A stretch of 64,000 bases of DNA, taken from positions 1-64,000 of the IMG/VR virus record IMGVR_UViG_3300028887_000085, one strand, 5' to 3'. The notes beneath the pieces are model-generated. The model was not told where the DNA came from, made no database searches, and saw only the letters and a list, made by a program, of their open reading frames with translations. The position numbers were made by a program, and so were the translations under genes. Position 1 is the first letter of the stretch, and every line of letters begins with the position of its first letter. Below are positions 1 through 64,000 of the stretch, one piece after another. Source of the stretch: a virus (taxonomy: Duplodnaviria > Caudoviricetes).

Positions 1-730
1 GGAGATCCGCCTGGGGGACCGGACGCTGTGGGCCGCGACCAACCCCTCCATGGGCCTGCATCTGTCGGAGGAGTTCACGGCGGAGGAACTGAAGAGCATG
101 GCAGCGGACGGCTTTGCCCGGGAGCGGCTGGGCTGGTGGACGCCGCGGGAGGAACACAAGCTGGACCTGGCGATCCCCGCCGAAACCTGGGACGCCTGCA
201 GCTCGGCGGAAGGGAAGCCGGAGGGCAAGACGGCCTTCGGGGTGAAGTTCACCCAGGACGGCGCGGAAGTCTGCCTCTGCGGCGCAGTGATCCCGGCGGA
301 GGGAAAAGCGCGGATCACCCTCATTGCCCGGCAGCCCACGGGGATGGGGACCGGCTGGCTGGCCGACTGGCTGAACCAGCGGTACAGCTCCGCCAGCTGC
401 GTCGTCATCGACGGGCGCAACGGCGCCGACGTGCTGACGGACAAGCTCACGGCAGTCTGGAAGGTCAAGGGAAGCGTGGTAAGGCCAAACGGGAAAGAGG
501 TCTGCGCGGCGGCCAGCACGCTGCTGGACGCCCTGCAGGAGCAGACGGTGACCTGGTTCACAGGTCAGCCGGAGCTAAGGGAGAGCGCAGTCAGCGCCAT
601 CCGGCGGCCCATCAGCGGCGGATGGGGCTTCGGCGGCGAAAACAGCGCCCCCATCGAGGCGGCGGCGCTGGCCCTGTGGGGCGCGAAGACCTGCAGGCGG
701 GACCCGGCAAAGCAAATGCGCATCGGATAG
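1..730 (+). CDS. terL: Terminase large subunit, C-terminal part (5' truncated)
   Basis: Frame open from position 2 (LWAATNPSMG...FARERLGWW...PIEAAALALWG); directly upstream of the portal. Confidence 0.85.
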   Translation, partial: EIRLGDRTLWAATNPSMGLHLSEEFTAEELKSMAADGFARERLGWWTPREEHKLDLAIPAETWDACSSAEGKPEGKTAFGVKFTQDGAEVCLCGAVIPAEGKARITLIARQPTGMGTGWLADWLNQRYSSASCVVIDGRNGADVLTDKLTAVWKVKGSVVRPNGKEVCAAASTLLDALQEQTVTWFTGQPELRESAVSAIRRPISGGWGFGGENSAPIEAAALALWGAKTCRRDPAKQMRIG

Positions 731-736
731 GAGAGA

Positions 737-2140
737 ATGACAATGCCTCTGGATATGGACGTTTCCAAAATCGCCGGACTCACGGAGCGGGAGCAGGAGC
801 AGATGAAAAGGCTGCTGCAGATCTACCGGGACCACGTCTCCAAAAACAAGGAGAAGGACCGATATTACGAGGGCAGGATCAGCCTGGGAGAGGTCAACCT
901 CGGGATCGCCCTGCCGGACGGGATGAAGGGCCTGGAGATCGGCTGCAGCTGGGGCGCCAAATGCGTGGACGTGCTGGCGGCCCGGAGCATGTTCGACGGC
1001 TTTGTAGGCGTGCAGGGGGAGACCGTGGCGGAGCTGGACCGGATCGTCCAGGGAAACGACCTGATCGCCGCCTACATGCCGGCGGCGCGGGACGAACTGA
1101 AATTCGGCTGCACCTTCGCCACCATCAGCGCCGACAAGGAGATCGGCTGCAAGATCCGCTTCCACTCCCCGCAGACGGCAGCGGCCGCCTGGGACGGGGA
1201 GAAGGGGAGGATCGACTGCGGCTTTGCCATCATCGACACGGCACCGAAGAATTCCATGAATCCCGAGCGGGCGCCCAGCCTGGTGAACTTCTACACGGAG
1301 GACGCCGTGATCGTGCTGCGGCGCATCGGAAGCGAATGGACGGCGGAGAAGTTCGGACACCGGATGGGCCGCCCCCTGATGGAGCCCCTGATCTGGAACG
1401 CCACCAGCAACAAGCCCTTCGGCCGGAGCCGGATCAAGGAGCCGGTGCGGCGGCTGATCCAGGGATATGTCCGTACCATCGCCAACGCCACCATCGGCCT
1501 GGAGTTCGCCACCAGCCCCCAGAAGTATCTGCTGGGGGTGACGGACGAACAGTACGATAAGCTCATCAATCAGAAATTCCGGCAGTACGTGGGGAGCATC
1601 CTTGCCAGCACCACGAACCCGGAGACGGGGGAAAAGCCCAGCTTCGGCCAGCTGACCCAGGGAAACATCTCCCCGCATGTGGAGATGGTGCGGGTGCTGG
1701 CGACGCAGTTCAGCGCCGCCACGGGCCTCAGCGTGACGGATACCGGCGTGGTGAACGACGCGAACCCCACCGGCGCCGACGCGATCCTCGCCCAGGATCG
1801 GACGATGGTGGGCATGGCGGAGCAGCTGAATACCGGGAACGGGAACAGCCTGCGGACCATCGCCATCATGGCCCTGGCCATCGCCAAAAACGTCACGCCC
1901 GGTGAACTGACGGAGCAGGAAAAGGACATCGTGGCCCACTTCAAGAATCCTGCCATGCCCAGCGTGGCCGTGACGGCGGACGCCGCCATCAAGATCGCAT
2001 CCTCCCGGCCCACCTTCGCCCAGACAGACACCTTCCTGGAGATGATCGGCTTCGACCAGGCGGATATCCGCCGGATCAAGGCCCAGGAGCTGCGGGCGCG
2101 GGGCCTGGCCGTGCTGGAGGAGCTGGAGGCTGAGGCGTGA
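737..2140 (+). CDS. Portal protein (SPP1 gp6-like)
   Basis: 467 aa after terL; YYEG, PFGRSRI and PQKYLLG motifs. Confidence 0.85.
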   Translation: MTMPLDMDVSKIAGLTEREQEQMKRLLQIYRDHVSKNKEKDRYYEGRISLGEVNLGIALPDGMKGLEIGCSWGAKCVDVLAARSMFDGFVGVQGETVAELDRIVQGNDLIAAYMPAARDELKFGCTFATISADKEIGCKIRFHSPQTAAAAWDGEKGRIDCGFAIIDTAPKNSMNPERAPSLVNFYTEDAVIVLRRIGSEWTAEKFGHRMGRPLMEPLIWNATSNKPFGRSRIKEPVRRLIQGYVRTIANATIGLEFATSPQKYLLGVTDEQYDKLINQKFRQYVGSILASTTNPETGEKPSFGQLTQGNISPHVEMVRVLATQFSAATGLSVTDTGVVNDANPTGADAILAQDRTMVGMAEQLNTGNGNSLRTIAIMALAIAKNVTPGELTEQEKDIVAHFKNPAMPSVAVTADAAIKIASSRPTFAQTDTFLEMIGFDQADIRRIKAQELRARGLAVLEELEAEA

Positions 2141-2898
2141 GCGTGACCATATCGGCAAAGGACTGGGACGCCTATATCCGGAGACTTTCGGCGCTGAATG
2201 AAAAGGCGGCGGAAGAGATGCGTGATTTCGTCAGCGAACACGGCTTCGCCGACATGAACGCCCTGATCGATTACGCCTACGCCCTGGCAACGAAATACGG
2301 GGAAGGGGCTGCGGCCCTGTCCGCCGCCATGTACGACGCTGTGGCAGAACTGAGCGGGAAGCTGTTCGACCCGGCTGTGCCGGCGGAGACGGCCAGCTAT
2401 TCCCAGGTGGCGAAGACGGTGCAGGGCGTGGCCAAGACCTCCCGGAATCCGGAGGAGATGGGCTCCGCCGTGGGACGGCTGGTAAAGCAGGCCGGGGCGG
2501 ACACCACCCTTCAGAATGCACTCCGGGACGGGGCGGAGTTCGCCTGGGTGCCCTCCGGCGACACCTGCGCCTTCTGCATCACCCTGGCAAGCCGGGGGTG
2601 GCAGCGGGCCAGCCAGAAGGCCATCAAGGGCGGCCACGCGGAGCACATTCACAGCAATTGCGACTGCACATACGCCATCCGCTTCGATGGGAAAGGCGGC
2701 GTGGCGGGGTACGACCCGAAACGCTATCTGAGCATGTACGAATCCGCCGAAGGGAATACGCCGAAAGAGAAAATCAACGCCATGCGGCGGGATTTCTACG
2801 CCGAAAACAAGGAAGAGATCAACGCCCAAAAGCGCAGCGCCTATGAGAAGCGGCAGGAGCTGAACAGCTCCGCAGCGGAGGAGATCAATACGGAATGA
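2137..2898 (+). CDS. Head morphogenesis / capsid maturation (MuF-like) protein
   Basis: TCAFCITLASRG and HSNCDC motifs; follows the portal. Confidence 0.75.
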   Translation: MSVTISAKDWDAYIRRLSALNEKAAEEMRDFVSEHGFADMNALIDYAYALATKYGEGAAALSAAMYDAVAELSGKLFDPAVPAETASYSQVAKTVQGVAKTSRNPEEMGSAVGRLVKQAGADTTLQNALRDGAEFAWVPSGDTCAFCITLASRGWQRASQKAIKGGHAEHIHSNCDCTYAIRFDGKGGVAGYDPKRYLSMYESAEGNTPKEKINAMRRDFYAENKEEINAQKRSAYEKRQELNSSAAEEINTE

Positions 2899-3392
2899 GT
2901 TCATACGCTTACGGAAAAGACGAGGTGTGCGACTGGGTGCGGCTGCGCTTCCCGACCGGGGCGACGGTGCTGGACGTGGGCGCCTGCGACGGGAACTGGC
3001 GGCGGCTGCTGCCGGAATACCGGAACATGGACGCGGTGGAGGCCTTCGGGCCGAATCTGAGCCGGCTGAGCGGGTATCGGCAGGTGTTTCACGCGGATAT
3101 CCGGGATTTCACATACGAACACTATGACCTGATCATCTTCGGCGACGTCATCGAGCATCTGACGGTGGAGCAGGCGCAGGACGTGCTGGCATACGCGAAA
3201 CCCCGCTGCCGGGACATGATCGTGGCGGTGCCGTTCCGGTACAAGCAGGGCGCGATCTACGGCAATCCCTACGAGGTCCACATCCAGGACGACCTGACGC
3301 CGGAAAACTTCGAGGAGCGTTATCCGGGCTTCGCGGTGCTCTGCGATCCGGGACACGATTACCGCTATTACCACAAAGGAGACAGAGAATGA
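2895..3392 (+). CDS. Class I SAM-dependent methyltransferase
   Basis: VLDVGACDG (motif I), YDLIIFGDVIEHL. Confidence 0.75.
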   Translation: MSSYAYGKDEVCDWVRLRFPTGATVLDVGACDGNWRRLLPEYRNMDAVEAFGPNLSRLSGYRQVFHADIRDFTYEHYDLIIFGDVIEHLTVEQAQDVLAYAKPRCRDMIVAVPFRYKQGAIYGNPYEVHIQDDLTPENFEERYPGFAVLCDPGHDYRYYHKGDRE

Positions 3393-4048
3393 AGGTGCTG
3401 ATCCATGCCTGCCCGAAGCGGATGTGGTATGTGGAGGGCTTCCTCGTGCCGGAGCTGGAGCGCCAGGGCGCCGACAAGATCGAGGTCTGGAACGACACCG
3501 AAGGGAAGGGCAATCTCCGGGCCTGCATGGAGGCCTTCGCGGCGCAAAGCGGCGAGGACGGGACCTGGCACATCCAGGACGACGTCCTCCTCTGCCGGGA
3601 TTTCGTGGAGCGCTGCCGGCAGCACGACGAGGGCGTTGTCTACGGCTTCTGTAACGAAGCCTTCACCGACGACCCGCTGCAGACCGGGCACGTCAACGTG
3701 GAGGACGCCTGGCACAGCTTCCAGTGCGTCCGGATCCCGGATGCCTACGCCCGGGAGTGCGCGGCCTGGCTGGAGGGCCCCGGAAAGACCAGCGGGATGT
3801 ATTCCATCTGGATCCAGTCCGGGAAGATGGATGACGACGTCTTCCGCACCTTCCTGATCGACCGGCACGGGCGGGAGAACGTCCTGAACCTGAAGCCGAA
3901 CCTGGTGGAACACGTGGACTGGATCGTGGGCGGAAGCGTCCTGCATCCGTGGCGCGGCTATATCGCCAGGGCGCACTTCTGGGACGACGAAGACCTTGTC
4001 CGGGAGCTGAAGGAGGCCGTGAAGGGCAAGGTACAGTATGCCTATTAA
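3389..4048 (+). CDS. Putative glycosyltransferase-like protein (GT-A fold)
   Basis: WHIQDDVLLC (DxD-like) and PNLVEH motifs; translationally coupled to the methyltransferase. Confidence 0.5.
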   Translation: MKVLIHACPKRMWYVEGFLVPELERQGADKIEVWNDTEGKGNLRACMEAFAAQSGEDGTWHIQDDVLLCRDFVERCRQHDEGVVYGFCNEAFTDDPLQTGHVNVEDAWHSFQCVRIPDAYARECAAWLEGPGKTSGMYSIWIQSGKMDDDVFRTFLIDRHGRENVLNLKPNLVEHVDWIVGGSVLHPWRGYIARAHFWDDEDLVRELKEAVKGKVQYAY

Positions 4049-4316
4049 AGGCAATACCGCACAATTCACGGCACACATCTTGCTTGCATAATGTTCCGTC
4101 ATATCGTCCAAAAATCCTCGGGAATACAGTAAGTATTCCCTGCGGTTTTAGGCCAATCTGACGAAAATTCTGACTGCGCAATCTGTGCACCAGAATTATA
4201 CGGTATTCCCTTAGATTTCTCGCCGCAAGGCCTGAAATAAACATGTCGGCGGACGTAAAAGCGCAGCGGCAGGAGATGCGACCTCGTAGAAAAGCGTAGC
4301 CGGGAAAGGACTGAGC

Positions 4317-4799
4317 ATGAAACGCGAACAGATCACCGAACTTTTCCCCCAGGCCACCAAGGAGCAGATCGACAAGCTCATGGACCTGAACGGCGCGGAC
4401 ATCAACAGCGCCAAGGGGGAGCTTGACACCCTCAAAGGCCAGCTGACCACGGCGCAGGGCGAGCTGAAGAAGCTCAAGGAAAGCGCCGGCGGGCAGCCGG
4501 ACAAGCTGAAGGAAGCCACGGAGGCCATCACGGCGCTGCAGACCGAGCTGGCCGCCATGAAGCAGGCGGAGACCCTGAGGGTCATGCGGGAGAAGGTCTC
4601 CGGAGAGAAGAAGATCCCCGCCAGCCTGCTTACCGGGGAAACGGAGGAAGCCTGCAATGCTCAGGCCGACGCCATCCTCGCCTTCGCCAAAAGCGGCAGC
4701 GGCAACTATCCCGCGGTCCGTGACGGCGGGGAGGCGAACCATTCGACACAGCTCAAGACCCGCGATCAGTTCGCGGAATGGGCGGAAAAACAACTCTAA
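4317..4799 (+). CDS. Capsid scaffolding protein
   Basis: Coiled-coil, 160 aa, IPASLLTGETEE; directly before the capsid gene. Confidence 0.75.
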   Translation: MKREQITELFPQATKEQIDKLMDLNGADINSAKGELDTLKGQLTTAQGELKKLKESAGGQPDKLKEATEAITALQTELAAMKQAETLRVMREKVSGEKKIPASLLTGETEEACNAQADAILAFAKSGSGNYPAVRDGGEANHSTQLKTRDQFAEWAEKQL

Positions 4800-4816
4800 A
4801 CTTAGGAGGAATCACC

Positions 4817-5725
4817 ATGAGCGGAATCTCTACCAATCGCACCGCTATCACCCTGCCCACCGAAGTGGCGCAGGAGATCCTGCAGAAGACCCAGGAGGGC
4901 AGCGCTATCATGAAACTGGCCCAGCGGCAGGAGCTGCCCGGGCGAGGGCTGACCATCCCAACCATCACCGGCGACCCGGAGGCCAACTGGGTGGACGAGA
5001 CCAACGTCAAGCCGGCCAGCAATCCCAGCGTCGGCACGAAGAACATGAAGGGCTATACCCTGGCGGTCATCATGCCCTTCTCCAATCAGTTCCGGCGTGA
5101 TCTCCGGGCGCTGTACGACGCCATCGTCCAGCGGATTCCCGGCACGCTGGGCCTGAAATTCGACAAGACCATCATCGGCACTTCCGCCCCCGGCAGCGGC
5201 TTCGACGTGCTGGGCTCCTGCACCGTGCAGAGCATCCTGCCTTCCGGCGGGCATACCGCCTATAAGGGCCTTGTGGCCGCTTGGAGCGACATCGCGGGCC
5301 ACAACGGCGCCCTCAACGGCTTCGCCCTGTCCCCCGCCGCGGAGGGTATCCTCCTGGATTCGGTGGACACCACGGGCCGCCCCATCTTCACCGGGGCCGT
5401 GAGCGAGAGCAACGTGAGCCCCATCCTGGGGGCCAGGGTCACCCGCGGCCGCGGCGTCTACAAGGCCGGCAGCGCGGCGGCAGCTTCTTCCGCCGGCAGC
5501 CCCGCCATCGTGGGCATCGCGGGCGACTGGACGCAGGCCAGATACGGCATCGTGGACGGCGACGTGAAGATCGATATCTCCGACCAGGCCACCCTGACCG
5601 TCGGCAGCGAGACCATCAATCTGTGGGAGCGCAATATGTTCGCCGTGCGGGCCGAGATCGAGGTGGGCTTCATCGCCGACACCTACTGCTTCAACCTGCT
5701 CAGCGGCGCCACGCCGGAAGCCTGA
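4817..5725 (+). CDS. Major capsid protein (HK97 fold)
   Basis: RBS AGGAGG before ATG 4817; ANWVDE and NLWERNMFAVRAEIEVGF. Confidence 0.9.
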   Translation: MSGISTNRTAITLPTEVAQEILQKTQEGSAIMKLAQRQELPGRGLTIPTITGDPEANWVDETNVKPASNPSVGTKNMKGYTLAVIMPFSNQFRRDLRALYDAIVQRIPGTLGLKFDKTIIGTSAPGSGFDVLGSCTVQSILPSGGHTAYKGLVAAWSDIAGHNGALNGFALSPAAEGILLDSVDTTGRPIFTGAVSESNVSPILGARVTRGRGVYKAGSAAAASSAGSPAIVGIAGDWTQARYGIVDGDVKIDISDQATLTVGSETINLWERNMFAVRAEIEVGFIADTYCFNLLSGATPEA

Positions 5726-5961
5726 TGATCAAGCTGATCCGGGGCGATTCCGGCGGGGAGATGTGGGTGCATGAAAGCCGGCTGGACGAATACCTTGCGG
5801 CGGGTCACAAGCTCGCCGCACCGCCTCGTCCTTATTCGCCAAAGAGAGAAGCTGCGGCGGAGGGAGCCCCTCATCAGTCGCCTATGGCGACAGCTTCCCC
5901 CAGGGGAAGCCGGGACGGGGGCGCTGCGGCGAAGAGAAAGAAAACCACGAAAGCGAAGTGA
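5725..5961 (+). CDS. Small head-associated protein containing an in-frame palindromic insert
   Basis: ATG overlaps the capsid stop; MIKLIRGDSGGEMWVHESRLDEYLAAGH...KRKKTTKAK. Confidence 0.6.
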   Translation: MIKLIRGDSGGEMWVHESRLDEYLAAGHKLAAPPRPYSPKREAAAEGAPHQSPMATASPRGSRDGGAAAKRKKTTKAK

Positions 5962-5967
5962 TCAAAA

Positions 5968-6366
5968 ATGGCTGCCTATGCAACCGTGAGCGACGTCCAG
6001 GGCTATATGCTGCGGACCATGAGCGCCGCCGAGCAGACCGTCTGCGGAAACCTGCTCGGCCAGGCCGGGGTCATCATTGACGCTTACAACGCCGGCGCGT
6101 CCGACGAAGCGAAAAAAGAGGTCTCCTGCCGGATGGTGATCCGGGCCCTGGGGGACGGGGAAAGCACCGGCGTACCCCTGGGGGCTTCTCAGGGGAGCAT
6201 GACCGCGCTGGGCTATACCCAGAGCTGGACCATGGGCAGCGGCGGCGCCGCCGGGGAAATGTACCTCGGGCGGCTGGAAAAGAAGCTGCTGGGCGTGGGG
6301 GACAACATCGGAAGCTACAGCCCCGTGCAGGAGCTGGCCCCGCAGCCGACGGAGGCACCGACATGA
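5968..6366 (+). CDS. Head-tail adaptor
   Basis: AYATVSDV N-terminus, VSCRMVIRAL; synteny. Confidence 0.7.
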   Translation: MAAYATVSDVQGYMLRTMSAAEQTVCGNLLGQAGVIIDAYNAGASDEAKKEVSCRMVIRALGDGESTGVPLGASQGSMTALGYTQSWTMGSGGAAGEMYLGRLEKKLLGVGDNIGSYSPVQELAPQPTEAPT

Positions 6367-6707
6367 GGGGGATCACCGTCACGCTTTACACGAAGACGGC
6401 GGACAGCACCGACCCCTTCGGCGCGCCTGTGTATACCGAGACGGCGGTGACCGTGGACAACGTGCTGGTGGGGCAGCCCGACACGGATGACATCACAAGC
6501 AGCACCGACCTCTACGGCAAGCGGATCGACTACATGCTGGGGATCCCCAAGGGGGACACCCACGACTGGACGGACAAGCGGGTGGAATGGACCGACGCCT
6601 ACGGACGGACGGTGAAGTGCGAGACCTTCGGCTTCCCCATAACCGGTGTGGAGCATCTGGTGCCCACACCCTGGCACATGAAGGTGAGGTGCTGCCGGAT
6701 TGAGTAA
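6363..6707 (+). CDS. Head closure / stopper protein
   Basis: DPFGAPVY...VDNVLV motif; synteny. Confidence 0.65.
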   Translation: MRGITVTLYTKTADSTDPFGAPVYTETAVTVDNVLVGQPDTDDITSSTDLYGKRIDYMLGIPKGDTHDWTDKRVEWTDAYGRTVKCETFGFPITGVEHLVPTPWHMKVRCCRIE

Positions 6708-6936
6708 GGTCAGGATCGAGCTCAATTCTCCCGGCATCCGGGAGCTGCTGCGCTCCGGCGAGATGCAGGAGCTTCTGGGAGAAAAGGCGGCGGAGATCGC
6801 CGGGCGCTGCGGCGCGGGCTATTCCAGCGACACATATCTCACCGGCGGCCGGGCCGTGGCCTCCGCCTTCGCGGAGAGCCAGAAAGCCATCCGGGACAAC
6901 CTGGACAACAACACCCTTTTGAGGAGCCTGACATGA
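6700..6936 (+). CDS. Neck / tail completion protein
   Basis: LNSPGIRELLRS...NNTLLRSL; synteny. Confidence 0.6.
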   Translation: MSKVRIELNSPGIRELLRSGEMQELLGEKAAEIAGRCGAGYSSDTYLTGGRAVASAFAESQKAIRDNLDNNTLLRSLT

Positions 6937-7283
6937 TCGAGACAATCATCCTGGACCATCTGACAAGCGGCGGCGTCACAGCCTATATGGAGATCCCGGA
7001 GGGCGGCGGCACGCCGCCCTTCTGCGTCATAGAGCGTACCGGCGGGGGAGAGGAGAACCATCTCCGGCACGCCACGGTGGCGATCCAGAGCTACGGCGCA
7101 TCCCTTTACCTCGCGGCGGAGCTGAACCAGACGATCATCAAACTCATGGACGGCATCGCCGAAGGGGGCACGGTCTCCAGCTGCAGGCTCAACAGCGATT
7201 ACAATTTCACGGACACGACGAAGAAGAAATACCGCTATCAGGCGGTGTTCGATCTCGTCTACTACGATCAGGAGGACAACTGA
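6933..7283 (+). CDS. Tail terminator protein
   Basis: VIERTGG...RYQAVFDL; precedes the major tail gene. Confidence 0.65.
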   Translation: MIETIILDHLTSGGVTAYMEIPEGGGTPPFCVIERTGGGEENHLRHATVAIQSYGASLYLAAELNQTIIKLMDGIAEGGTVSSCRLNSDYNFTDTTKKKYRYQAVFDLVYYDQEDN

Positions 7284-7285
7284 TT

Positions 7286-7849
7286 ATGGGAAACAACAAA
7301 TCCAACGTCTCCGCCGGGAAGCCCAAGATCGGCGGGGCCGTCAACCGGGCGCCGAAGGGGACCGCGGCCCCCACCAGCGCCGTGGCCACCCTGGGCGCCG
7401 CCTTCAAGGAGATGGGGTACATCTCCAGCGACGGCCTGACCAACGCCAACAACGCCAGCACCAGCAACATCAAGGCCTGGGGCGGCGACACCGTGCTGGT
7501 TGTGCAGACCGACAAGACGGACACCCTGGCCTTCACGCTGCTGGAGGTGCTGAACACGGACGTGCTGGCCGCCGTCCACGGCAGCGGCAACGTCAGCGGC
7601 GCGCTGGCCACGGGCATCACCGTGGAGGTCAACGCCGACCTGCAGGAGGAGGCGGTCTGGGTCATCGACATGGTCCTGAACGGCAACGTGGCCAAGCGGA
7701 TCGTGGCGCCCAGCGCGGTGATCTCCGCCATGGCGGACGTGGTCTATAAGGACGACAGCGCCATCGGCTACGGCGTGACCCTCACCTGCCTGCCCGACAG
7801 CTCGGACAACACGCACTACGAGTACATCAAGGCGGCGACAACGACCTGA
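7286..7849 (+). CDS. Major tail tube protein
   Basis: NVSAGKPKIGGA, GYISSDGL, IKAWGGDTV. Confidence 0.85.
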   Translation: MGNNKSNVSAGKPKIGGAVNRAPKGTAAPTSAVATLGAAFKEMGYISSDGLTNANNASTSNIKAWGGDTVLVVQTDKTDTLAFTLLEVLNTDVLAAVHGSGNVSGALATGITVEVNADLQEEAVWVIDMVLNGNVAKRIVAPSAVISAMADVVYKDDSAIGYGVTLTCLPDSSDNTHYEYIKAATTT

Positions 7850-7860
7850 GGAGGCGGACA

Positions 7861-8124
7861 ATGATCAAGGGCAAAACGCGCAGCGGCTTCGAGTTCGAGG
7901 TCGCCGAGGACATCGCCAACGACATGGAGCTTTTTGAGGCCCTGTGCGACTGGGACGCCGGGGACGCCAAGGCCGTCGTCCCGGTGTGCCGGATCGTGCT
8001 GGGGGAGCAGAAAAAGGCCCTGTACGACCACCTGAAGGCCATCCACGGGCGGGCGCCCATGGACAAGGTCGCGGAGGAGATCGAGGACATCTTCACCGCG
8101 CTGAAAGAAGGAAAAAAATCTTAG
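7861..8124 (+). CDS. Tail assembly chaperone (gpG-like)
   Basis: Between tail tube and tape measure; ends GGA AAA AAA TCT TAG. Confidence 0.75.
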   Translation: MIKGKTRSGFEFEVAEDIANDMELFEALCDWDAGDAKAVVPVCRIVLGEQKKALYDHLKAIHGRAPMDKVAEEIEDIFTALKEGKKS

Positions 8125-8507
8125 CCCTTGCGCACGTCGCAAACGCCCTCCCTGACGAGCTCGCCTGTGATATGGCGGAGACCTACGGCGTTTTCGACTG
8201 GCGTGGCCTGCCGATCGTCACGGCGGCCACGCTGGCGCAAGGGCTTCCGGCATCTTCCCGCACCGTGCGGGCGCTGAGCGGGACAACCTGCGCGGATCCG
8301 GAGACGCTGCTCCTGGCGGTGATCGCGGACCGGCTGGGACACCTGGCATGGATGTTCTCCGAGGACGGTGCGAGCGGGCAGAATCATCCGCCCTCCCTCC
8401 TGGCGGCCATGACCGGCGCGGAGGCGGAGGACGGCGGCGGGTACGACAGCGGGGAGGACTTTCTGGCGGCGTGGGCCGCCATCACGGGAGGTGAAAACGA
8501 TGCCTGA
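8112..8507 (+). CDS. Tail assembly chaperone -1 frameshift extension (gpGT-like)
   Basis: Slippery heptamer A AAA AAA at 8112-8118; -1 frame open to 8507 (LACDMAETYG). Confidence 0.7.
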   Translation, partial: KKILALAHVANALPDELACDMAETYGVFDWRGLPIVTAATLAQGLPASSRTVRALSGTTCADPETLLLAVIADRLGHLAWMFSEDGASGQNHPPSLLAAMTGAEAEDGGGYDSGEDFLAAWAAITGGENDA

Positions 8508-10629
8508 ACTGGCGAAGGCTTATGTGCAGATCATCCCCAGCGCGGAGGGCATCAAGGGGAACCTGACGAAGATCATGGACGGCGAGGCTGACTCCGCCGG
8601 CAAGAGCGCGGGCAGCAGATTCGGCAGCGCCTTCGGCAGCGTGGCCAAGGCCGGGCTGGTGGCGGCGGGAGCGGGCCTGGCCGCGGCGAGCGCCGCCGTG
8701 GTGAAGGTGGCGAAGGACGCCGTGGAGGGCTACGCGGATTACGAGCAGCTCACCGGCGGCATCGAAACGCTGTTCGGCACGGCGGGGAAGGGCATCGAGG
8801 AATACGCACGGGAGCAGGGCCTCAGCATCGAGAAGGCGGTGGAAGGGTATACCGAACTGCTGGACGTGCAGGACACCATGATGACCAACGCGGCCAACGC
8901 CTTCAAGACGGCGGGAATATCCGCCAACGAGTACATGGAGATGGCGATCCAGTCCGGGGCGAGCATGATCAGTTCCGTGGGCGGGGACACCGCAGAAGCT
9001 GCCCGGTTGATGGATCTGGCCATCGTTGACATGTCGGACAACGTGAACAAGATGGGCACCAGCATGGAATCCGTGCAGAACGCATACCGGGGATTCGCCA
9101 AGGGCAACTTCACCATGCTGGACAACCTGGCCCTGGGGTATGGCGGCACGAAGGAAGAGATGAGCCGGCTGCTGAAGGATGCCACGGCGCTTTCCGGCGT
9201 CAAGTACGACATCGATTCCTACGCCGACATCGTCCAGGCCATCCACATCGTGCAGGAAAACATCGGCATCACCGGCACCACCGCCAAGGAGGCCAGCGAG
9301 ACCATCAGTGGGTCAGTTTCCTCCATGAAGGCGGCCTGGCAGAATCTCCTGGTGGGCATGGCCGACCCGGCGGCGGACCTGAGCGGACTGATCGGGAACG
9401 TTGTGGACACGGCGGAGACGGCCTTCGGAAACATCCTGCCCGTGGCGGAGCAGGCGCTCGCCGGCATCGCCTCCTTCGTGGAACAGATCGCCCCGGTGAT
9501 CGCCGAGAAGCTGCCAGATCTGGTGAAAAATGTGCTGCCGTCCATTCTGAACGCCGCGACGACGCTGATCACCGCCCTTGTGGATGCTTTGCCGACGCTC
9601 ATCAAGGTACTGGTGGACGAAGGCCCGAAGATCGTCAATCAGCTGATCGAGAAGATCCTGGAGATGCTGCCGGAGATCGTGACCCTGGGGCTGACGCTGC
9701 TCACCTCTCTCGCCCAGGGCATCGCGGACAACCTGCCGACGCTGATCCCCACCGTTGTGGACGTGGTCCTGGAGATCGTGGACACGCTGACGGATCCCCA
9801 AACACTTGGGAATCTGCTCGATGCGGCGATGGCGATCATCGTTGCGCTGGCAAAAGGGATCATCGACTCCCTGCCGAAGCTGATCGACCGGCTGCCGGAG
9901 ATCATCGAAAACGTGGTCAATTTCTTTGTGCAGAACATCGGATTGATCATCGACACGGGCGTCCGGCTGACCCTGGCTGTGGCCGAAGGGCTGATCAAGG
10001 CGATCCCCGATCTGGTGCTGAAGATCCCGGAGATCATCATGGCGATCGTCCAGGGCCTGGCCGACGGCGCGCTGGAGCTCATCGGGGCAGGGAAGAAGCT
10101 CATCGAGGACGTGAAGGACGGATTCTTTCAAAATATCGAGAACGCCGGGCAGTGGGGCAAGGACCTCATCGAAAACTTCGTCGGCGGCATCACCCAGAAA
10201 TGGGAGGACCTGAAATCCAGCGTACGGAACGTGGCCCAGACGGTGAAGGATATCATCGGCTTTTCCGAGCCGAAGGAGGGACCGCTGGCGAACTTTCACA
10301 CCTTCGCGCCGGATATGATGATGCTCTTTGCCAAGGGCATCCGGGACAACGAATATCTGGTGGAGGATCAGCTGAAAAAGAGCCTGGATTTCTCCGGGGC
10401 GCTGGAAAACACCTGGTTGCCGGACCGGCTGAACGCTGCCGTCCGGGGAGCGGGGGCTTATCGCTTCGGCGGAACGGGCGCCTCAGGCGGAGAAAGCGGC
10501 AGATCCGCCGCCGACCTGGCCCGGGCGATCACCGACGCGCTGCAGGGCTGCGGCGTTTACATGGACGGGCAGCTGGTGGGCAGGCTCGTCACCAGGGCGC
10601 AGGCCAACACGGCCAGGGCTTACGGATAA
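8500..10629 (+). CDS. Tape measure protein
   Basis: ELAKAYVQIIPS N-terminus, NFTMLDNLALGYGGTKEEM, amphipathic LP repeats. Confidence 0.9.
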   Translation: MPELAKAYVQIIPSAEGIKGNLTKIMDGEADSAGKSAGSRFGSAFGSVAKAGLVAAGAGLAAASAAVVKVAKDAVEGYADYEQLTGGIETLFGTAGKGIEEYAREQGLSIEKAVEGYTELLDVQDTMMTNAANAFKTAGISANEYMEMAIQSGASMISSVGGDTAEAARLMDLAIVDMSDNVNKMGTSMESVQNAYRGFAKGNFTMLDNLALGYGGTKEEMSRLLKDATALSGVKYDIDSYADIVQAIHIVQENIGITGTTAKEASETISGSVSSMKAAWQNLLVGMADPAADLSGLIGNVVDTAETAFGNILPVAEQALAGIASFVEQIAPVIAEKLPDLVKNVLPSILNAATTLITALVDALPTLIKVLVDEGPKIVNQLIEKILEMLPEIVTLGLTLLTSLAQGIADNLPTLIPTVVDVVLEIVDTLTDPQTLGNLLDAAMAIIVALAKGIIDSLPKLIDRLPEIIENVVNFFVQNIGLIIDTGVRLTLAVAEGLIKAIPDLVLKIPEIIMAIVQGLADGALELIGAGKKLIEDVKDGFFQNIENAGQWGKDLIENFVGGITQKWEDLKSSVRNVAQTVKDIIGFSEPKEGPLANFHTFAPDMMMLFAKGIRDNEYLVEDQLKKSLDFSGALENTWLPDRLNAAVRGAGAYRFGGTGASGGESGRSAADLARAITDALQGCGVYMDGQLVGRLVTRAQANTARAYG

Positions 10630-10641
10630 GGAGGGATTTCG

Positions 10642-11007
10642 ATGCCGACAGCACAAGCGACACTGAGCCAGGGAAGCACGGACTTTTCCCCCTTTGTAGC
10701 CCTGGACGGGGTGGAGCAGGACTGGATCGAGCGGGCGGAAAGCAGCGTCGTCACGCTGGACGGAACTTTGTGGAAGCAATCCGTCCGTAAGCGGAAGCTT
10801 ACGGTGAGGCTGCACGATATGTTTCACGAAGATCTGCGGGCGCTTTTCGACGGAAAAGGCACGCTGGCGCCCTGGAGCTATCTGGATTCGGAGACGGGGC
10901 CGCGAACGGCATGGTTTTATCGATCCGGGCCGGCGGTGCGGCAGCAGCTGGCCAGAGGCGGGAAAACCCTTTGCGCCGGGATCTCATTCACGCTGGAGGA
11001 AAAATAG
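10642..11007 (+). CDS. Distal tail (Dit-like) protein
   Basis: 121 aa directly after the tape measure gene. Confidence 0.5.
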   Translation: MPTAQATLSQGSTDFSPFVALDGVEQDWIERAESSVVTLDGTLWKQSVRKRKLTVRLHDMFHEDLRALFDGKGTLAPWSYLDSETGPRTAWFYRSGPAVRQQLARGGKTLCAGISFTLEEK

Positions 11008-13167
11008 ATGCAAAGCACGAGCGCACTTTTCAAGACGATGCTGGCGGAAGGCGCGCCGAAGGAATGGCGCTGCATCGTCGCGGGGGAATCCTACGGTCAG
11101 GACCGGATCGTTTCGGCGGAAGCCTCCGCCGCATCCATGGAAAAGGCGGCGGAGATCGGCCGCTGCATGGCGAAGGAGCTGCACCTCACGCTGCGGGAAC
11201 CGGGCGCCATCCCCCGCATGGCGCAGATCAAGGCCCAGGTCCGCCTGAACGACGGGACCCGTCAGAGCGAATGGATCGACAAGGGAACCTTCTTTGTCGA
11301 CACGCGTGCGAAGGACCCCTTTGGAAAGCTGACGCTCAATGCCTTTGACCCGATGCTGAAAACCGATCAGCCGTATCTGGAGCAATCCACGCTGTCGACA
11401 TGGCCGGCGGATGAGGCAGACGTCGTCGACGAGATCGCGGACCTGATCGGCGTGACGGTGGACGCCAGAACGGCGCTTGCCGGATATGAGGTGCCGATCC
11501 CGGAGCAGGATTGGACGATGCGGGAGGTGTTGGGCTGGATCGCGGCGGCCAACGGCGGAAACTGGGTGATCACGCCGGCAAACGAACTTTATCTGATTTC
11601 CTTTGAAGGGATCACGTCCTTGCTTGGGAAGGATTCGGCCAACGCGCTGCTGCTGGGAGACAGCTTTATCGTCCTGAGTACCGGGATCAAATACGAGGAT
11701 CAAAGGGACCTGCTGGGAGAAGACAGTACAGCGGCGATCAAATTCGGCTCCGACTTCCTCGTGCTGAACGGACGGGGAGAGAGCAGAAGCAACTATGTCG
11801 GAACGAACGGCCAGGACATCCGCAGAAATGCGGAGAGCCTGCAGAATCTCGGATTGCTGCAGCCGTTCAGTGGTGTCAAGCTTTGGCGGTCGCACGAAGC
11901 GACATATGTGGACGAGATCCACGAAACGGAAATTGACGGTGCCATCAGTGCCGAAAGAGTACAGGTGGAAGTCGAGCAGTCTGTCGTCGCCGGGGACGAC
12001 GAGGGCCGGGTTCTGGAGGCTGATTGCCCCTGGGCGACGCAGGCAATGGCGGACACGATCCTTGCCAAAATCGTCGGTTACTGTTACCAGGGAGCAGCTG
12101 CCGCCGGCGCGCTGGTCAGCCCGGCGGTGGAGTTGGGAGACATCTGTATCTGCGACGGTGTGAGCTTCTTTGTGTCGCAGATCCGGGAGACCTTCGATGC
12201 GCTGTATGCGCCGACGCTGTCCGCGACGGGGGATGATGAGGTCGATCACGAATATCCATTTGAGACGAAGCTGGAGCGCACGGTGAATCGCAAGGTGTCC
12301 TTGGGTGAGAACTACTATGGATTCCGGGTAACACGGGAAAACGGCATCGAGGTTGACAATATCGTGGACGGGGTTGCCACTACGCGGATGATTCTCAATT
12401 CCAACGAGCAGAAGTTTTTTGACGCTGACGGGAATCTGGCCTTGTATTTTGACCCTGTTGTGAGGAAATACAAGTTTGCGGGGGATGTGATCATTGGCCC
12501 GGGATATCATGTGAGATCATCCAAGTTTGCCATTTTTCCCTTTGATGCGGAAGATGAAGAAATGGACGCTGAAACTGTCCCAGACGGCTTCAACCTCTAT
12601 GGATGGTCGAGCGATCAGTTATACAATTTCCTGAAGATTTATCAGAACGGCCTTTACACCAACTTTTCATCTCCGGGCGGCGGTAATGCACAGTGGGATT
12701 TCGCGCAGACGGATGTCCAAAACAGAGTTAATCTCTATGGGCAATCGTACTACTACGGAAGCGGACAAACTGGCAATGATGCCGAAATCGCCACGCTGGG
12801 GGATATCCCGACACTACCGACTACAGGGCCGTGGAAAGCGTCTGCGTTTGAAATCTCCGCAAATACCAACAAATATATCAAAGTAGCACGAGACCCCAAC
12901 AGATTAAGGACAGGTATGTTCTGGCTGTTGAGCAGTACGGCAAATAAAAATGGGTACTATATGTTTGTAAGGGGCACCAGTTCCACGGGGGCCATCACTC
13001 TTACGACTATTAAGGCCGTTACGCAATCCGGAATGTCTGTTTCCGTAAGTACGCAAGATACAGATTACATTGCCATCAGTGGCGCGACTGGATATATCTA
13101 CGGTGTGCTTGTGTGGTTCTCTGGGGACAAGCCTGAGGTCGTAAGCACACTACCAACATCCACATAA
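11008..13167 (+). CDS. Tail tip / hub (Tal-like) protein
   Basis: 719 aa; REVLGWIAAANGGNW and PAVELGD; lower-GC C-terminal region. Confidence 0.65.
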   Translation: MQSTSALFKTMLAEGAPKEWRCIVAGESYGQDRIVSAEASAASMEKAAEIGRCMAKELHLTLREPGAIPRMAQIKAQVRLNDGTRQSEWIDKGTFFVDTRAKDPFGKLTLNAFDPMLKTDQPYLEQSTLSTWPADEADVVDEIADLIGVTVDARTALAGYEVPIPEQDWTMREVLGWIAAANGGNWVITPANELYLISFEGITSLLGKDSANALLLGDSFIVLSTGIKYEDQRDLLGEDSTAAIKFGSDFLVLNGRGESRSNYVGTNGQDIRRNAESLQNLGLLQPFSGVKLWRSHEATYVDEIHETEIDGAISAERVQVEVEQSVVAGDDEGRVLEADCPWATQAMADTILAKIVGYCYQGAAAAGALVSPAVELGDICICDGVSFFVSQIRETFDALYAPTLSATGDDEVDHEYPFETKLERTVNRKVSLGENYYGFRVTRENGIEVDNIVDGVATTRMILNSNEQKFFDADGNLALYFDPVVRKYKFAGDVIIGPGYHVRSSKFAIFPFDAEDEEMDAETVPDGFNLYGWSSDQLYNFLKIYQNGLYTNFSSPGGGNAQWDFAQTDVQNRVNLYGQSYYYGSGQTGNDAEIATLGDIPTLPTTGPWKASAFEISANTNKYIKVARDPNRLRTGMFWLLSSTANKNGYYMFVRGTSSTGAITLTTIKAVTQSGMSVSVSTQDTDYIAISGATGYIYGVLVWFSGDKPEVVSTLPTST

Positions 13168-13177
13168 GGAGGTTGTG

Positions 13178-13348
13178 ATGACTGCTGAAATTGAAACCCT
13201 CTGCGACCAAATCATTGCGGCGGCTATGTCCGTCTATGTCAAGGGCTGTGACGATGTAGCTATGAGCAATATCACTCAGCTTCGGGGAATCTGCCAAGCG
13301 GCAGCGAAGATTAAAGAAGTCATGACTAAGGAGGCCCAAAATGCCTGA
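13178..13348 (+). CDS. Small hypothetical protein
   Basis: RBS AAGGAGG; 56 aa ORF MTAEIETLCDQ... filling the gap. Confidence 0.5.
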   Translation: MTAEIETLCDQIIAAAMSVYVKGCDDVAMSNITQLRGICQAAAKIKEVMTKEAQNA

Positions 13349-15944
13349 TTATGTACCTATCCAAGACCTGACTATTGCTGGCTCCATCAGCGATAGTGAT
13401 ATGTTCCCCATGTCGGACGGCAGTGGTGCTTATGCCGTTTATGGCAGTACCATCAAATCCTACTCTGCCTCTGATGCACAAGCGGCGGCGGCAGATGCGG
13501 CGGCAAGTGCGGCAGATGCGGTTCTTGCAAAGACAGCCGCTCAGAACGCCGCTACTTCTGCTGGAAATGCCCAGACAGCGGCAGAGGGAGCGGTGACTAC
13601 TGCCAACGGAGCAGTCACTACAGTTAATAATGCAATAGCTGATTTTGCGGATACCTTGCAGAGTGATCGTGCTAGTGTAGCCCAACTGGCACGGGAGGCA
13701 ACATCACTAGTTTCCTTGCCGTTTACTCTGACGGAGGGATACTATGTCCGTTATTCAGACGGGGAACTTGTAGCCGCAAGTTCGTCCAACGCAACAAATT
13801 ATATTGACATCAGCGCATTTGATCACATTAAATACAAACAACGGATTACGACCAGCAATCCAACAGCGTCCGGCCTTGCATTCTATGACGAGGACAAAAC
13901 ATATATCACTGGCACAGCCGCAAGGTCTGGCGAAAGCGTAGGATACGTTGAGGTTTTTCTTAATATACCAACAAATGCTGTCTATGTGCGTTGTACAACA
14001 ATTGCGGACACGGAAACCTACGGGGACTTCGCCATATCCGGGTACTCCGAAGCTGGGCGGCGGTTTGATGTTGCGGTGAACGGTGTCGGCAACGCAAACG
14101 CCAAGCTCTTTACCCGTATAACGGATATCACCTATGAGCTAGGCGGCATTGTGATAAGCAGCGGAGCTACTGCCGGGACTGCCTTAATGCCGAGCTATGT
14201 GCGCAATGTCGGTTTTCTGTCGGTGCGAGCCGGATCTACAATAGATGTGGATGACGGATATAAGTTTGCCGTTAACCTGTATACGCTGGACGATACGCCC
14301 GTGTTCATCGCCGGGAAAAGCGCAACAATCAGCGGGATGTTCACTGTTCCTTTCGACTGCAATATCCGGTTCTCCATCTCCGACCTTGAGAACACGCCGC
14401 AAACCACGACGGACATTGCAGAACACTTCATACTGAATCTCTACGCGCTGGACGACGCGCTGGAGATAAAATACGCCACAAAAAACGAACTGAACGACGC
14501 GGCGCTCTACTCTATTGATTATTCCGGTTTCAAAGTAGCATACGGCGGAATCAACGCTTCCGGCAATTCCAACGAAAAAAGAGACCGTCTTCGTTATACC
14601 TACAACTCTCTCGGAGGATTTGCAGTAAAGGCTGGTTCTACCATAGAAGCGAACACCGGATACAAATTCTGCGTAGCCCGTTACTCCAGCTATAACAGCA
14701 ACTCCAACTACGAGCTCATTGAATTTATCGACATGAGGACGACGCCTTATACGGTGCCGGAGGACTGTTTCATCCGCATCAGTTTCGCGGCGGAAGACAA
14801 TGCATTGCTGTGGACAAAAGTGGATGGGGAATATTTCCTCACGGAAGCGGGAGAAGCCGCCGCCGCCGGGGCCGTTTCCATGAATCTTTTCGGCGGCACG
14901 GTCAAAGAAGAGATCGAAAAGCTCAGCAACAGCATAGACATCTGGCACGAGCCCATCCGGCTGGAGACAGAAATCCCCATCAACGCCACGGAATTCCACC
15001 TGCTTTTTGACGAACTCGTGGATGCGGGATACCTTACGAGGACGCTGCTGGGGAAACAGAACAACGACGACAATTATCCGATCTATCAGTATACGCTCCG
15101 CCACGACATGAACCATGTTGATCCCAACTACAATATCGTGCAGTGGGACGGGACGAACGAACTGTACCAACGACCGAAGATCTGGATGGACAGCGGAATC
15201 CACGGGAACGAACGGACGACTCCCTATGTCCTGTGGGACTTCATCTATAACCTCTGCACCAGAACGGAATATCAGGACATGCGCAACGCTTTCGACTGGT
15301 ATTTCGTACCTCTGGTAAACCCGTGGGGATTCAGCAACACTGCCTACAAAAACGGCGTGGTGAACAACGGCAACGGCTACACGTCCTCCACCATCTCCCA
15401 ATATACCATCGCCGCAAACACGGAATCCGTGCATCAGGGCATCCGCCGCAATCTCGCCGGTATCGACATCAACAGAGATTTCGGAACCTTTGCGACACAA
15501 GAAGCGCAGTGGATTCGGGATTCTCTGATCTCGCTGACGGCAGACGGAAGGAATTTCACCTTTGCGGTGGATTCCCATCAGGCGACGAACGGAGATGACG
15601 TTAATATCATCGGAGCGTTCCTCTCCCTGAACTATTCGGCGAGCGCTGCGGCCAAAGCCCTGATTTGGGGAAAGTGGATGCAGGCCGGGGCGATGACAGA
15701 AATGATCATCGCCAACGATCTGGACCGCCAAGTCGTGCAGTCCGTGTATCCGTGGGACGGGACAAATCTGGAGACGGCGCGAAACTATATGGCGGCATAT
15801 GCGGACTATTCCATGTGTTTTGAGGGAGGACAGACCTGCATCTATTACAGCCAGAGCAGCACATGGAGCAATCCGATAGCGAGGACCTTCATCAACACCA
15901 TGTTCCACGGGTTTACCCACACTTTGACTGAGCATTGGATGTGA
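13341..15944 (+). CDS. Tail-associated protein with C-terminal M14 zinc carboxypeptidase-like domain
   Basis: Ala-rich stalk; SGIHGNE (HxxE), VPLVNPWG, RRNLAGIDINRDF, VDSH. Confidence 0.7.
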   Translation: MPDYVPIQDLTIAGSISDSDMFPMSDGSGAYAVYGSTIKSYSASDAQAAAADAAASAADAVLAKTAAQNAATSAGNAQTAAEGAVTTANGAVTTVNNAIADFADTLQSDRASVAQLAREATSLVSLPFTLTEGYYVRYSDGELVAASSSNATNYIDISAFDHIKYKQRITTSNPTASGLAFYDEDKTYITGTAARSGESVGYVEVFLNIPTNAVYVRCTTIADTETYGDFAISGYSEAGRRFDVAVNGVGNANAKLFTRITDITYELGGIVISSGATAGTALMPSYVRNVGFLSVRAGSTIDVDDGYKFAVNLYTLDDTPVFIAGKSATISGMFTVPFDCNIRFSISDLENTPQTTTDIAEHFILNLYALDDALEIKYATKNELNDAALYSIDYSGFKVAYGGINASGNSNEKRDRLRYTYNSLGGFAVKAGSTIEANTGYKFCVARYSSYNSNSNYELIEFIDMRTTPYTVPEDCFIRISFAAEDNALLWTKVDGEYFLTEAGEAAAAGAVSMNLFGGTVKEEIEKLSNSIDIWHEPIRLETEIPINATEFHLLFDELVDAGYLTRTLLGKQNNDDNYPIYQYTLRHDMNHVDPNYNIVQWDGTNELYQRPKIWMDSGIHGNERTTPYVLWDFIYNLCTRTEYQDMRNAFDWYFVPLVNPWGFSNTAYKNGVVNNGNGYTSSTISQYTIAANTESVHQGIRRNLAGIDINRDFGTFATQEAQWIRDSLISLTADGRNFTFAVDSHQATNGDDVNIIGAFLSLNYSASAAAKALIWGKWMQAGAMTEMIIANDLDRQVVQSVYPWDGTNLETARNYMAAYADYSMCFEGGQTCIYYSQSSTWSNPIARTFINTMFHGFTHTLTEHWM

Positions 15945-15948
15945 TCGC

Positions 15949-16605
15949 ATGAGCCTATCCAAAGTGATCGAGATTGCCAGGGGAGACCTGGGATATACGG
16001 AATCTCCCCCCAACAGCAACCGCACGAAATACGGCGAAGCCTATGGGATGAACGGACAGCCCTGGTGCGTCATGGCCCTGTGGTATTGGTTCCGGGAGGC
16101 CGGGGAGCGCATGGCCTTTTTCGGGGGCGGCAAGACGGCCTCCTGCGGAACGCTGCTGCGGTGGTATCGGGAGCAGGGGCTTACGGTGCCGGTGGAGCAG
16201 GTGCAGGCCGGGGATATCGTGATCCTCAATTTCCACGGGACGCAGGACACAGAGCATTGCGGGCTGGTGGTGGAGGATGACAAGGGCGAGGACGGTAAGC
16301 TGATAAGCGTCTATACCATTGAGGGGAACACATCGCCGGGGTTGGAAGGAAGCCAGGATAATGGCGGGTGCGTTGCACTCAAGCGCAGATTCTTTAATCA
16401 GATCGTCGGCGTCTGCCGCCCGCAGTACAATCCGGAGGAGCCGGAGACCGTGGACGATATCAAGGGAAGGTGGAGCGAAAAAGATATCCGCCTGTGCATG
16501 GAGCACGGGATTCTGAAGGGATATCCCGACGGGACCTTCCGACCCACGCAGCCGGTCACGCGGGAAGAACTGGCCGCCGTGATCGTTCGGCTCATCGAAT
16601 TGTAA
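15949..16605 (+). CDS. Endolysin, CHAP domain plus SLH domain
   Basis: PWC...HCGLV...TIEGNT; GILKGYPDGTFRPTQPVTREE. Confidence 0.85.
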   Translation: MSLSKVIEIARGDLGYTESPPNSNRTKYGEAYGMNGQPWCVMALWYWFREAGERMAFFGGGKTASCGTLLRWYREQGLTVPVEQVQAGDIVILNFHGTQDTEHCGLVVEDDKGEDGKLISVYTIEGNTSPGLEGSQDNGGCVALKRRFFNQIVGVCRPQYNPEEPETVDDIKGRWSEKDIRLCMEHGILKGYPDGTFRPTQPVTREELAAVIVRLIEL

Positions 16606-16620
16606 AGGGGGGAACAGCGG

Positions 16621-17805
16621 ATGACGCAGGGAAACGGGAGAAGCGACAACGAGGGCATGGCGGAATTCGCCAAGCAGCTTTGGGAACGCTATATGCGCCA
16701 GCGCGTGATCTCCGACCTGCTGAAGCATTCGCTGGACGGATATAAGGCGAAGGTGGTTTCCAACAACGGGAACGGGACGCTGACGGTGATCCGCCCCTAC
16801 GACGCCCAATCTCTGACGCTGAAATGCCCACCGGCGCTGGCGACCTGGGCGGCGGCGGGGGACCAGGTGCTGGTGGTATCCCTTGGGGACGCCAGCAACA
16901 GCTTTATCCTCTGCGCAACGGACATCGACGGATTCGACCTGGATATCCTATCGGACCAGGACCCGGTGATGAACGCGGCGGATGCAGACCCCGGAACATC
17001 CAGCGAAGCCTCCAGAGCGGACCACGTGCATCCGTCGGACACTTCCCGCGTTCCCACTTCCCGCACCATCAACGGATACGATCTGACGCAGGACGTGACG
17101 CTTACGGCAGCGGACGTGGGGGCGCTGGCCTCCGGCGGCACGGCAGTTGCGGCGAAGAGGCTCCAGTACGATCACAGCGTTGAAACCTCCGGAGGATGGT
17201 ATAAAGTCTTTGAGCTGACATCGGCGGAGATCAACCGTTCCTATAACATGACGATGCTCATTGACAACGGCTATCTGAACCGCCACGGGATACTGACCTT
17301 TTACCTGAATCATGCTTCAAACGGAAGTTTCAGCGGCTCCGCTTACTGGCTGGCGACGGATTTTCCCCTGACCGAATTCCGGTTTCTGACGGACGACACG
17401 ACAAAAACCTTCACGCTTTACGCCAGCAACACACAGGGAAACCTGTATTTCCGGATTCTGGCGGCGGACCCAAGAAACCCCAACAACACCTACTTTGACC
17501 CTTCTTCCTGCTGGGCGTCCGACGCTGTTAGCGAACCGACGACCGCAACGCTGGTGTACGCTCCCCTTGGCTATCCACTGAAGTTTGACGCGGTGCCGGT
17601 TTCCGCAGGAACGAACCAGGTCATCCTTACCGTTTCGGACGAGAGAATCCGGCAGACCTATGAGCTTGTGCGCATCGAATTCGCGGACCCAAGCTATATT
17701 ACAACAGGCTATACGTGGGACACGTCGACGGGGACCTTCACCGTCACGGGGACGGCGACGGCGGCGACCACGGCCAATATCCTGCTTATCAGGAGGAGCG
17801 CATAA
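16621..17805 (+). CDS. Tail fibre / receptor-binding-like protein
   Basis: ASRADHVHP...RTINGYDLTQDVTLTAADVGAL fibre motif; beta-rich C-terminus. Confidence 0.55.
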   Translation: MTQGNGRSDNEGMAEFAKQLWERYMRQRVISDLLKHSLDGYKAKVVSNNGNGTLTVIRPYDAQSLTLKCPPALATWAAAGDQVLVVSLGDASNSFILCATDIDGFDLDILSDQDPVMNAADADPGTSSEASRADHVHPSDTSRVPTSRTINGYDLTQDVTLTAADVGALASGGTAVAAKRLQYDHSVETSGGWYKVFELTSAEINRSYNMTMLIDNGYLNRHGILTFYLNHASNGSFSGSAYWLATDFPLTEFRFLTDDTTKTFTLYASNTQGNLYFRILAADPRNPNNTYFDPSSCWASDAVSEPTTATLVYAPLGYPLKFDAVPVSAGTNQVILTVSDERIRQTYELVRIEFADPSYITTGYTWDTSTGTFTVTGTATAATTANILLIRRSA

Positions 17806-17806
17806 A

Positions 17807-18061
17807 ATGAAACAATACTATGTGATTGAGATCCAGCAATACGCCAACGGAGAATACGGGCATCTCGTCCACTTCGCCTATGACGAAGACCCGGACAAGG
17901 CGCGTCTCAAGGGGGAGAGCAAATATCACGAGGTCCTTGCGGCTGCGGCGGTGAGCGAGCTGCCGAGCCATGCGGCGATCCTCATGACAGCAGAGGGATT
18001 CCCAATCTATCATCAATGCTATAAGCACCCTGCGGCCTCTGATGCTGTGGAGGATGAATAA
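17807..18061 (+). CDS. Hypothetical protein
   Basis: RBS AGGAGG; MKQYYVIEIQ...ESKYHEVLAAAAVS. Confidence 0.6.
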   Translation: MKQYYVIEIQQYANGEYGHLVHFAYDEDPDKARLKGESKYHEVLAAAAVSELPSHAAILMTAEGFPIYHQCYKHPAASDAVEDE

Positions 18062-18442
18062 ATGGCAAGCGGAACGGGAGAAAGGCCGACGCCTGACATG
18101 ATTCCGGCAGAAAGCAGGACGGTGTACAGATATAACGCCTATCGGGCAGAGTCAACAAACACGATCACCGTACAGCTAAACAAGGATTTTATTAACAATG
18201 GTACGACCTACAGCCTGTTCGGGCCGTTGTATTTCATCGACTATAACTCGACCCCCACGGTCGATGAATACTACATGCTGATGAATCCAACGAATCCAAA
18301 CCGCATCATCCGCGTGACGACAAACAACACCGCACGAAATATTTCCAGCGCCGCATATGACATGTCTACCGGGATTCTCACCGTAACGCTCAGCGGCAAT
18401 CGGGCCTATTCGGGGGTGGACGTGTATATATCCCACGTATAA
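18062..18442 (+). CDS. Hypothetical protein
   Basis: 126 aa ORF ending the late operon. Confidence 0.55.
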   Translation: MASGTGERPTPDMIPAESRTVYRYNAYRAESTNTITVQLNKDFINNGTTYSLFGPLYFIDYNSTPTVDEYYMLMNPTNPNRIIRVTTNNTARNISSAAYDMSTGILTVTLSGNRAYSGVDVYISHV

Positions 18443-18503
18443 GGAGGAATTCTATTTCTCGTGAAGCCGTCGAAGCAATATAGCGAGCTATGTAATAAGA
18501 GAC

Positions 18504-18705
18504 AAAAAAAGAGAGGGCCAAGGCGTCGTCCTTATTCGCCTGAATGGCGGGTATCCGCGCAAGCGCGAATACCCGCGGATTCCGGCGAAACGTCCTTTTC
18601 AAACCGAAGCGATGCTGCTTCGGTTTGATTTTTGGACGGGAGTTCGCACCGGCCCTCTCTTTTTGAAAGGAGACACCCGTGGAAACACCACTAACCACAA
18701 GTGCC
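18504..18705 (-). ncRNA. Candidate ~200 nt structured small RNA
   Basis: Downstream of a SigA-type promoter; outer stem GAGAGGGCC/GGCCCTCTC followed by a U-tract; no credible ORF. Confidence 0.4.
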
Positions 18706-18711
18706 GGTGGT

Positions 18712-18740
18712 ATTGTAACAGAAGCGGGGGAAGATCGCAA
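18712..18740 (-). promoter_or_regulatory. SigA-type promoter
   Basis: TTGCGA-17-TACAAT with TG extension on the - strand. Confidence 0.55.
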
Positions 18741-18748
18741 GAGTGACG

Positions 18749-18921
18749 GGAGAGACGGATTGCCACGGCCTTCGGCCTCGCAATGACGAGGGACGGGGGA
18801 GCGGAGAGACGGATTGCCACGGCCTTCGGCCTCGCAATGACGAGGGACGGGGGAGCGGAGAGACGGATTGCCACGGGCTTCGCCCTCGCAATGACGCTGC
18901 GGCGGGACGGGGGACGGGGGG
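18749..18921. repeat. Three tandem 54-bp REP-like palindromic units
   Basis: GGAGAGACGGATTGCCACGGCCTTCGGCCTCGCAATGACG starting at 18749, 18803 and 18857 (third copy slightly variant). Confidence 0.85.
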
Positions 18922-18922
18922 A

Positions 18923-19438
18923 TCAGACGGAGAGACCGTCGCGCTGGGCGATGACCTGATAGAAATAGTCCTGAGCGATCTTCTCGGCCAACTCGGTGTC
19001 CCACTTTTTCAGGATCACTTCCACCGCATAATAATAGGATTCCGGGAAACCGGAAAAGCCCCTTACCTTCCAGCCCCACACCTCCTGTGGATCACCCATA
19101 ACCTTATCTTTCGGGAGTATGTTCCACGGCTTCTCCGGGTGATCCATGACCCAGCGGTAGGCACCTTCCGACGGCTGCCTGCGGAACTCATAGCGGAAGA
19201 AATAATACTGCACAGGACGGGGAGGAAGTTCGGCACGGATTTCCCGGACGGGTTCTACCCGGTATTCACGGTGAAAGAAAAAGCCTTCGTCCACGTTCTC
19301 AGAGCCAAGACGGTCTTCTGCGTCCTTATGAAGCCTTTGATTGTGCAGTTCACAGTAGGTGTAGGCGTCCTCTGCATTGGTGAAGTAACCGTGGATATCG
19401 GTGTCGGAATAGTGGCCGGATTTTATGAGGTAGATCAT
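18923..19438 (-). CDS. Hypothetical protein
   Basis: RBS AAGGAG; MIYLIKSGHYSD... Confidence 0.6.
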   Translation of the reverse strand: MIYLIKSGHYSDTDIHGYFTNAEDAYTYCELHNQRLHKDAEDRLGSENVDEGFFFHREYRVEPVREIRAELPPRPVQYYFFRYEFRRQPSEGAYRWVMDHPEKPWNILPKDKVMGDPQEVWGWKVRGFSGFPESYYYAVEVILKKWDTELAEKIAQDYFYQVIAQRDGLSV

Positions 19439-19451
19439 GGTATCGCTCCTT

Positions 19452-20375
19452 TCAGACGGCGGCGGAGAGGCGGGAGAAAGCGTCGGCGGCGTGGTCGGTG
19501 GGGACGGTGGGACGCAGACGCTCGGCATAGCGAACGGTAACGCTGGGGCTCGCGTGGCCAAGAAGGTCCTTGATATCGTCGATGCACAGACCGGCGTCGA
19601 GGAGGTAGCTTGCATTGGCGTGGCGGAGGGCGTGGGTGCGGATTCCGGAGTCCTTTCCCAGCACCGTCTTCGTGAAGCGCTCCACCATCGTGCTCAGCTC
19701 GGTCCTTGAAAACTGCGCCCAAGAGGAGGCGTCCGTACCCTTGCCGAAAAGAAATGCGTCAGAGGGCAGCGCAGACGGCCTCAGAGGGTCGAGCATCCAG
19801 GCGGCGACGGCTTCCTGCGCGGCGGGGGGATAGGGCGCGGTGCGGGATTTGCCGCCCTTGCCGCAGCGGACGATGAGGCGGTTCTCCTCCGGGATCAGGT
19901 CGGAGACGCGGAGGTCACGGAGCTCGGAATTGCGGAGGCCGGAAGTGAGAAGCACGGTGACGATGGCGTGGTTGCGATTGAAGAGCTTCCTGGTGCATCC
20001 CTTGGGGCAGACGGGGGAGAGGAGCGCGGCCATCTCTTCGCGGGTGAGGAGGTGGGCGTAGGGCGCGGGGGGCGGCACCTTCGTCTTCACGGCGGAGGCG
20101 GTGCAGGGATTCTCGGAACAGTATTTGCGCTCGGTGGCCCAGGCGAAGAACTGGGACAGGGGCTGGAGGTAGGCGCGGACGGAGGACTGCTTGAGACCGC
20201 GCAGGTGGAGCAGGGATTTATACTCGTCGATCTGTGCCACGGTGATCTCTTCGGGAAGCTGCACGGCCTCGGCGAAGTAGCGGAGGGAGCGCTCGTTGTT
20301 GGAGACGGAATCGGCGGTCATGCCGGAGGCTCGACAGTAGTTCAGGTAGGCGGCGGTCGTGGTGTTGTAGTTCAT
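19452..20375 (-). CDS. Tyrosine recombinase (XerC/D-like), second recombinase
   Basis: GLRNSEL, GKGGKSR, HALRH, LLGH..., Y catalytic motifs. Confidence 0.9.
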   Translation of the reverse strand: MNYNTTTAAYLNYCRASGMTADSVSNNERSLRYFAEAVQLPEEITVAQIDEYKSLLHLRGLKQSSVRAYLQPLSQFFAWATERKYCSENPCTASAVKTKVPPPAPYAHLLTREEMAALLSPVCPKGCTRKLFNRNHAIVTVLLTSGLRNSELRDLRVSDLIPEENRLIVRCGKGGKSRTAPYPPAAQEAVAAWMLDPLRPSALPSDAFLFGKGTDASSWAQFSRTELSTMVERFTKTVLGKDSGIRTHALRHANASYLLDAGLCIDDIKDLLGHASPSVTVRYAERLRPTVPTDHAADAFSRLSAAV

Positions 20376-20511
20376 TGTGTTTCTCCTTTCGTCGTCCTTA
20401 TTCGGCGGAATGTGTCGCGGCTCCCCCCCGGTCGCCGCTCAAAGATTCCGACGAAACGTCCTCTCCAAACCGAAGCTGCCGCTTCGGTTTGGGAACGGGG
20501 GTGTCTTTATC

Positions 20512-20537
20512 GTCTCGCAAAAGGACGGATTGTAACC
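20512..20537 (-). promoter_or_regulatory. Putative phage-sigma promoter 1
   Basis: GGTTACA-N14-GAGAC, upstream of the recombinase. Confidence 0.7.
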
Positions 20538-20552
20538 GGCGGTTTGAAAAAA

Positions 20553-21020
20553 TCAATAGCCGTTTTGCTCCACACCGTAGACGGCCTGTTCGTGGGTGAA
20601 GCCCTCGTACTCCAACTGCTCGATCAGGCCGGAGCGGGAGAAGCCCATATCCAGATCCAGATATCGCTCGGCAGATATGACGGCCTGCTCTTTCCAGTCG
20701 GCACCGCAATTCTTGACGGCGTATTCCGCTTCGGATTTGGTATATCCCTCATATTCAAGCTGGTCTATGAGTCCGGAACGGGAGAAGCCAATGTTCGCCT
20801 TTAGGTAGGATTTCGCGCTTTTGAGCGCGTTCTGCTCGCCCATGGTGGCGGATGACGTGGGGGAGGGCTTCACCGTGGGGCGGGGCGTTGACGGGGAAGA
20901 AGTGGATTTGGGGGCGGCGGTGTAGGAAGAATAGCTTCTTCCGGAGGAAGACACGCCGCAGGCAGAGGACAAAAGGACGAGCAACAGAGCGCAGAGAGCG
21001 ACGGAAACAAACTTTTTCAT
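20553..21020 (-). CDS. ltp: Ltp-family lipoprotein (superinfection exclusion)
   Basis: Lipobox LSSAC; two repeats of FSRSGLI.QLEYEG. Confidence 0.85.
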   Translation of the reverse strand: MKKFVSVALCALLLVLLSSACGVSSSGRSYSSYTAAPKSTSSPSTPRPTVKPSPTSSATMGEQNALKSAKSYLKANIGFSRSGLIDQLEYEGYTKSEAEYAVKNCGADWKEQAVISAERYLDLDMGFSRSGLIEQLEYEGFTHEQAVYGVEQNGY

Positions 21021-21142
21021 TGGTGATTCTCCTTTCGTTTTTTCATTTTCGACAGGGATTATTCCAAGTACAGGTTGGAATGTTTGGGGGCGATGGAGGA
21101 AGTACCGAGGGTGGCGGTGGACGGAACCTTGCTGCCCGCAGA

Positions 21143-21204
21143 CTCCCTCAGTCGCCTCCGGCGACAGCTCCCTCCCGGAGGGAGCCAAAGACGGGGGACG
21201 GGGG
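21143..21204. repeat. REP-like palindromic element
   Basis: CCCTCAGTCGCCTCCGGCGACAGCTCCCTCCCGGAGGGAGCC followed by GGGACGGGGG. Confidence 0.6.
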
Positions 21205-21570
21205 TCAGGCGTTGGGAGTGGGCCAGTCCAGGGGCTTCCAGCAGACGATGCCCATACGGTCTTCCGTGATGGTATTGAGATAGCGCCACTCCAGGATGCC
21301 CTTCGGGCCAGACTCATAGACATAGAAGCCCTCTCTATCGAAGTTGACGGGGACAAGGCACTCGTCGAGGGTCATTCCTACGCGGGGAGGGGCTTCCTGC
21401 TCGGACTGATCGCCGGGATAGAAGTAGGTGCAGAGAGTGTAGGCCCGGTCCAGGGGGTCGGCGAAGAGGTCTTCCGGCGCGGGGAAATCCCCGGCGTAGG
21501 ACAGGACGAGGACTTCCTCCCCGCTTTCGGGCTTTGTCGATTCCATAACGCTGATCCAGCCGTTGTTCAT
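21205..21570 (-). CDS. DUF551-like hypothetical protein
   Basis: WISV...P...EVLV...WKPL. Confidence 0.5.
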   Translation of the reverse strand: MNNGWISVMESTKPESGEEVLVLSYAGDFPAPEDLFADPLDRAYTLCTYFYPGDQSEQEAPPRVGMTLDECLVPVNFDREGFYVYESGPKGILEWRYLNTITEDRMGIVCWKPLDWPTPNA

Positions 21571-21624
21571 TTCATATATCCTTTCTTGTATGTAATTTGA
21601 GATTTTCGTTTTGGTATGATGATA

Positions 21625-21667
21625 GCAAATCCGGCGGGCATTGAGAAGTACCCGCCGGATTTTTTGT
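21625..21667. terminator. Intrinsic terminator-like hairpin
   Basis: AAATCCGGCGGG...CCCGCCGGATTT followed by a T-tract on the + strand. Confidence 0.5.
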
Positions 21668-21684
21668 TGCGCGAAAATTGGGGG

Positions 21685-21972
21685 TCAGTCGCAGTAGGGG
21701 AGGACGCGGGTGAAATGGTAGCCTCCTTGAATCTTGCGCAGGGAATAGTAACCGGCGAAATAATAGGCGGGGTCCCCCCATTTGTCGCCGCCGGGTTCCG
21801 TTCCCTTCCGGAAGTCATGTTCGTTGGGGATGCTCTTGCCGCAGAGATGCGCAAGGCACCACTCCACGGCCTCCGCTTCGCCTGCGTCGGTGAGCACGAC
21901 CCATTCGTTGTAGGTGTCGCCGTAGCGCCGGTACTGCCCGGCGTGGGTCTGAGTTGCGGTAAAGGTGGGCAT
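21685..21972 (-). CDS. Hypothetical protein
   Basis: 95 aa ORF in the co-directional cluster. Confidence 0.6.
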   Translation of the reverse strand: MPTFTATQTHAGQYRRYGDTYNEWVVLTDAGEAEAVEWCLAHLCGKSIPNEHDFRKGTEPGGDKWGDPAYYFAGYYSLRKIQGGYHFTRVLPYCD

Positions 21973-22383
21973 TTACAATTCCTCCTCGTCGTCATATGAA
22001 AGATTTATGCCGTCTTCATTGTAGAGGGTGTCCAGCATTTCCTGAAGCGTGATGCGCTTGTCGCGGATATCCATCAGGTATTCCATAGAGGCATCGTACA
22101 AGCGTTTTTTGTCCTCCGCCTCGAAGCCGAAACGGTCATGGAGGACGCGAAGAACGACCGCCCAGGTGGTCTTGTGGGTGTCGAAGGTGGCGCGGCGGGC
22201 GGTGATCTCCACGGCCTTGCGGAGCTGGAGTTCGAGGTCTACCAGTTCCTTGAGGGTCAGCTTCGCTTTCAGAGCGTTGCGGAGGTTTTCCGTGAGGCCG
22301 TCGGTGTAAACCGGATCGTAGGTCAGGGACTTCGGCTTGTGAGGCTTGCCGGAGCCGTGCTTGGCTTTTTTCGATTTCGGCAT
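21973..22383 (-). CDS. Hypothetical protein
   Basis: 136 aa; VLHDRFGF motif. Confidence 0.6.
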   Translation of the reverse strand: MPKSKKAKHGSGKPHKPKSLTYDPVYTDGLTENLRNALKAKLTLKELVDLELQLRKAVEITARRATFDTHKTTWAVVLRVLHDRFGFEAEDKKRLYDASMEYLMDIRDKRITLQEMLDTLYNEDGINLSYDDEEEL

Positions 22384-22386
22384 GGG

Positions 22387-22995
22387 TCAATCCCCCTCCA
22401 CATAGCACCAGCTTTGGGGCGGGCGGTTGAGATAATTCCCACAACGCTTTGTCTGACCGGAGCGGAAACAGTGGTACGGATAAGTACAGCCGGACCTTGA
22501 CAAATAAGGGCAGGCGTCATTTGCCTTGAAGTCGCTGAGTTCCTTCGGCTCGTCGTAGATTTTGAGGTCTGCGATACGCCAGCCGTAGCCCTGCTTTCCG
22601 CGACCAATGTAACCGGCCATGTCTTCGTATGACATGCATGATTCATTCAGTGACCAGAAGTTCCAGTTCTGGATGCTTCCGTTATCGAAAACGATGAACG
22701 GGAGGATTGCGTCGCAGGTGAACTCTCCGCAAACCGTTCCGTTCAGCAGCCTGGCCCACGTCGCATCCTCCACCGGGTATCTCCTGGTTCCGGTCCCGCA
22801 GGTCATTATTACGGGGCTGTCTTCCAGGTTTTGCAGCGCAACAAGCACCGGGTTCTGCGCCTTTGTGCAGTAGATGTAGCACTTGAAGGGCGGGGCCAGC
22901 TTCGGGCGGGTCTTGCGGACTTCGATGGTTTTTTCTCCCCGCGCAATCTTCTCGATCCACTGGGGGCGAATGGAGATCAGGACGGATTTTGTCAT
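22387..22995 (-). CDS. ASCH/PUA-like domain protein
   Basis: VLISIRPQWIEKIARGEKTIEVRKTRP...RPPQSWCYV. Confidence 0.75.
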   Translation of the reverse strand: MTKSVLISIRPQWIEKIARGEKTIEVRKTRPKLAPPFKCYIYCTKAQNPVLVALQNLEDSPVIMTCGTGTRRYPVEDATWARLLNGTVCGEFTCDAILPFIVFDNGSIQNWNFWSLNESCMSYEDMAGYIGRGKQGYGWRIADLKIYDEPKELSDFKANDACPYLSRSGCTYPYHCFRSGQTKRCGNYLNRPPQSWCYVEGD

Positions 22996-25605
22996 GCGCC
23001 CACGTCCTTCCATCTGCAGCCGTCGCAGGCTCCCTTGTGGGCAAACTTGTAGTCTCCGCATTTTAGGCACAGTTCGTTCCGGCAGTCCTTGAGGTCACGG
23101 CGGCAATCGAAGAGTTCAACGCATAGCTGGCGGACGGCGGAGAGTGTACCGGGGAACTGCCGTTCAATTTCCAAAGCGTGATCTCCGGAGACGGCGGAAC
23201 AACGCTCCGCCACTTCTCTATCAAAGCGTTCAAAGCCAAGGGTTTGCATACTTATTCATCCTTCCGTTTTTTCAGGGCCGCCTCCGCTTCTTCGTAAGAC
23301 AGAAACAGATAGCGCGGGGATATGCCGATGTGTTCATAGGAGAACTTTTCTTCCCGTATCACGTTTTCAATCACGGGGTCCGGATAGCCACGGGAAACAA
23401 CGGCGGTGATGATATAGACGGTGGTACCAATGGGGCAGGGAAGTCTTAGCAGGAGGCCCTGTTCTTCAGCGTCCTCGTAGGCGGCGAGGCGGTCGATGTA
23501 GTTGGCGTGGTGGTTGACTACGGCGGCGTGTTCCCCGCGCCATTCAGTCAGTCGTTCCATGTTTTTCCTCCTCCGAAAAGATATGCAGGGTGGGTTCGGG
23601 TCTGCGCCACTCCTGCGGGGGCGCGTAGCCCATCAGCTTCTTGAAGTATTCGGCTGCCATGTACTGCGGGTACATCCCGCAAAGGGTGTTGTAAAGCTGT
23701 TCCGGGTCTCGCTTCTTCGACTGGCGGCCGGGGCGAAGAGACGGTTTATTCTTCGGCATCGGACACCTCCGTGTTGAGAAAGTCAAGCCAGCACTGGCGG
23801 CAATCCGAACACCTGTCGGGACGATATTCCTCAAACTTGTCCGGGCAGATGAACTTTTGGCTGAAATACTTTGCCAGTTCTTCCGGGGATTGGTTTTTGA
23901 ACCTCTCGTAAAGGGTCATGGTGAATCCTCCTCTGCCGGGATGATAGTGGGAGCGTAATCAAGAATTAGCCTTATTCCTCCAGTCGTATAGTCTTCCGGT
24001 GAAAGCTGTGCTATTTCGTTTTCTATCTTGTCCAGATCGACAAGCCTACCGTGAGGAACGGGGACTTCAACGGCTTCATAGCTACGCTTCCCTATCCCGT
24101 GACCGCAGAAGACAGAGCCATCGGAATAGATTGTCAAATGCAGTGGGTAGAGGTGTTCCGTTGGAAGATGAAGTTCCTTAATCAGTATGCTCATTGTTTA
24201 CCTCCTTGCTTCTTCCACGATGTCTTCCAGCAGCGCCAGCCGGGTCACAGGATCGAGCCAGCCCGCCTCGTCGCTGGTGCGCAGGTGGGCATTTCCGTCA
24301 ACGTCCCGCACGGTCTGCCGTTTCAGCAGCTTCGTGGCGTCCAGCACTCGGAATCTTTCCTCCTGCGCCCTGAGAAGCCGCTCGATGATGTCGGCGGATT
24401 CATTCAGCAGGGAGCGGGTGAACTGATTCCTCCGACGATCTACGGCGTAAAATTCGCGCAGGTCTTTGGCGAACTGTGCGGCGCAGGAAGTGAGTTCGTT
24501 GAAGTCGATGTTGTCAGGCATTGTCAGACCTCCCGCATATCTGCACCGCAGTTGGGGCAGAAGTTGTGATGTGCCTTATGCTCACTAACAAACCCGCACA
24601 AAGAGCAAGCCCACCAATTTTTCCCCGTTTTGGTTTTATGGGGTATCCACTCCCCGGTCTTGCGCTCCACCACATCGGCGGCGGGAACACTATCAATCAT
24701 GGCGGAAAATGTGCGGTTTATCGCCGGGGCATATTTCGGCTGAAACGCCTTATGAACATCTGACCTTTTCACATAGTCATCATTCATCGTCCTTCCCTCC
24801 CTTCAGCGCGGCTTCGGCTTCTTCACGGGTCGGGAACACATAGACGCCCCAGTCCTTCGCGCTGTAACACTCACTATAGCCTTGATATGAAGGGTCAACT
24901 TCGATAGTGTTTTCAATTCTGCCAATCTTGAAACCTATTACGGAGGAAGGATATACAGAGAGGAAATTAGCGCCTAAGCCGCATCGCAGGACATAAACCG
25001 TATCTCCAACCTTGCACGGCAGAATCACCAACCGTCCCTGTTCCTCTGCGTCCTCATAGGCTGCGAGCTTTTCCACCATATTAAACGTTGAAATCTCAAA
25101 CGGCTTCGCGCTACACGCTATCCCGTCAGCATTGCGTTTTGTCAGTCTCATTCGTCCTGCCCCCCGTCCATCTGTGTATTCTCGACTACGCGAACCCAGC
25201 CGTCCATATCAACCATTAATGGCATGACCCGAAATTTCCCCGTATGCATGTCCTGACGGCAGATTACGACATGACCATCGGGCTTCACGGCGATATAGTC
25301 TTTGGTCGTGGTGACGTACCACTTTTCGTCCTTGTTCATTCGTCCTGCCCTCCGATCTTATCTGCCGGGATGACCGTCGGCGCGTCCTCGATGTCAGACA
25401 ACCACACGCACCAATGGGGGTCATCGCACTTGTCCTCCAGTGCGTCAAGGTCTCCGAGCCGCCCGTGGTCGGGGACGGGAGTTACCAATCCTAAATCCAC
25501 GTATGGATTAGCCATGTCCTCGTAGTAGGCATGACCGTCAGACAAAACCGAGATTCTGTGGCCGAGTTGCGGAATCTGAGCGTTTGGAATATAGATGCCG
25601 CTCAT
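22992..25605 (-). other. Run of about 9-10 small coupled hypothetical phage ORFs
   Basis: Overlapping starts and stops: 22992-23249, 23252-23560, 23544-23759, 23916-24194, 24198-24521, 24524-24787, 24780-25151, 25148-25339, 25336-25605. Confidence 0.6.
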
Positions 25606-26210
25606 ACGGATACCTCCGGATACTTGAGCTTCTGCCCGCAGCAAAGACAGCAGTCGGGCATATCCCCGTAAGAATTGCAGACGATCTCCCCGCCGCAGAT
25701 TGGACAGGTCAGGCTGCCGTCGGTGTGCTCGACCACCATGCGGGTCAGATCCTTTTTCGGTTTTTCTTCCTCCTCCTTGTCGCCAAAGGCTGCAGCGGCG
25801 GCCTTGGCGAAGTTCTCTGCGGCCTGCTCCGCCGTCACGAAGCCGTAGTCGCTGGCGTCCGACGGTTTTTCTTTCGCCGCCTCTGCCGTCAGCCGGTCCA
25901 GCTCCATGACGGACATGACGGCGTAGTTCGCCAGGTCGATCAGGGTGTCCCGCAGGGATTCGTCCTTGACTTTGGAATCCCCGGCGCGGGAGAGCATCTT
26001 GAAGCGGTTCAGCTTATCCGACAGGCGGATGCGGGGCATCGCCCAGCCCTCTTCCAGGAAGGTCAGGTGGAAGCTGTCCCCGTAGTCATCGTTCTTCCGG
26101 GCGTAGAGGTTGGTCATGTACTCGCAGATCAGTTCGTGGTGAACGGTGTTATTTTTTAGGTTCATGCTGCTGAAATTGTCTTCGACATTCGCTTCGTAGA
26201 AAGTAGCCAT
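25602..26210 (-). CDS. DUF1599-like (nucleotide-modification-associated) protein with Zn ribbon
   Basis: YARKNDDYGDSF...RLSDKLNR...DTLIDLANYAVM; CPICG. Confidence 0.7.
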   Translation of the reverse strand: MATFYEANVEDNFSSMNLKNNTVHHELICEYMTNLYARKNDDYGDSFHLTFLEEGWAMPRIRLSDKLNRFKMLSRAGDSKVKDESLRDTLIDLANYAVMSVMELDRLTAEAAKEKPSDASDYGFVTAEQAAENFAKAAAAAFGDKEEEEKPKKDLTRMVVEHTDGSLTCPICGGEIVCNSYGDMPDCCLCCGQKLKYPEVSV

Positions 26211-26373
26211 TTCGTTTTTCTCCTTTCGATATGTGTTCCTTTGGGACGATAATAGGGCGGGGCGGAGGTCTTTTGCGTGGCGCATTTCAAGAGTATGCCG
26301 CCCGCTTGCTCCCCCACCGGCTTCGCCGGAGCCCCCTCCCGGAGGGGGCGCGACCGCTGCGGCGGGACGGGGG

Positions 26374-26658
26374 TCAGGCGGTGGCGCGTGAGCGGCAGAG
26401 AACGGAAAGCTCCAGCTCGTTCAGAGCCAGCTCCAGCAAATCAAAGGCTTCGTAATGGCGGACAACTTCACCGCCGAAAAGAAGGTCGGCCTCCACGGAC
26501 CAATACATCCCGTGCCAGACGCGGCTCACGTCGATGGTGATTTCCTTGTCGGCTCTGACATAGTGCTTCAGCTCTTCCAGCAGGATCGGGACGCGCTCTT
26601 TTGCCAGCCGTTCCAGCTCGAAGGATTCCGTTTGATCTTCACAGAAAAGATAGCTCAT
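26374..26658 (-). CDS. Hypothetical protein
   Basis: RBS AAAGGAGG; 94 aa. Confidence 0.55.
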   Translation of the reverse strand: MSYLFCEDQTESFELERLAKERVPILLEELKHYVRADKEITIDVSRVWHGMYWSVEADLLFGGEVVRHYEAFDLLELALNELELSVLCRSRATA

Positions 26659-26675
26659 GGACGCCTCCTTTTCTT

Positions 26676-27233
26676 TCAGGCGGTGGCGCGGGCCTTCGCG
26701 GCGCGGGGCTTCGTGCCGATGCGGTCCATGAGATCGGCGCAGAGAGTCTTGTAGACTTCCAGAGACGCCTCGGCGCGGGCAAGCTCCAGACGCAGGTCGG
26801 TATCGTCGGGATCGGCAAGGACGAGGGGCGTCGGATTTTTGCGGAGCGCCTGAAGCCCGGCGGCAACGGCGTCCACGGAGTCGGCCTGTTCAAAGGCCGG
26901 GAGACCGAGGGAAATGCGCAGGGCTTCGTCGATCAGCGCCATCTCCTTTGCGTTGCACACCGATCCGCCGTCGCCGAGGCGGCTCTTGTCCACGGAGGAA
27001 ATCTGCTCGCACAGGACGGTGGACTGCTTGCCGGTGGCGTGGACGACGACATGGGTGGGAAGATCGGACTTCGGGCGCGTGGTCATGTAGCAGACCTCCA
27101 CGGTGGAAGAGAAGCGGTTGTTCTGGTCGTTGGATACGATCACGGCGGGACGGCCAGACCACATTTCGCTTCCGGTCTCGGAATAGCTGGGGGCGACATA
27201 GTAGATTTCTCCGCGCTTGAATTCGGGCATCAT
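26676..27233 (-). CDS. PemK/MazF-family protein with C-terminal extension
   Basis: KRGEIYYV...GSE...RPAVIVSND..N...LCEQISSVDKSRL. Confidence 0.85.
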   Translation of the reverse strand: MMPEFKRGEIYYVAPSYSETGSEMWSGRPAVIVSNDQNNRFSSTVEVCYMTTRPKSDLPTHVVVHATGKQSTVLCEQISSVDKSRLGDGGSVCNAKEMALIDEALRISLGLPAFEQADSVDAVAAGLQALRKNPTPLVLADPDDTDLRLELARAEASLEVYKTLCADLMDRIGTKPRAAKARATA

Positions 27234-27298
27234 TATTTTCTCCTTCCGAAATGAATCAGCCGCGCCCGATTTGGGCGCGGCTGTGATGTGTTGTTATT

Positions 27299-27326
27299 AT
27301 TATAGCATAGCTGGGCGGTCCCGCAA
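27299..27326 (-). promoter_or_regulatory. SigA-type promoter of the PemK/MazF gene
   Basis: TTGCGG-16-TATAAT with TG extension. Confidence 0.55.
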
Positions 27327-27385
27327 GAATCGTCCTTATCCGCCGGAATAGGGCGGGACACTTTCCCCCAAGGGGGAGGCGGAGG

Positions 27386-30300
27386 TCAGTCTTCGTCGAT
27401 GCGCTGCTCGATCAGGCGGTCTTCGTAGTCGAGCTGATCCCGGACGCTGGCGGCGGCACCCTCCGGCGTGTCGGGATAGGTGTCCCACGCGCCGCACTTG
27501 GGGCAGGCGATCTCGCTGAGCCAGCCCTGGATATCCCGCTCCGGCTTATCCGATGTGAATTTGTGGCCGCAGCAGCCGCAGAAATATTTGTAGCTCATTG
27601 TCATGCCTCCTCCTGGTTTGCCAGCTCGTCCGCCAGGTCTTCGAGCCAACGGTTAACATCCTCGGCGGTCATGTTGTCCCGGTCTTCGATCCCTCTCAGG
27701 GAATAGCTGCCGTCCTCATGCTCCACGATCTGGAGCGGGTCGCACTCGGAATACATCTGTGCGGCCTTGTCTGACAGCACAAGATTGGTCTTGGTGTTAC
27801 CATAAATATGCATTTTCATTCCTCCTTTTCCGCAAGGACGGTCATGTTCCAATTGATCCCGCCGTCGGTGTCCACGGAGCACTCCGCCCACTCCTGACCG
27901 CGAGTGTCGGCGTCGTATTGATTCAGGCGGCAGCGCCAGCCATATTGATCGCACAGACGGTCAATGGCATCCTCGGCGTTTTCTCCCCGCCGAATTACGG
28001 TTTTGCCATTGTAGGTGATCTTGTAACGGTTCATTTATGTATCCTCCTTTACATTCGGATGGGAGAGGAGGCGAACTTGCCGTAATCCAGCACAAGGCGG
28101 ACGGCCCTCTCTTCTTCCGGCTCCATCAGCACAGCCCCGGAGCGGAACCTCTCCCACACCAGACGGCTCAGGGCCAGACCGTCTCCCTTCAGGGGGTTTA
28201 TTACTCTCCCGACATCGAAGACGCTGCGCTCCACCAGATCATAGGGCTTGCCGTTTACCGTGATGTGGTGGATATACTCCACGGTCTTGCCGCCTTCGTC
28301 GGTGATCTCCTTTTTCTCCGTCGTCCATTCCACGCCCTTGAGAGCGCGTTCCCTGCGGGCTTCGTAGCGCTTCAGTTCTTCCACCCGGCGTTTTTCTTCC
28401 GCCGCCTCAGCGGCAGCTTCCGCCTCTGCGCGGCCTTTTTCCAGGCCGAGATAATACCCCTTCTCCTCGGCGCTGAGAATCCACGCCATGTTGTTCGTGG
28501 CCGGGAAGCAGCCGTCACTCTCCCGCCGGGGAAGATCGGCGCTGGTTATGTGCTTGAGCTCGGTGCTTTCTCCGACGCCGAAAAACATCTTGTCTCTGTA
28601 TTCGGCGGAGTAGCCGGATTTTTCTTCCTCCGAAAGGCGGCGACCGTCATGCAGAGAAACGGAAACCCAGCTCGGCTCCCATATCAGGCAGGTGTAGGTC
28701 TCGTGTTCCATTGTCATGCCTCCTTTTCTTTGAGATTATACGGTGCGGTGTCCGATAAAACGGACAGGGGGGCTGTCGTTCCCGTTCTTATATGTCTTCA
28801 ACAGGGGCGAAATGTAACCGGGGGACGGTTTTTTATTTTCCGACCAGGGTCAGGCCGTCGGGAAGGGGGTCGCGGGAAAGATCGCCCTGCCATGCGAAGT
28901 CGGAACCGAAGGCGCTTTGGACATGATAGAAGGTCGCGCCGGTGTCCACGCCGGATTCCCCGTCATAGGAAAAGCCGGTGACGATCCCCTTTGCGTCCAG
29001 CAGGGGGAGAAGCAGCCCGTCGCTGTTCGCCCACTCGATTTCGATGGGCGGGATCTCCCGCCAGCTCTTTCCGAGATAGCGCCGGAAAAAGCCGTCGCTG
29101 CGGTCGGTGAAGACGGCCACCAGCAGGCGGGGGTAGCGCATGGGGATTTTCTCTTTCGCTTTGTTCGCGTGGGTGAGCCGGGGATATTCCTCGGCAGATG
29201 CCACATAGAGATAGCGGGGTTTTTCTCCCAGGTCGATGTACTGCGGAGGGATTCCGGGGGAGAAGATCGGCATTGCCATGACGTAGCCGGGGGTGCGGTC
29301 CACCACTTCCTCCATGGGAAGGGCGCTGTTGTCGCAGATATACAGATCATAGTCCAGGACCGGCTGGCCCTGAGAATGAAGCTCGCGGATCAGGTTGAGA
29401 AGACTGCCCATATGTTCTCCTTTCGGGATTTTTATTTTTGAAATATCATATCATGACAGGGATGGAAAAGGAAGCGGCGGGGAAAATTTTCCGCCGCCGC
29501 TTTGTTCAGTCTTCCGACTTCGGGGCGGCGAGGATTTTGAAGGCCGCCTCCGCGACCTCCGTGTTCAGCATCTCCGGCTTGATCCAGGCGGAGAGGAAAT
29601 TCGTGTCGCCGTCCTTGATGTGTTCGTCGGCGATTTCTTCTAGCCAGTCGAGGAAGCATACCATATCTCCGAAGCATATTCCGCTTTCGCTGATGTTGCC
29701 AGCCTCGTCGGTGACGATCACGGAGCCGCAGGAAGACATAGAGACCAGCCAGCCGCCATTGTTGAATTGGAAATAATCCCAGGCGAGCTGCGCTTGCAGG
29801 GACATGTCTTCGGGTTTGGGAAGGGGAAAAGCGGTAAAGGTGATGTTCATGGTGTGTTCTCCTTTCAGCAGATTTCTTTGTAGCCGTACCAGTTACCGTC
29901 TTCAAGGAAGACGGACAGCGCGGGAAATCCATTCGACATGGCGGCTATGTATTCGGTTTCGATCACACGCAGGGTTTCTTTGGTGCGCTTTACGGTAACT
30001 TCGTCACCGCTGTGCAGCTTCTTCGCATCTCTAAGGCGCATAAAATCCTCCTTCAGCTTCATCCCAAGACACGACGTTTTTCAGGTGATCGTCCAGGTAA
30101 AGGTCGGTGTCTTCTACCTCGTCCGGAACAAAAATATAGAAAGCAGGGCCGATCTCCGGATAGATTTTGACTCTACGAAATTCTCTCATATTGTTCTCCT
30201 TTCAGTCGGTGATCTCGATGACGAAGTTCCAGGGGACGGCCATCCAGGTGCCGTCGGGAAGCTCGAAGTTGCACATGGTCTCCCCGCCGTTGTTCATTTC

Positions 30301-30411
30301 GGCGCGGATTTCGTCGGTCATTTCCTCCGGCGTGTACTGGCTTTCGATGCGGGAGACTTCGTAGGTGGAAGTCTTCTGATAAAGGGCGCTGCGGTAGCAG
30401 GTGATCTTCAT
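27386..30411 (-). other. Cluster of about 9 small hypothetical ORFs
   Basis: For example 27386-27598, 27601-27813, 27816-28034, 28049-28717, 28833-29411, 29506-29850, 30202-30411; most have AAGGAG-type RBS. Confidence 0.6.
28794..28819 (-). promoter_or_regulatory. Putative phage-sigma promoter 2
   Basis: GGTTACA-N14-AAGAC (one mismatch). Confidence 0.6.
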
Positions 30412-30414
30412 TGT

Positions 30415-30747
30415 TCAAACCTCCAATCTTTTGAAGCCGAAGCTGTCGCAGAACCATTTGGATTCTTCAGGCGGCTCCACGCTCTCGTCCAGCAGGATCA
30501 CCACATCGCTGACGGACATGCTGCGTCCGGTGTACCCCTCCGGGCGCTCGTCGCGGTTATACTTCCAGAAAAGGTTTTCGCAGGCTTCCGGGGCGGAATC
30601 GGCTTCCACCAGCCCAGCGTCGGCGGTGAAATAGCGATCCATGTCCACGCCGCCGAAGTGTTCCACGGTGCTTTCGTAGTCTGCGAACCGGCGAAGATGG
30701 TTTTCTTCGGTGTTCTTGAGCTGAAGGAATAGGTAGGTAAAAATCAT
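30415..30747 (-). CDS. YodL-domain protein
   Basis: ERPEGYTGRSMSVSDVVIL...FCDSFGF. Confidence 0.75.
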   Translation of the reverse strand: MIFTYLFLQLKNTEENHLRRFADYESTVEHFGGVDMDRYFTADAGLVEADSAPEACENLFWKYNRDERPEGYTGRSMSVSDVVILLDESVEPPEESKWFCDSFGFKRLEV

Positions 30748-31589
30748 GGGGCAGTCCTCCTTATTCTTTCTGCGCGACTTCGATATACAAAGTCCCCGCC
30801 ATTGCGTAGATGTATTTCACTTCCATGTTCTGCGCCCACTGAATATCGTTGTGGGAGAGGTCAGAGGTCTCATATGATCCCCGGCGCTTCCATTTGAGAA
30901 CGTCCTTTTCAGACTGTTCACAGACGGAGATGGAGCCCTGGACGGTGGCGGAATGGACAAGATCATAAAGGGTCATTCGTTTTTCCTCCTCCGAATTACA
31001 TGTCGAAATCCAGACAGCCGTCTTCCTCGGTAATATCCGGCATCCGCTCGTGGACGCGGGCGAAGCGGCACATTCCGCCATGGTTGAAGACACAGACTTT
31101 GGATTCGCACTCAAAGCACAGGCGCTCCCGCTCTCCGGCGGCCAGGATTTCCACACGGGATTCAGAGAGCTTTTTATAAAGGGGCATATAGGGATTCAGA
31201 GAACCCCGGCGCTCCAAAAGGATCGCCCCTGCGAAATCGAAGCTATTCAGGGTGGAAAGTTCTTTCATCGTCCATCTGCTCATATTTTCTATCTCCCTTC
31301 GTATAAGATCGGAAAAGACTGTTGGGGACGAATCCCCAGGGCATTTGCATAACCTTCTCCAAAGGCGCAAAGACCCTTTTTGGAAAGCCAATTGCTGAAA
31401 GCTGACATATCTACAAAACCGGGATCGGTTTTGTTATCGACGGCTGTTTTCTGAAGGGCGACACCAATCGGGTGGCACTCATGCGGGGCCTGAATATGAT
31501 GCTGCCCATATTGGCATATATACCACTTTTTCATTTCGCTCTCCTTTCGAGGCGGCGGGGAGGATTTTTCCTCCCCGCCTTGTGTTTTG

Positions 31590-32552
31590 TCAGGCCAGGA
31601 CCAGGCCGCCCACCATATCCATGACCTTCGCCGTCACGCGATCCACCAGCTCATGCCCGTCCATGATCCGGCCCCAGTTGTTCTCCCGGTAGCTGCCGGT
31701 TTCCCGGCGCGGGCGGGAGTGGTCCACCATATCCGCCATGGCGTTTACCACGCCCCAGCCGGTGCCCCGGAACTTCGCCAGGTCGGGCATGAAGTAGCAG
31801 ATCATGAATTCGTCCTTCACCGCCTTGACGGTGTTCTTCTGGCGCTCCGTGGCGTCCTCCTTCAGGGGGAACATCTCGGACAGGAGCTTCTCCAGCTTTT
31901 CGTCCGTGACCGTCACGTTGGCGAGCTGCAGGGCCTGGGCGTCCAGGCAGAGCATATACCGCTCCGCCAGCTCCAGGGTCTTGCGGGCCTCGCTCAGCTT
32001 GCCGTTCATGTCGCCGACGTGCTTCATGGCCCAGGATCGCTTGGCGGTGTTCAGGGCCAGGTTCAGGGTGTTGTTGCAGACCACGCGCACGGGGGTCATG
32101 CAGACCTTGACCGCGCCGCTGCCGTCATGGGTGTTGGCGAAGCAGAGGTAGGGCTCCACGTCATCCCCGGCGACCTTCGCCGTGGGCATCTTCGCCAGCA
32201 GCCAGATTTTCTTCCCGCCGCGCAGGCTCCCGGCGGTCTCGTAGCGCACATCGCCGCCGATCAGTTCATCCGTCCAGGAAAAAGCATCCGCGTTCTGGAC
32301 CACCTGATAGCGGTCGGTGACGATCCCCAGCACCGTGCCGTCCCGGTCACGGACATTGGCCTTGTAGTTGGGGACGGGCGTGGGGGAGTTTTCCAGGAAG
32401 ACCGGGCGCTGCTCCACGGTCCAGTCCAGACCGGACAGGCGCAGGGCGTCGGCGGAGGTGGGCGCGTCTTCGACCATCGTGCCGAGGCCGTGCCAGGGCT
32501 TTTCGCGGACATACATCATGGTGTCGAGTTTGGAATCGAATTCAGCAGGCAT
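31590..32552 (-). CDS. DUF932-family phage/plasmid protein
   Basis: REKPWHGLG, YETAGSLRGGKKIW, NTHDGSG, PVRVVCNNTL. Confidence 0.85.
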   Translation of the reverse strand: MPAEFDSKLDTMMYVREKPWHGLGTMVEDAPTSADALRLSGLDWTVEQRPVFLENSPTPVPNYKANVRDRDGTVLGIVTDRYQVVQNADAFSWTDELIGGDVRYETAGSLRGGKKIWLLAKMPTAKVAGDDVEPYLCFANTHDGSGAVKVCMTPVRVVCNNTLNLALNTAKRSWAMKHVGDMNGKLSEARKTLELAERYMLCLDAQALQLANVTVTDEKLEKLLSEMFPLKEDATERQKNTVKAVKDEFMICYFMPDLAKFRGTGWGVVNAMADMVDHSRPRRETGSYRENNWGRIMDGHELVDRVTAKVMDMVGGLVLA

Positions 32553-32671
32553 TGTTCGTTCTCCTTTTTGTAATGTATTTTTGTGGTGTTTAGCGGGGGG
32601 CGGGGAACCCCTCATCCGCCCTTCGGGCACCTTCTCCCAGGAGAAGGCGGATTCGCTCCCCGCCTTATACA

Positions 32672-32697
32672 GTCTCGCAGCAGGACAAAATGTAACC
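32672..32697 (-). promoter_or_regulatory. Putative phage-sigma promoter 3
   Basis: GGTTACA-N14-GAGAC. Confidence 0.7.
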
Positions 32698-35115
32698 GGG
32701 GGATCAGATATATTTTTGTTCATCCCTCCTCTGAAAATTCTTCGTTTGCGACATCTCCCGCGAGCTGGAAGGCTTCGTGCGCGGCTTCTTCCAGCCGGTC
32801 AATGGTGCGGGTGGCGTAGGGGCATTTTTCTATGAGCGCGACGGCTTCTGCTTTGAGGATATCGTGGGCGAAGTCCAGCGCGTCCACGGCATCGTCCTCC
32901 GTCAGCAGCAGGGAAGCATAGCGGCTGACGATTTTCTGATAGGTTTCCTTTGACATGACCATGGGGTGATCCCTCCTTTATTATGCGGCGGATGTGGCCT
33001 CGACGTAGGCGGAATGGAAACGGAGCAGACGGTCAAGGGAACGGCGGGTGTCCTGCATCAGCCGCTTGTAACCCGCGTTTTCCTCCCGCACTTTCCGCCG
33101 GTACTTCCTGGGTACGGATTCCGGGTCCGTGTAGTTCATTGCATAGGACATGGCCGCATATTCGGCGCAGCCCTTTTCCAGCGACACCGCCTCCGTGAAC
33201 CAGGCGTCAAGCTTTTGGATCGCGGCGTCGTTCTGGAAGGGAAAGAGCCGGAACATTTTGCAGAGCTTTTTCCAGGCGGAAAGATCAAGACGGATGAGAC
33301 TGTCCAGGGAGATTTCTGCCCGGAAAGAAGCATCATTTCGGATAGATATAACATTCTCCATTTGCGCTACCTCCTTATGTATTTTTCCATGTACTTCATG
33401 CAGGGGTCGGTGACGGTGACAAGCGCCCGCTGCGCCCGGTAGTGTGTCTTCTCCGGGCAGCTCAGGATTTCCGCGTCGGCGTAGTTCCGCTTTGCCCAGC
33501 GGCACAGCCGGTCACATTCCTGATACAGTGTGTCCGCTTTGGTATAGGGCGTGGCCTTGGTGATCCAGATGGTGTAACCGGGGGAGGCGCGTTCATGCAC
33601 CGGCCCCAGGGCAAACTCGGAGCGGGACATAAGCTCTTGGACGTATTGAGGGATCGTCATTTTCAGTCCTCCTCTCCCAGCTTGCAAAGCTTCGTGTTCA
33701 GGTCGCGCAGCTCGCAATAGTGCCGGATGATGGCCTCCATGGCCTCCGGGCACTCCGCGAGATAGGCGCGGGTCTTCGTCACGGCTTCGATCTTGCCGAG
33801 AACGGCGTCGATCAGCAGGGCCAGCTCCCGCGCCGTCAGGGTCACGCGGATGTTTTCTTTGCGCATTGTCAGTCCTCCTCGTCTTTATCTTCTCCATATT
33901 CGGCGGTGTAGGTGTCGAATTTGAGTATTGCGATATCGTCATCGTTGGCGTCCGTTACGTCCAGGGTGCAGCCGTCGTAGCCGTTGCGCTCCGGATCGTA
34001 TAAGTTTTCCTCGTAAAGATAGGCGGCGTATTCTTCGGCATCGTCCGAGGATTCGGCATTTACGATGATGCGGTTGGTGTAGGTGACGGTGAATGTCACG
34101 ACAAAGGGCTTTTTCATATGTTCGTATTCTCCTTTCCGAAATTATTCGGCAACGGCGGTGAGGTTCCACGCATTGCCAAGCTCGTAGTACAGGCCGTACT
34201 TTTTGAAGATCGCTCGCAGTTCTTCCTCCACCCTCCAAGACGGTTCTCCATAGTTCAGGGCATCATATAGCGGGCCTTCAAAGGTCATGGTGAGGATGTC
34301 CCCGGCGTACTCGGTGATGCGGCGGGGGTCTTCGTTCTCCAGGACGATCAGGTTGTGAGGGTCATTGTAGCAGTATCGACCGTGACGGTCATCGGTGGAG
34401 AACGCTTTGCCGTTGAAGTAGATGGTGGTGTCCACCCACATATCCCGGTCCAGCAGGAATTTGCGGAGCTCTCTGGCGAGCTTTTCGATATTCGCTCTGG
34501 TCGGTATCTTTGCCATGTTCATTCCTCCTCGATTCTCTTGATCTCCGCTTCCGCGCCGTCGTAGTCATCTTCGCTGAGACAGCCGCAGAAGGTATGGAAG
34601 TTGCAGTCTTCCAGCAGGTCTTCGATCTTCTCCCGCTGGATATCTTCCCGGTGGAGGCGCATAAGCTCCCGCAGGTCTTCCAGCGAGAAGCCCCAGCGGA
34701 TGGTCCGGGAAATGTCGCTGTAGGTCATGGTTTCCAGGGCTTTCTCCCAGTCTTCACAGATTTCTTCTTCCGTCATGGGTTCGGGAAGGTCACCGACTTC
34801 CAGGCTGGAGCAGTAGCCGTCAACATAGTACGTCACTTCCAGCTTTGGGAATTTCTGATGGATCATGTACTCGGTTGCGCGATAGTAAGCGCCGATGATG
34901 GAGTCGGTGATTTCATTGAGCCTTCCGATATCTTCAAATTCCTCCTTTGCGTAGTCGTTCATGTCATCAATCTCGCGGATGGAAAATCCCAGCTTTTCCA
35001 TGGTGTCCTCACACTCTTTTGCGACGCGCTCAATGGTTTCGGCATAAATTCCGAGAAATTCACAGGTAGAAATCATGCGTGTTCCTCCTATCGTTTTTTG
35101 TTTTGCGCCTTATAA

Positions 35116-35141
35116 GTCTCAGAGGAGCGGTTTTTGTAACC
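35116..35141 (-). promoter_or_regulatory. Putative phage-sigma promoter 4
   Basis: GGTTACA-N14-GAGAC. Confidence 0.7.
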
Positions 35142-36281
35142 GCCCCTCCGAAATTATTTTACGCTTTGTTTATTGTTCCCCCAAGACGGGAACCGGTCAC
35201 TGAAAGATGCGGAACTCCACCAGGTCGCCGTGGTGGATGTTGTTCCTGAAAAAGCGCTGCCCTTCCTCCTCCCGGTATGGCATGACATAGGCGCAGGTGC
35301 TGTTCTGATCCCGCATGTAGCGCAGCAGGTTCAGGGCCATGACGATCTCGGCGTCATCGAACGTTTCCCTTTCCTTGACGTAGCCCATGCTGTCACAGTG
35401 GGCCACGGAAACGCCCCATTTTGTGTTCTCGATCTCCAGAAAGCAGCCGTTGTTCACTTCGATTCTCCGCATTGTCATTCCTCCTTATACTTCCGAAGTG
35501 TCGATGTTCAGGATGATCCGGCCTTCGTCCAGGTCGAAGCTCGAAACGTCGTAGTCAGAAAACGCGCTCTGCTGCGCGTCCCACATGCTCCCGACGAAAA
35601 CCTCATGCTCGATTGCCGGATTCATGTCATAGATGCGGACTTCCACCGTATCGTCAGTGCAGAGACCGCAGAAATCGTAAACGTCCATTGTTTAATGCTC
35701 CTTTCTCAGCTCAAAGCATAGGCCAAATCGAAGAGAAGGTCTTCGATATCCCTGGCGTCATCCAGCAGGTCTTGAAGGGAATCGGGTTCCCCCCGATTTG
35801 CGCCGTACCATTCGGCGGCGTGCTGTTCAGGATCAAAGTTATTGTAGCGCTCGATAAGCATGTCAAAGATTTCGGGAATGCTGTGGTAATACTCGGTGAT
35901 AATCAGGTCTTCACCGGCGGGAGAAGACCTCTCGAACTCCACATACTTTTCCGTTCTTCCGCTTTGGAGCGCTTGTTCTCCGAATGTCACGCGCCAGCCG
36001 AGCTTTTCGGCGGCGGCGATGACGGCGGCTTTTGTCGTTTTCATCTGTTCTCCTTTCGTTTTTCGCCGTAATAGACGTAGCTGCCACGGGGACCGGTCAC
36101 GACGATGCTTCCGCCGCGCCCGGAATAGTCACGGCGAAAGTTTACATAGCCCGCCCACATGACCGCCTCCATGGGGGAGTGGGCTTCGATAATTTTATCC
36201 GGGGCGAGAAGGCCGTCCCGGATATCATAGACCTTGTATGAGTTCATGGTGATCTCCTTTCGCATTGTCGCTGTCTTTATA

Positions 36282-36307
36282 GTCTCCGCGGGGCGTGGAT
36301 TGTAACC
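36282..36307 (-). promoter_or_regulatory. Putative phage-sigma promoter 5
   Basis: GGTTACA-N14-GAGAC. Confidence 0.7.
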
Positions 36308-37094
36308 GCCCCATAAAAATTTCTTCAGGCCCTTTTTTCGTTTGCCTTTGCGGTGCGGTAGCCGGTGCCATGCTTCGTTTCCGCGCTGACGATCTTCCCG
36401 GAGGAAAGCAAATCCTCAAAGATGGAATGCACATAGCTGTAACCCGCGCCGTTGTCCTGATAGCGTTCAGCGCCCCGGCGGGGAATGTGGTGCTTCTCCG
36501 AAACGCGTCGGACGGGGCCGCTGAAGAAATCGTTGCTCACGATATACAGGTTGCTTCGCTTTGTCTTGAATTCCGTCAAAAGCTCTGCGGAAATTTCTTC
36601 CCGCCGGTCCTTCAGGATGTCCAGATATTCCTCGTTGCTGATGGGGAAGACCTCATGGTACACGTCCACCCAGCGGACAGATACGGTCTCGGCGGCGTCC
36701 AGGGCTTCCGCAATCGGCTTGACCTTCGCTTTCGCCACGGTGCCGGAAATGTTGTGCGATTCTGCGTACAGGTGTTCCATGGGGTAGCCCTCTGTGCGGC
36801 CTCCGATACCTTCGGAGATTCCGAAGTCGGCCACGATTTTTTTCACCTCCGCATGGAAGCGCTCGCGGTCGGCGGGATCGGTGAAGCTGCCGTACATTCC
36901 CGCTCCTTTGGTGTCGATGCGGAAATAGACCTGGATAAAGCTGTCAGCGGGGAAGGGGCCGTCAGGGTTCCAGTTGTCGGTCATGTGGCCGTCCGGGCCG
37001 TACTGCGGGCCGTTCATGTTGTCGTGGTATTTGATCTTTTCGCTCATGGTGATCTCCTTTCAAGTTACCGGCTTGCGCCGTTGCTGCTTATATG

Positions 37095-37120
37095 GTCTCG
37101 CTCAGGCCGGTTTTGTAACC
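37095..37120 (-). promoter_or_regulatory. Putative phage-sigma promoter 6
   Basis: GGTTACA-N14-GAGAC. Confidence 0.7.
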
Positions 37121-37832
37121 GGGCCGGAAAAAGAATTTTCAAGGGCCGCTATGCGGCGGATCGTGTCCTCCGTCAGGCCGCCCGCCCGGAGGCAGGCGGC
37201 GGCGACATTATAGTGCTTGCGGGCGCGGAATAGGTCGCCCCGGCGCAGCTTTGCAGCGCAGTTATACAGGGCGCGGCGAGCGAAAAATTCGTTGCTTCCT
37301 TCCAGCTTTGCGATATGGTCCATCAGTCTCCCTCCGCGAAAAGGCTGTCATATTCCGGCTTGTACCACGGTGCCCCTGGCATGAAACAGCCGATCGATTC
37401 TATCTCGTGCACCGTCAGCGGCGCACCGCTTTCCCGGAAACAGATGCGGCGGCTGAGAAGCTTCCCGCCGCGAAAAACCTCCACAAGTTTCAGTTCCAGA
37501 TAATCCCAAAGCGGCTGCAGATTGCATTTTTTGAGATACGCGAACAGTTCCGCCGTCGCCCTGCTCCACTGCGCTTCATCCAGCGCGACGCCATATAACA
37601 AACGGTCACACATTTTCTGCCATTCGATGCTGTTCGCTTTCATCAGATGACCGCCCCTTCCGCCGTGACGATGCAGGCGCTTTTTCCGTCGTGGGATCGG
37701 TAATACTCATTTCCGGCCTCGTCCGTCCAGAAGACTTCGTGCATCTTCTCGGGCTTATAGGACGCGGACATGGGCCGCAGCTTCCCCACGATCTCAAAAC
37801 CTACGCGCTTTGCATACTGCCGGATCGTCATT

Positions 37833-38357
37833 TCATGCGTCCTCCCATTCCGTTTCGTTGAACTTCTGAATGAACTCCTGGAAGGAAAGCTCCTTCCAAT
37901 AGTTCACGGTTTTGCTGCGCCACTTCCCGGCCTTGTACTTGAAGACGGTGATCCCCACGGTCCCAAATTGCACATAGCAAGAACTGGAAATGTCCATCGT
38001 TTCGCCGTGGCCGCTGACCTTCACGCGATACTGCGCAGACTCCCAATTCAAATCGAGGATGCGTTTGTCGTTTGCCGTCATATCAGAATCCCTCCCGATC
38101 ATCTGTTTTTCAAGGTCCGCAATATCCTCCGGAGACAGCCATTCCGGCGGTACAGGCAGGGAAGCATAGACTTCCCGCATGAGGTCGATCTGCTTGCGTT
38201 CGTCCTGCGTCCAAAGGTGCTGCGCATACCGTGCCCCGTAGCCCAAGTAATACAAGCAATCCAGGCGCAGCCGATCCAGGAACATATAGCGGAATTTCAC
38301 GTCGCGCTTTTCCAGGTCATACGCTTGCATCAAGGTCGTTTTTTCGGTGCGATCCAT
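37833..38357 (-). CDS. LPD11 (large polyvalent protein domain 11)-like protein
   Basis: FRYMFLDRLRLDCLYYLGYG...HLW...PEWLSPEDI. Confidence 0.7.
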   Translation of the reverse strand: MDRTEKTTLMQAYDLEKRDVKFRYMFLDRLRLDCLYYLGYGARYAQHLWTQDERKQIDLMREVYASLPVPPEWLSPEDIADLEKQMIGRDSDMTANDKRILDLNWESAQYRVKVSGHGETMDISSSCYVQFGTVGITVFKYKAGKWRSKTVNYWKELSFQEFIQKFNETEWEDA

Positions 38358-38662
38358 CAGGTGTCCTCCTCTGCGCCTGCTTTCTGACGCTTCATTTGCT
38401 TTAAGACTTCCAGCTTTTGAATCAGCTTCCCAATGTTCGGCTGCTCTGCGTTCCACGGCAATTCGATATAATGAGAGACCGTAAAGATGGCGTTGTCGAT
38501 AAAAACGCAACCGTTCGCTTTGCAGCGTTCTATCATTTCGTCCGCAGTCCGGCAAAGACTTTCTACATGCTCGCGCCTTCGCTTCGCCTCGTCATAAGGT
38601 TCTTCACCTTGAATGTAGGCACGCGCCTGCTCGTCGGTTAATGTCCTGCGCTTTTTTTGCAT
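38357..38662 (-). CDS. Hypothetical protein
   Basis: 101 aa with RBS. Confidence 0.55.
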   Translation of the reverse strand: MQKKRRTLTDEQARAYIQGEEPYDEAKRRREHVESLCRTADEMIERCKANGCVFIDNAIFTVSHYIELPWNAEQPNIGKLIQKLEVLKQMKRQKAGAEEDT

Positions 38663-38819
38663 ATCGTTTTCTCCCTTCCGAATTAAAGACTTTATGGAAC
38701 GGCCCGTGTCCGGGCCGCTCGAAAAGGCTTCAAATCACGGGGACGGGGATCGTTCTGTTCTGTGTATCCGCGCTGAAAGCTGTTATATTACCTCCTTCTG
38801 AATTTTTATTCTGTTTATT

Positions 38820-39263
38820 TCAGGCCGCCTCCTTTCGGCTTTCCGGGGTGAAGCCCTGGTCCTCGATGTTCTTCAGCCAGTGCCAGAGAAAATCATCCAG
38901 GGACGTTCTCAGGGACGGAGAATAAAGCCGCTGGCCGTTCCGGGTCCGGTAGACCTCTTGATACAGCCCCATGTAGTCGTTCCGAAAGTTCAGGGGATGG
39001 ATGACGCCCTTCTCCCGGTCCACGGAAAACTCGATGCAGGGATCGGCCATCAGGTCGCCGTTCTGCTCGCCGTAGTGGGCCATGTAGTAGACCGGCAGGC
39101 CCCGATAGTCCGTGTATCCCAGGGATTCCATGGACAGGTCCATATATCCCGCAGCGGTGAAGCGCAGCCAGGACGTTCCGTCGTCGCAGGTCTTCTCGTC
39201 CAGTGCCTTCAGGTAGGGCAGAAGCATCTTGTAATTGGTCGTTCCGTGTTTCGTTGCTCTCAT
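38820..39263 (-). CDS. DUF6908-like protein
   Basis: MAHYGEQNGDLMADP...WLKNIEDQGF. Confidence 0.65.
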   Translation of the reverse strand: MRATKHGTTNYKMLLPYLKALDEKTCDDGTSWLRFTAAGYMDLSMESLGYTDYRGLPVYYMAHYGEQNGDLMADPCIEFSVDREKGVIHPLNFRNDYMGLYQEVYRTRNGQRLYSPSLRTSLDDFLWHWLKNIEDQGFTPESRKEAA

Positions 39264-39343
39264 TTTGTTTATCTCCTCTCATTTCAATTTCCGTTCAATT
39301 TTTAGGGGCCGCCTTGTGTCGGCGGCCCCGTGCTGTTCTTATC

Positions 39344-39369
39344 GTCTCGAAGCGGCCTCGATTGTAACC
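39344..39369 (-). promoter_or_regulatory. Putative phage-sigma promoter 7
   Basis: GGTTACA-N14-GAGAC. Confidence 0.7.
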
Positions 39370-39398
39370 GGTCCACAAAATTTTAACCGCCGATCATG

Positions 39399-39779
39399 TC
39401 ACGCCACGTCGCTTTTGGACGCCTCGTCCCGGTAAAGCTCAATGGCCCGCAGGACAAACGCCTTGACCTCCTTTTTGTTGACGTTCATTTTCTCCGTGTT
39501 CGTTTCCACCGTGTAACCGTAGCTGTTCCGCTTCCAGGTGACGCCCTCCGCATTGCCGCAGATATCGGTGTAGATGCGGCTCAGGGCCGTCGTCGTCAGG
39601 TCGAAGTGCTCAAAGGTGATCTCCGCCTCGCCGCCGGTCCTCAGGATCTTCAGGGCGTCGTTTATCAGCTTGTCCACGGATTCATAGTAGTCGATCTCAT
39701 AGAGTTTTTGACCTTCCAGCTTGCCGAAGAATCCGTTTGCCCTCGCCTTGAAAGAATAGCTCATGAAGAATGCGCTCAT
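39399..39779 (-). CDS. Hypothetical protein
   Basis: 126 aa; RBS GGAGG. Confidence 0.6.
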   Translation of the reverse strand: MSAFFMSYSFKARANGFFGKLEGQKLYEIDYYESVDKLINDALKILRTGGEAEITFEHFDLTTTALSRIYTDICGNAEGVTWKRNSYGYTVETNTEKMNVNKKEVKAFVLRAIELYRDEASKSDVA

Positions 39780-39817
39780 GGATTTGACCTCCGTTCAATT
39801 TTTGTTCTGCTCTTATA

Positions 39818-39843
39818 GTCTCGATAAAGCACGGATTGTAACC
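39818..39843 (-). promoter_or_regulatory. Putative phage-sigma promoter 8
   Basis: GGTTACA-N14-GAGAC. Confidence 0.7.
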
Positions 39844-40301
39844 GGCGGCCCGAAAAAATTTCCGGCCCGCGCAGAGCGCCTACAGCGCCCAGGATCAGCA
39901 GCGCAGCGCCGAAGTATGTTCCGGCCCAGGGACCGCCGTCAAGCTCCGTCAGCAGCAGCAGGAAGCCCAGGAACGCAATCCCGGCGGCCAGGTTTTTGAT
40001 TTTTGAGGTGCGCATGTTCAGTCCTCCCACCACTTGAACCATCCGGCAGGCGCAGCCGTGTACTGCTCATAGTAGAAGCCCACGATCCGCTCCCACTCGT
40101 CGGGCCGACATTCCCCCAGGCGCTTGCAGGATTCAAGCGTTTCCACACATTCCCGCCGGTATTCCTCCGGCATAGCAGCATATTTTTCCCGTGTCAGCAT
40201 TTATTGTGATCTCCTTCCTCTTGATAGCTTTATGAAGCGCCGGGCCCCTCCACGTCCGGCGCTTGAAAAACCGTCAAGATTTTGTCCTGCGATTTGGATA
40301 A

Positions 40302-40631
40302 TTATGCAACCACCTCCAGCAGGTCGGAGAAGCGCTCCAGCATTTCCGCCTTGTTGGCCTCGTAAACCTTCAGGGCCTGCTCCTCCGCTTTTTTGCTCTT
40401 GCGGGCGCACTCCACCACGCACTTTTTCCAGCCGGAAAAAGCGGCGTAGCTCTCCATGGTCACGCCGTAGTCCGTCGTACTCCGCTCCACCGGGGAAACG
40501 CTCACATAGTAGCCGCGAGCCTCGGTCCTGCCGGTAAAGTAGTTCATGCCGCCCAGGGAATAGTACAGCTCGCACTTCAGGAAGTGGCTGGGCTTGTTGG
40601 TGTTGATGTACTCTTTCTTGATCTGCTGCAT
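40302..40631 (-). CDS. Hypothetical protein
   Basis: YYSLGGMNYFTG...RGYYVSVSPVER. Confidence 0.6.
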   Translation of the reverse strand: MQQIKKEYINTNKPSHFLKCELYYSLGGMNYFTGRTEARGYYVSVSPVERSTTDYGVTMESYAAFSGWKKCVVECARKSKKAEEQALKVYEANKAEMLERFSDLLEVVA

Positions 40632-40687
40632 GATGTTATCTCCTCTCAAAGTGTTGTTTTGTATTTCGGTTTAGCTCTGCTCTTATA

Positions 40688-40713
40688 GTCTCGCAGGATC
40701 TCCTTTTGTAACC
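40688..40713 (-). promoter_or_regulatory. Putative phage-sigma promoter 9
   Basis: GGTTACA-N14-GAGAC. Confidence 0.7.
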
Positions 40714-40783
40714 TCCCTCCGAAAAAGATTTTTTGTCCGCCGAATAGCAGGGCCGCCGGTCATCCCGGCGGCCCGCAGCCTGT

Positions 40784-41269
40784 TCAATTCTCCTGCATGG
40801 CGTAATACAGCGGCTTGCGCTGAGAGGCGTCCAGGACCTCGCTGCACCGGCGCATGGCCTCCTTTGCCTGCTTCAGCGCCCTGACCGTTGCGCCGATCTG
40901 CTCGTCGCTCGCGTCATCCGGCAGCTCGTCCACGGCGTTCACCAGCCTGTTTTTCTCCTTGTGGATGTAGAAGCTCGCCACACGGCACACGCCCACGGCA
41001 TCCCGGTAGGCCGCCGCCAGCTCGTCGAAGTCCGCCTGCAGCTTGTCCCGTTCGTCCATGGTGTCCAGGCTGATCTTTGCCACGTCCGCCGCTTTTTTCC
41101 TGGCCTCCTCCAGGTCGCGCACCGGCGAATTGCCGAAGTCGTTATCGATATTGTCCCGGCAGATGTCCACGATCCCGGCGAATGTCAGGGCGATGTAGCT
41201 GTCCTCCCCGGCGGATTGAATCAGGTTTTCGATCTTGTCCAGGATCTTGCGCTCTTCAGCTTTTGTCAT
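40784..41269 (-). CDS. Hypothetical coiled-coil protein
   Basis: 161 aa; RBS GGAGG. Confidence 0.6.
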   Translation of the reverse strand: MTKAEERKILDKIENLIQSAGEDSYIALTFAGIVDICRDNIDNDFGNSPVRDLEEARKKAADVAKISLDTMDERDKLQADFDELAAAYRDAVGVCRVASFYIHKEKNRLVNAVDELPDDASDEQIGATVRALKQAKEAMRRCSEVLDASQRKPLYYAMQEN

Positions 41270-41314
41270 GATTTTTTATCCTCCGAATTTTGAATTTTGT
41301 TTCCTGCCTTTAAG

Positions 41315-41340
41315 GTCTCGCAGTCAAGCAAATTGTAACC
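41315..41340 (-). promoter_or_regulatory. Putative phage-sigma promoter 10
   Basis: GGTTACA-N14-GAGAC. Confidence 0.7.
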
Positions 41341-41379
41341 GGCGGAGAAAATTTCTTTTCTCCGCCGGTCTGTCGTTTT

Positions 41380-41937
41380 TTATCCGGCGATGGCCGCATA
41401 AGCCATCCCGCCGCGCCGCCGGTCGTCTTCCTCCGCGCCCAGGCGTTCCGAGCCGAATTGCAGCCTGATCCTGTCCATGCTCCACGCCTTTTTGCCCTTG
41501 TAGCTCATGGCGGCATCCTCCGGGAAGTGCCAGGACCATTTTTCCTTCCCCTTGCTCCACTTGCAGCCCAGGGCCTTCAGCCGGTCCTTGTGCCTGCGCG
41601 TTTCGCCGCCGATCCAGAGCCAGCGCCCGCAAAGCTCAACCTCCAGCCCGTCCAGCTTGAAAAGCTCCGCGCAGATGTTGATGAAGTCCTCCGGCGTCTC
41701 TTTCGTCGCCGTCTCCGCCCTGTAGGTCTTCGGGCCGTCGGGCCGAGAGCTCTTGTGGATGTCCTTCAGCTCGTCGAACAGGATCGTATATTCGGCGTTG
41801 ATCTCCTGCATTTTCACCTTGTCGCCGCCCCGGTCAGGATGATTTTCAAGGGCCAGCTTGCGGTAGATGCTCTTCAGGTCTTCCACGTTGTCGGGAACGG
41901 GAACGATCCAGCGGATTTTCTGTTTTGCGAATTTCAT
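41380..41937 (-). CDS. J-domain (DnaJ-like) protein of mobile elements
   Basis: YRKLALENHPDRGGD (HPD motif); ELCGRWLWIGG. Confidence 0.8.
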   Translation of the reverse strand: MKFAKQKIRWIVPVPDNVEDLKSIYRKLALENHPDRGGDKVKMQEINAEYTILFDELKDIHKSSRPDGPKTYRAETATKETPEDFINICAELFKLDGLEVELCGRWLWIGGETRRHKDRLKALGCKWSKGKEKWSWHFPEDAAMSYKGKKAWSMDRIRLQFGSERLGAEEDDRRRGGMAYAAIAG

Positions 41938-42018
41938 TTTTCGACCTCCGATTTTTGTTTTCCGAATTATTTATGCCCCGAAGAATTTCCCCAGGGCTTG
42001 ATTTCCGTCGTCTTTATA

Positions 42019-42044
42019 GTCTCGATGACCGGCGGATTGTAACC
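42019..42044 (-). promoter_or_regulatory. Putative phage-sigma promoter 11
   Basis: GGTTACA-N14-GAGAC. Confidence 0.7.
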
Positions 42045-42111
42045 GCGCCGGTGAGAAAATTTTTGGCGGCTTTATGAGGCGGCCCGCAGCAGCGGGCCGC
42101 CTGAAAAACCG

Positions 42112-42384
42112 TCAAGCTGTTTCTTTCTCTGCCTCCTCCCGGAAGTCCTCCCACTCGTCCCAGGCGGCCCGGCAGCCGTCCTCGTCCTTGTAGGGAACGA
42201 ATTTCACCAGGTAATTGCTTGCCCAGGGGTTCAGGTAATGCTCATAGACGAAAGCCCAGCCCCGGCGGCAGGCTACCACGAAATTATCCAGCAGGCAGCC
42301 TTCCACGGCCTCCACGGTCTCGCCGTCGTTCTGCGTGTACCAGATATTCAGGCGTTTTTCGCCGGTGATTTGAAAAACCGTCAT
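42112..42384 (-). CDS. Hypothetical protein
   Basis: MTVFQITGEK...EGCLLDN...EHYLNPWAS. Confidence 0.6.
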   Translation of the reverse strand: MTVFQITGEKRLNIWYTQNDGETVEAVEGCLLDNFVVACRRGWAFVYEHYLNPWASNYLVKFVPYKDEDGCRAAWDEWEDFREEAEKETA

Positions 42385-42542
42385 TTCGTCGCCTCCGCAA
42401 TCTCCAGCTCCAGCGCCAGAGCCCGCAGCGCCGCAACTCGCCCGTGATTGCTGCCCCGTCTGCATTTTTCCAGGTCAGCCTCCGCCGCTCGCAGGTGCTT
42501 TTTGATGATCTTTTCCATTTCTTCAACCGTGAGATTTTTCAT
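42381..42542 (-). CDS. Small hypothetical protein
   Basis: RBS AAAGGAGG; MKNLTVEEMEKIIKKHL..., 53 aa. Confidence 0.5.
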   Translation of the reverse strand: MKNLTVEEMEKIIKKHLRAAEADLEKCRRGSNHGRVAALRALALELEIAEATK

Positions 42543-42611
42543 GTTTGCCTCCTTTAATGTTTCAAGCCCCAGGGCGTTTGCCCCAGGGCTTGTGATTTGC
42601 TTGTCTTTTTG

Positions 42612-42800
42612 GTCTCGCTGGATTGTGTTTTGTAACCGGCGGAAGAAATTTATTTTTCGTCGCCGTCGGCACCGTTCGCCTGGACGCTTGCCTTTAAGGT
42701 CTCGCAGGCGGCCCGATTGTAACCGGCGGTGAAAAATTTTTCGCGGTTTGTTCTGCCGCCGCCAGAATTATAAGGTCTCACTGTTCTGGATTTTGTAACC
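42612..42800 (-). promoter_or_regulatory. Putative phage-sigma promoters 12-14 (tandem triplet)
   Basis: GGTTACA-N14-GAGAC at 42612-42637, 42699-42724 and 42775-42800. Confidence 0.7.
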
Positions 42801-42811
42801 TGGCCGGAAAA

Positions 42812-43117
42812 TTATTTTTCCTCCGGCCCGGCCCCGTCCATGGACCCGGCGGCCTCCAGATCGTCAGCCGCAGCAGCACCGGCCCCGGCGGCCCGGCCCC
42901 GGCCAGGCTTGCGCGGGCCGAATTCGCCATGCAATCCGAGATCAAGACCGGCGGCCCGGCCCAGGACGGCAGCGGCCCAGGCATTCACGGAACTGAAGCC
43001 CGCAGCCGCAGCAGCGGCCCGCAGCTTTTCCCGTGATCCCGCCGGGAACTGTAAGAGGATGCGGTCATAATTCCTCTTTTTATAGGATTCATTCGCTTTG
43101 CTTTTCGCCGTCGCCAT
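42812..43117 (-). CDS. Ribbon-helix-helix (Arc/CopG-like) DNA-binding protein
   Basis: NESYKKRNYDRILLQFPAGSREKLRAAA...SVNAW. Confidence 0.6.
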   Translation of the reverse strand: MATAKSKANESYKKRNYDRILLQFPAGSREKLRAAAAAAGFSSVNAWAAAVLGRAAGLDLGLHGEFGPRKPGRGRAAGAGAAAADDLEAAGSMDGAGPEEK

Positions 43118-43146
43118 TCGTTTTTCACCTCCTGGCATACATTATA

Positions 43147-43172
43147 GTCTCGCAGCGGGCCGAAATGTAACC
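43147..43172 (-). promoter_or_regulatory. Putative phage-sigma promoter 15 (RHH gene)
   Basis: GGTTACA-N14-GAGAC about 30 nt above the RHH start. Confidence 0.7.
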
Positions 43173-43216
43173 CATGATTTGATATTTTCTAAAGATATTG
43201 ATGATTTAACTAAATC

Positions 43217-43270
43217 CGGTATATACCGAACAGTAAACGGCTTGACAAATCGGCATATACCGATTATAAT
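43217..43270 (+). promoter_or_regulatory. Consensus SigA promoter with two palindromic operators
   Basis: TTGACA(43242)-17-TATAAT(43265); CGGTATATACCG at 43217-43228 and CGGCATATACCG at 43251-43262. Confidence 0.8.
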
Positions 43271-43349
43271 AGTTGACAAGATGAGGCCCCGCAGAGGACC
43301 CCCTGACCCGCCCCGGCGGGCAGGCACATTTGAAAGGAGACCCCCGAAA

Positions 43350-44459
43350 ATGACGAAATCCGAAATGATGATCCGCGCCCACGCCTGGACCCGTGAAACC
43401 GTCGCCGCCTACCCCGGCAGCAGCTACCGCGCCACCCTGGCCGCCGCCCTGCACGAGCTTTGGAAGGACATCCGCAGCGAGGACGCCCGCAGCGCCGCCG
43501 CCGTCCGCCTGACCGTTGCCGCCGTCCTCCAGGCCGCCGAGGACGCCGTGACCCGGCGCAGCGCCGACGCCGACGCCGCCGCCCGTGCATGCTGCGCGGA
43601 GCAGCAGACCGGCAGCGAGCAGCAGCAGCAGGAGCAGGAACCGGCCACCCTGGCCGAATTCCTCCAGCAGCCCGGAGAAGTACAGCTTGAAACCCTCCGC
43701 AAGTTTGCCGCCCGATGCCCCGGCTACGCCGCCCGGCAGGTCAAAAAGACCACCGACCCCGAGACCGGCGAGACCGTCACCGTCCCGGCCCCGGCAGCTT
43801 GGGCCGACTGGATGATCCCCCGCAGCAAAGGCGGGCTTGAGCTTGAACCCTGGGCCGTTGCCGTTGACACCATCGCCGCCGAAGCCTGGACGCGCCTGGC
43901 AACCTCCGAGGACGACGGAAACCCGCTCGCGTGGATTCTCGCCCGCGCCTGCCGCGCCGCCTGCGTGAGGCTTTCCAAGGTATACCGTGACGCGCCGAAC
44001 AACCGCAGCCGCAGCAAGCGGCAGGACGGCAGCGGTACTATTATCGACGCCGTTTCCCTTGACGATCCCGATTACAGCGCCGCCGCCCATTTCCCCGGCC
44101 CGGAATCCGCCGCCGTCACCCGTGAAGCCATCCGCCAGGCCGCCAACGACCCCCGAGACTTTGCCGTCCTGGACCTGCGCAGCCAGGGACAGACCCTGCA
44201 GCAGATCGCCGCCCGCCTGGGCATCAGCCATCCCGCCGTCCTCAAGCGCCTCCGCCGCATGAAGGAACGCATGGAGGACGCCAAGACGGAGCAGGCCGCC
44301 AACGACCTCGACGCCGCAGTCATGGCCGCAGCCGGTCAGAGCTACCGCCCCCGGAAGAGCTGGAGGCCCGACAACGCCAGCAGCAGCACCGGCGGCAGGG
44401 AGAACGCGCAGCAGCCCCGCAGCGCCGCCGCCACCGTCAGCACATGGGCCGGGAAGTAA
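43350..44459 (+). CDS. ECF-like sigma-70 factor with N- and C-terminal extensions
   Basis: RBS GAAAGGAG; region-2-like VDTIAAEAWTRL...LAWILARACR; VSLDD linker; region-4 HTH QGQTLQQIAARLGISHPAVLKRLRRMK. Confidence 0.65.
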   Translation: MTKSEMMIRAHAWTRETVAAYPGSSYRATLAAALHELWKDIRSEDARSAAAVRLTVAAVLQAAEDAVTRRSADADAAARACCAEQQTGSEQQQQEQEPATLAEFLQQPGEVQLETLRKFAARCPGYAARQVKKTTDPETGETVTVPAPAAWADWMIPRSKGGLELEPWAVAVDTIAAEAWTRLATSEDDGNPLAWILARACRAACVRLSKVYRDAPNNRSRSKRQDGSGTIIDAVSLDDPDYSAAAHFPGPESAAVTREAIRQAANDPRDFAVLDLRSQGQTLQQIAARLGISHPAVLKRLRRMKERMEDAKTEQAANDLDAAVMAAAGQSYRPRKSWRPDNASSSTGGRENAQQPRSAAATVSTWAGK

Positions 44460-44488
44460 CGCCCGGCCAGGAACCCCGAACCCCGAAC

Positions 44489-44527
44489 AGAAAACGCCCG
44501 GCCCGTTTTGGGCCGGGCTTCTCTTTG
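44489..44527 (+). terminator. Intrinsic terminator after the sigma gene
   Basis: GCCCGGCCC-GTTTT-GGGCCGGGC-TTCTCTTT. Confidence 0.65.
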
Positions 44528-45408
44528 CCCGCCAGACGCACCAGGAAGCCCGACACGCGCAGCCGCGCCCCTCCACGTCTACCCCGCAGCCGGTCACGTC
44601 TTCCCGCGCCTACGCGCACGCGAGAAGCGTGCAGCAGCGCAGCCGCGCCCGTCTACCGCGCACCGGCGTGTCATCCCCGGCCCGTTGATATTCCGTAGTA
44701 GTTCCGTTGACCGTATCAGCGCCGCAGCCGCAGCAGATACCGCAGCAGCGCCGCAGCAGGGGAGGACCGGCCCAGCAGATCATACCGACAGCCCAGGCCC
44801 CGCAGCAGGCCGAAAACGGGAAGGACCGCAGCGGGGAAAATGTGCCGCTTTAGGTGAACTGTTCTGCAGTGTCGGAATTCTCCGAGCTTTCAGGCGGGGC
44901 TTTCCGGCGGCATTTCCGGCCAGACCTGGCGGAGCACCGGCGGCCCCGGCCCGGCCAGCAGCGACCCGGAACCGTTGCCATTACAGACGGAATGACAACG
45001 GATCACCCCCCAGGTTTGCAGACGGAACCTTCAGCCCGAACCGCGCCACGCCCGTAGCCCTTCTCGCCGCGTCCCCGTTCGGGCACTGCCTACGCGCCTG
45101 GTTGCGGTAGCGAGCGCGGGATGGGCGCGGTGGGTAGCCGTGACGGTTGATTGAACGGTTCGGAAAATCCGAACGGTTGCTGATGAACATGTAAGCGAAA
45201 CTTACAAGTTAAAGGGAGCGTGGTGAGAGGGCTCCGGAAAATTTTGCGCGGTCTCGCAAGCGAGACGAATAAAGGGTGGGGTGGGGGGTAGTTTGCAGTT
45301 GAAGGGGAGAATCTTAGGGGAACACGCAGGGTGTGTTAAGGTATGGTTGAAGCGGGGCGCGAGTGTGCGTCAGCGTGGTAGCAACTACGGAGCAGGGTGG
45401 TAGCAGGT

Positions 45409-45897
45409 ATGGCCGAACAAACGAGGCCGAAGCAATACTGGGAGCGCAACGGAACGCGGCGACCTCTGCCGTCTCTGAGCGATGCGATGAAGCGATACGG
45501 AGTGGAGTCGGTAGCGTACTTTGCTCCGGTATACGAAAAAGAGAATCAGTGCCCGTGGTGCGGTGGCGCGGTAAACAACAAGCGGCGTCGGTACTGCTCG
45601 GACGAATGCCGGAGGGACTTTCAAAACATGACGGTCTGGTGGCGTGGACGCGGGGCGTATGGAATGCGGATACTGTACCGCGACGGATTCACCTGCCAAG
45701 ACTGCGGCGAATTCCATGCATTCATCAACGAACACGGTATGGCGTGCCCGGTAGACGACGGGCAGTTAGAGATACACCACATTGTACCGGTAGCGTACGG
45801 GGGCGGCGACGAACCGAGTAACCTGGTGACGCTGTGCAAGCGGTGCCACAAAGAGCGACACCGAGAAATGAGGAGCAAAGAATGGACATCTTACTGA
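45409..45897 (+). CDS. HNH endonuclease with N-terminal Zn finger
   Basis: RDGFTCQDCG...LEIHHIVP...GG...NLVTLCKRCHKERH. Confidence 0.85.
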   Translation: MAEQTRPKQYWERNGTRRPLPSLSDAMKRYGVESVAYFAPVYEKENQCPWCGGAVNNKRRRYCSDECRRDFQNMTVWWRGRGAYGMRILYRDGFTCQDCGEFHAFINEHGMACPVDDGQLEIHHIVPVAYGGGDEPSNLVTLCKRCHKERHREMRSKEWTSY

Positions 45898-46193
45898 TAG
45901 TGCTGGCGGTGATCGTGGGATTGCCGGTGTATGCGTTCATTGGTTTCCTGGTCTTCGTAGCGTTTGCAAAAATCTGCGACGGCTTTGACGGTGACTGGCA
46001 TAGCGACAGTTGGCGGTGGGACTGGATGGTAGACGAAGGGACCTCCATAGCATTTATGGTCTTTTGGCCGATGCTTGTGGCTATTGGGCTCATCGTGCTG
46101 CCGTTCTTCGGCGTGTACTATCTGATAAACATGCTGATAGAGAGGGGGGAAGAGGCGGATGGCGAAGAAGAAAGCGAAAGAGCCGAAGACTGA
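45882..46193 (+). CDS. Small membrane protein
   Basis: Two hydrophobic segments (MDILLIVLAVIVG..., MVFWPMLVAIGLIV). Confidence 0.55.
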   Translation: MDILLIVLAVIVGLPVYAFIGFLVFVAFAKICDGFDGDWHSDSWRWDWMVDEGTSIAFMVFWPMLVAIGLIVLPFFGVYYLINMLIERGEEADGEEESERAED

Positions 46194-46617
46194 ATACGTC
46201 GTGCGGATGAACGAGCGGCAGCTCCGTCTCATTATGACGGCGACGGAAGAGTACGGACGCCTCCGCATGGGGCAGACGTGGGATCTGTCGGACGACCTGG
46301 CTTTCCAGCACTACGACCGCAAGGCGGAGCAGGAGAGCGGCGAGCACAAAGAGTTTGACCGTCGGATACTGCGGCGGGACGCCTGCCGTGAACTGCTGGA
46401 CCTGGCTATGCGGGCGGCGTGTGGCGGTAACTACTTGGACCACTGGCAGAAGACGGAAGACGTGGAAGTGGCCTTGGACATGTACAGCACGGTGCGGAAG
46501 TTCTTTTGGGAACAGAAGCCGGAAGCGGAGAAGGACACATGGACGGTGGCATCGGGGCCGCTGTACCTGATGGGGCCAGACCCGAAAATGGAAATCGAGA
46601 AGGTGACGGTAGAATGA
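46159..46617 (+). CDS. Hypothetical protein
   Basis: 152 aa; EEYGRLRMGQ. Confidence 0.6.
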   Translation: MAKKKAKEPKTEYVVRMNERQLRLIMTATEEYGRLRMGQTWDLSDDLAFQHYDRKAEQESGEHKEFDRRILRRDACRELLDLAMRAACGGNYLDHWQKTEDVEVALDMYSTVRKFFWEQKPEAEKDTWTVASGPLYLMGPDPKMEIEKVTVE

Positions 46618-47075
46618 ACCTGGTTCCGGCGATCAAAGCGATTCAGGATGAAATGGACAAACTGTTCAAAGAGTACCGAGAGACGGTGAAGCCCTACGAA
46701 GACAGCCTGAAGCAACTGAGGAAACTCAATACCGCCTGCGAAAACTGCGGCGGTTCCGGTAAGGTTCTTCGGCGCAGGGCCTGCGCGGAAGATGACCGCC
46801 CCGATCCGAACGATCCGAGGGACTATGTGAAGTGCCAATACTGCAGCGGTACGGGCAAAGCCAACTACATTGTCCTCGACGAAGCGAAGCCGGAAGAAAC
46901 GGCGACAGTCAAGGGAACGTGTTCCAACTGCCGGTATCATTATTCCTACGGTTACGCTGATTTCACTACGGGGGGGATCGGCACAACAAGGTACTTCTGT
47001 TTCGGAGAGAAGGGAGTGCCGGAAGTGAGTCCAAATCATTCCTGCGAAAACTGGCAGTTGGAAGGGCAGCAATGA
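46614..47075 (+). CDS. Zn-finger protein (CxxCxGxG repeats)
   Basis: CENCGGSG and CQYCSGTG. Confidence 0.6.
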   Translation: MNLVPAIKAIQDEMDKLFKEYRETVKPYEDSLKQLRKLNTACENCGGSGKVLRRRACAEDDRPDPNDPRDYVKCQYCSGTGKANYIVLDEAKPEETATVKGTCSNCRYHYSYGYADFTTGGIGTTRYFCFGEKGVPEVSPNHSCENWQLEGQQ

Positions 47076-47719
47076 ACGAAGCGGCAATTACGAAGCTGTG
47101 CGGCTTCCGTGAGCTCAGAGAGAACTGGAATGGATACGGGTGCTGCGCGTGGTACGACGAAGAAAAGAGCGAAGAGTATATCCGACAAGTCACGACGCTG
47201 CTGAGGACGCTGCCTTTCGATATCACGTTCATCGCTCCGCTCCAAGACGGGACCATCGTACAAATCGAATACGAAGATGAGGTATGGTACATCGAATTCG
47301 AGCTGAACGAAGACCATACGGCGAGCGTATACGAACAGCTTCCGGACAAAGATCGAGAATACACCTGTTACTGGTGGCAGATCGCGGACCTGCTGCGAGA
47401 CGGCGGGACACTCAAAGAGAAAGGAGAAAGTGAAATGGTGAAAGGGCAGCAGGAACGAATGATGTACTGCTTCGGGATCGCCATCGAACTGGTTAAGCGC
47501 GGAGAAAGAATGCGGCGGGAAGGATGGAACGGGAAGCGCCAGTATATCGAACTGGCGACCTGCATCTCCTACAAGAACGCCAAAGGCGAGATCGTGAACG
47601 CGGAGCACGACGCCATAGGGAACGCGGCCATCGCTTTCGTGGGAACATCCGGGGTCCAGCTCGGATGGCTGGCATCTCAGGCGGACATGCTGGCGGAAGA
47701 CTGGGAGATATTCGAGTGA
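47072..47719 (+). CDS. Protein with C-terminal DUF2829 (Tad2-like) domain
   Basis: FGIAIELVKRGERMRREGWNGK...GWLASQADMLAEDW; internal RBS and ATG at 47435. Confidence 0.7.
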   Translation: MNEAAITKLCGFRELRENWNGYGCCAWYDEEKSEEYIRQVTTLLRTLPFDITFIAPLQDGTIVQIEYEDEVWYIEFELNEDHTASVYEQLPDKDREYTCYWWQIADLLRDGGTLKEKGESEMVKGQQERMMYCFGIAIELVKRGERMRREGWNGKRQYIELATCISYKNAKGEIVNAEHDAIGNAAIAFVGTSGVQLGWLASQADMLAEDWEIFE

Positions 47720-48033
47720 ACACTATCTGCCTCCGCAACTGCCAGTTCCGAACGCGTACGGGATACTGCGGACGGACGGCGGGGTGCATAGACGATATCA
47801 AAGCCTCCGAAACCGTTTCGACATGGACGGCAAACACTTCCAAGATGCCGAAGCTGAAGAAGTGTCCGTTCTGCGGAAGTAAATACAGCCTGAAGGTGGT
47901 ATCGCATCCGCAAGAAGGATTCAGGGATCGTTACTCGATCCTGTGCGATTACCGCGAAGGCGGCTGCGGCGCTGAGGGGCCGTGGTATCACAGACCGGAA
48001 GAAGCGGCGTGGGCGTGGAATCAAAGAACATGA
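47716..48033 (+). CDS. Lar-like Zn-ribbon protein
   Basis: LKKCPFCG...CGAEG...EEAAWAWNQR. Confidence 0.6.
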   Translation: MNTICLRNCQFRTRTGYCGRTAGCIDDIKASETVSTWTANTSKMPKLKKCPFCGSKYSLKVVSHPQEGFRDRYSILCDYREGGCGAEGPWYHRPEEAAWAWNQRT

Positions 48034-48045
48034 AAGGAGAACACA

Positions 48046-48834
48046 ATGGAGTACAAGTACAACGTCGGTGACAAGGTGCGCATCCTGGACGGAAGCAAAA
48101 TCCTTGACTATACGGCGGGCTGGACAAAAGGAATGAATTCGCTTGTCGGAGAGGTGAGGAAAATCACCGGGCGCACAGCATATGACGAACGCCCGCACTA
48201 TTTCCTCGATGGACCTGATGCTTTGGGATATAAGTGGGACGAGCGCGGCCTTAAGCTCGTCGAAACGAAGAAGAGCAAACCCCGGATTGTGGTCTACATC
48301 GACAAGAACGACTCCAGCGTAGTCGTCGCAAAGGATACGGAGACCGGGAAGACCGGGAAAGCAAAGTGCAGCCAGGAAGACACCTTCGACTTCTACACCG
48401 GCGCACAGCTGGCGATGATGCGGCTGTTTGATACGAAGCCCTTCCCGGAGGAGCCGAAGAAGTGGATTCCGAAAGATGGAGATTACGTCATCGGCAACGA
48501 AAAGAACGGTTACGCTTTCACCTCGGGAGGAACGATTTGGAAAATTGCAGCTGTATGCGGCAGGTCAATCACAGTTTCATCTCCAAATAGCAACGTGAAA
48601 TACCCTGTTGATTGCGACTTCTTCGACCATTACACCGGACCGCTCTTCACCGGCGATATGGTTTGCGTTAAAGATGACGGAACCGCGTTTCCAAAGTATG
48701 TCAAAGGAAGGATTTACCATGTGAAAGAAGGGGGAATTGAAGGAGAAGTCAGTCACAACGGTTACATCACTTCCGTCGAAGCTCTGAATGCCGAGTACAA
48801 AGACCGGTACAAATTCCTGGAAATCGTAAAGTGA
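48046..48834 (+). CDS. Hypothetical protein
   Basis: 262 aa; AKCSQEDTFDFYTGAQLAMMRL. Confidence 0.6.
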   Translation: MEYKYNVGDKVRILDGSKILDYTAGWTKGMNSLVGEVRKITGRTAYDERPHYFLDGPDALGYKWDERGLKLVETKKSKPRIVVYIDKNDSSVVVAKDTETGKTGKAKCSQEDTFDFYTGAQLAMMRLFDTKPFPEEPKKWIPKDGDYVIGNEKNGYAFTSGGTIWKIAAVCGRSITVSSPNSNVKYPVDCDFFDHYTGPLFTGDMVCVKDDGTAFPKYVKGRIYHVKEGGIEGEVSHNGYITSVEALNAEYKDRYKFLEIVK

Positions 48835-49034
48835 CAGGGGGTGATGCCTGTGTATACCAATCCGGCGTTCCCTTTGGAGTAGAAATGCCCGCTCTCCGTG
48901 CGTGAGCGGCGAGCGGGCGTGGGGTCTTCGGCATGACCTCCTTGGATAGAGAGAAGCGCATGGGTCGCGTAGCGCTGTGCCGACGCAAGCGGCATCCGTG
49001 GGGTGGAGATCCCTCACGACGCGACTCTTTATAA

Positions 49035-49117
49035 GGGGCGGTAAGCTCAGGGAAGAGCAGGGGACGATTTCCCCGGCGTACAGAGATACGCAGCCGGTTC
49101 GACTCCGGCCCGCCTCA
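49035..49117 (+). ncRNA. tRNA-like element with aberrant anticodon arm and long variable arm
   Basis: Acceptor GGGGCGG/CCGCCTC, D arm GCTC/GAGC, T arm GCCGG-TTCGACT-CCGGC; no canonical anticodon loop and no CCA. Confidence 0.55.
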
Positions 49118-49227
49118 GCCGCGTATGCCTCCTTTCAGCTAGAGAAGCGCCGGACCGTGATGGCGCTGCGCCGGAGCAGCATCGGCGTCCGTCCCGTGAA
49201 GAGCCGGGGCGAAGCGGTCCATTATAC

Positions 49228-49303
49228 GCGGGTGTAGCCAAGCGGTGAAGGCATGGGACTTTGACTTCCATATTCGCTGGTTCAAATCCAGCCACCCGTG
49301 CCA
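49228..49303 (+). tRNA. tRNA-Gln(TTG)
   Basis: Cloverleaf; loop CT-TTG-AC; T loop TTCAAAT; 3' CCA. Confidence 0.9.
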
Positions 49304-49346
49304 CCCCACAGAGGGGATATCAGAAACGGAAAGGAGAGAAACCAAA

Positions 49347-49697
49347 ATGGAAAAGAGCATATTGGAGATGGCGCGTGGTGCGATCACGGAGCGCGTTGAC
49401 TATGAGATGGGACGGGTGCTCCAGAACATCCTCGACCCCAACACCAAGGCCACGGCAAAGCGGAAGATTACGCTTACGGTGGAGTTCACGCCTGACGACG
49501 AGCGCCAGACCATCGACGTGAGCGTTACGGCGAAGAGCGTATTGCAGCCGACGGTTCCCGTGAAGACGGCGCTGTACGCGAGCATGGGCAGCTTCGGCGA
49601 CTTCGCGGTGGTGGAGATGACCCCGCAGATCCCCGGACAGACATCACTGGACGGCGACGAGCAGGAGCCCGCGCCGATCCTCAGAATTGCGAAATAA
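49347..49697 (+). CDS. Phage hypothetical protein
   Basis: NILDPNTKATAKRKITL...QIPGQ. Confidence 0.7.
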   Translation: MEKSILEMARGAITERVDYEMGRVLQNILDPNTKATAKRKITLTVEFTPDDERQTIDVSVTAKSVLQPTVPVKTALYASMGSFGDFAVVEMTPQIPGQTSLDGDEQEPAPILRIAK

Positions 49698-49710
49698 AAG
49701 GAGGCACACG

Positions 49711-50427
49711 ATGATGCTGAAAGAAGCAATCGAAAAGATCGAAGAAATGAGCAGCCCTATGGTCTATACGGAGGACGATCATTCCTACGTTCTTTACGCA
49801 GATCACACCGAGGAACTGCGTCCTGCCATCGACTCTCCGGATACGGTGAGGATCAACAGCTTGGACGCTTTGGTGCAGCTCGTGAAGAAAGAGCAGCAGG
49901 ACCGTCAGATTTTCGTCTCCGTCACCGGCCACGACGAGGTTGACGTATATGACTCCCCCAGTGAAGACTCCAGATGGAAGCGGAACGTCCTGTATAACGC
50001 CAGAGCCATTGACATCCCCGGCTGGGAGCCGGAGGTGCAGATGGGATTCGACCAGGCAGCCGTGGCGCTGATGACCCGCTTCCAGGACGGCGGCGACCGC
50101 GAGTATACGCTCCAGCTCCTGAGCCAGATTACCACCGGTGCGAAGGTGACGTACACGGACAACGGCGTGGCAAGCACCATCGTGACGCAGAAAGGCGCGG
50201 CGCTGGCGCAGAACACGACGATCAAGCCGCTGGTCAAGCTCCGCCCCTACCGCACCTTCCAGGAGATCGAGCAGCCTGAGGGCATCTTCCTTATCCGTAT
50301 ATCCGAGCGCGGAATCACGTTCCGGGAAGCGGACGGCGGCATGTGGAAGCTGACCGCCAGGAACACCGCAAAGGCTTGGCTTCAGGAGCAGCTTCAGGAC
50401 ATGCCGAACGTAACCGTGATGCTGTAA
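49711..50427 (+). CDS. Phage hypothetical protein (partner of the upstream gene)
   Basis: LRPYRTFQEIEQP...FREADGGMWK. Confidence 0.7.
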   Translation: MMLKEAIEKIEEMSSPMVYTEDDHSYVLYADHTEELRPAIDSPDTVRINSLDALVQLVKKEQQDRQIFVSVTGHDEVDVYDSPSEDSRWKRNVLYNARAIDIPGWEPEVQMGFDQAAVALMTRFQDGGDREYTLQLLSQITTGAKVTYTDNGVASTIVTQKGAALAQNTTIKPLVKLRPYRTFQEIEQPEGIFLIRISERGITFREADGGMWKLTARNTAKAWLQEQLQDMPNVTVML

Positions 50428-50462
50428 GACATCGCTGACTGCCGGGAATAGACCGGCACCAT

Positions 50463-50532
50463 GCCGGACGAGGACGAGCGCAAGCCACAGGAGCGATACG
50501 CTGCAAGGGTTCGATTCCCTGGTCCGGCACCA
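50463..50532 (+). ncRNA. Minimal tRNA-like element ending in ACCA
   Basis: Acceptor GCCGGAC/GTCCGGC, T loop TTCGATT; no regular D or anticodon arm. Confidence 0.5.
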
Positions 50533-50800
50533 GAGGTTCCGCAAGGTATAAGAGCCGGGGATAAGTCCTCTCCCCGGACGGTGGGCAAACCGTGATTAAA
50601 CCCGTTTTTTCTCCCTCCTCTGACAAGGGGGCCTCCCGGATGACTCGGACACGCCGGGGTAAAAGGAAAGAGCCGGGTGCGCATGGGGCTACAGGGAACG
50701 CTCAGAAACCATGCAAGAAAAGTGAGCGCCGGAGGGTGTGTCTCCTGACCACACGACAATCGGAATAGACCGATGGACAGCCCGGAGAGACGGGCATTAT

Positions 50801-50919
50801 GCCGGGGTAGCTCAGTAGGTAGAGCGCCTGCCCGATGAAGGTGGAGCTGTCACCGTTCGATTCGGTGAGCGTTTAACACGCGATGGAGCCTTGCGTGGGT
50901 TCGAGTCCCACCCCCGGCA
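50801..50919 (+). ncRNA. Enlarged tRNA-like element with two T-loop arms
   Basis: GCCGGGG/CCCCGGC acceptor, canonical D arm, internal CACCG-TTCGATT-CGGTG, terminal GTGGG-TTCGAGT-CCCAC. Confidence 0.55.
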
Positions 50920-51372
50920 CAAACCCCGCAAGCGGCGGAGGAAGCGCGAGAAGCTGGATTCGTGTCTGCTATCCGGATAGCGGCGGCTTGTTAAGCCGTG
51001 AAACGCACGAGGGTCGGTGATAAGGCCAAGCGCGGCGGGGTGCAACGTCGGCAAGCAGGGGACATTAAATCCCTAGGCTACAGCGAGCGACGGGGACGTT
51101 CCTCGGTTCGCAAAAGTGGTGCAGGACCACACCGACGATAGCACCGGCAGACGTGCCGCCCGTGCGAGTCGGGCGCGAGGAGAGCGATAGATCGGCAGAA
51201 GATAAGTCCGAAGTTTGCGGGGAACGCCGATTCCTTTGCCCCGCAGTTCGGCACAATGGAGTCCACGCGGGACGGTCCCGCGAAGGTGTGCGAGAGTGGT
51301 TCGAGTCCGCTTGTCTCCTGGTTCGACTCCGGGGGGCGCATGGACTGCAATATCACCTTCCTCCATTTTTAC

Positions 51373-51446
51373 GCGGGTGTAGTTCAGAGGTAGAACACCA
51401 GCCTTCCAAGCTGGGAGCGCCGGTTCAAATCCGGTCACTCGCTCCA
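51373..51446 (+). tRNA. tRNA-Gly(TCC)
   Basis: Cloverleaf; loop CT-TCC-AA; 3' TCCA. Confidence 0.9.
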
Positions 51447-51964
51447 CGCCCGATTAGCTTCATCTATACAAAGCGTCCATAAAGAAGGACGGGATGAAGA
51501 CGGGCTTCCCCGTTCGACGGCGTACAACGACGGCGGGTGATGAATAGTGGCTGGCACCGGCCTGAGAATAGAAACGGATGCCACCCATGCGCGGGGGCAG
51601 GGCTGAAATGTTCCGTGGTGGAGAGGTCGTCCGAATCCGGCAAGCTCTGAGGGATATCGGAATGCGGAGAGGCAACGACGGGCAACGAATACGTGCGACC
51701 CGTGCGTGAGTAAGAGAACTGCCGGACGGGCGACCGATCCATTGTGTCGCAAAGGAGAGAAGAATCCAGTGGCAAAGAAATCAGCGCTTCCGGCGCTTGA
51801 ACCGTGCCCCGTCTGCGGGCGCGACGGTCAATCGAAAGACGTGATGCAGCCTTTCTCCCACGGTTGGGTCGGCTGCAAGGAATGCCAGAAGATCATCTAC
51901 TGGACGGGAAAAGGAAAACGGACGGCAGTTGACGCCTGGAACATAGGAGCAAGGAGAGAAGCAA

Positions 51965-52336
51965 ATGGGAACCGGAAATATTCAACCTGAAATCCAAGTC
52001 TTTGACAACGACCCGTTCGCAATGGTGTGGCAGGCGTACCGCAACCTTTATCCCGGTAGGCCGTGCCCGTCCGTCGAATGGTGCCATATCGACGATGCCG
52101 ACCCTGAGACCGGAAAAGCATGGGGATACACCGTATTCACCGACGACGGAGAGATCGCCGTTTTCGTCTCATGCGACATCAAGGTGCAGGACGCCGTGGA
52201 GATACTGGCTCATGAGCTGGCGCACGTCGCCGTCGGCGCGGAGGAAGATCACGGTGAGAAGTGGGAAGCGGCGTTTGAGGCAATCTTCCAGGAATACAAC
52301 CGGATCGGAGCGGAGCTGGCCGATGAAGAAGTGTGA
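51965..52336 (+). CDS. HExxH metallopeptidase-like protein
   Basis: ILAHELAHVAVG...HGEKW. Confidence 0.6.
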   Translation: MGTGNIQPEIQVFDNDPFAMVWQAYRNLYPGRPCPSVEWCHIDDADPETGKAWGYTVFTDDGEIAVFVSCDIKVQDAVEILAHELAHVAVGAEEDHGEKWEAAFEAIFQEYNRIGAELADEEV

Positions 52337-52601
52337 ATTCTGCCAAGGGGACGGATTCATCGAAGACGAATACGGCGAGTGGAAGCTGGAAGCGATGAGG
52401 ATAGTTCCGCTTTCACCGCAGTCCCCATATTGGGCGCTCTTCATGAAGTATCTAGACGAGGACTTCACGGCAGGAGAAAAAGCCAGCTTCCCCATCAAGT
52501 TCTGCCCCATGTGCGGGATGAGCCTGAGCGAGAACAAAGTCAACGTCCTGATGAACGCAGAAGAGATGGCGACCGCGCTGAGAAGGAGAAAAACAAAATG
52601 A
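52323..52601 (+). CDS. Hypothetical Zn-binding protein
   Basis: MKKCEFC...IKFCPMCG. Confidence 0.55.
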   Translation: MKKCEFCQGDGFIEDEYGEWKLEAMRIVPLSPQSPYWALFMKYLDEDFTAGEKASFPIKFCPMCGMSLSENKVNVLMNAEEMATALRRRKTK

Positions 52602-52963
52602 GCGGCTTATACATCAAGGGGATGAAGATGCCGGAGCCTGGAACGGTGCTGGATGTCAAAGTGTATAGCGATGGTCTTGTGACCGTGTGGGACAAAAAGA
52701 TTGGGTGGCTACATCATCATGCCATCCCCATCCCCGATGTGGTGGAGCGGCCCAGGTGGATTCCCGTGAAGGAGCGGTTGCCGGATGCCTACGAGGACGT
52801 GCTGCTTCAGTTCCCGAATAATCAGGCGGCGGGATTCTGCGACAGAGACGGCTGCTGGGGCGTTTATTCCGGTGACGGGTTCTATACCGAAGTTGCCAAC
52901 AACGAGCCGAAACCTACGCATTGGATGAAGAAACTGCCGGAGCCGCCAAAGGAGGAAACATGA
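52598..52963 (+). CDS. DUF551-like protein
   Basis: WIPVKERLP...THWM..LPEPP. Confidence 0.6.
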   Translation: MSGLYIKGMKMPEPGTVLDVKVYSDGLVTVWDKKIGWLHHHAIPIPDVVERPRWIPVKERLPDAYEDVLLQFPNNQAAGFCDRDGCWGVYSGDGFYTEVANNEPKPTHWMKKLPEPPKEET

Positions 52964-53322
52964 GCGTACTGATTAAGGGCATGGAGATGCCTGTCATCGA
53001 ACTTGAGTGGACAATACGGCACGGCGCTGACGGAAAATGGTACGCCATAGATACCAACGCCGAAACAACGGACGGAGAATGGCACGAAATCGTCCCCGTC
53101 CCGCCGCATGGGGATTTGATAGAACGCGACGCTGCCTATGACAAAATCGCGGAGCGGGAGGATCATATCGACTACTGCACTGAATGCGAGCACATCCGGC
53201 TTGTCCGTGGGGTTCCTTACTGCGGCATCAGCGGGAAACTCCTGCACCCCATGATGTATACGCCGATTGAGGGCGGCGGCAGCGGACCGGCACGGAACTG
53301 TGAGAAGCGGAGGAATACCTAG
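52960..53322 (+). CDS. Hypothetical protein
   Basis: MSVLIKGMEMP...VPPHGDLI. Confidence 0.55.
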   Translation: MSVLIKGMEMPVIELEWTIRHGADGKWYAIDTNAETTDGEWHEIVPVPPHGDLIERDAAYDKIAEREDHIDYCTECEHIRLVRGVPYCGISGKLLHPMMYTPIEGGGSGPARNCEKRRNT

Positions 53323-53323
53323 A

Positions 53324-54198
53324 ATGGCAATCATCACTTTCAAGGACGCGGACGGCGCGGAGCAGACTCTGGATACGGCGCAGAAGTTCAATACGGCGTA
53401 TCACGCGGATTGCCTTGAAGTCCTCCGTGCGATGCCAGATCAGTGCATCGACCTGATCGTGGCAGATCCCCCGTATGGGAGCGGCCTTACGGAAAACGGC
53501 GGATGTCAAGGGTGGTTTTCCAAATATCATCAAGACAGCACTGAGCACCGCAATCTGCGTGGCCGCTTCGACAAATACAACGACAGTTCACAAACTGTTA
53601 ATGTAGAGAGAGAGAGAGAGAGAGAAGCGCACCGGCGTACAACAGGTTCGGAAGTCCGGGAAGCAGATTTGAGAAGTACAAGCGTATCCCGGACGGGCGG
53701 GACACGGGCGGAGAAGTACGGAAAAAAATCATAGCGTGGGACGTGGCACCTGGAAAAGAAGTCTTCGACGAGCTTTTCCGCGTCTCACGCGAGCAGATCA
53801 TATGGGGCGGAAACTACTTTGAACTTCCACCGACGCGCTGTTTCCTGATCTGGAGAAAGCTGACAATCAGTGAAAGCTTCACGATGGCGATGGCTGAATA
53901 CGCCTGGACCAGCTTCAACGCGAACGCCAAGGTATTTGAATGCGCACCGCAGGGGAAGCCGGGCGACGATCGCTTCCATCCAACACAAAAGCCGATAGAC
54001 CTTTATCGCTGGATATACGGGCTGTTTGCGAAGCCTGGTATGACGGTCTTCGACCCTTTCCTCGGAAGCGGAAGCAGCCGCATAGCGGCGTATGAAGCGG
54101 GACTAAACTTCATCGGCTGCGAGATCGACCCGGTGTATTTTCGGAAACAGGAAGAGCGCTTCGAGCGCATGACGGATAACTACAGCATGTTCGACTAG
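53324..54198 (+). CDS. DNA N6A/N4C methyltransferase split over two frames (53324-53734 and -1 frame to 54198)
   Basis: DCLE..., DPPYG in the 5' part; HPTQKP and DPFLGSGS in the 3' part; (AG)10 tract and GGAAAAAAATC between them. Confidence 0.75.
53605..53624. repeat. (AG)10 microsatellite
   Basis: Ten AG units encoding ERERERE. Confidence 0.9.
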
Positions 54199-54201
54199 GG
54201 G

Positions 54202-54912
54202 GTGAAAACCATTATTAACGAAGCTATTTGCGGGGACTGCCTCTCCGGGATGAAAAGCCTTGCGGACAAGACTGTTGACCTCGCAATCGTTGACGCACCC
54301 TACGGTCGCAAAGAACACGGCGGGAAGTTCCGGGGACATTTCGTCCTGCAGAGGAATGGAGACCGTCTATATGTTTCCGACGCAGGTTACGAGAAAAAAG
54401 ACTGGGATTACGCTCCTGCGGGCGTGGAATACTTCCAGGAGATCATGCGCGTGTCAAAGGCACAGATTATTTGGGGGTGTAACTACTATCCCATCGTGTT
54501 CGGACCAGGCCGCATCATTTGGGACAAATGTAACGACGGATCGGATCAGTCGGACTGCGAGATCGCCTATAACTCGCTGACAGACCGCGTGGACATATTC
54601 CGGTATATGTGGCGCGGAATGATGCAGGGAAAGAGCATCGAAGAAGGAACCATTCAGCAAGGAAACAAAGCTCTCAACGAGAAGCGAATCCATCCATGCC
54701 AGAAACCCGTGAACCTTTACCGATGGATTCTTCGGACATACGCGAAAAAAGGATGGGTGATCCTTGACCCATTCCTGGGATCTGGAAGCTCACGAATCGC
54801 TGCATATGACTTTGGACTTGATTTCGTCGGTTTTGAGATCGACACAGCATATTATGCGGCGCAGGAAGAACGATTCAGAGCGTACACGGATCAGGCAAAC
54901 ATGTTCGTATGA
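54202..54912 (+). CDS. DNA methyltransferase (N6A/N4C, beta-like)
   Basis: DAPYG, HPCQKP, DPFLGSGS. Confidence 0.85.
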   Translation: MKTIINEAICGDCLSGMKSLADKTVDLAIVDAPYGRKEHGGKFRGHFVLQRNGDRLYVSDAGYEKKDWDYAPAGVEYFQEIMRVSKAQIIWGCNYYPIVFGPGRIIWDKCNDGSDQSDCEIAYNSLTDRVDIFRYMWRGMMQGKSIEEGTIQQGNKALNEKRIHPCQKPVNLYRWILRTYAKKGWVILDPFLGSGSSRIAAYDFGLDFVGFEIDTAYYAAQEERFRAYTDQANMFV

Positions 54913-54928
54913 AGAGAGGAGGCACAGC

Positions 54929-55846
54929 ATGGACGAGTTGGGAACTTGGGTGGCGATACCACGGGAAGAACCTCCTATGAAGAACATCTGTGTCAAAATC
55001 GGAGATGAAGGGCCGGACGGATCTATCATCAAAAACGGAGTTACCTTTACGTATCTCCAGCACGGCGACTGCCTGGAAGAAATGGCGAAACTCCCGGACG
55101 GAATCGTTGACATGGTGCTCTGCGACCTTCCTTATGGTCAGAGCAAGCTCCGCTGGGATAGCGTGATCCCCTTCGATCCGCTTTGGCAGCAGATCAACCG
55201 CGTCTCCAAGGAAAACGCAGCCGTCGCCCTCTTCGGCTCGGAACCATTCACCAGCGCTCTTATCATGAGTAATCCCAGGCAGTTCCGGCAAAAGCTGACG
55301 TGGCTCAAGACACGCCCCACGAACGTGTTTAACGCGAAGCGGCAGTTCATGAACTGGACGGAGGATATAGCGGTATTTTATCGCAAATCGCCCACCTTTC
55401 ACCCGCAGATGCGGACGGACGGTAAGTTTACCGGAGAGAAGAGGCAGCACACGCATACGGACCGTTCGGCGGGGATATTCCAGCAGACGGGAGAACGAGA
55501 GGGGTACGTCCACAAGGGAAACGGCGGTCTGTTTTACCCAAAGACCGTTCTGGAATTCTCCAATGTACACCACGGGAGTGAATGCTATCACCCAGTTCAA
55601 AAGCCGGTGGCACTTTTGGAATACCTTATCCGCACCTACACCAACCCCGGAGACTTGGTGCTGGATATGTGCATGGGTTCCGGAAGCACCGGCGTCGCTG
55701 CGGTTAGCACGGGCAGGAGCTTCGTTGGAATCGAGATCGACGAGGGGTACTACGAGACGGCAAAAAAGCGGATAGTGGAGAGGATAAACGGATCATGGAA
55801 CGTATCGAATTTGGATATAACCACGGTTTCACGCGGGGAATCCTGA
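54929..55846 (+). CDS. DNA methyltransferase (N6A/N4C, beta-like)
   Basis: CDLPYG, HPVQKP, DMCMGSGS. Confidence 0.85.
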   Translation: MDELGTWVAIPREEPPMKNICVKIGDEGPDGSIIKNGVTFTYLQHGDCLEEMAKLPDGIVDMVLCDLPYGQSKLRWDSVIPFDPLWQQINRVSKENAAVALFGSEPFTSALIMSNPRQFRQKLTWLKTRPTNVFNAKRQFMNWTEDIAVFYRKSPTFHPQMRTDGKFTGEKRQHTHTDRSAGIFQQTGEREGYVHKGNGGLFYPKTVLEFSNVHHGSECYHPVQKPVALLEYLIRTYTNPGDLVLDMCMGSGSTGVAAVSTGRSFVGIEIDEGYYETAKKRIVERINGSWNVSNLDITTVSRGES

Positions 55847-56034
55847 AAGTCAAGGAGCAGATCGACCGGAACATGGCCGATGACCTCAAACGGAATAAGG
55901 TTCGATTCAACGTGAAGTCGCTCGGAGAAATGCTTGACTGCATGATCGAAAACCGAGAACTGCTGCGGGACGACCCGCGAGCTTTCCTCCGATGTAAGAA
56001 AGGCGGCGGCTTTGAAGTCGTGATAGGGAAATAG
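55795..56034 (+). CDS. Hypothetical protein
   Basis: 79 aa with RBS. Confidence 0.5.
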   Translation: MERIEFGYNHGFTRGILKVKEQIDRNMADDLKRNKVRFNVKSLGEMLDCMIENRELLRDDPRAFLRCKKGGGFEVVIGK

Positions 56035-56049
56035 GGAGGATGATGTGAA

Positions 56050-56529
56050 ATGGGAAGCGTAGTTGACTCCTACTGTAAAGGCTGTAGGTATCTCGGAACG
56101 GTGTCCGGCGGAAAGAACTGCAACTATACCTACATCACCGGACACTCACGCGGCTGCCCAGCCGGTAAAGGCTGCATCCATCATACGAATCCTAAAGCTG
56201 TAGCCAGCTTCACGGAGAATCCCAAAGAGCCGAAGCCCTTGTATACGGAAAAGAAAAACAAGCGTCCCCCAGCGAGAAGCCCGGAGGAAGCCTACGAGCG
56301 AGAGAAAGAGCGGCGCAGGGAAGCCTCAAGGGAATTCCGTGAAAGGGCGCACGGCAGGCAGAAGGCCGTCATACTCGCCTACAAGGCGCAGACCGGTGAC
56401 AGCAACTACGAGATATCGAAGAAAATCGGAATCAGCGAAAGCTCGATCCAGAAGTGGATCACGGAATACAAGCCCGCCAACTGGGAGAAGCTGGCGATCA
56501 TAGGCGTTATGAAGCCGGAGGGACTTTGA
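56050..56529 (+). CDS. Cys-rich protein with C-terminal HTH
   Basis: CKGCRY...CNY...GC; SNYEISKKIGISESSIQKW. Confidence 0.6.
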   Translation: MGSVVDSYCKGCRYLGTVSGGKNCNYTYITGHSRGCPAGKGCIHHTNPKAVASFTENPKEPKPLYTEKKNKRPPARSPEEAYEREKERRREASREFRERAHGRQKAVILAYKAQTGDSNYEISKKIGISESSIQKWITEYKPANWEKLAIIGVMKPEGL

Positions 56530-56530
56530 A

Positions 56531-57235
56531 ATGAAGCCAATTTATGAACCGAAAGGCGCAGCGAAGGAATACGGGGATTATGCCCTGAACATATACACAG
56601 GATGCCCCCACCGCTGCTATTACTGCTTCGCCCCCGGCGTCCTGCACCGGGATAAAGAGCAGTTCCACAGCCATGTGGAGCCGAGACCTGGAATCGTGGA
56701 CGAGACGAGGAAGCAGATCGAGAGAGAGCATATCACCGGGAAGCTCATTCATCTGTGCTTTGCTTGCGATCCATACCCCACTGGCTACGACAGCACACCC
56801 ACGAGAGAGATCATAAAGCTCCTGAAAGAAAGCGGGAATCACGTCCAGATTCTCACGAAAGGGGACGGTAGCCGGGACTTCGACCTGCTGGACGGAGAGG
56901 ATTGGTACGGTATAACGATCACCGGAAATGCGGTAAGCAAGAATGTGGAGCCAGGAGCAATAAACGCACATAAACGGCTCGCCATCCTCAATATCGCAAA
57001 GCTGCTCGGCATCAAAACATGGGTGAGTTTTGAACCAGTAGTAAATGCGGTTTCGGTGTTGCGTTGCATTAGCGGGTATCACACGTCTTTTGACCTCGTG
57101 AAGATCGGGAAGCTCAACTACCATCCGTCAAACATCAACTGGAAAGAGTTTGGGCAAGAGTCGGAGGCACTATGCCAGAGGGTAGGAGTCGACTACTACA
57201 TCAAGGAAAGTCTGCGGAAGGAGATGGAGAAGTGA
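56531..57235 (+). CDS. Radical SAM protein
   Basis: GCPHRCYYC (CxxxCxxC); CDPYP; ILTK; WVSFEP. Confidence 0.85.
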   Translation: MKPIYEPKGAAKEYGDYALNIYTGCPHRCYYCFAPGVLHRDKEQFHSHVEPRPGIVDETRKQIEREHITGKLIHLCFACDPYPTGYDSTPTREIIKLLKESGNHVQILTKGDGSRDFDLLDGEDWYGITITGNAVSKNVEPGAINAHKRLAILNIAKLLGIKTWVSFEPVVNAVSVLRCISGYHTSFDLVKIGKLNYHPSNINWKEFGQESEALCQRVGVDYYIKESLRKEMEK

Positions 57236-57416
57236 AAGATATACCGCAGAACAACGTGGAACGGTCATACGATACAATCTCCAAGGTAGCAGACATGCTG
57301 GCGCTTTCTGGAGACGATAGTTCTGCGACCGTTGTCCTCCTTGGAGATATCGCCGTCAGTCTGGCCGTGATTGCGGACACTTTGATAGAAACTCTCAATA
57401 AGGGCGGTGAATCCGA

Positions 57417-57719
57417 ATGAGCATCTACATCCCGAAATACAAAGACATAGACGCAACTGTCATGCCGAATTGCCTCTGCGGAGATTCCGGAAAGAACCGC
57501 AACGAACGCGAGTGCAATAGGCGGGGAGGCTGCGCCGGGTGCGGCTTCGACAAGGCGGAGCACCAACGGAGGCTGATGCTCATACAGAGCGTCGGGCTGC
57601 GCCCCATCAGCGAGAAGCAGAAGAAAACGCTGAGGATCGAGTGGGGCATGAACACGAACCGCGACCTAGTGGGACTTCGTGTAGGGAAGAAAAGAGCAAG
57701 AAAAATAGAGTCCGGTTGA
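57417..57719 (+). CDS. Hypothetical protein
   Basis: 100 aa, Cys-rich; last gene before a terminator. Confidence 0.5.
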   Translation: MSIYIPKYKDIDATVMPNCLCGDSGKNRNERECNRRGGCAGCGFDKAEHQRRLMLIQSVGLRPISEKQKKTLRIEWGMNTNRDLVGLRVGKKRARKIESG

Positions 57720-57740
57720 CGCCGGACTCTTTCTTTTCTC
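57709..57740 (+). terminator. Intrinsic terminator
   Basis: AGAGTCCGG-TTGACG-CCGGACTCT-TTCTTTT. Confidence 0.65.
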
Positions 57741-57783
57741 GTGAATCAATGGTATGATACCACCGTACAAAAACGGACATTTT

Positions 57784-58085
57784 CACACCAAATCCTACAC
57801 CAAATGCCGAAATACACCAAGAATTACACCAAGAAATGTTTCTAAAATGTCCAATAATATCCGAATATGCAACGTCAAAAACGAGGGAAATCGAAGAACA
57901 AAAAACGCAAAAAAGTACCGGATTTCCCGCAATTCTACGAAAAACCCGGCACTTTTTACGGCCAAAGGTGACTCCCCGCACATGCCGTGTGAACCCTCTT
58001 ATAACCTGCACGAAATGCAGGAAGAAAGCACGATATATCGTCATCTACGGGGTGTTTACACCAAGAATTACACCAAATACACCAA
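57784..58085. other. Putative attP with integrase arm-type repeats
   Basis: (T/C)ACACCAA x4 at 57784-57832 and x3 at 58057-58085 flanking an AT-rich core, next to the 3' end of the integrase. Confidence 0.65.
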
Positions 58086-58209
58086 GGAAAATATCCGACA
58101 ATACCTCAGAATCAACAAGCGATTTTGTGGGAGTGTCATTCTTTCCTGTATCGTGGCGACTGCCCGTTTTCTTACTCTTGTGCAGGAAAATAAGCGCAGG
58201 TTAGAATGC

Positions 58210-59241
58210 CTACTTTTTCTCAGAAAAATAGTCGTCGATCTGTTTGTGCGCTCCGTCACGGAGGTTGTCGCGCAGGTGGGTGTAGATGCCCATGGTGGTC
58301 GTCGCATTCTTGTGACCGAGCTGGGCTTGGGCGGCTATCACCGGAACGCCAGCCTCGTACATGGCGGTTGCGTAGTAGTGCCGGAGCTGGTGGCAGGTGA
58401 TATCATGGCCGATGGCGGTGCAATACTTCTGCCACCGGTAGATGAAGTTGCCTTTATTCATATAGTTTTTTCCGTCGGGGCCGGGGAATACCGGCCCCGA
58501 TTTTTTGTTTGGCAGGATCTTATTGAGGGCTTCCGGGTAATAGACTTCTCGGACACCAGCTTCGGTCTTCGGTTCCTTTACCTCCGGAAAGTTTGGAGTG
58601 AACTGAATGGCGCGGCGGACATAGATAATCCGGCTTTTCCGGTCGATATCTTCGTAGCGCAGCGCCAGGGCTTCGCCACGGCGCAATCCGGTGTAATAAA
58701 GGGTGAGGGCAAAAGGACCCATCTCTTCTCCCGCAGACGCAAGGACGGCGGCAAGAGCGGCATCCTTCGGGACGTCACGACGCTGTACGGACAATCCCTT
58801 CGGCAGTGATATCACGGCAGACGTATTTACGGGAAGAATACCTAACAGAACTGCCCGCTTACACACCATGCGGATCACGGTAAGGTGGAGCTGCACCGTG
58901 CGCTTGGAATACTTCCTGCGAGCCATGCGATTGAGGAAGTTTTGCAGCTCCAGCGGGGTCACTTCTTCTGCGGGTATATCACCCAGCTCTTCCTTCAGAC
59001 GGCGGCAGGGCGCGACATAAGATTCCGCCGTCTTGAAAGCGGACTCGGCATCGTGCTCCGCCTGCCAGGCGTCGATCAGACTGCCGAACGTCACCGGCTT
59101 CGGCTTCTTCAGCTCTTCGATCCGCCGGAACAGCTTCTCCGGGTCTTTGTCGCAGACCGTATGCCACTTTCCATCGGAGTCCTTATACTTCCCCTGATAC
59201 GATCCGTCTTTCCTCAGCGTGAAGAGTTTGGCGTAATTCAT
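58210..59241 (-). CDS. int: Phage integrase (tyrosine recombinase)
   Basis: TGLRRGEALAL, PKT, HQLRH, QLGH...TMGIYTH. Confidence 0.9.
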   Translation of the reverse strand: MNYAKLFTLRKDGSYQGKYKDSDGKWHTVCDKDPEKLFRRIEELKKPKPVTFGSLIDAWQAEHDAESAFKTAESYVAPCRRLKEELGDIPAEEVTPLELQNFLNRMARRKYSKRTVQLHLTVIRMVCKRAVLLGILPVNTSAVISLPKGLSVQRRDVPKDAALAAVLASAGEEMGPFALTLYYTGLRRGEALALRYEDIDRKSRIIYVRRAIQFTPNFPEVKEPKTEAGVREVYYPEALNKILPNKKSGPVFPGPDGKNYMNKGNFIYRWQKYCTAIGHDITCHQLRHYYATAMYEAGVPVIAAQAQLGHKNATTTMGIYTHLRDNLRDGAHKQIDDYFSEKK

Positions 59242-59334
59242 CCGTTTCACCTCTCGTCGGTCGCAAATGCGTCTGTCCAATATATCGGACACCAGTATGT
59301 GCTATACTCAGTTTTAGAGTGAAAAATAAAGCGA

Positions 59335-59922
59335 TTACTCGGAATTAGACTGCTCCGATTTTCCACGCAATTCCGCCTGCAGCTTATCGTTTTTGGCAAT
59401 CAATTCGTTGATTTGTTTCCGCTGGTCCTGTATCCATTCGTCCTTTCGCTCCATGCGGGTGTCCTTTATGGCGATCTGCTCCTTACACAGTGCGATGGCA
59501 TCCTCATATTGGGCGCATATCCTGGCGTGATCTGCCTTGAGCTGGGCGATCTGGTCGCGCTGGACTTCGATCAGTTCTTCCTGCCGCTCGCAGACCTTCT
59601 CAAGTCCTTCTAGCCGGACCTGCGCGGTGATATTGTCGATCTCAGAAAAATCTTTGTCACCCAGCAACACCTTTTTGAGGGGACGGATCGTGCTGTCATA
59701 GTTAAATGTCTTGTTTTCACTTCCCTCCTTTAAGACACGACGGATGGAAGAATCAGACATAAATTCGCCGTTCTTTTCAAGAAGGATGAGGATTTGCTTT
59801 GGCTTCAGGCGGTTCGCTGCGGCAACTGCTTTGATTTCCAGAATGTCGCTTCGCATGTCATACTGCATCAAAAATATCAACTCCTGCTCACTCGTGACGG
59901 AATCTGACAGATTTTGAACCAT
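59335..59922 (-). CDS. Coiled-coil protein of the lysogeny module
   Basis: Long heptad-repeat C-terminus. Confidence 0.6.
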   Translation of the reverse strand: MVQNLSDSVTSEQELIFLMQYDMRSDILEIKAVAAANRLKPKQILILLEKNGEFMSDSSIRRVLKEGSENKTFNYDSTIRPLKKVLLGDKDFSEIDNITAQVRLEGLEKVCERQEELIEVQRDQIAQLKADHARICAQYEDAIALCKEQIAIKDTRMERKDEWIQDQRKQINELIAKNDKLQAELRGKSEQSNSE

Positions 59923-60175
59923 GAAAAACCCTCCTTGGCGAAACATGGAAATTGAATGATGTAATGCAATCCGTTAATATCAGACCATGAACCCAAGGCA
60001 AGGTGGGAGCGGTACGATGCTTGGCGGCTAGGCCGCTCCCGCTTTTATTGAATAATCGACGCCATTGTAAAAAACTTGGCGGAAGAGCCTCCTTCCGACC
60101 ACAAACGACAAAACATTCGCATATAATGCGATCAGAGGGAGTGAAATGAAATGAATAACGATAAACTCAACAATC

Positions 60176-60862
60176 TCATTTCAGGTTTTGCAGCGCTTGA
60201 TATAGAACAGCAGAGTACATTGATACGCTGTCTGGGCTTAACTTGGATAGCTCATACAAACGGAGTGCCGCCTTTGCAGCTTCTGGAGGAAACTGAGATG
60301 CAAGCTCTTGCAGCCGCACAGCGGGACTAGCGTTGTCCGGACGGTCGAAGGCCAACTCATACGCGCCGATCAAATCATTAAGAGACTTCCCCAGCAGCGC
60401 GGCCATCTCTGTTATCTGGTCTTTTGACACCTGATATTTCCCGTCAAGAAACAGCTCTACTTCTTCTTCTGAAAGCCCCGTCTTTTCGTTGCTCAAATAA
60501 GCTGGAGCTTTTGCATTATTAGCCAAAGCATTTCTAAACTGATGACCAATTACTCTCCATTCTGCGGTTGTCAGCCCGTAGCGCCCGCTCCCTTCTTCGG
60601 GGGCGGGCGTTTTTGTTTCTTCACCCATGCTTGGGTAAATATCTGCAACCTGCTTTCCCAAATAAGCAGCAATCATTTGCAGACGATCAAGCGGCGGTCT
60701 TCTTACTCCGTTTGCCCATTTTCCGACCGAACCGTTTCCAAACCCAAGATCCGCTTCCATAAGAGTTATGGATTTCCCCATCCCATGAAGAATCCCCCTT
60801 ATTTTCAAGACACATTCTTTGTTTTCGGCCTGGATTGTTTCCTTGTCTTCCGGCTGCTTCAC
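60176..60862 (-). CDS. cI-like XRE repressor (start uncertain)
   Basis: SITLMEADLGFGNGSVGKW...PPLDRLQMIAAYLG; divergent from cro. Confidence 0.7.
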   Translation of the reverse strand: MKQPEDKETIQAENKECVLKIRGILHGMGKSITLMEADLGFGNGSVGKWANGVRRPPLDRLQMIAAYLGKQVADIYPSMGEETKTPAPEEGSGRYGLTTAEWRVIGHQFRNALANNAKAPAYLSNEKTGLSEEEVELFLDGKYQVSKDQITEMAALLGKSLNDLIGAYELAFDRPDNASPAVRLQELASQFPPEAAKAALRLYELSKLSPDSVSMYSAVLYQALQNLK

Positions 60863-60876
60863 TGGAGCACCCCCAA

Positions 60877-61038
60877 TAGAAAATTTTTGGCAAACATAGA
60901 AACTTTCTATTGACAACCGGGATTTTCGCTAGTATACTAGCGCCATAGGGTAAACAAAACCCAAGCCCCCCTCTGACAGCGGGCCTCAATAGAAAATCTC
61001 TTGTTGTTTCGGCAAAGCAATCATAGAACATTTTCTAT
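60877..61038. promoter_or_regulatory. Lysis-lysogeny switch: rightward promoter and ATAGAA-N-TTCTAT operators
   Basis: TTGACA-17-TATACT near 60910-60938; ATAGAAACTTTCTAT at 60896 and ATAGAACATTTTCTAT at 61023, plus half-sites. Confidence 0.65.
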
Positions 61039-61096
61039 CCGCTGTCAAGAGGGATGGCGATATTCAATATGTCCCAACGGGAAAGGAGGTTATTAC

Positions 61097-61300
61097 TTGG
61101 ATCTTTACCGAATCAAGGAGCTTTGCCTGCGAAACGACCTGACGATTGCAGCGCTTGAAAAACAAACGGGGCTCAGCAACGGAACCATCAGCAAGTGGAA
61201 AGAGTGCAGCCCCCGTGCTGACAACCTCAAGTGCATAGCAGACTACTTCGGCGTGACAATGGACTATCTCATGACGGGGAGGGAGGAAGCAGATGCCTAG
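61097..61300 (+). CDS. Cro-like XRE regulator
   Basis: RBS AAGGAGG with TTG start; TIAALEKQTGLSNGTISKW...IADYFGVTMDYL. Confidence 0.8.
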   Translation: MDLYRIKELCLRNDLTIAALEKQTGLSNGTISKWKECSPRADNLKCIADYFGVTMDYLMTGREEADA

Positions 61301-61487
61301 AGAGAATCCCGATTACCGGGACATCCTTGAGCGGCTGGACAAGGCGTTTCCCAACAAGGAAGTCCTGACAAAAACGGAGACGGCGGCGTGGCTGGGAATT
61401 AGCCTCAAGACGCTGAAGCGCCGGTACAGCCTGCCTCCCGGCTACAACAGCAAGGTCCAGGTCGCAAAGGCGGTGGCGAGCCGCTAA
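61293..61487 (+). CDS. Excisionase-like HTH protein
   Basis: VLTKTETAAWLGISLKTL. Confidence 0.55.
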   Translation: MPRENPDYRDILERLDKAFPNKEVLTKTETAAWLGISLKTLKRRYSLPPGYNSKVQVAKAVASR

Positions 61488-62587
61488 TGGGAGAAACCTA
61501 TTACAGCCGCGTTTATACTGACCGGCCCGAATACGCCGACTTTGATGCTCCTCATAAATTTCAGGCCATACAGGGTATTGTCGCCCGGAGACTCCGGGAA
61601 CACCCAAAGGCGATCTGCTCCTACAGCGGCGGGGCAGACAGCGACATCCTTCTTGACCTGATCGAGCGGACACGGACCATCTTCAAGCTGCCGCCGGTGA
61701 AGTATGTATTCTTCAATACGGGGCTGGAAATGCAGGCGACGAAGGACCACGTTGCGGCGACCTCAGAGAAATACGGCGTGGAAATCGAAACGGTGCGGCC
61801 AAAGGTCAACATCGTCCAGGCTTCCCGGAAGTACGGAATCCCATTTGTCAGCAAGATCATGAGCTATCAACTGGAAGAATGGCAGAAGAAGGACGTCCCC
61901 ATGACCATTGCCGACGAATACAACGCGGCGGAGGACAAGGAAGCAAAGCGGGCGGAGCTGAAGGAACGGTATCCAAAATGCGAAAGCCTCATCAACTTCA
62001 TCTGCTGCTGTAATTCCAAAGGAGAGCCCCGGCCCAACATCCAGCTCGTCATCAATTCCAGCCGGTTCATGCGGGACTTTATCATGGAGAATCCCCCGGA
62101 TTTCCGCATCAGCGCCCAGTGCTGCGACTACTGCAAGAAGCAGGTCGCCCATAGCGTCCAGAAAAATTACGACATGGTAATCACCGGAGAGCGCCGGGAC
62201 GAAGGCGGCATGAGAAGCGTTCCGCGAAAGGACAACACGACCATGTGCTTCACAGAGACCGGCGACGGGAAATTCCGGCTCCGCCCGCTCTTCTACGTCA
62301 GCGACGGAGACAAAGCCTGGTACAAAGAAGAATACGGCATCCGATATTCCGACGCCTACGAGGTCTACGGTCTCTCCAGGACGGGGTGCTGCGGATGCCC
62401 TATCAGCTACCGCGCCGTGGACGACCTGGAACTGATAGGGAAGTACGAACCCAACGTGGCGAAGGCCGCATGGAACATCTTCGGAGCGAGTTACCGTTAC
62501 CGGCAGAAATATGTCGCGTATAAGGCCGAGCGGGACCGGACAGAAAAGGAAGCAAAGAAGGAGGTCGAAGGGCAATTAGCATTTTAG
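61487..62587 (+). CDS. PAPS reductase-family protein
   Basis: SYSGGADS (PP-loop), CCDYCKK, TGERRDEG, RTGCCGCP. Confidence 0.85.
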   Translation: MGETYYSRVYTDRPEYADFDAPHKFQAIQGIVARRLREHPKAICSYSGGADSDILLDLIERTRTIFKLPPVKYVFFNTGLEMQATKDHVAATSEKYGVEIETVRPKVNIVQASRKYGIPFVSKIMSYQLEEWQKKDVPMTIADEYNAAEDKEAKRAELKERYPKCESLINFICCCNSKGEPRPNIQLVINSSRFMRDFIMENPPDFRISAQCCDYCKKQVAHSVQKNYDMVITGERRDEGGMRSVPRKDNTTMCFTETGDGKFRLRPLFYVSDGDKAWYKEEYGIRYSDAYEVYGLSRTGCCGCPISYRAVDDLELIGKYEPNVAKAAWNIFGASYRYRQKYVAYKAERDRTEKEAKKEVEGQLAF

Positions 62588-62690
62588 AAGAAATCGCCGT
62601 AGTCAAGCGGCGCATCCAGGCACTTCAGAAGGAGCTTGCAGATTTGGAAGCCTGTTTAGACGAAGACGAACAGGATGGAGACGACCGCTC

Positions 62691-63269
62691 ATGAGTGCTT
62701 TGATCCCCTTCACCCAAGAGGAACTGGCGGAACTGGCGGAGTTCGACGCGGAGATAGAAAACCAGCACGACTACGACCCGTCTGAAGTAGAAGCCGCACG
62801 CCTCCGCGACCAAAGCATACTCGATGAACGAGCCGAACCGAAGCGCCTGCGGAAGCGGAAAGCGGACAGGGAATACTACCGAAAGAACAAAGAGCGCATC
62901 AACGCACGAAACCGCGAGTATGCCGCCGCCCACGCGGATGAAATCAAGGCGTACAGGCAGCGATACTTCTCCGAACACAAGCCGAACATTATGGAGCGCC
63001 GGAAAGCCTACACAGACGCCAACCGGGAATCCATCGCGGAGTATCAGAGAAGCTACCATCTGCTTCATAAGGACGAGCACAACGCCTACTCCAAACAGTA
63101 TCTCACATACCACAGGGAGGAAAACAAGGCGAGAAGCGCGGAATGGCGGAAAGCGAACCCGGAGCGTAGCAGGGAAATCAAACGTGCCTGGTGGGACAAG
63201 CACAAGGACGAGATCAATGCCAAGCGGCGCGAGAAATACGCGGCGAAGAAATTGGAGGCGACAGCATGA
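62691..63269 (+). CDS. Basic helical-repeat protein
   Basis: About 18-aa repeats of REYY..NKE.I type. Confidence 0.55.
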   Translation: MSALIPFTQEELAELAEFDAEIENQHDYDPSEVEAARLRDQSILDERAEPKRLRKRKADREYYRKNKERINARNREYAAAHADEIKAYRQRYFSEHKPNIMERRKAYTDANRESIAEYQRSYHLLHKDEHNAYSKQYLTYHREENKARSAEWRKANPERSREIKRAWWDKHKDEINAKRREKYAAKKLEATA

Positions 63270-63475
63270 GCGACAAGCAGAGAATCCTCAAGCACCTTCA
63301 GGAAAAGGGAAGCATCACCCCGATGGAAGCGCTGGAGCAATACGGGTGCTACCGGCTGGGGGCCAGAGTGTTCGACCTCCGGCGCGACGGCTATGAGATT
63401 AGCACCACCATCGTCGAGGGAACGGACCGCAACGGCGAACCCATGAAGTACGCCAAATACAGCATGGAAAAATGA
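63266..63475 (+). CDS. Winged-HTH protein
   Basis: ILKHLQEKGSITPMEALEQYGCYRLGARVFDLR. Confidence 0.7.
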   Translation: MSDKQRILKHLQEKGSITPMEALEQYGCYRLGARVFDLRRDGYEISTTIVEGTDRNGEPMKYAKYSMEK

Positions 63476-63577
63476 AAAGCCGCCCGGATGTTGGCGCATC
63501 CGGAGCGGCTGGGGCGAGAAGGTTTGTGAAGCTATCTCGTCTCCTAGAATAACACAGCCAGAAGGGAAATGCAAACC

Positions 63578-64000
63578 ATGCTTAAAAGAATCACATTCCT
63601 GGACCGTGAGAGCTGGCTGGAAGGGCGGCAGCGGCAGGGGATCGGCGCGAGCGAAGCCGCCGCCATATGCGGATTTTCCCAATGGCAGACGAGGACCGAA
63701 CTTTGGGAAATCAAAACCGGACGCCGGGCGCGGAAGGATATCAGCGACAAGGACTATGTGGGGCGCGGACACCTCATGGAGGGCGCGGTGCGGGACTTCT
63801 ACGCCGCCCTGCACCCTGAGCACGAGATCGATCACCACCCCTACGACATCCTCTTCCAAGCCGAAAGACCGTGGCTGTTTGCGACGCTGGACGGAGAGAT
63901 CAAGGAAACCGGATTCAAGAACCCTCCGGAAGGAACCAGACGCATTGAAATTCCCGCAGGCGGGGTGCCGGTTGAAGTTCCGAGGGGAGACACGAAGATC
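63578..64000 (+). CDS. YqaJ/lambda-exonuclease-family recombination nuclease (3' truncated)
   Basis: WLEGRQRQGIGASEAAAICG...LWEIKTG...FATLDGE. Confidence 0.8.
   Translation, partial: MLKRITFLDRESWLEGRQRQGIGASEAAAICGFSQWQTRTELWEIKTGRRARKDISDKDYVGRGHLMEGAVRDFYAALHPEHEIDHHPYDILFQAERPWLFATLDGEIKETGFKNPPEGTRRIEIPAGGVPVEVPRGDTKI

Follow-up and report, generated by a model that had tools for sequence, protein, structure and literature searches.

A predicted, divergent ECF-like phage sigma factor that probably reads an array of 15 putative promoters ahead of leftward accessory genes

Our analysis supports a model in which the phage protein P0001 is a divergent two-domain ECF-like sigma factor that reads 15 phage promoters for about 50 leftward accessory genes, a reading to which we assign a probability of roughly 0.68. 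It draws on the motif statistics, promoter anatomy, sigma folds, conserved synteny and covariation that we observed in a 64,000-nt stretch of DNA (the window), in the 111,110-bp virus record that contains it and in related phages. An earlier note on this DNA had proposed a phage sigma, itself expressed from a host-type promoter, that drives a leftward accessory array, and the modeled fold, the co-occurrence of gene and motif and their covariation all speak for that proposal.

With at most one mismatch allowed, GGTTACA-N14-GAGAC matches 16 times in the window, always on the minus strand, against 0.13 expected (100 shuffles, largest count 1), and in an unbiased count of all 6-mer/gap/5-mer pairs over the 111-kb record it ranks first in the genome. 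Fourteen of the copies listed below are exact, and the one starting at 28794 is a one-mismatch variant. The sixteenth match, at 33048 (GGACAC), lies within an ORF, lacks both A/T tract and TATAA and is probably due to chance; the earlier note left it out of its count. Thus the 15 rigidly spaced copies facing the same way that had been claimed are all present, the 28794 variant included, and the spacer is exactly 14 nt in every one (21 nt from the start of GGTTACA to the start of GAGAC). The whole record contains no plus-strand copy, and its sole additional copy, at 110661, falls within an exact duplicate of 13.8–20.96 kb. Each unit runs in the order A/T tract, GGTTACA, 14-nt spacer, GAGAC, TATAAG block, leader and ribosome-binding site (RBS). 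The flanking elements described previously were recovered as well: an A/T tract with the consensus aAAAtaatTTt lies ~5–18 nt upstream of the motif, and TATAAG, TATAAA or TTAAAG follows GAGAC after 0–2 nt in 14 of 15 copies, with a true TATAAT in two copies. An RBS and start codon lie 29–146 nt downstream of each copy, and the 15 copies are probably the promoters of the ~50 accessory genes. The arm and its copies are as follows.

18923–43138, minus strand: leftward arm, ~49–50 ORFs, mostly small and of accessory type
43147–43172, minus strand: copy 1, GGTTACA-N14-GAGAC followed by TATAAT, back to back with the sigma-like gene and ahead of ORF 42812–43117
42775–42800, minus strand: copy 2, the first in a tandem run of three uninterrupted by ORFs
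42699–42724, minus strand: copy 3, tandem
42612–42637, minus strand: copy 4, tandem, followed by ORFs 42381–42542 and 42112–42465
42019–42044, minus strand: copy 5, ahead of a DnaJ-domain gene (41380–41937)
41315–41340, minus strand: copy 6, ahead of 40784–41269
40688–40713, minus strand: copy 7, ahead of 40302–40631 and two further ORFs
39818–39843, minus strand: copy 8, ahead of 39399–39779
39344–39369, minus strand: copy 9, ahead of DUF6908 (38820–39263), LPD11 (37833–38357) and others
37095–37120, minus strand: copy 10, ahead of 36325–37047
36282–36307, minus strand: copy 11, ahead of four small ORFs
35116–35141, minus strand: copy 12, ahead of 34519–35076 and six further ORFs
32672–32697, minus strand: copy 13, ahead of a DUF932 gene (end 31590; probable start 32552, from its RBS and a 320-aa homologue)
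28794–28819, minus strand: copy 14, AAGAC in place of GAGAC, ahead of ~16 ORFs including PemK/MazF-like (26676–27233) and DUF1599 (25602–26210)
20512–20537, minus strand: copy 15, ahead of a tyrosine integrase (19452–20375)

The ORF count of the arm falls short of the ~55 accessory genes of the earlier note. No strong sigma-A-type promoter was found within the arm, where 12 weak matches compare with 8.6 expected.

Divergently from the array lies the gene of P0001, which is without annotation in this ~100-kb temperate phage from a metagenome. The gene, its control region and a second sigma gene of the same genome are as follows.

43350–44459, plus strand: predicted ECF-like sigma gene, P0001, 369 aa (from translation, profiles, AF2 models and structural matches)
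43242–43270, plus strand: sigma-A-type promoter of this gene, TTGACA-17-TATAAT, 12/12 match
43217–43262, no strand: palindrome CGGTATATACCG (43217–43228) and near copy CGGCATATACCG (43251–43262), the latter within the promoter spacer
44496–44518, no strand: bidirectional terminator-like hairpin directly 3' of the gene
66436–66990 of the record, outside the window: P0167, canonical sigma, 185 aa, Pfam Sigma70_r2

The perfect SigA promoter claimed for the gene is the sole perfect one in the 111-kb record and the sole strong one in 24.6–44.6 kb, and in most of the 8 relatives in which this region was read a perfect or nearly perfect counterpart precedes the P0001 homologue. The palindromes are candidate operators; GGTATATACC occurs at this site only in the record, and relatives carry other palindromes at the equivalent position. 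The cI/cro region carries another repeat, ATAGAAAnnTTTCTAT, and on the one ground that the operator sequences differ the circuit may be separate from cI/cro. Because the terminator-like hairpin directly follows it, the gene forms a one-gene unit.

The region-2-like and region-4 helix-turn-helix (HTH) features claimed for the protein were borne out by the models. P0001 begins with an N-terminal helical hairpin (residues 1–87, nt 43350–43610), followed by a sigma2-like domain with a beta-hairpin insert (96–213, nt 43635–43988), a short linker, a sigma4-like HTH domain (244–316, nt 44079–44297) and a tail that carries the conserved motif W-x-P-D-N-A-S-S; two such domains joined by a short linker are the ECF-type layout. 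In Pfam, P0001 reaches no sigma model (Sigma70_r4 at 15.8 bits, below the 24.1 cut-off; region 2 without a match), and its HTH matches are all below threshold. A profile of P0001 homologues (A2) matches sigma-E (1or7, E 2.4e-7, chain residues 45–186, spanning sigma2 to sigma4), a signal that is partly transitive because remote homologues are included in the profile; a remote homologue, P0074, passes Pfam Sigma70_ECF (1.4e-7, 32 bits). The same profile also matches CnrH (3.9e-7), SigH (2.9e-5) and SigW (1.6e-3), and its alignment runs from the second sigma2 helix through the end of sigma4. In the atlas, P0001 neighbours Sigma70_ECF and r4_2 clusters of viruses and Bacillota. The AF2 models have pLDDT 86 and 91, and Foldseek with the full model returned almost entirely sigma factors, each with an E-value above 1e-3; the sigma2 model alone gave weak matches to ribosomal protein S7 only. 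The sigma4 part resembles region 4 of SigH (Z 8.4) and of sigma-E in complex with -35 DNA (Z 6.5), and for the sigma2 part alone sigma domain 2 accounts for 17 of the top 18 of 48,161 chains (Z 5.3–6.5), with T4 gp55 (7d7d_F, Z 6.1–6.2) also among its structural matches; helical bundles may attain Z-scores of 5–8 by chance.

Co-occurrence of motif and sigma homologue, a point raised by the earlier note, is kept in 12 related contigs, where a P0001 homologue adjoins a divergent array of the same geometry (7-mer, N14, 5-mer, TATAA-like block); in one of these, GGAATAT-N14-GCATGG occurs 20 times where 0.01 are expected. The 7-mer changes with the sigma4 recognition helix, four classes of the one tracking four of the other: xHPA[VI][LI]KRL pairs with GGTTACA (4 phages), xRQAVEK with GGTTGCA (6), SQGAVARRL with GGTAATA (2) and TQGFISKRI with GGAATAT (1), a covariation of ~3 independent changes in which phylogeny is a confounder. 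The helix was also used to predict the -35 class ahead of any reading of the DNA, correctly in three of three contigs (L027, L028 and L031). A host alternative sigma factor might instead read the motifs, the phage protein being unrelated to them, and the bipartite, rigidly spaced form does resemble bacterial ECF promoters in general. We consider this the least probable of the readings weighed here, as close relatives with the same gene order use four 7-mers and many pentamers, which fits a phage-borne, co-evolving reader and not a fixed host factor, and no relative of P0001 was found in 185,579 species genomes.

The reader could also be P0167, with P0001 in another role, for example as regulator of the divergent control region. 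P0167 is a clear sigma factor (Pfam Sigma70_r2 1.8e-13; PHROG sigma families 1e-27) that is also conserved in G001, the single related record that is complete, and because the region-4 helix of P0167, too, is different in a class A and a class B phage, the covariation fits P0167 too and cannot separate the two sigmas. Even so we think this assignment unlikely. P0167 lies 23 kb from the array in the cro-side operon, among genes for recombination and replication, the usual place of a late-gene activator; the direct neighbour of the array is always the P0001 homologue and not that of P0167; a rigid bipartite site better suits an ECF-like two-domain protein; and P0001, with its sigma fold and a host promoter stronger than any other in the genome, would have no function.

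For P0001 as the reader, GAGAC is less secure as the -10 element than GGTTACA as the -35 element, judging by the mixed downstream pentamers of some relatives (GTCGC, GCCGC, ATTAC and GTTAC in L011; GAGTC plus GTTAC in L015). The homologues P0005 and P0014 have a common loop before the last sigma2 helix yet different pentamers, AAGAT and GCCGC, so that no simple code linking sigma2 to the pentamer came out. P0001 might alternatively be a sigma-like activator or co-factor: bound to GGTTACA, and perhaps also to GAGAC, it would bring in host sigma-A holoenzyme, with TATAAG as the -10 element. Its C-terminal HTH matches LuxR/NarL-type activators (E 1e-4 to 2e-7) as closely as sigma region 4, and a TATAA-like block, in two copies the true TATAAT, follows the sites. 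The presence of a conserved sigma2-fold domain makes this improbable, as does the distance from 7-mer to TATAAG, which varies by 0–2 nt within this phage and ranges over 25–29 nt in its relatives, whereas that from 7-mer to pentamer is invariant. Moreover, housekeeping sigmas require the final (-7) T of the -10 element, and its lack in the TATAAG/TATAGG consensus argues against reading by host sigma-A, for which the spacing of 19–22 nt between the -35-like element and TATAAG is also too long.

In one related phage (L012), two GGTTACA/GAGAC units resembling copies 10 and 11 sit within a GGTTGCA/GTCAC array, so that promoter-plus-gene cassettes with their own motif type move between phages. Such mobility would suit recombination linkers that shuffle cassettes, and the sites might otherwise be oriented binding sites, stoperator-like roadblocks as in Cluster A mycobacteriophages, in either case not promoters. 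Like the sites here, the stoperators of phage L5 are numerous, lack symmetry, lie between genes and all point the same way with respect to transcription. Both versions seem very unlikely to us: they leave the UP-like, -35-like, -10-like, A/T-block, leader and RBS anatomy unexplained and the arm without any promoter, the neighbouring protein has a sigma fold and not a repressor fold, and repeated promoters would yield cassette exchange as a by-product anyway. The PeSL (promoter-early stem-loop) repeats of T4-type phages are, like the promoters proposed here, repeated units before small accessory genes, and can double as recombination points; PeSLs use host sigma-70.

In the mechanism that we propose for P0001 as a sigma factor, host RNA polymerase with the housekeeping sigma would transcribe its gene from TTGACA-17-TATAAT, probably gated by a repressor on the palindromes in and beside this promoter. 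P0001 would join the host core polymerase and initiate at the 15 promoters facing away from its gene, the A/T tract acting as an UP-like element, the sigma4 HTH reading GGTTACA as the -35 element, sigma2 reading GAGAC as the -10 element and the A/T-rich TATAAG block serving as the melting and start region; polymerase binding, the assignment of domains to elements, start sites and timing are what we infer here. The output would be the ~50 accessory genes, including the integrase and the MazF-like toxin as well as DUF932, LPD11, DUF6908 and DnaJ-domain proteins.

P0001 resembles Group 4 (ECF) sigmas, such as Escherichia coli sigma-E, Bacillus subtilis SigW/SigX/SigM and Cupriavidus metallidurans CnrH, in its sigma2-linker-sigma4 layout without sigma3, and its array resembles their bipartite promoters with rigid spacers. 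Unlike them, it passes no Pfam sigma model and has a 95-residue N-terminal helical extension, the sigma2 beta-hairpin insert and the conserved C-terminal tail, with neither an anti-sigma partner nor an autoregulatory motif copy upstream of its gene and a predicted regulon of phage accessory genes. The start-to-start distance in the array is 1–2 nt shorter than the 22–23 nt of SigW/SigX. The phage proteins T4 gp55 and SPO1 gp28 and gp33-34 belong to the sigma family and steer host polymerase to classes of phage promoters, as proposed for P0001; they run the middle/late cascade of lytic phages, and gp55, which lacks sigma4, recognizes a -10-type TATAAATA element alone and is activated by the sliding clamp. 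Another mobile-element sigma, SigN (ZpdN) of the B. subtilis plasmid pBS32, is under LexA control. As proposed for P0001, SigN is a sigma on a mobile prophage-like element that activates that element's own genes (PMC6751061). Comparable in domain layout is gp36 of phiEco32, a distant phage sigma homologue with sigma2-like N-terminal and sigma4-like C-terminal domains that takes the place of the host sigma on the core polymerase of the host and recognizes promoters specific to the phage; it serves middle and late genes of a lytic coliphage through an AATGTA element centred at -11.5 and requires the co-factor gp79 (PMC12276001). The phage of P0001, by contrast, is temperate; its predicted regulon is an accessory arm, its sites have a strong -35-type 7-mer, and a gp79-like partner was not identified. 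Phage transcription switches of this kind are known, and P0001 with its array of 15 promoters would be a new form of them.

We conclude, with a probability of about two in three, that P0001, a 369-aa candidate sigma factor, is the sigma factor that reads the promoters of the leftward arm diverging from its own gene. Every computational test applied speaks for this reading.

Features of the window, with strand in brackets
43350-44459 (+), gene of P0001
43147 to 20512 (-), promoter copies 1 to 15, of the GGTTACA-N14-GAGAC type
18923-43138 (-), leftward accessory arm
26676-27233 (-), gene of a 185-aa protein with a PemK/MazF-like toxin domain (7e-23), within the arm
19452-20375 (-), tyrosine recombinase 1, behind the last promoter of the arm
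58210-59241 (-), tyrosine recombinase 2, adjoining the cI-like repressor gene
60176-60916, cI-like gene
61097-61300, cro-like gene

The earlier note had described 15 sites with a rigid spacer, and a pattern scan of the window recovered every one of them in its place, with 14 nt between the two elements in 15/15. With at most one mismatch allowed, GGTTACA-N14-GAGAC has 16 matches in the window, 16/16 on the minus strand, against 0.13 expected from shuffles; 14 copies are exact and the copy at 28794 carries AAGAC. The further match at 33048 (GGACAC) was rejected as a sixteenth site, as it lies inside an ORF, has none of the flanking features and is treated as chance. The window makes up the first 64 kb of a 111,110-bp IMG/VR virus record. 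This whole record holds no plus-strand copy of the motif, and the sole further copy, at 110661, falls within 103.9-111.1 kb, which duplicates 13.8-20.96 kb exactly. Counted genome-wide, the motif ranks first among all 6-mer/gap/5-mer pairs, with nothing comparable behind it. Megablast of 42-46 kb against the phage collection gave no match, an IMG/VR scan for CGGTTACAA-N13-GAGAC gave single chance-level matches per contig among the matches listed, and Rfam gave 0 matches over 18-46 kb. The duplicate is an exact 7.1-kb repeat (window 13800-20961 and record 103900-111110, the end of the record) that holds a tail-fiber-like gene with a peptidase M14 domain, the integrase and promoter copy 15, and it is either an assembly artifact or a genuine long direct repeat; window 1-13.8 kb, where capsid and further structural genes lie, resembles no other part of the record.

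Read along the leftward genes, a site has an A/T tract of the AnTn type (consensus aAAAtaatTTt) and a short GC clamp before GGTTACA(A), and after it a spacer of variable sequence with (t)GC at its 3' end, then GAGAC. A TATAAG, TATAAA or TTAAAG block lies 0-2 nt past GAGAC, and where a gene comes directly after the site, its RBS and start codon lie 29-146 nt past GAGAC. The spacing from the 7-mer (GGTTACA, in the proposed -35 role) to the pentamer (GAGAC, in the proposed -10 role) is invariant, and the position of the TATAAG block shifts by as much as 2 nt. Housekeeping sigmas need the final T of the -10 element; the final base of the block is usually G or A, not T, and a sigma-A reading of GGTTACA/TATAAG was rejected for its spacing of 19-22 nt and the missing -7 T. 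Three copies (42775, 42699 and 42612; window 42612-42800, -) form a tandem group with intervals of 76 and 87 bp and no intervening ORF; relatives retain a tandem pair at this position, the upstream copy without a TATAAG block, and such copies may represent promoter stacking or short-RNA units. Promoter copy 1 lacks the A/T palindrome and has the block ATCAATATCTTTAGAAAATATCAAATCATG instead (window 43173-43241), which is conserved in three of the four motif classes (absent in the related contig L149), beside phage-specific TATATA-type palindromes.

The arm comprises about 49-50 minus-strand ORFs between 18.9 and 43.1 kb; its first 8 kb hold 11 promoters, and the remaining promoters head longer operons. 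PHROG and Pfam searches gave no match for most of these ORFs, and the few that were assigned to families are accessory in type: a DnaJ-domain protein, DUF6908, LPD11, DUF932, the PemK/MazF-like toxin, for which no antitoxin partner was identified, DUF1599, and the tyrosine integrase behind the last promoter. A consensus scan of 24.6-44.6 kb found no strong sigma-70-type promoter besides that of the sigma gene, and 12 weak matches against 8.6 expected. Downstream of the integrase operon lie three tandem 54-bp repeats with the hairpin-forming unit GTCATTGCGAGGCCGAAGGCCGTGGCAATCCG (window 18740-18900, -), and two more copies of this repeat lie at about 90.0 and 90.97 kb of the record.

The sigma gene itself forms a unit of its own, with a sigma-A-type promoter ahead of it and a bidirectional, terminator-like hairpin behind it. 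Because no motif copy lies upstream of it, there is no sign of positive autoregulation, and no anti-sigma factor was recognized among its neighbors; a co-encoded anti-sigma factor and positive autoregulation are typical of ECF sigmas, not strictly defining. Folding of its leader is no better than that of shuffles (z -0.97). The control region contains a palindrome, CGGTATATACCG, and a near copy of it, which occur nowhere else in the record, and the cI-like and cro-like genes flank a different repeat; this difference fits a circuit that would be separate from cI/cro. Regulation of the divergent control region probably involves a further protein, for which the ORF at 42812-43117 is the obvious candidate. 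The roughly 850 bp 3' of the sigma gene (44520-45360) are GC-rich and ORF-poor, with imperfect CAGCGCCGCAGC-type repeats, and a gap of similar size lies 3' of the P0001 homolog in most relatives.

In Cluster A mycobacteriophages, the immunity repressor blocks elongation by binding stoperators, numerous asymmetric sites that all point the same way. The sites described here would fit a stoperator reading by number, asymmetry and orientation; on the other side stand their full promoter anatomy, an arm devoid of other promoters, and a different repeat in the region of the cI-like repressor.

Is P0001 a sigma factor? Against Pfam, it gave sub-threshold HTH matches only; the best sigma match, to Sigma70_r4, scored 15.8 bits where the cut-off is 24.1, and region 2 had no match. 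Its 43 close homologs are all metagenomic and frequently come from contigs 80-101 kb in length; a HMMER search of 1.8 billion representatives yielded 130 relatives, many of about 240 aa and matching residues 170-310, and 185,579 species genomes contained none. Searches of metagenome contigs and of viral contigs each added one new locus, the former a short one. Within the family, the remote homolog P0074 passes Pfam Sigma70_ECF (1.4e-7, 32 bits against a cut-off of 21.1), and four homologs match Sigma70_r4_2 at up to 2.6e-7. A profile of close and remote homologs matches E. coli sigma-E (2.4e-7), CnrH (3.9e-7), SigH (2.9e-5) and SigW (1.6e-3), with alignments that in each case run from the second sigma2 helix through the end of sigma4 (for sigma-E, from residue 45). 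An AlphaFold2 (AF2) model built on the alignment of close and remote homologs is confident, with a pLDDT of 86.

Predicted domains of P0001 (AF2 model, residues)
1-87, long helical hairpin
96-213, sigma2-like helical domain with a beta-hairpin insert
214-243, linker of about 30 residues
244-316, four-helix HTH domain (sigma4-like), followed by a disordered tail

The fold check named in the earlier note found both sigma2 and sigma4 folds by structure comparison of AF2 models. For the sigma2 part, sigma domain 2 accounts for 17 of the 18 top chains out of 48,161, T4 gp55 included, at modest Z scores of 5.3-6.5 (SigB 6.5, rmsd 2.8 over 82 aa; SigC 6.2; sigma-70 5.8; sigma-E 5.4). Foldseek with the separate sigma2 model (residues 96-235, pLDDT 90.8) did not find the sigma2 fold and gave weak matches to ribosomal protein S7 (E 0.05, TM 0.25), which we regard as noise; with the full model it gave nothing at E <= 1e-3, in a list made up nearly entirely of sigma factors. 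For the sigma4 part (243-320), the exhaustive aligner gave sigma region 4 structures at Z 6-8.4, among them SigH region 4 (3mzy) at 8.4, SigL at 7.4, CnrH at 7.3, and sigma-E region 4 on -35 DNA at 6.5. NarL and RhlR also match the C-terminal HTH. LuxR/GerE activators combine a C-terminal four-helix HTH with a receiver or ligand-binding domain and lack sigma2; with a sigma2 fold upstream of its HTH, P0001 was rejected as an activator of this type. Its layout is sigma2, a short linker and sigma4, with no sigma3 and no region 1.1. Because sequence profile, two domain folds, their order and Atlas neighbors agree, we accept for P0001 a predicted sigma2-sigma4, ECF-like architecture with family-specific additions, no single score being strong. 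In contrast to typical ECF members, it has the extra N-terminal helical hairpin; this hairpin (MTKSEMMxRAHxxTR...YRATLAAALRxxW; nt 43350-43610) also occurs alone in other proteins (N-terminus-only matches; phrog_12732). Residues 330-345 of the tail (window 44337-44384) carry an invariant W-x-P-D-N-A-S-S motif.

In agreement with the co-occurrence expected in the earlier note, a P0001 homolog and an array of the same geometry are found together in the 12 related contigs examined. Wherever upstream DNA is present, the divergent array adjoins the homolog with A/T tract, 7-mer, N14, 5-mer and TATAA-like block; where that DNA is readable, the homolog's own promoter is of the sigma-A type, a perfect or near-perfect cTTGACA-17-TATAAT whose spacer contains a phage-specific palindrome. 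Even in the most distant relative examined, P0044 (38% identity), GGAATAT-N14-GCATGG is present 20 times within 9.8 kb, where 0.01 copies are expected, and in the one related complete record the sites are confined to the arm diverging from the sigma gene. Four 7-mer classes parallel four variants of the sigma4 recognition helix, and the class predicted from the protein before the DNA was examined was correct in 3/3 cases (L027, L028 and L031).

7-mer class, recognition helix and phages (window or related contig)
GGTTACA, S/T-HPA-V/I-L/I-KRL, window, L001, L027, L031
GGTTGCA, T/S-RQ-A/G-VEK, L002, L011, L012, L013, L015, L016
GGTAATA, SQGAVARRL, L014, L028
GGAATAT, TQGFISKRI, L149

As it amounts to only about three independent changes, and related phages have everything in common, this covariation is supportive for P0001, not conclusive. 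From linkage and covariation together, we infer that the sites are P0001's own targets.

The record also encodes a canonical 185-aa sigma, P0167, outside the window (record 66436-66990, +; L019 1369-1926), which matches Pfam Sigma70_r2 at 1.8e-13 and a PHROG sigma family at 1e-27 and might read the motifs in place of P0001. Among the six P0167 homologs found, the region-4 helix likewise differs between phages of the GGTTACA and GGTTGCA classes, so that the covariation fits P0167 too. We nevertheless consider this assignment unlikely and prefer P0001, because the arrays are invariably adjoined by P0001 homologs, its two-domain architecture suits a rigid bipartite site, P0001 would otherwise be left without targets despite its sigma fold and the best promoter in the genome, and the motif does not occur elsewhere in the genome, the part in which P0167 presumably acts. 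The P0167 gene lies in the cro-side operon between RuvC-like and RecT-like genes; a homolog of 40% identity is present in the related complete record G001, and in another phage a homolog is flanked by DUF1351 and RecT and lies downstream of a cI/cro pair. This position suggests that P0167 is a late-gene activator; a gap listing over 44-104 kb revealed nothing repeated that could be a distinct late-promoter motif.

The pentamer is less readily interpreted than the 7-mer: it is uniform in the window and several other phages and mixed in four, and no simple sigma2 residue-to-base code or one-to-one sigma2/pentamer code was found.

Pentamers by phage
GAGAC, window, uniform
GCCGC-like, L013, uniform
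GTTAC/ATTAC, L002, uniform
GCGCT, L014 and L028, uniform
GCATG, L149, uniform
Mixed, L011, L012, L015, L016

The array of L012 is GGTTGCA/GTCAC except for two GGTTACA/GAGAC promoters at 4208 and 5066 (-), which resemble window copies 11 and 10; judged by sequence, these odd sites point to the import of whole promoter-gene cassettes between phages of different sigma classes.

Phage sigmas with their own promoters have been textbook knowledge since SPO1 and T4, and the principle is therefore not new; T4 gp55 and the SPO1 sigmas are of the same kind as P0001, and so is SigN of pBS32. The nearest functional precedent checked is phiEco32 gp36, a distant sigma homolog with sigma2-like and sigma4-like domains that acts at phage-specific promoters that drive middle as well as late genes (PMC12276001). 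By comparison with these precedents, P0001 belongs to a family that existing models miss and that has extra domains; its phage is temperate (it carries a cI/cro pair and two integrases), an accessory arm is targeted, and promoter specificity has visibly diversified within the family. What is new is an unannotated protein family without Pfam assignment, whose homologs are metagenomic; a switch in large temperate phages that is aimed at a 24-kb accessory arm rather than at middle or late genes; and several promoter specificities within one family that retains a rigid geometry.

If confirmed, the pairing of P0001 with its array would allow uncultured gut phages to be annotated for promoters and for early accessory operons, would offer a natural series in which to study the re-coding of sigma4 and sigma2 specificity, and would supply candidate orthogonal sigma/promoter pairs for engineering Bacillota. 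We speculate, as a reading that is unlikely, that the P0001 family constitutes a set of mutually orthogonal phage sigma/promoter pairs, with at least four -35 classes and at least six -10-type pentamers, whose cassettes are traded between gut phages while the second sigma handles late genes. Were this true, an acquired accessory or counter-defense gene would be expressed only when its promoter matches the resident sigma, so that the flow of accessory genes would be under lock-and-key control.
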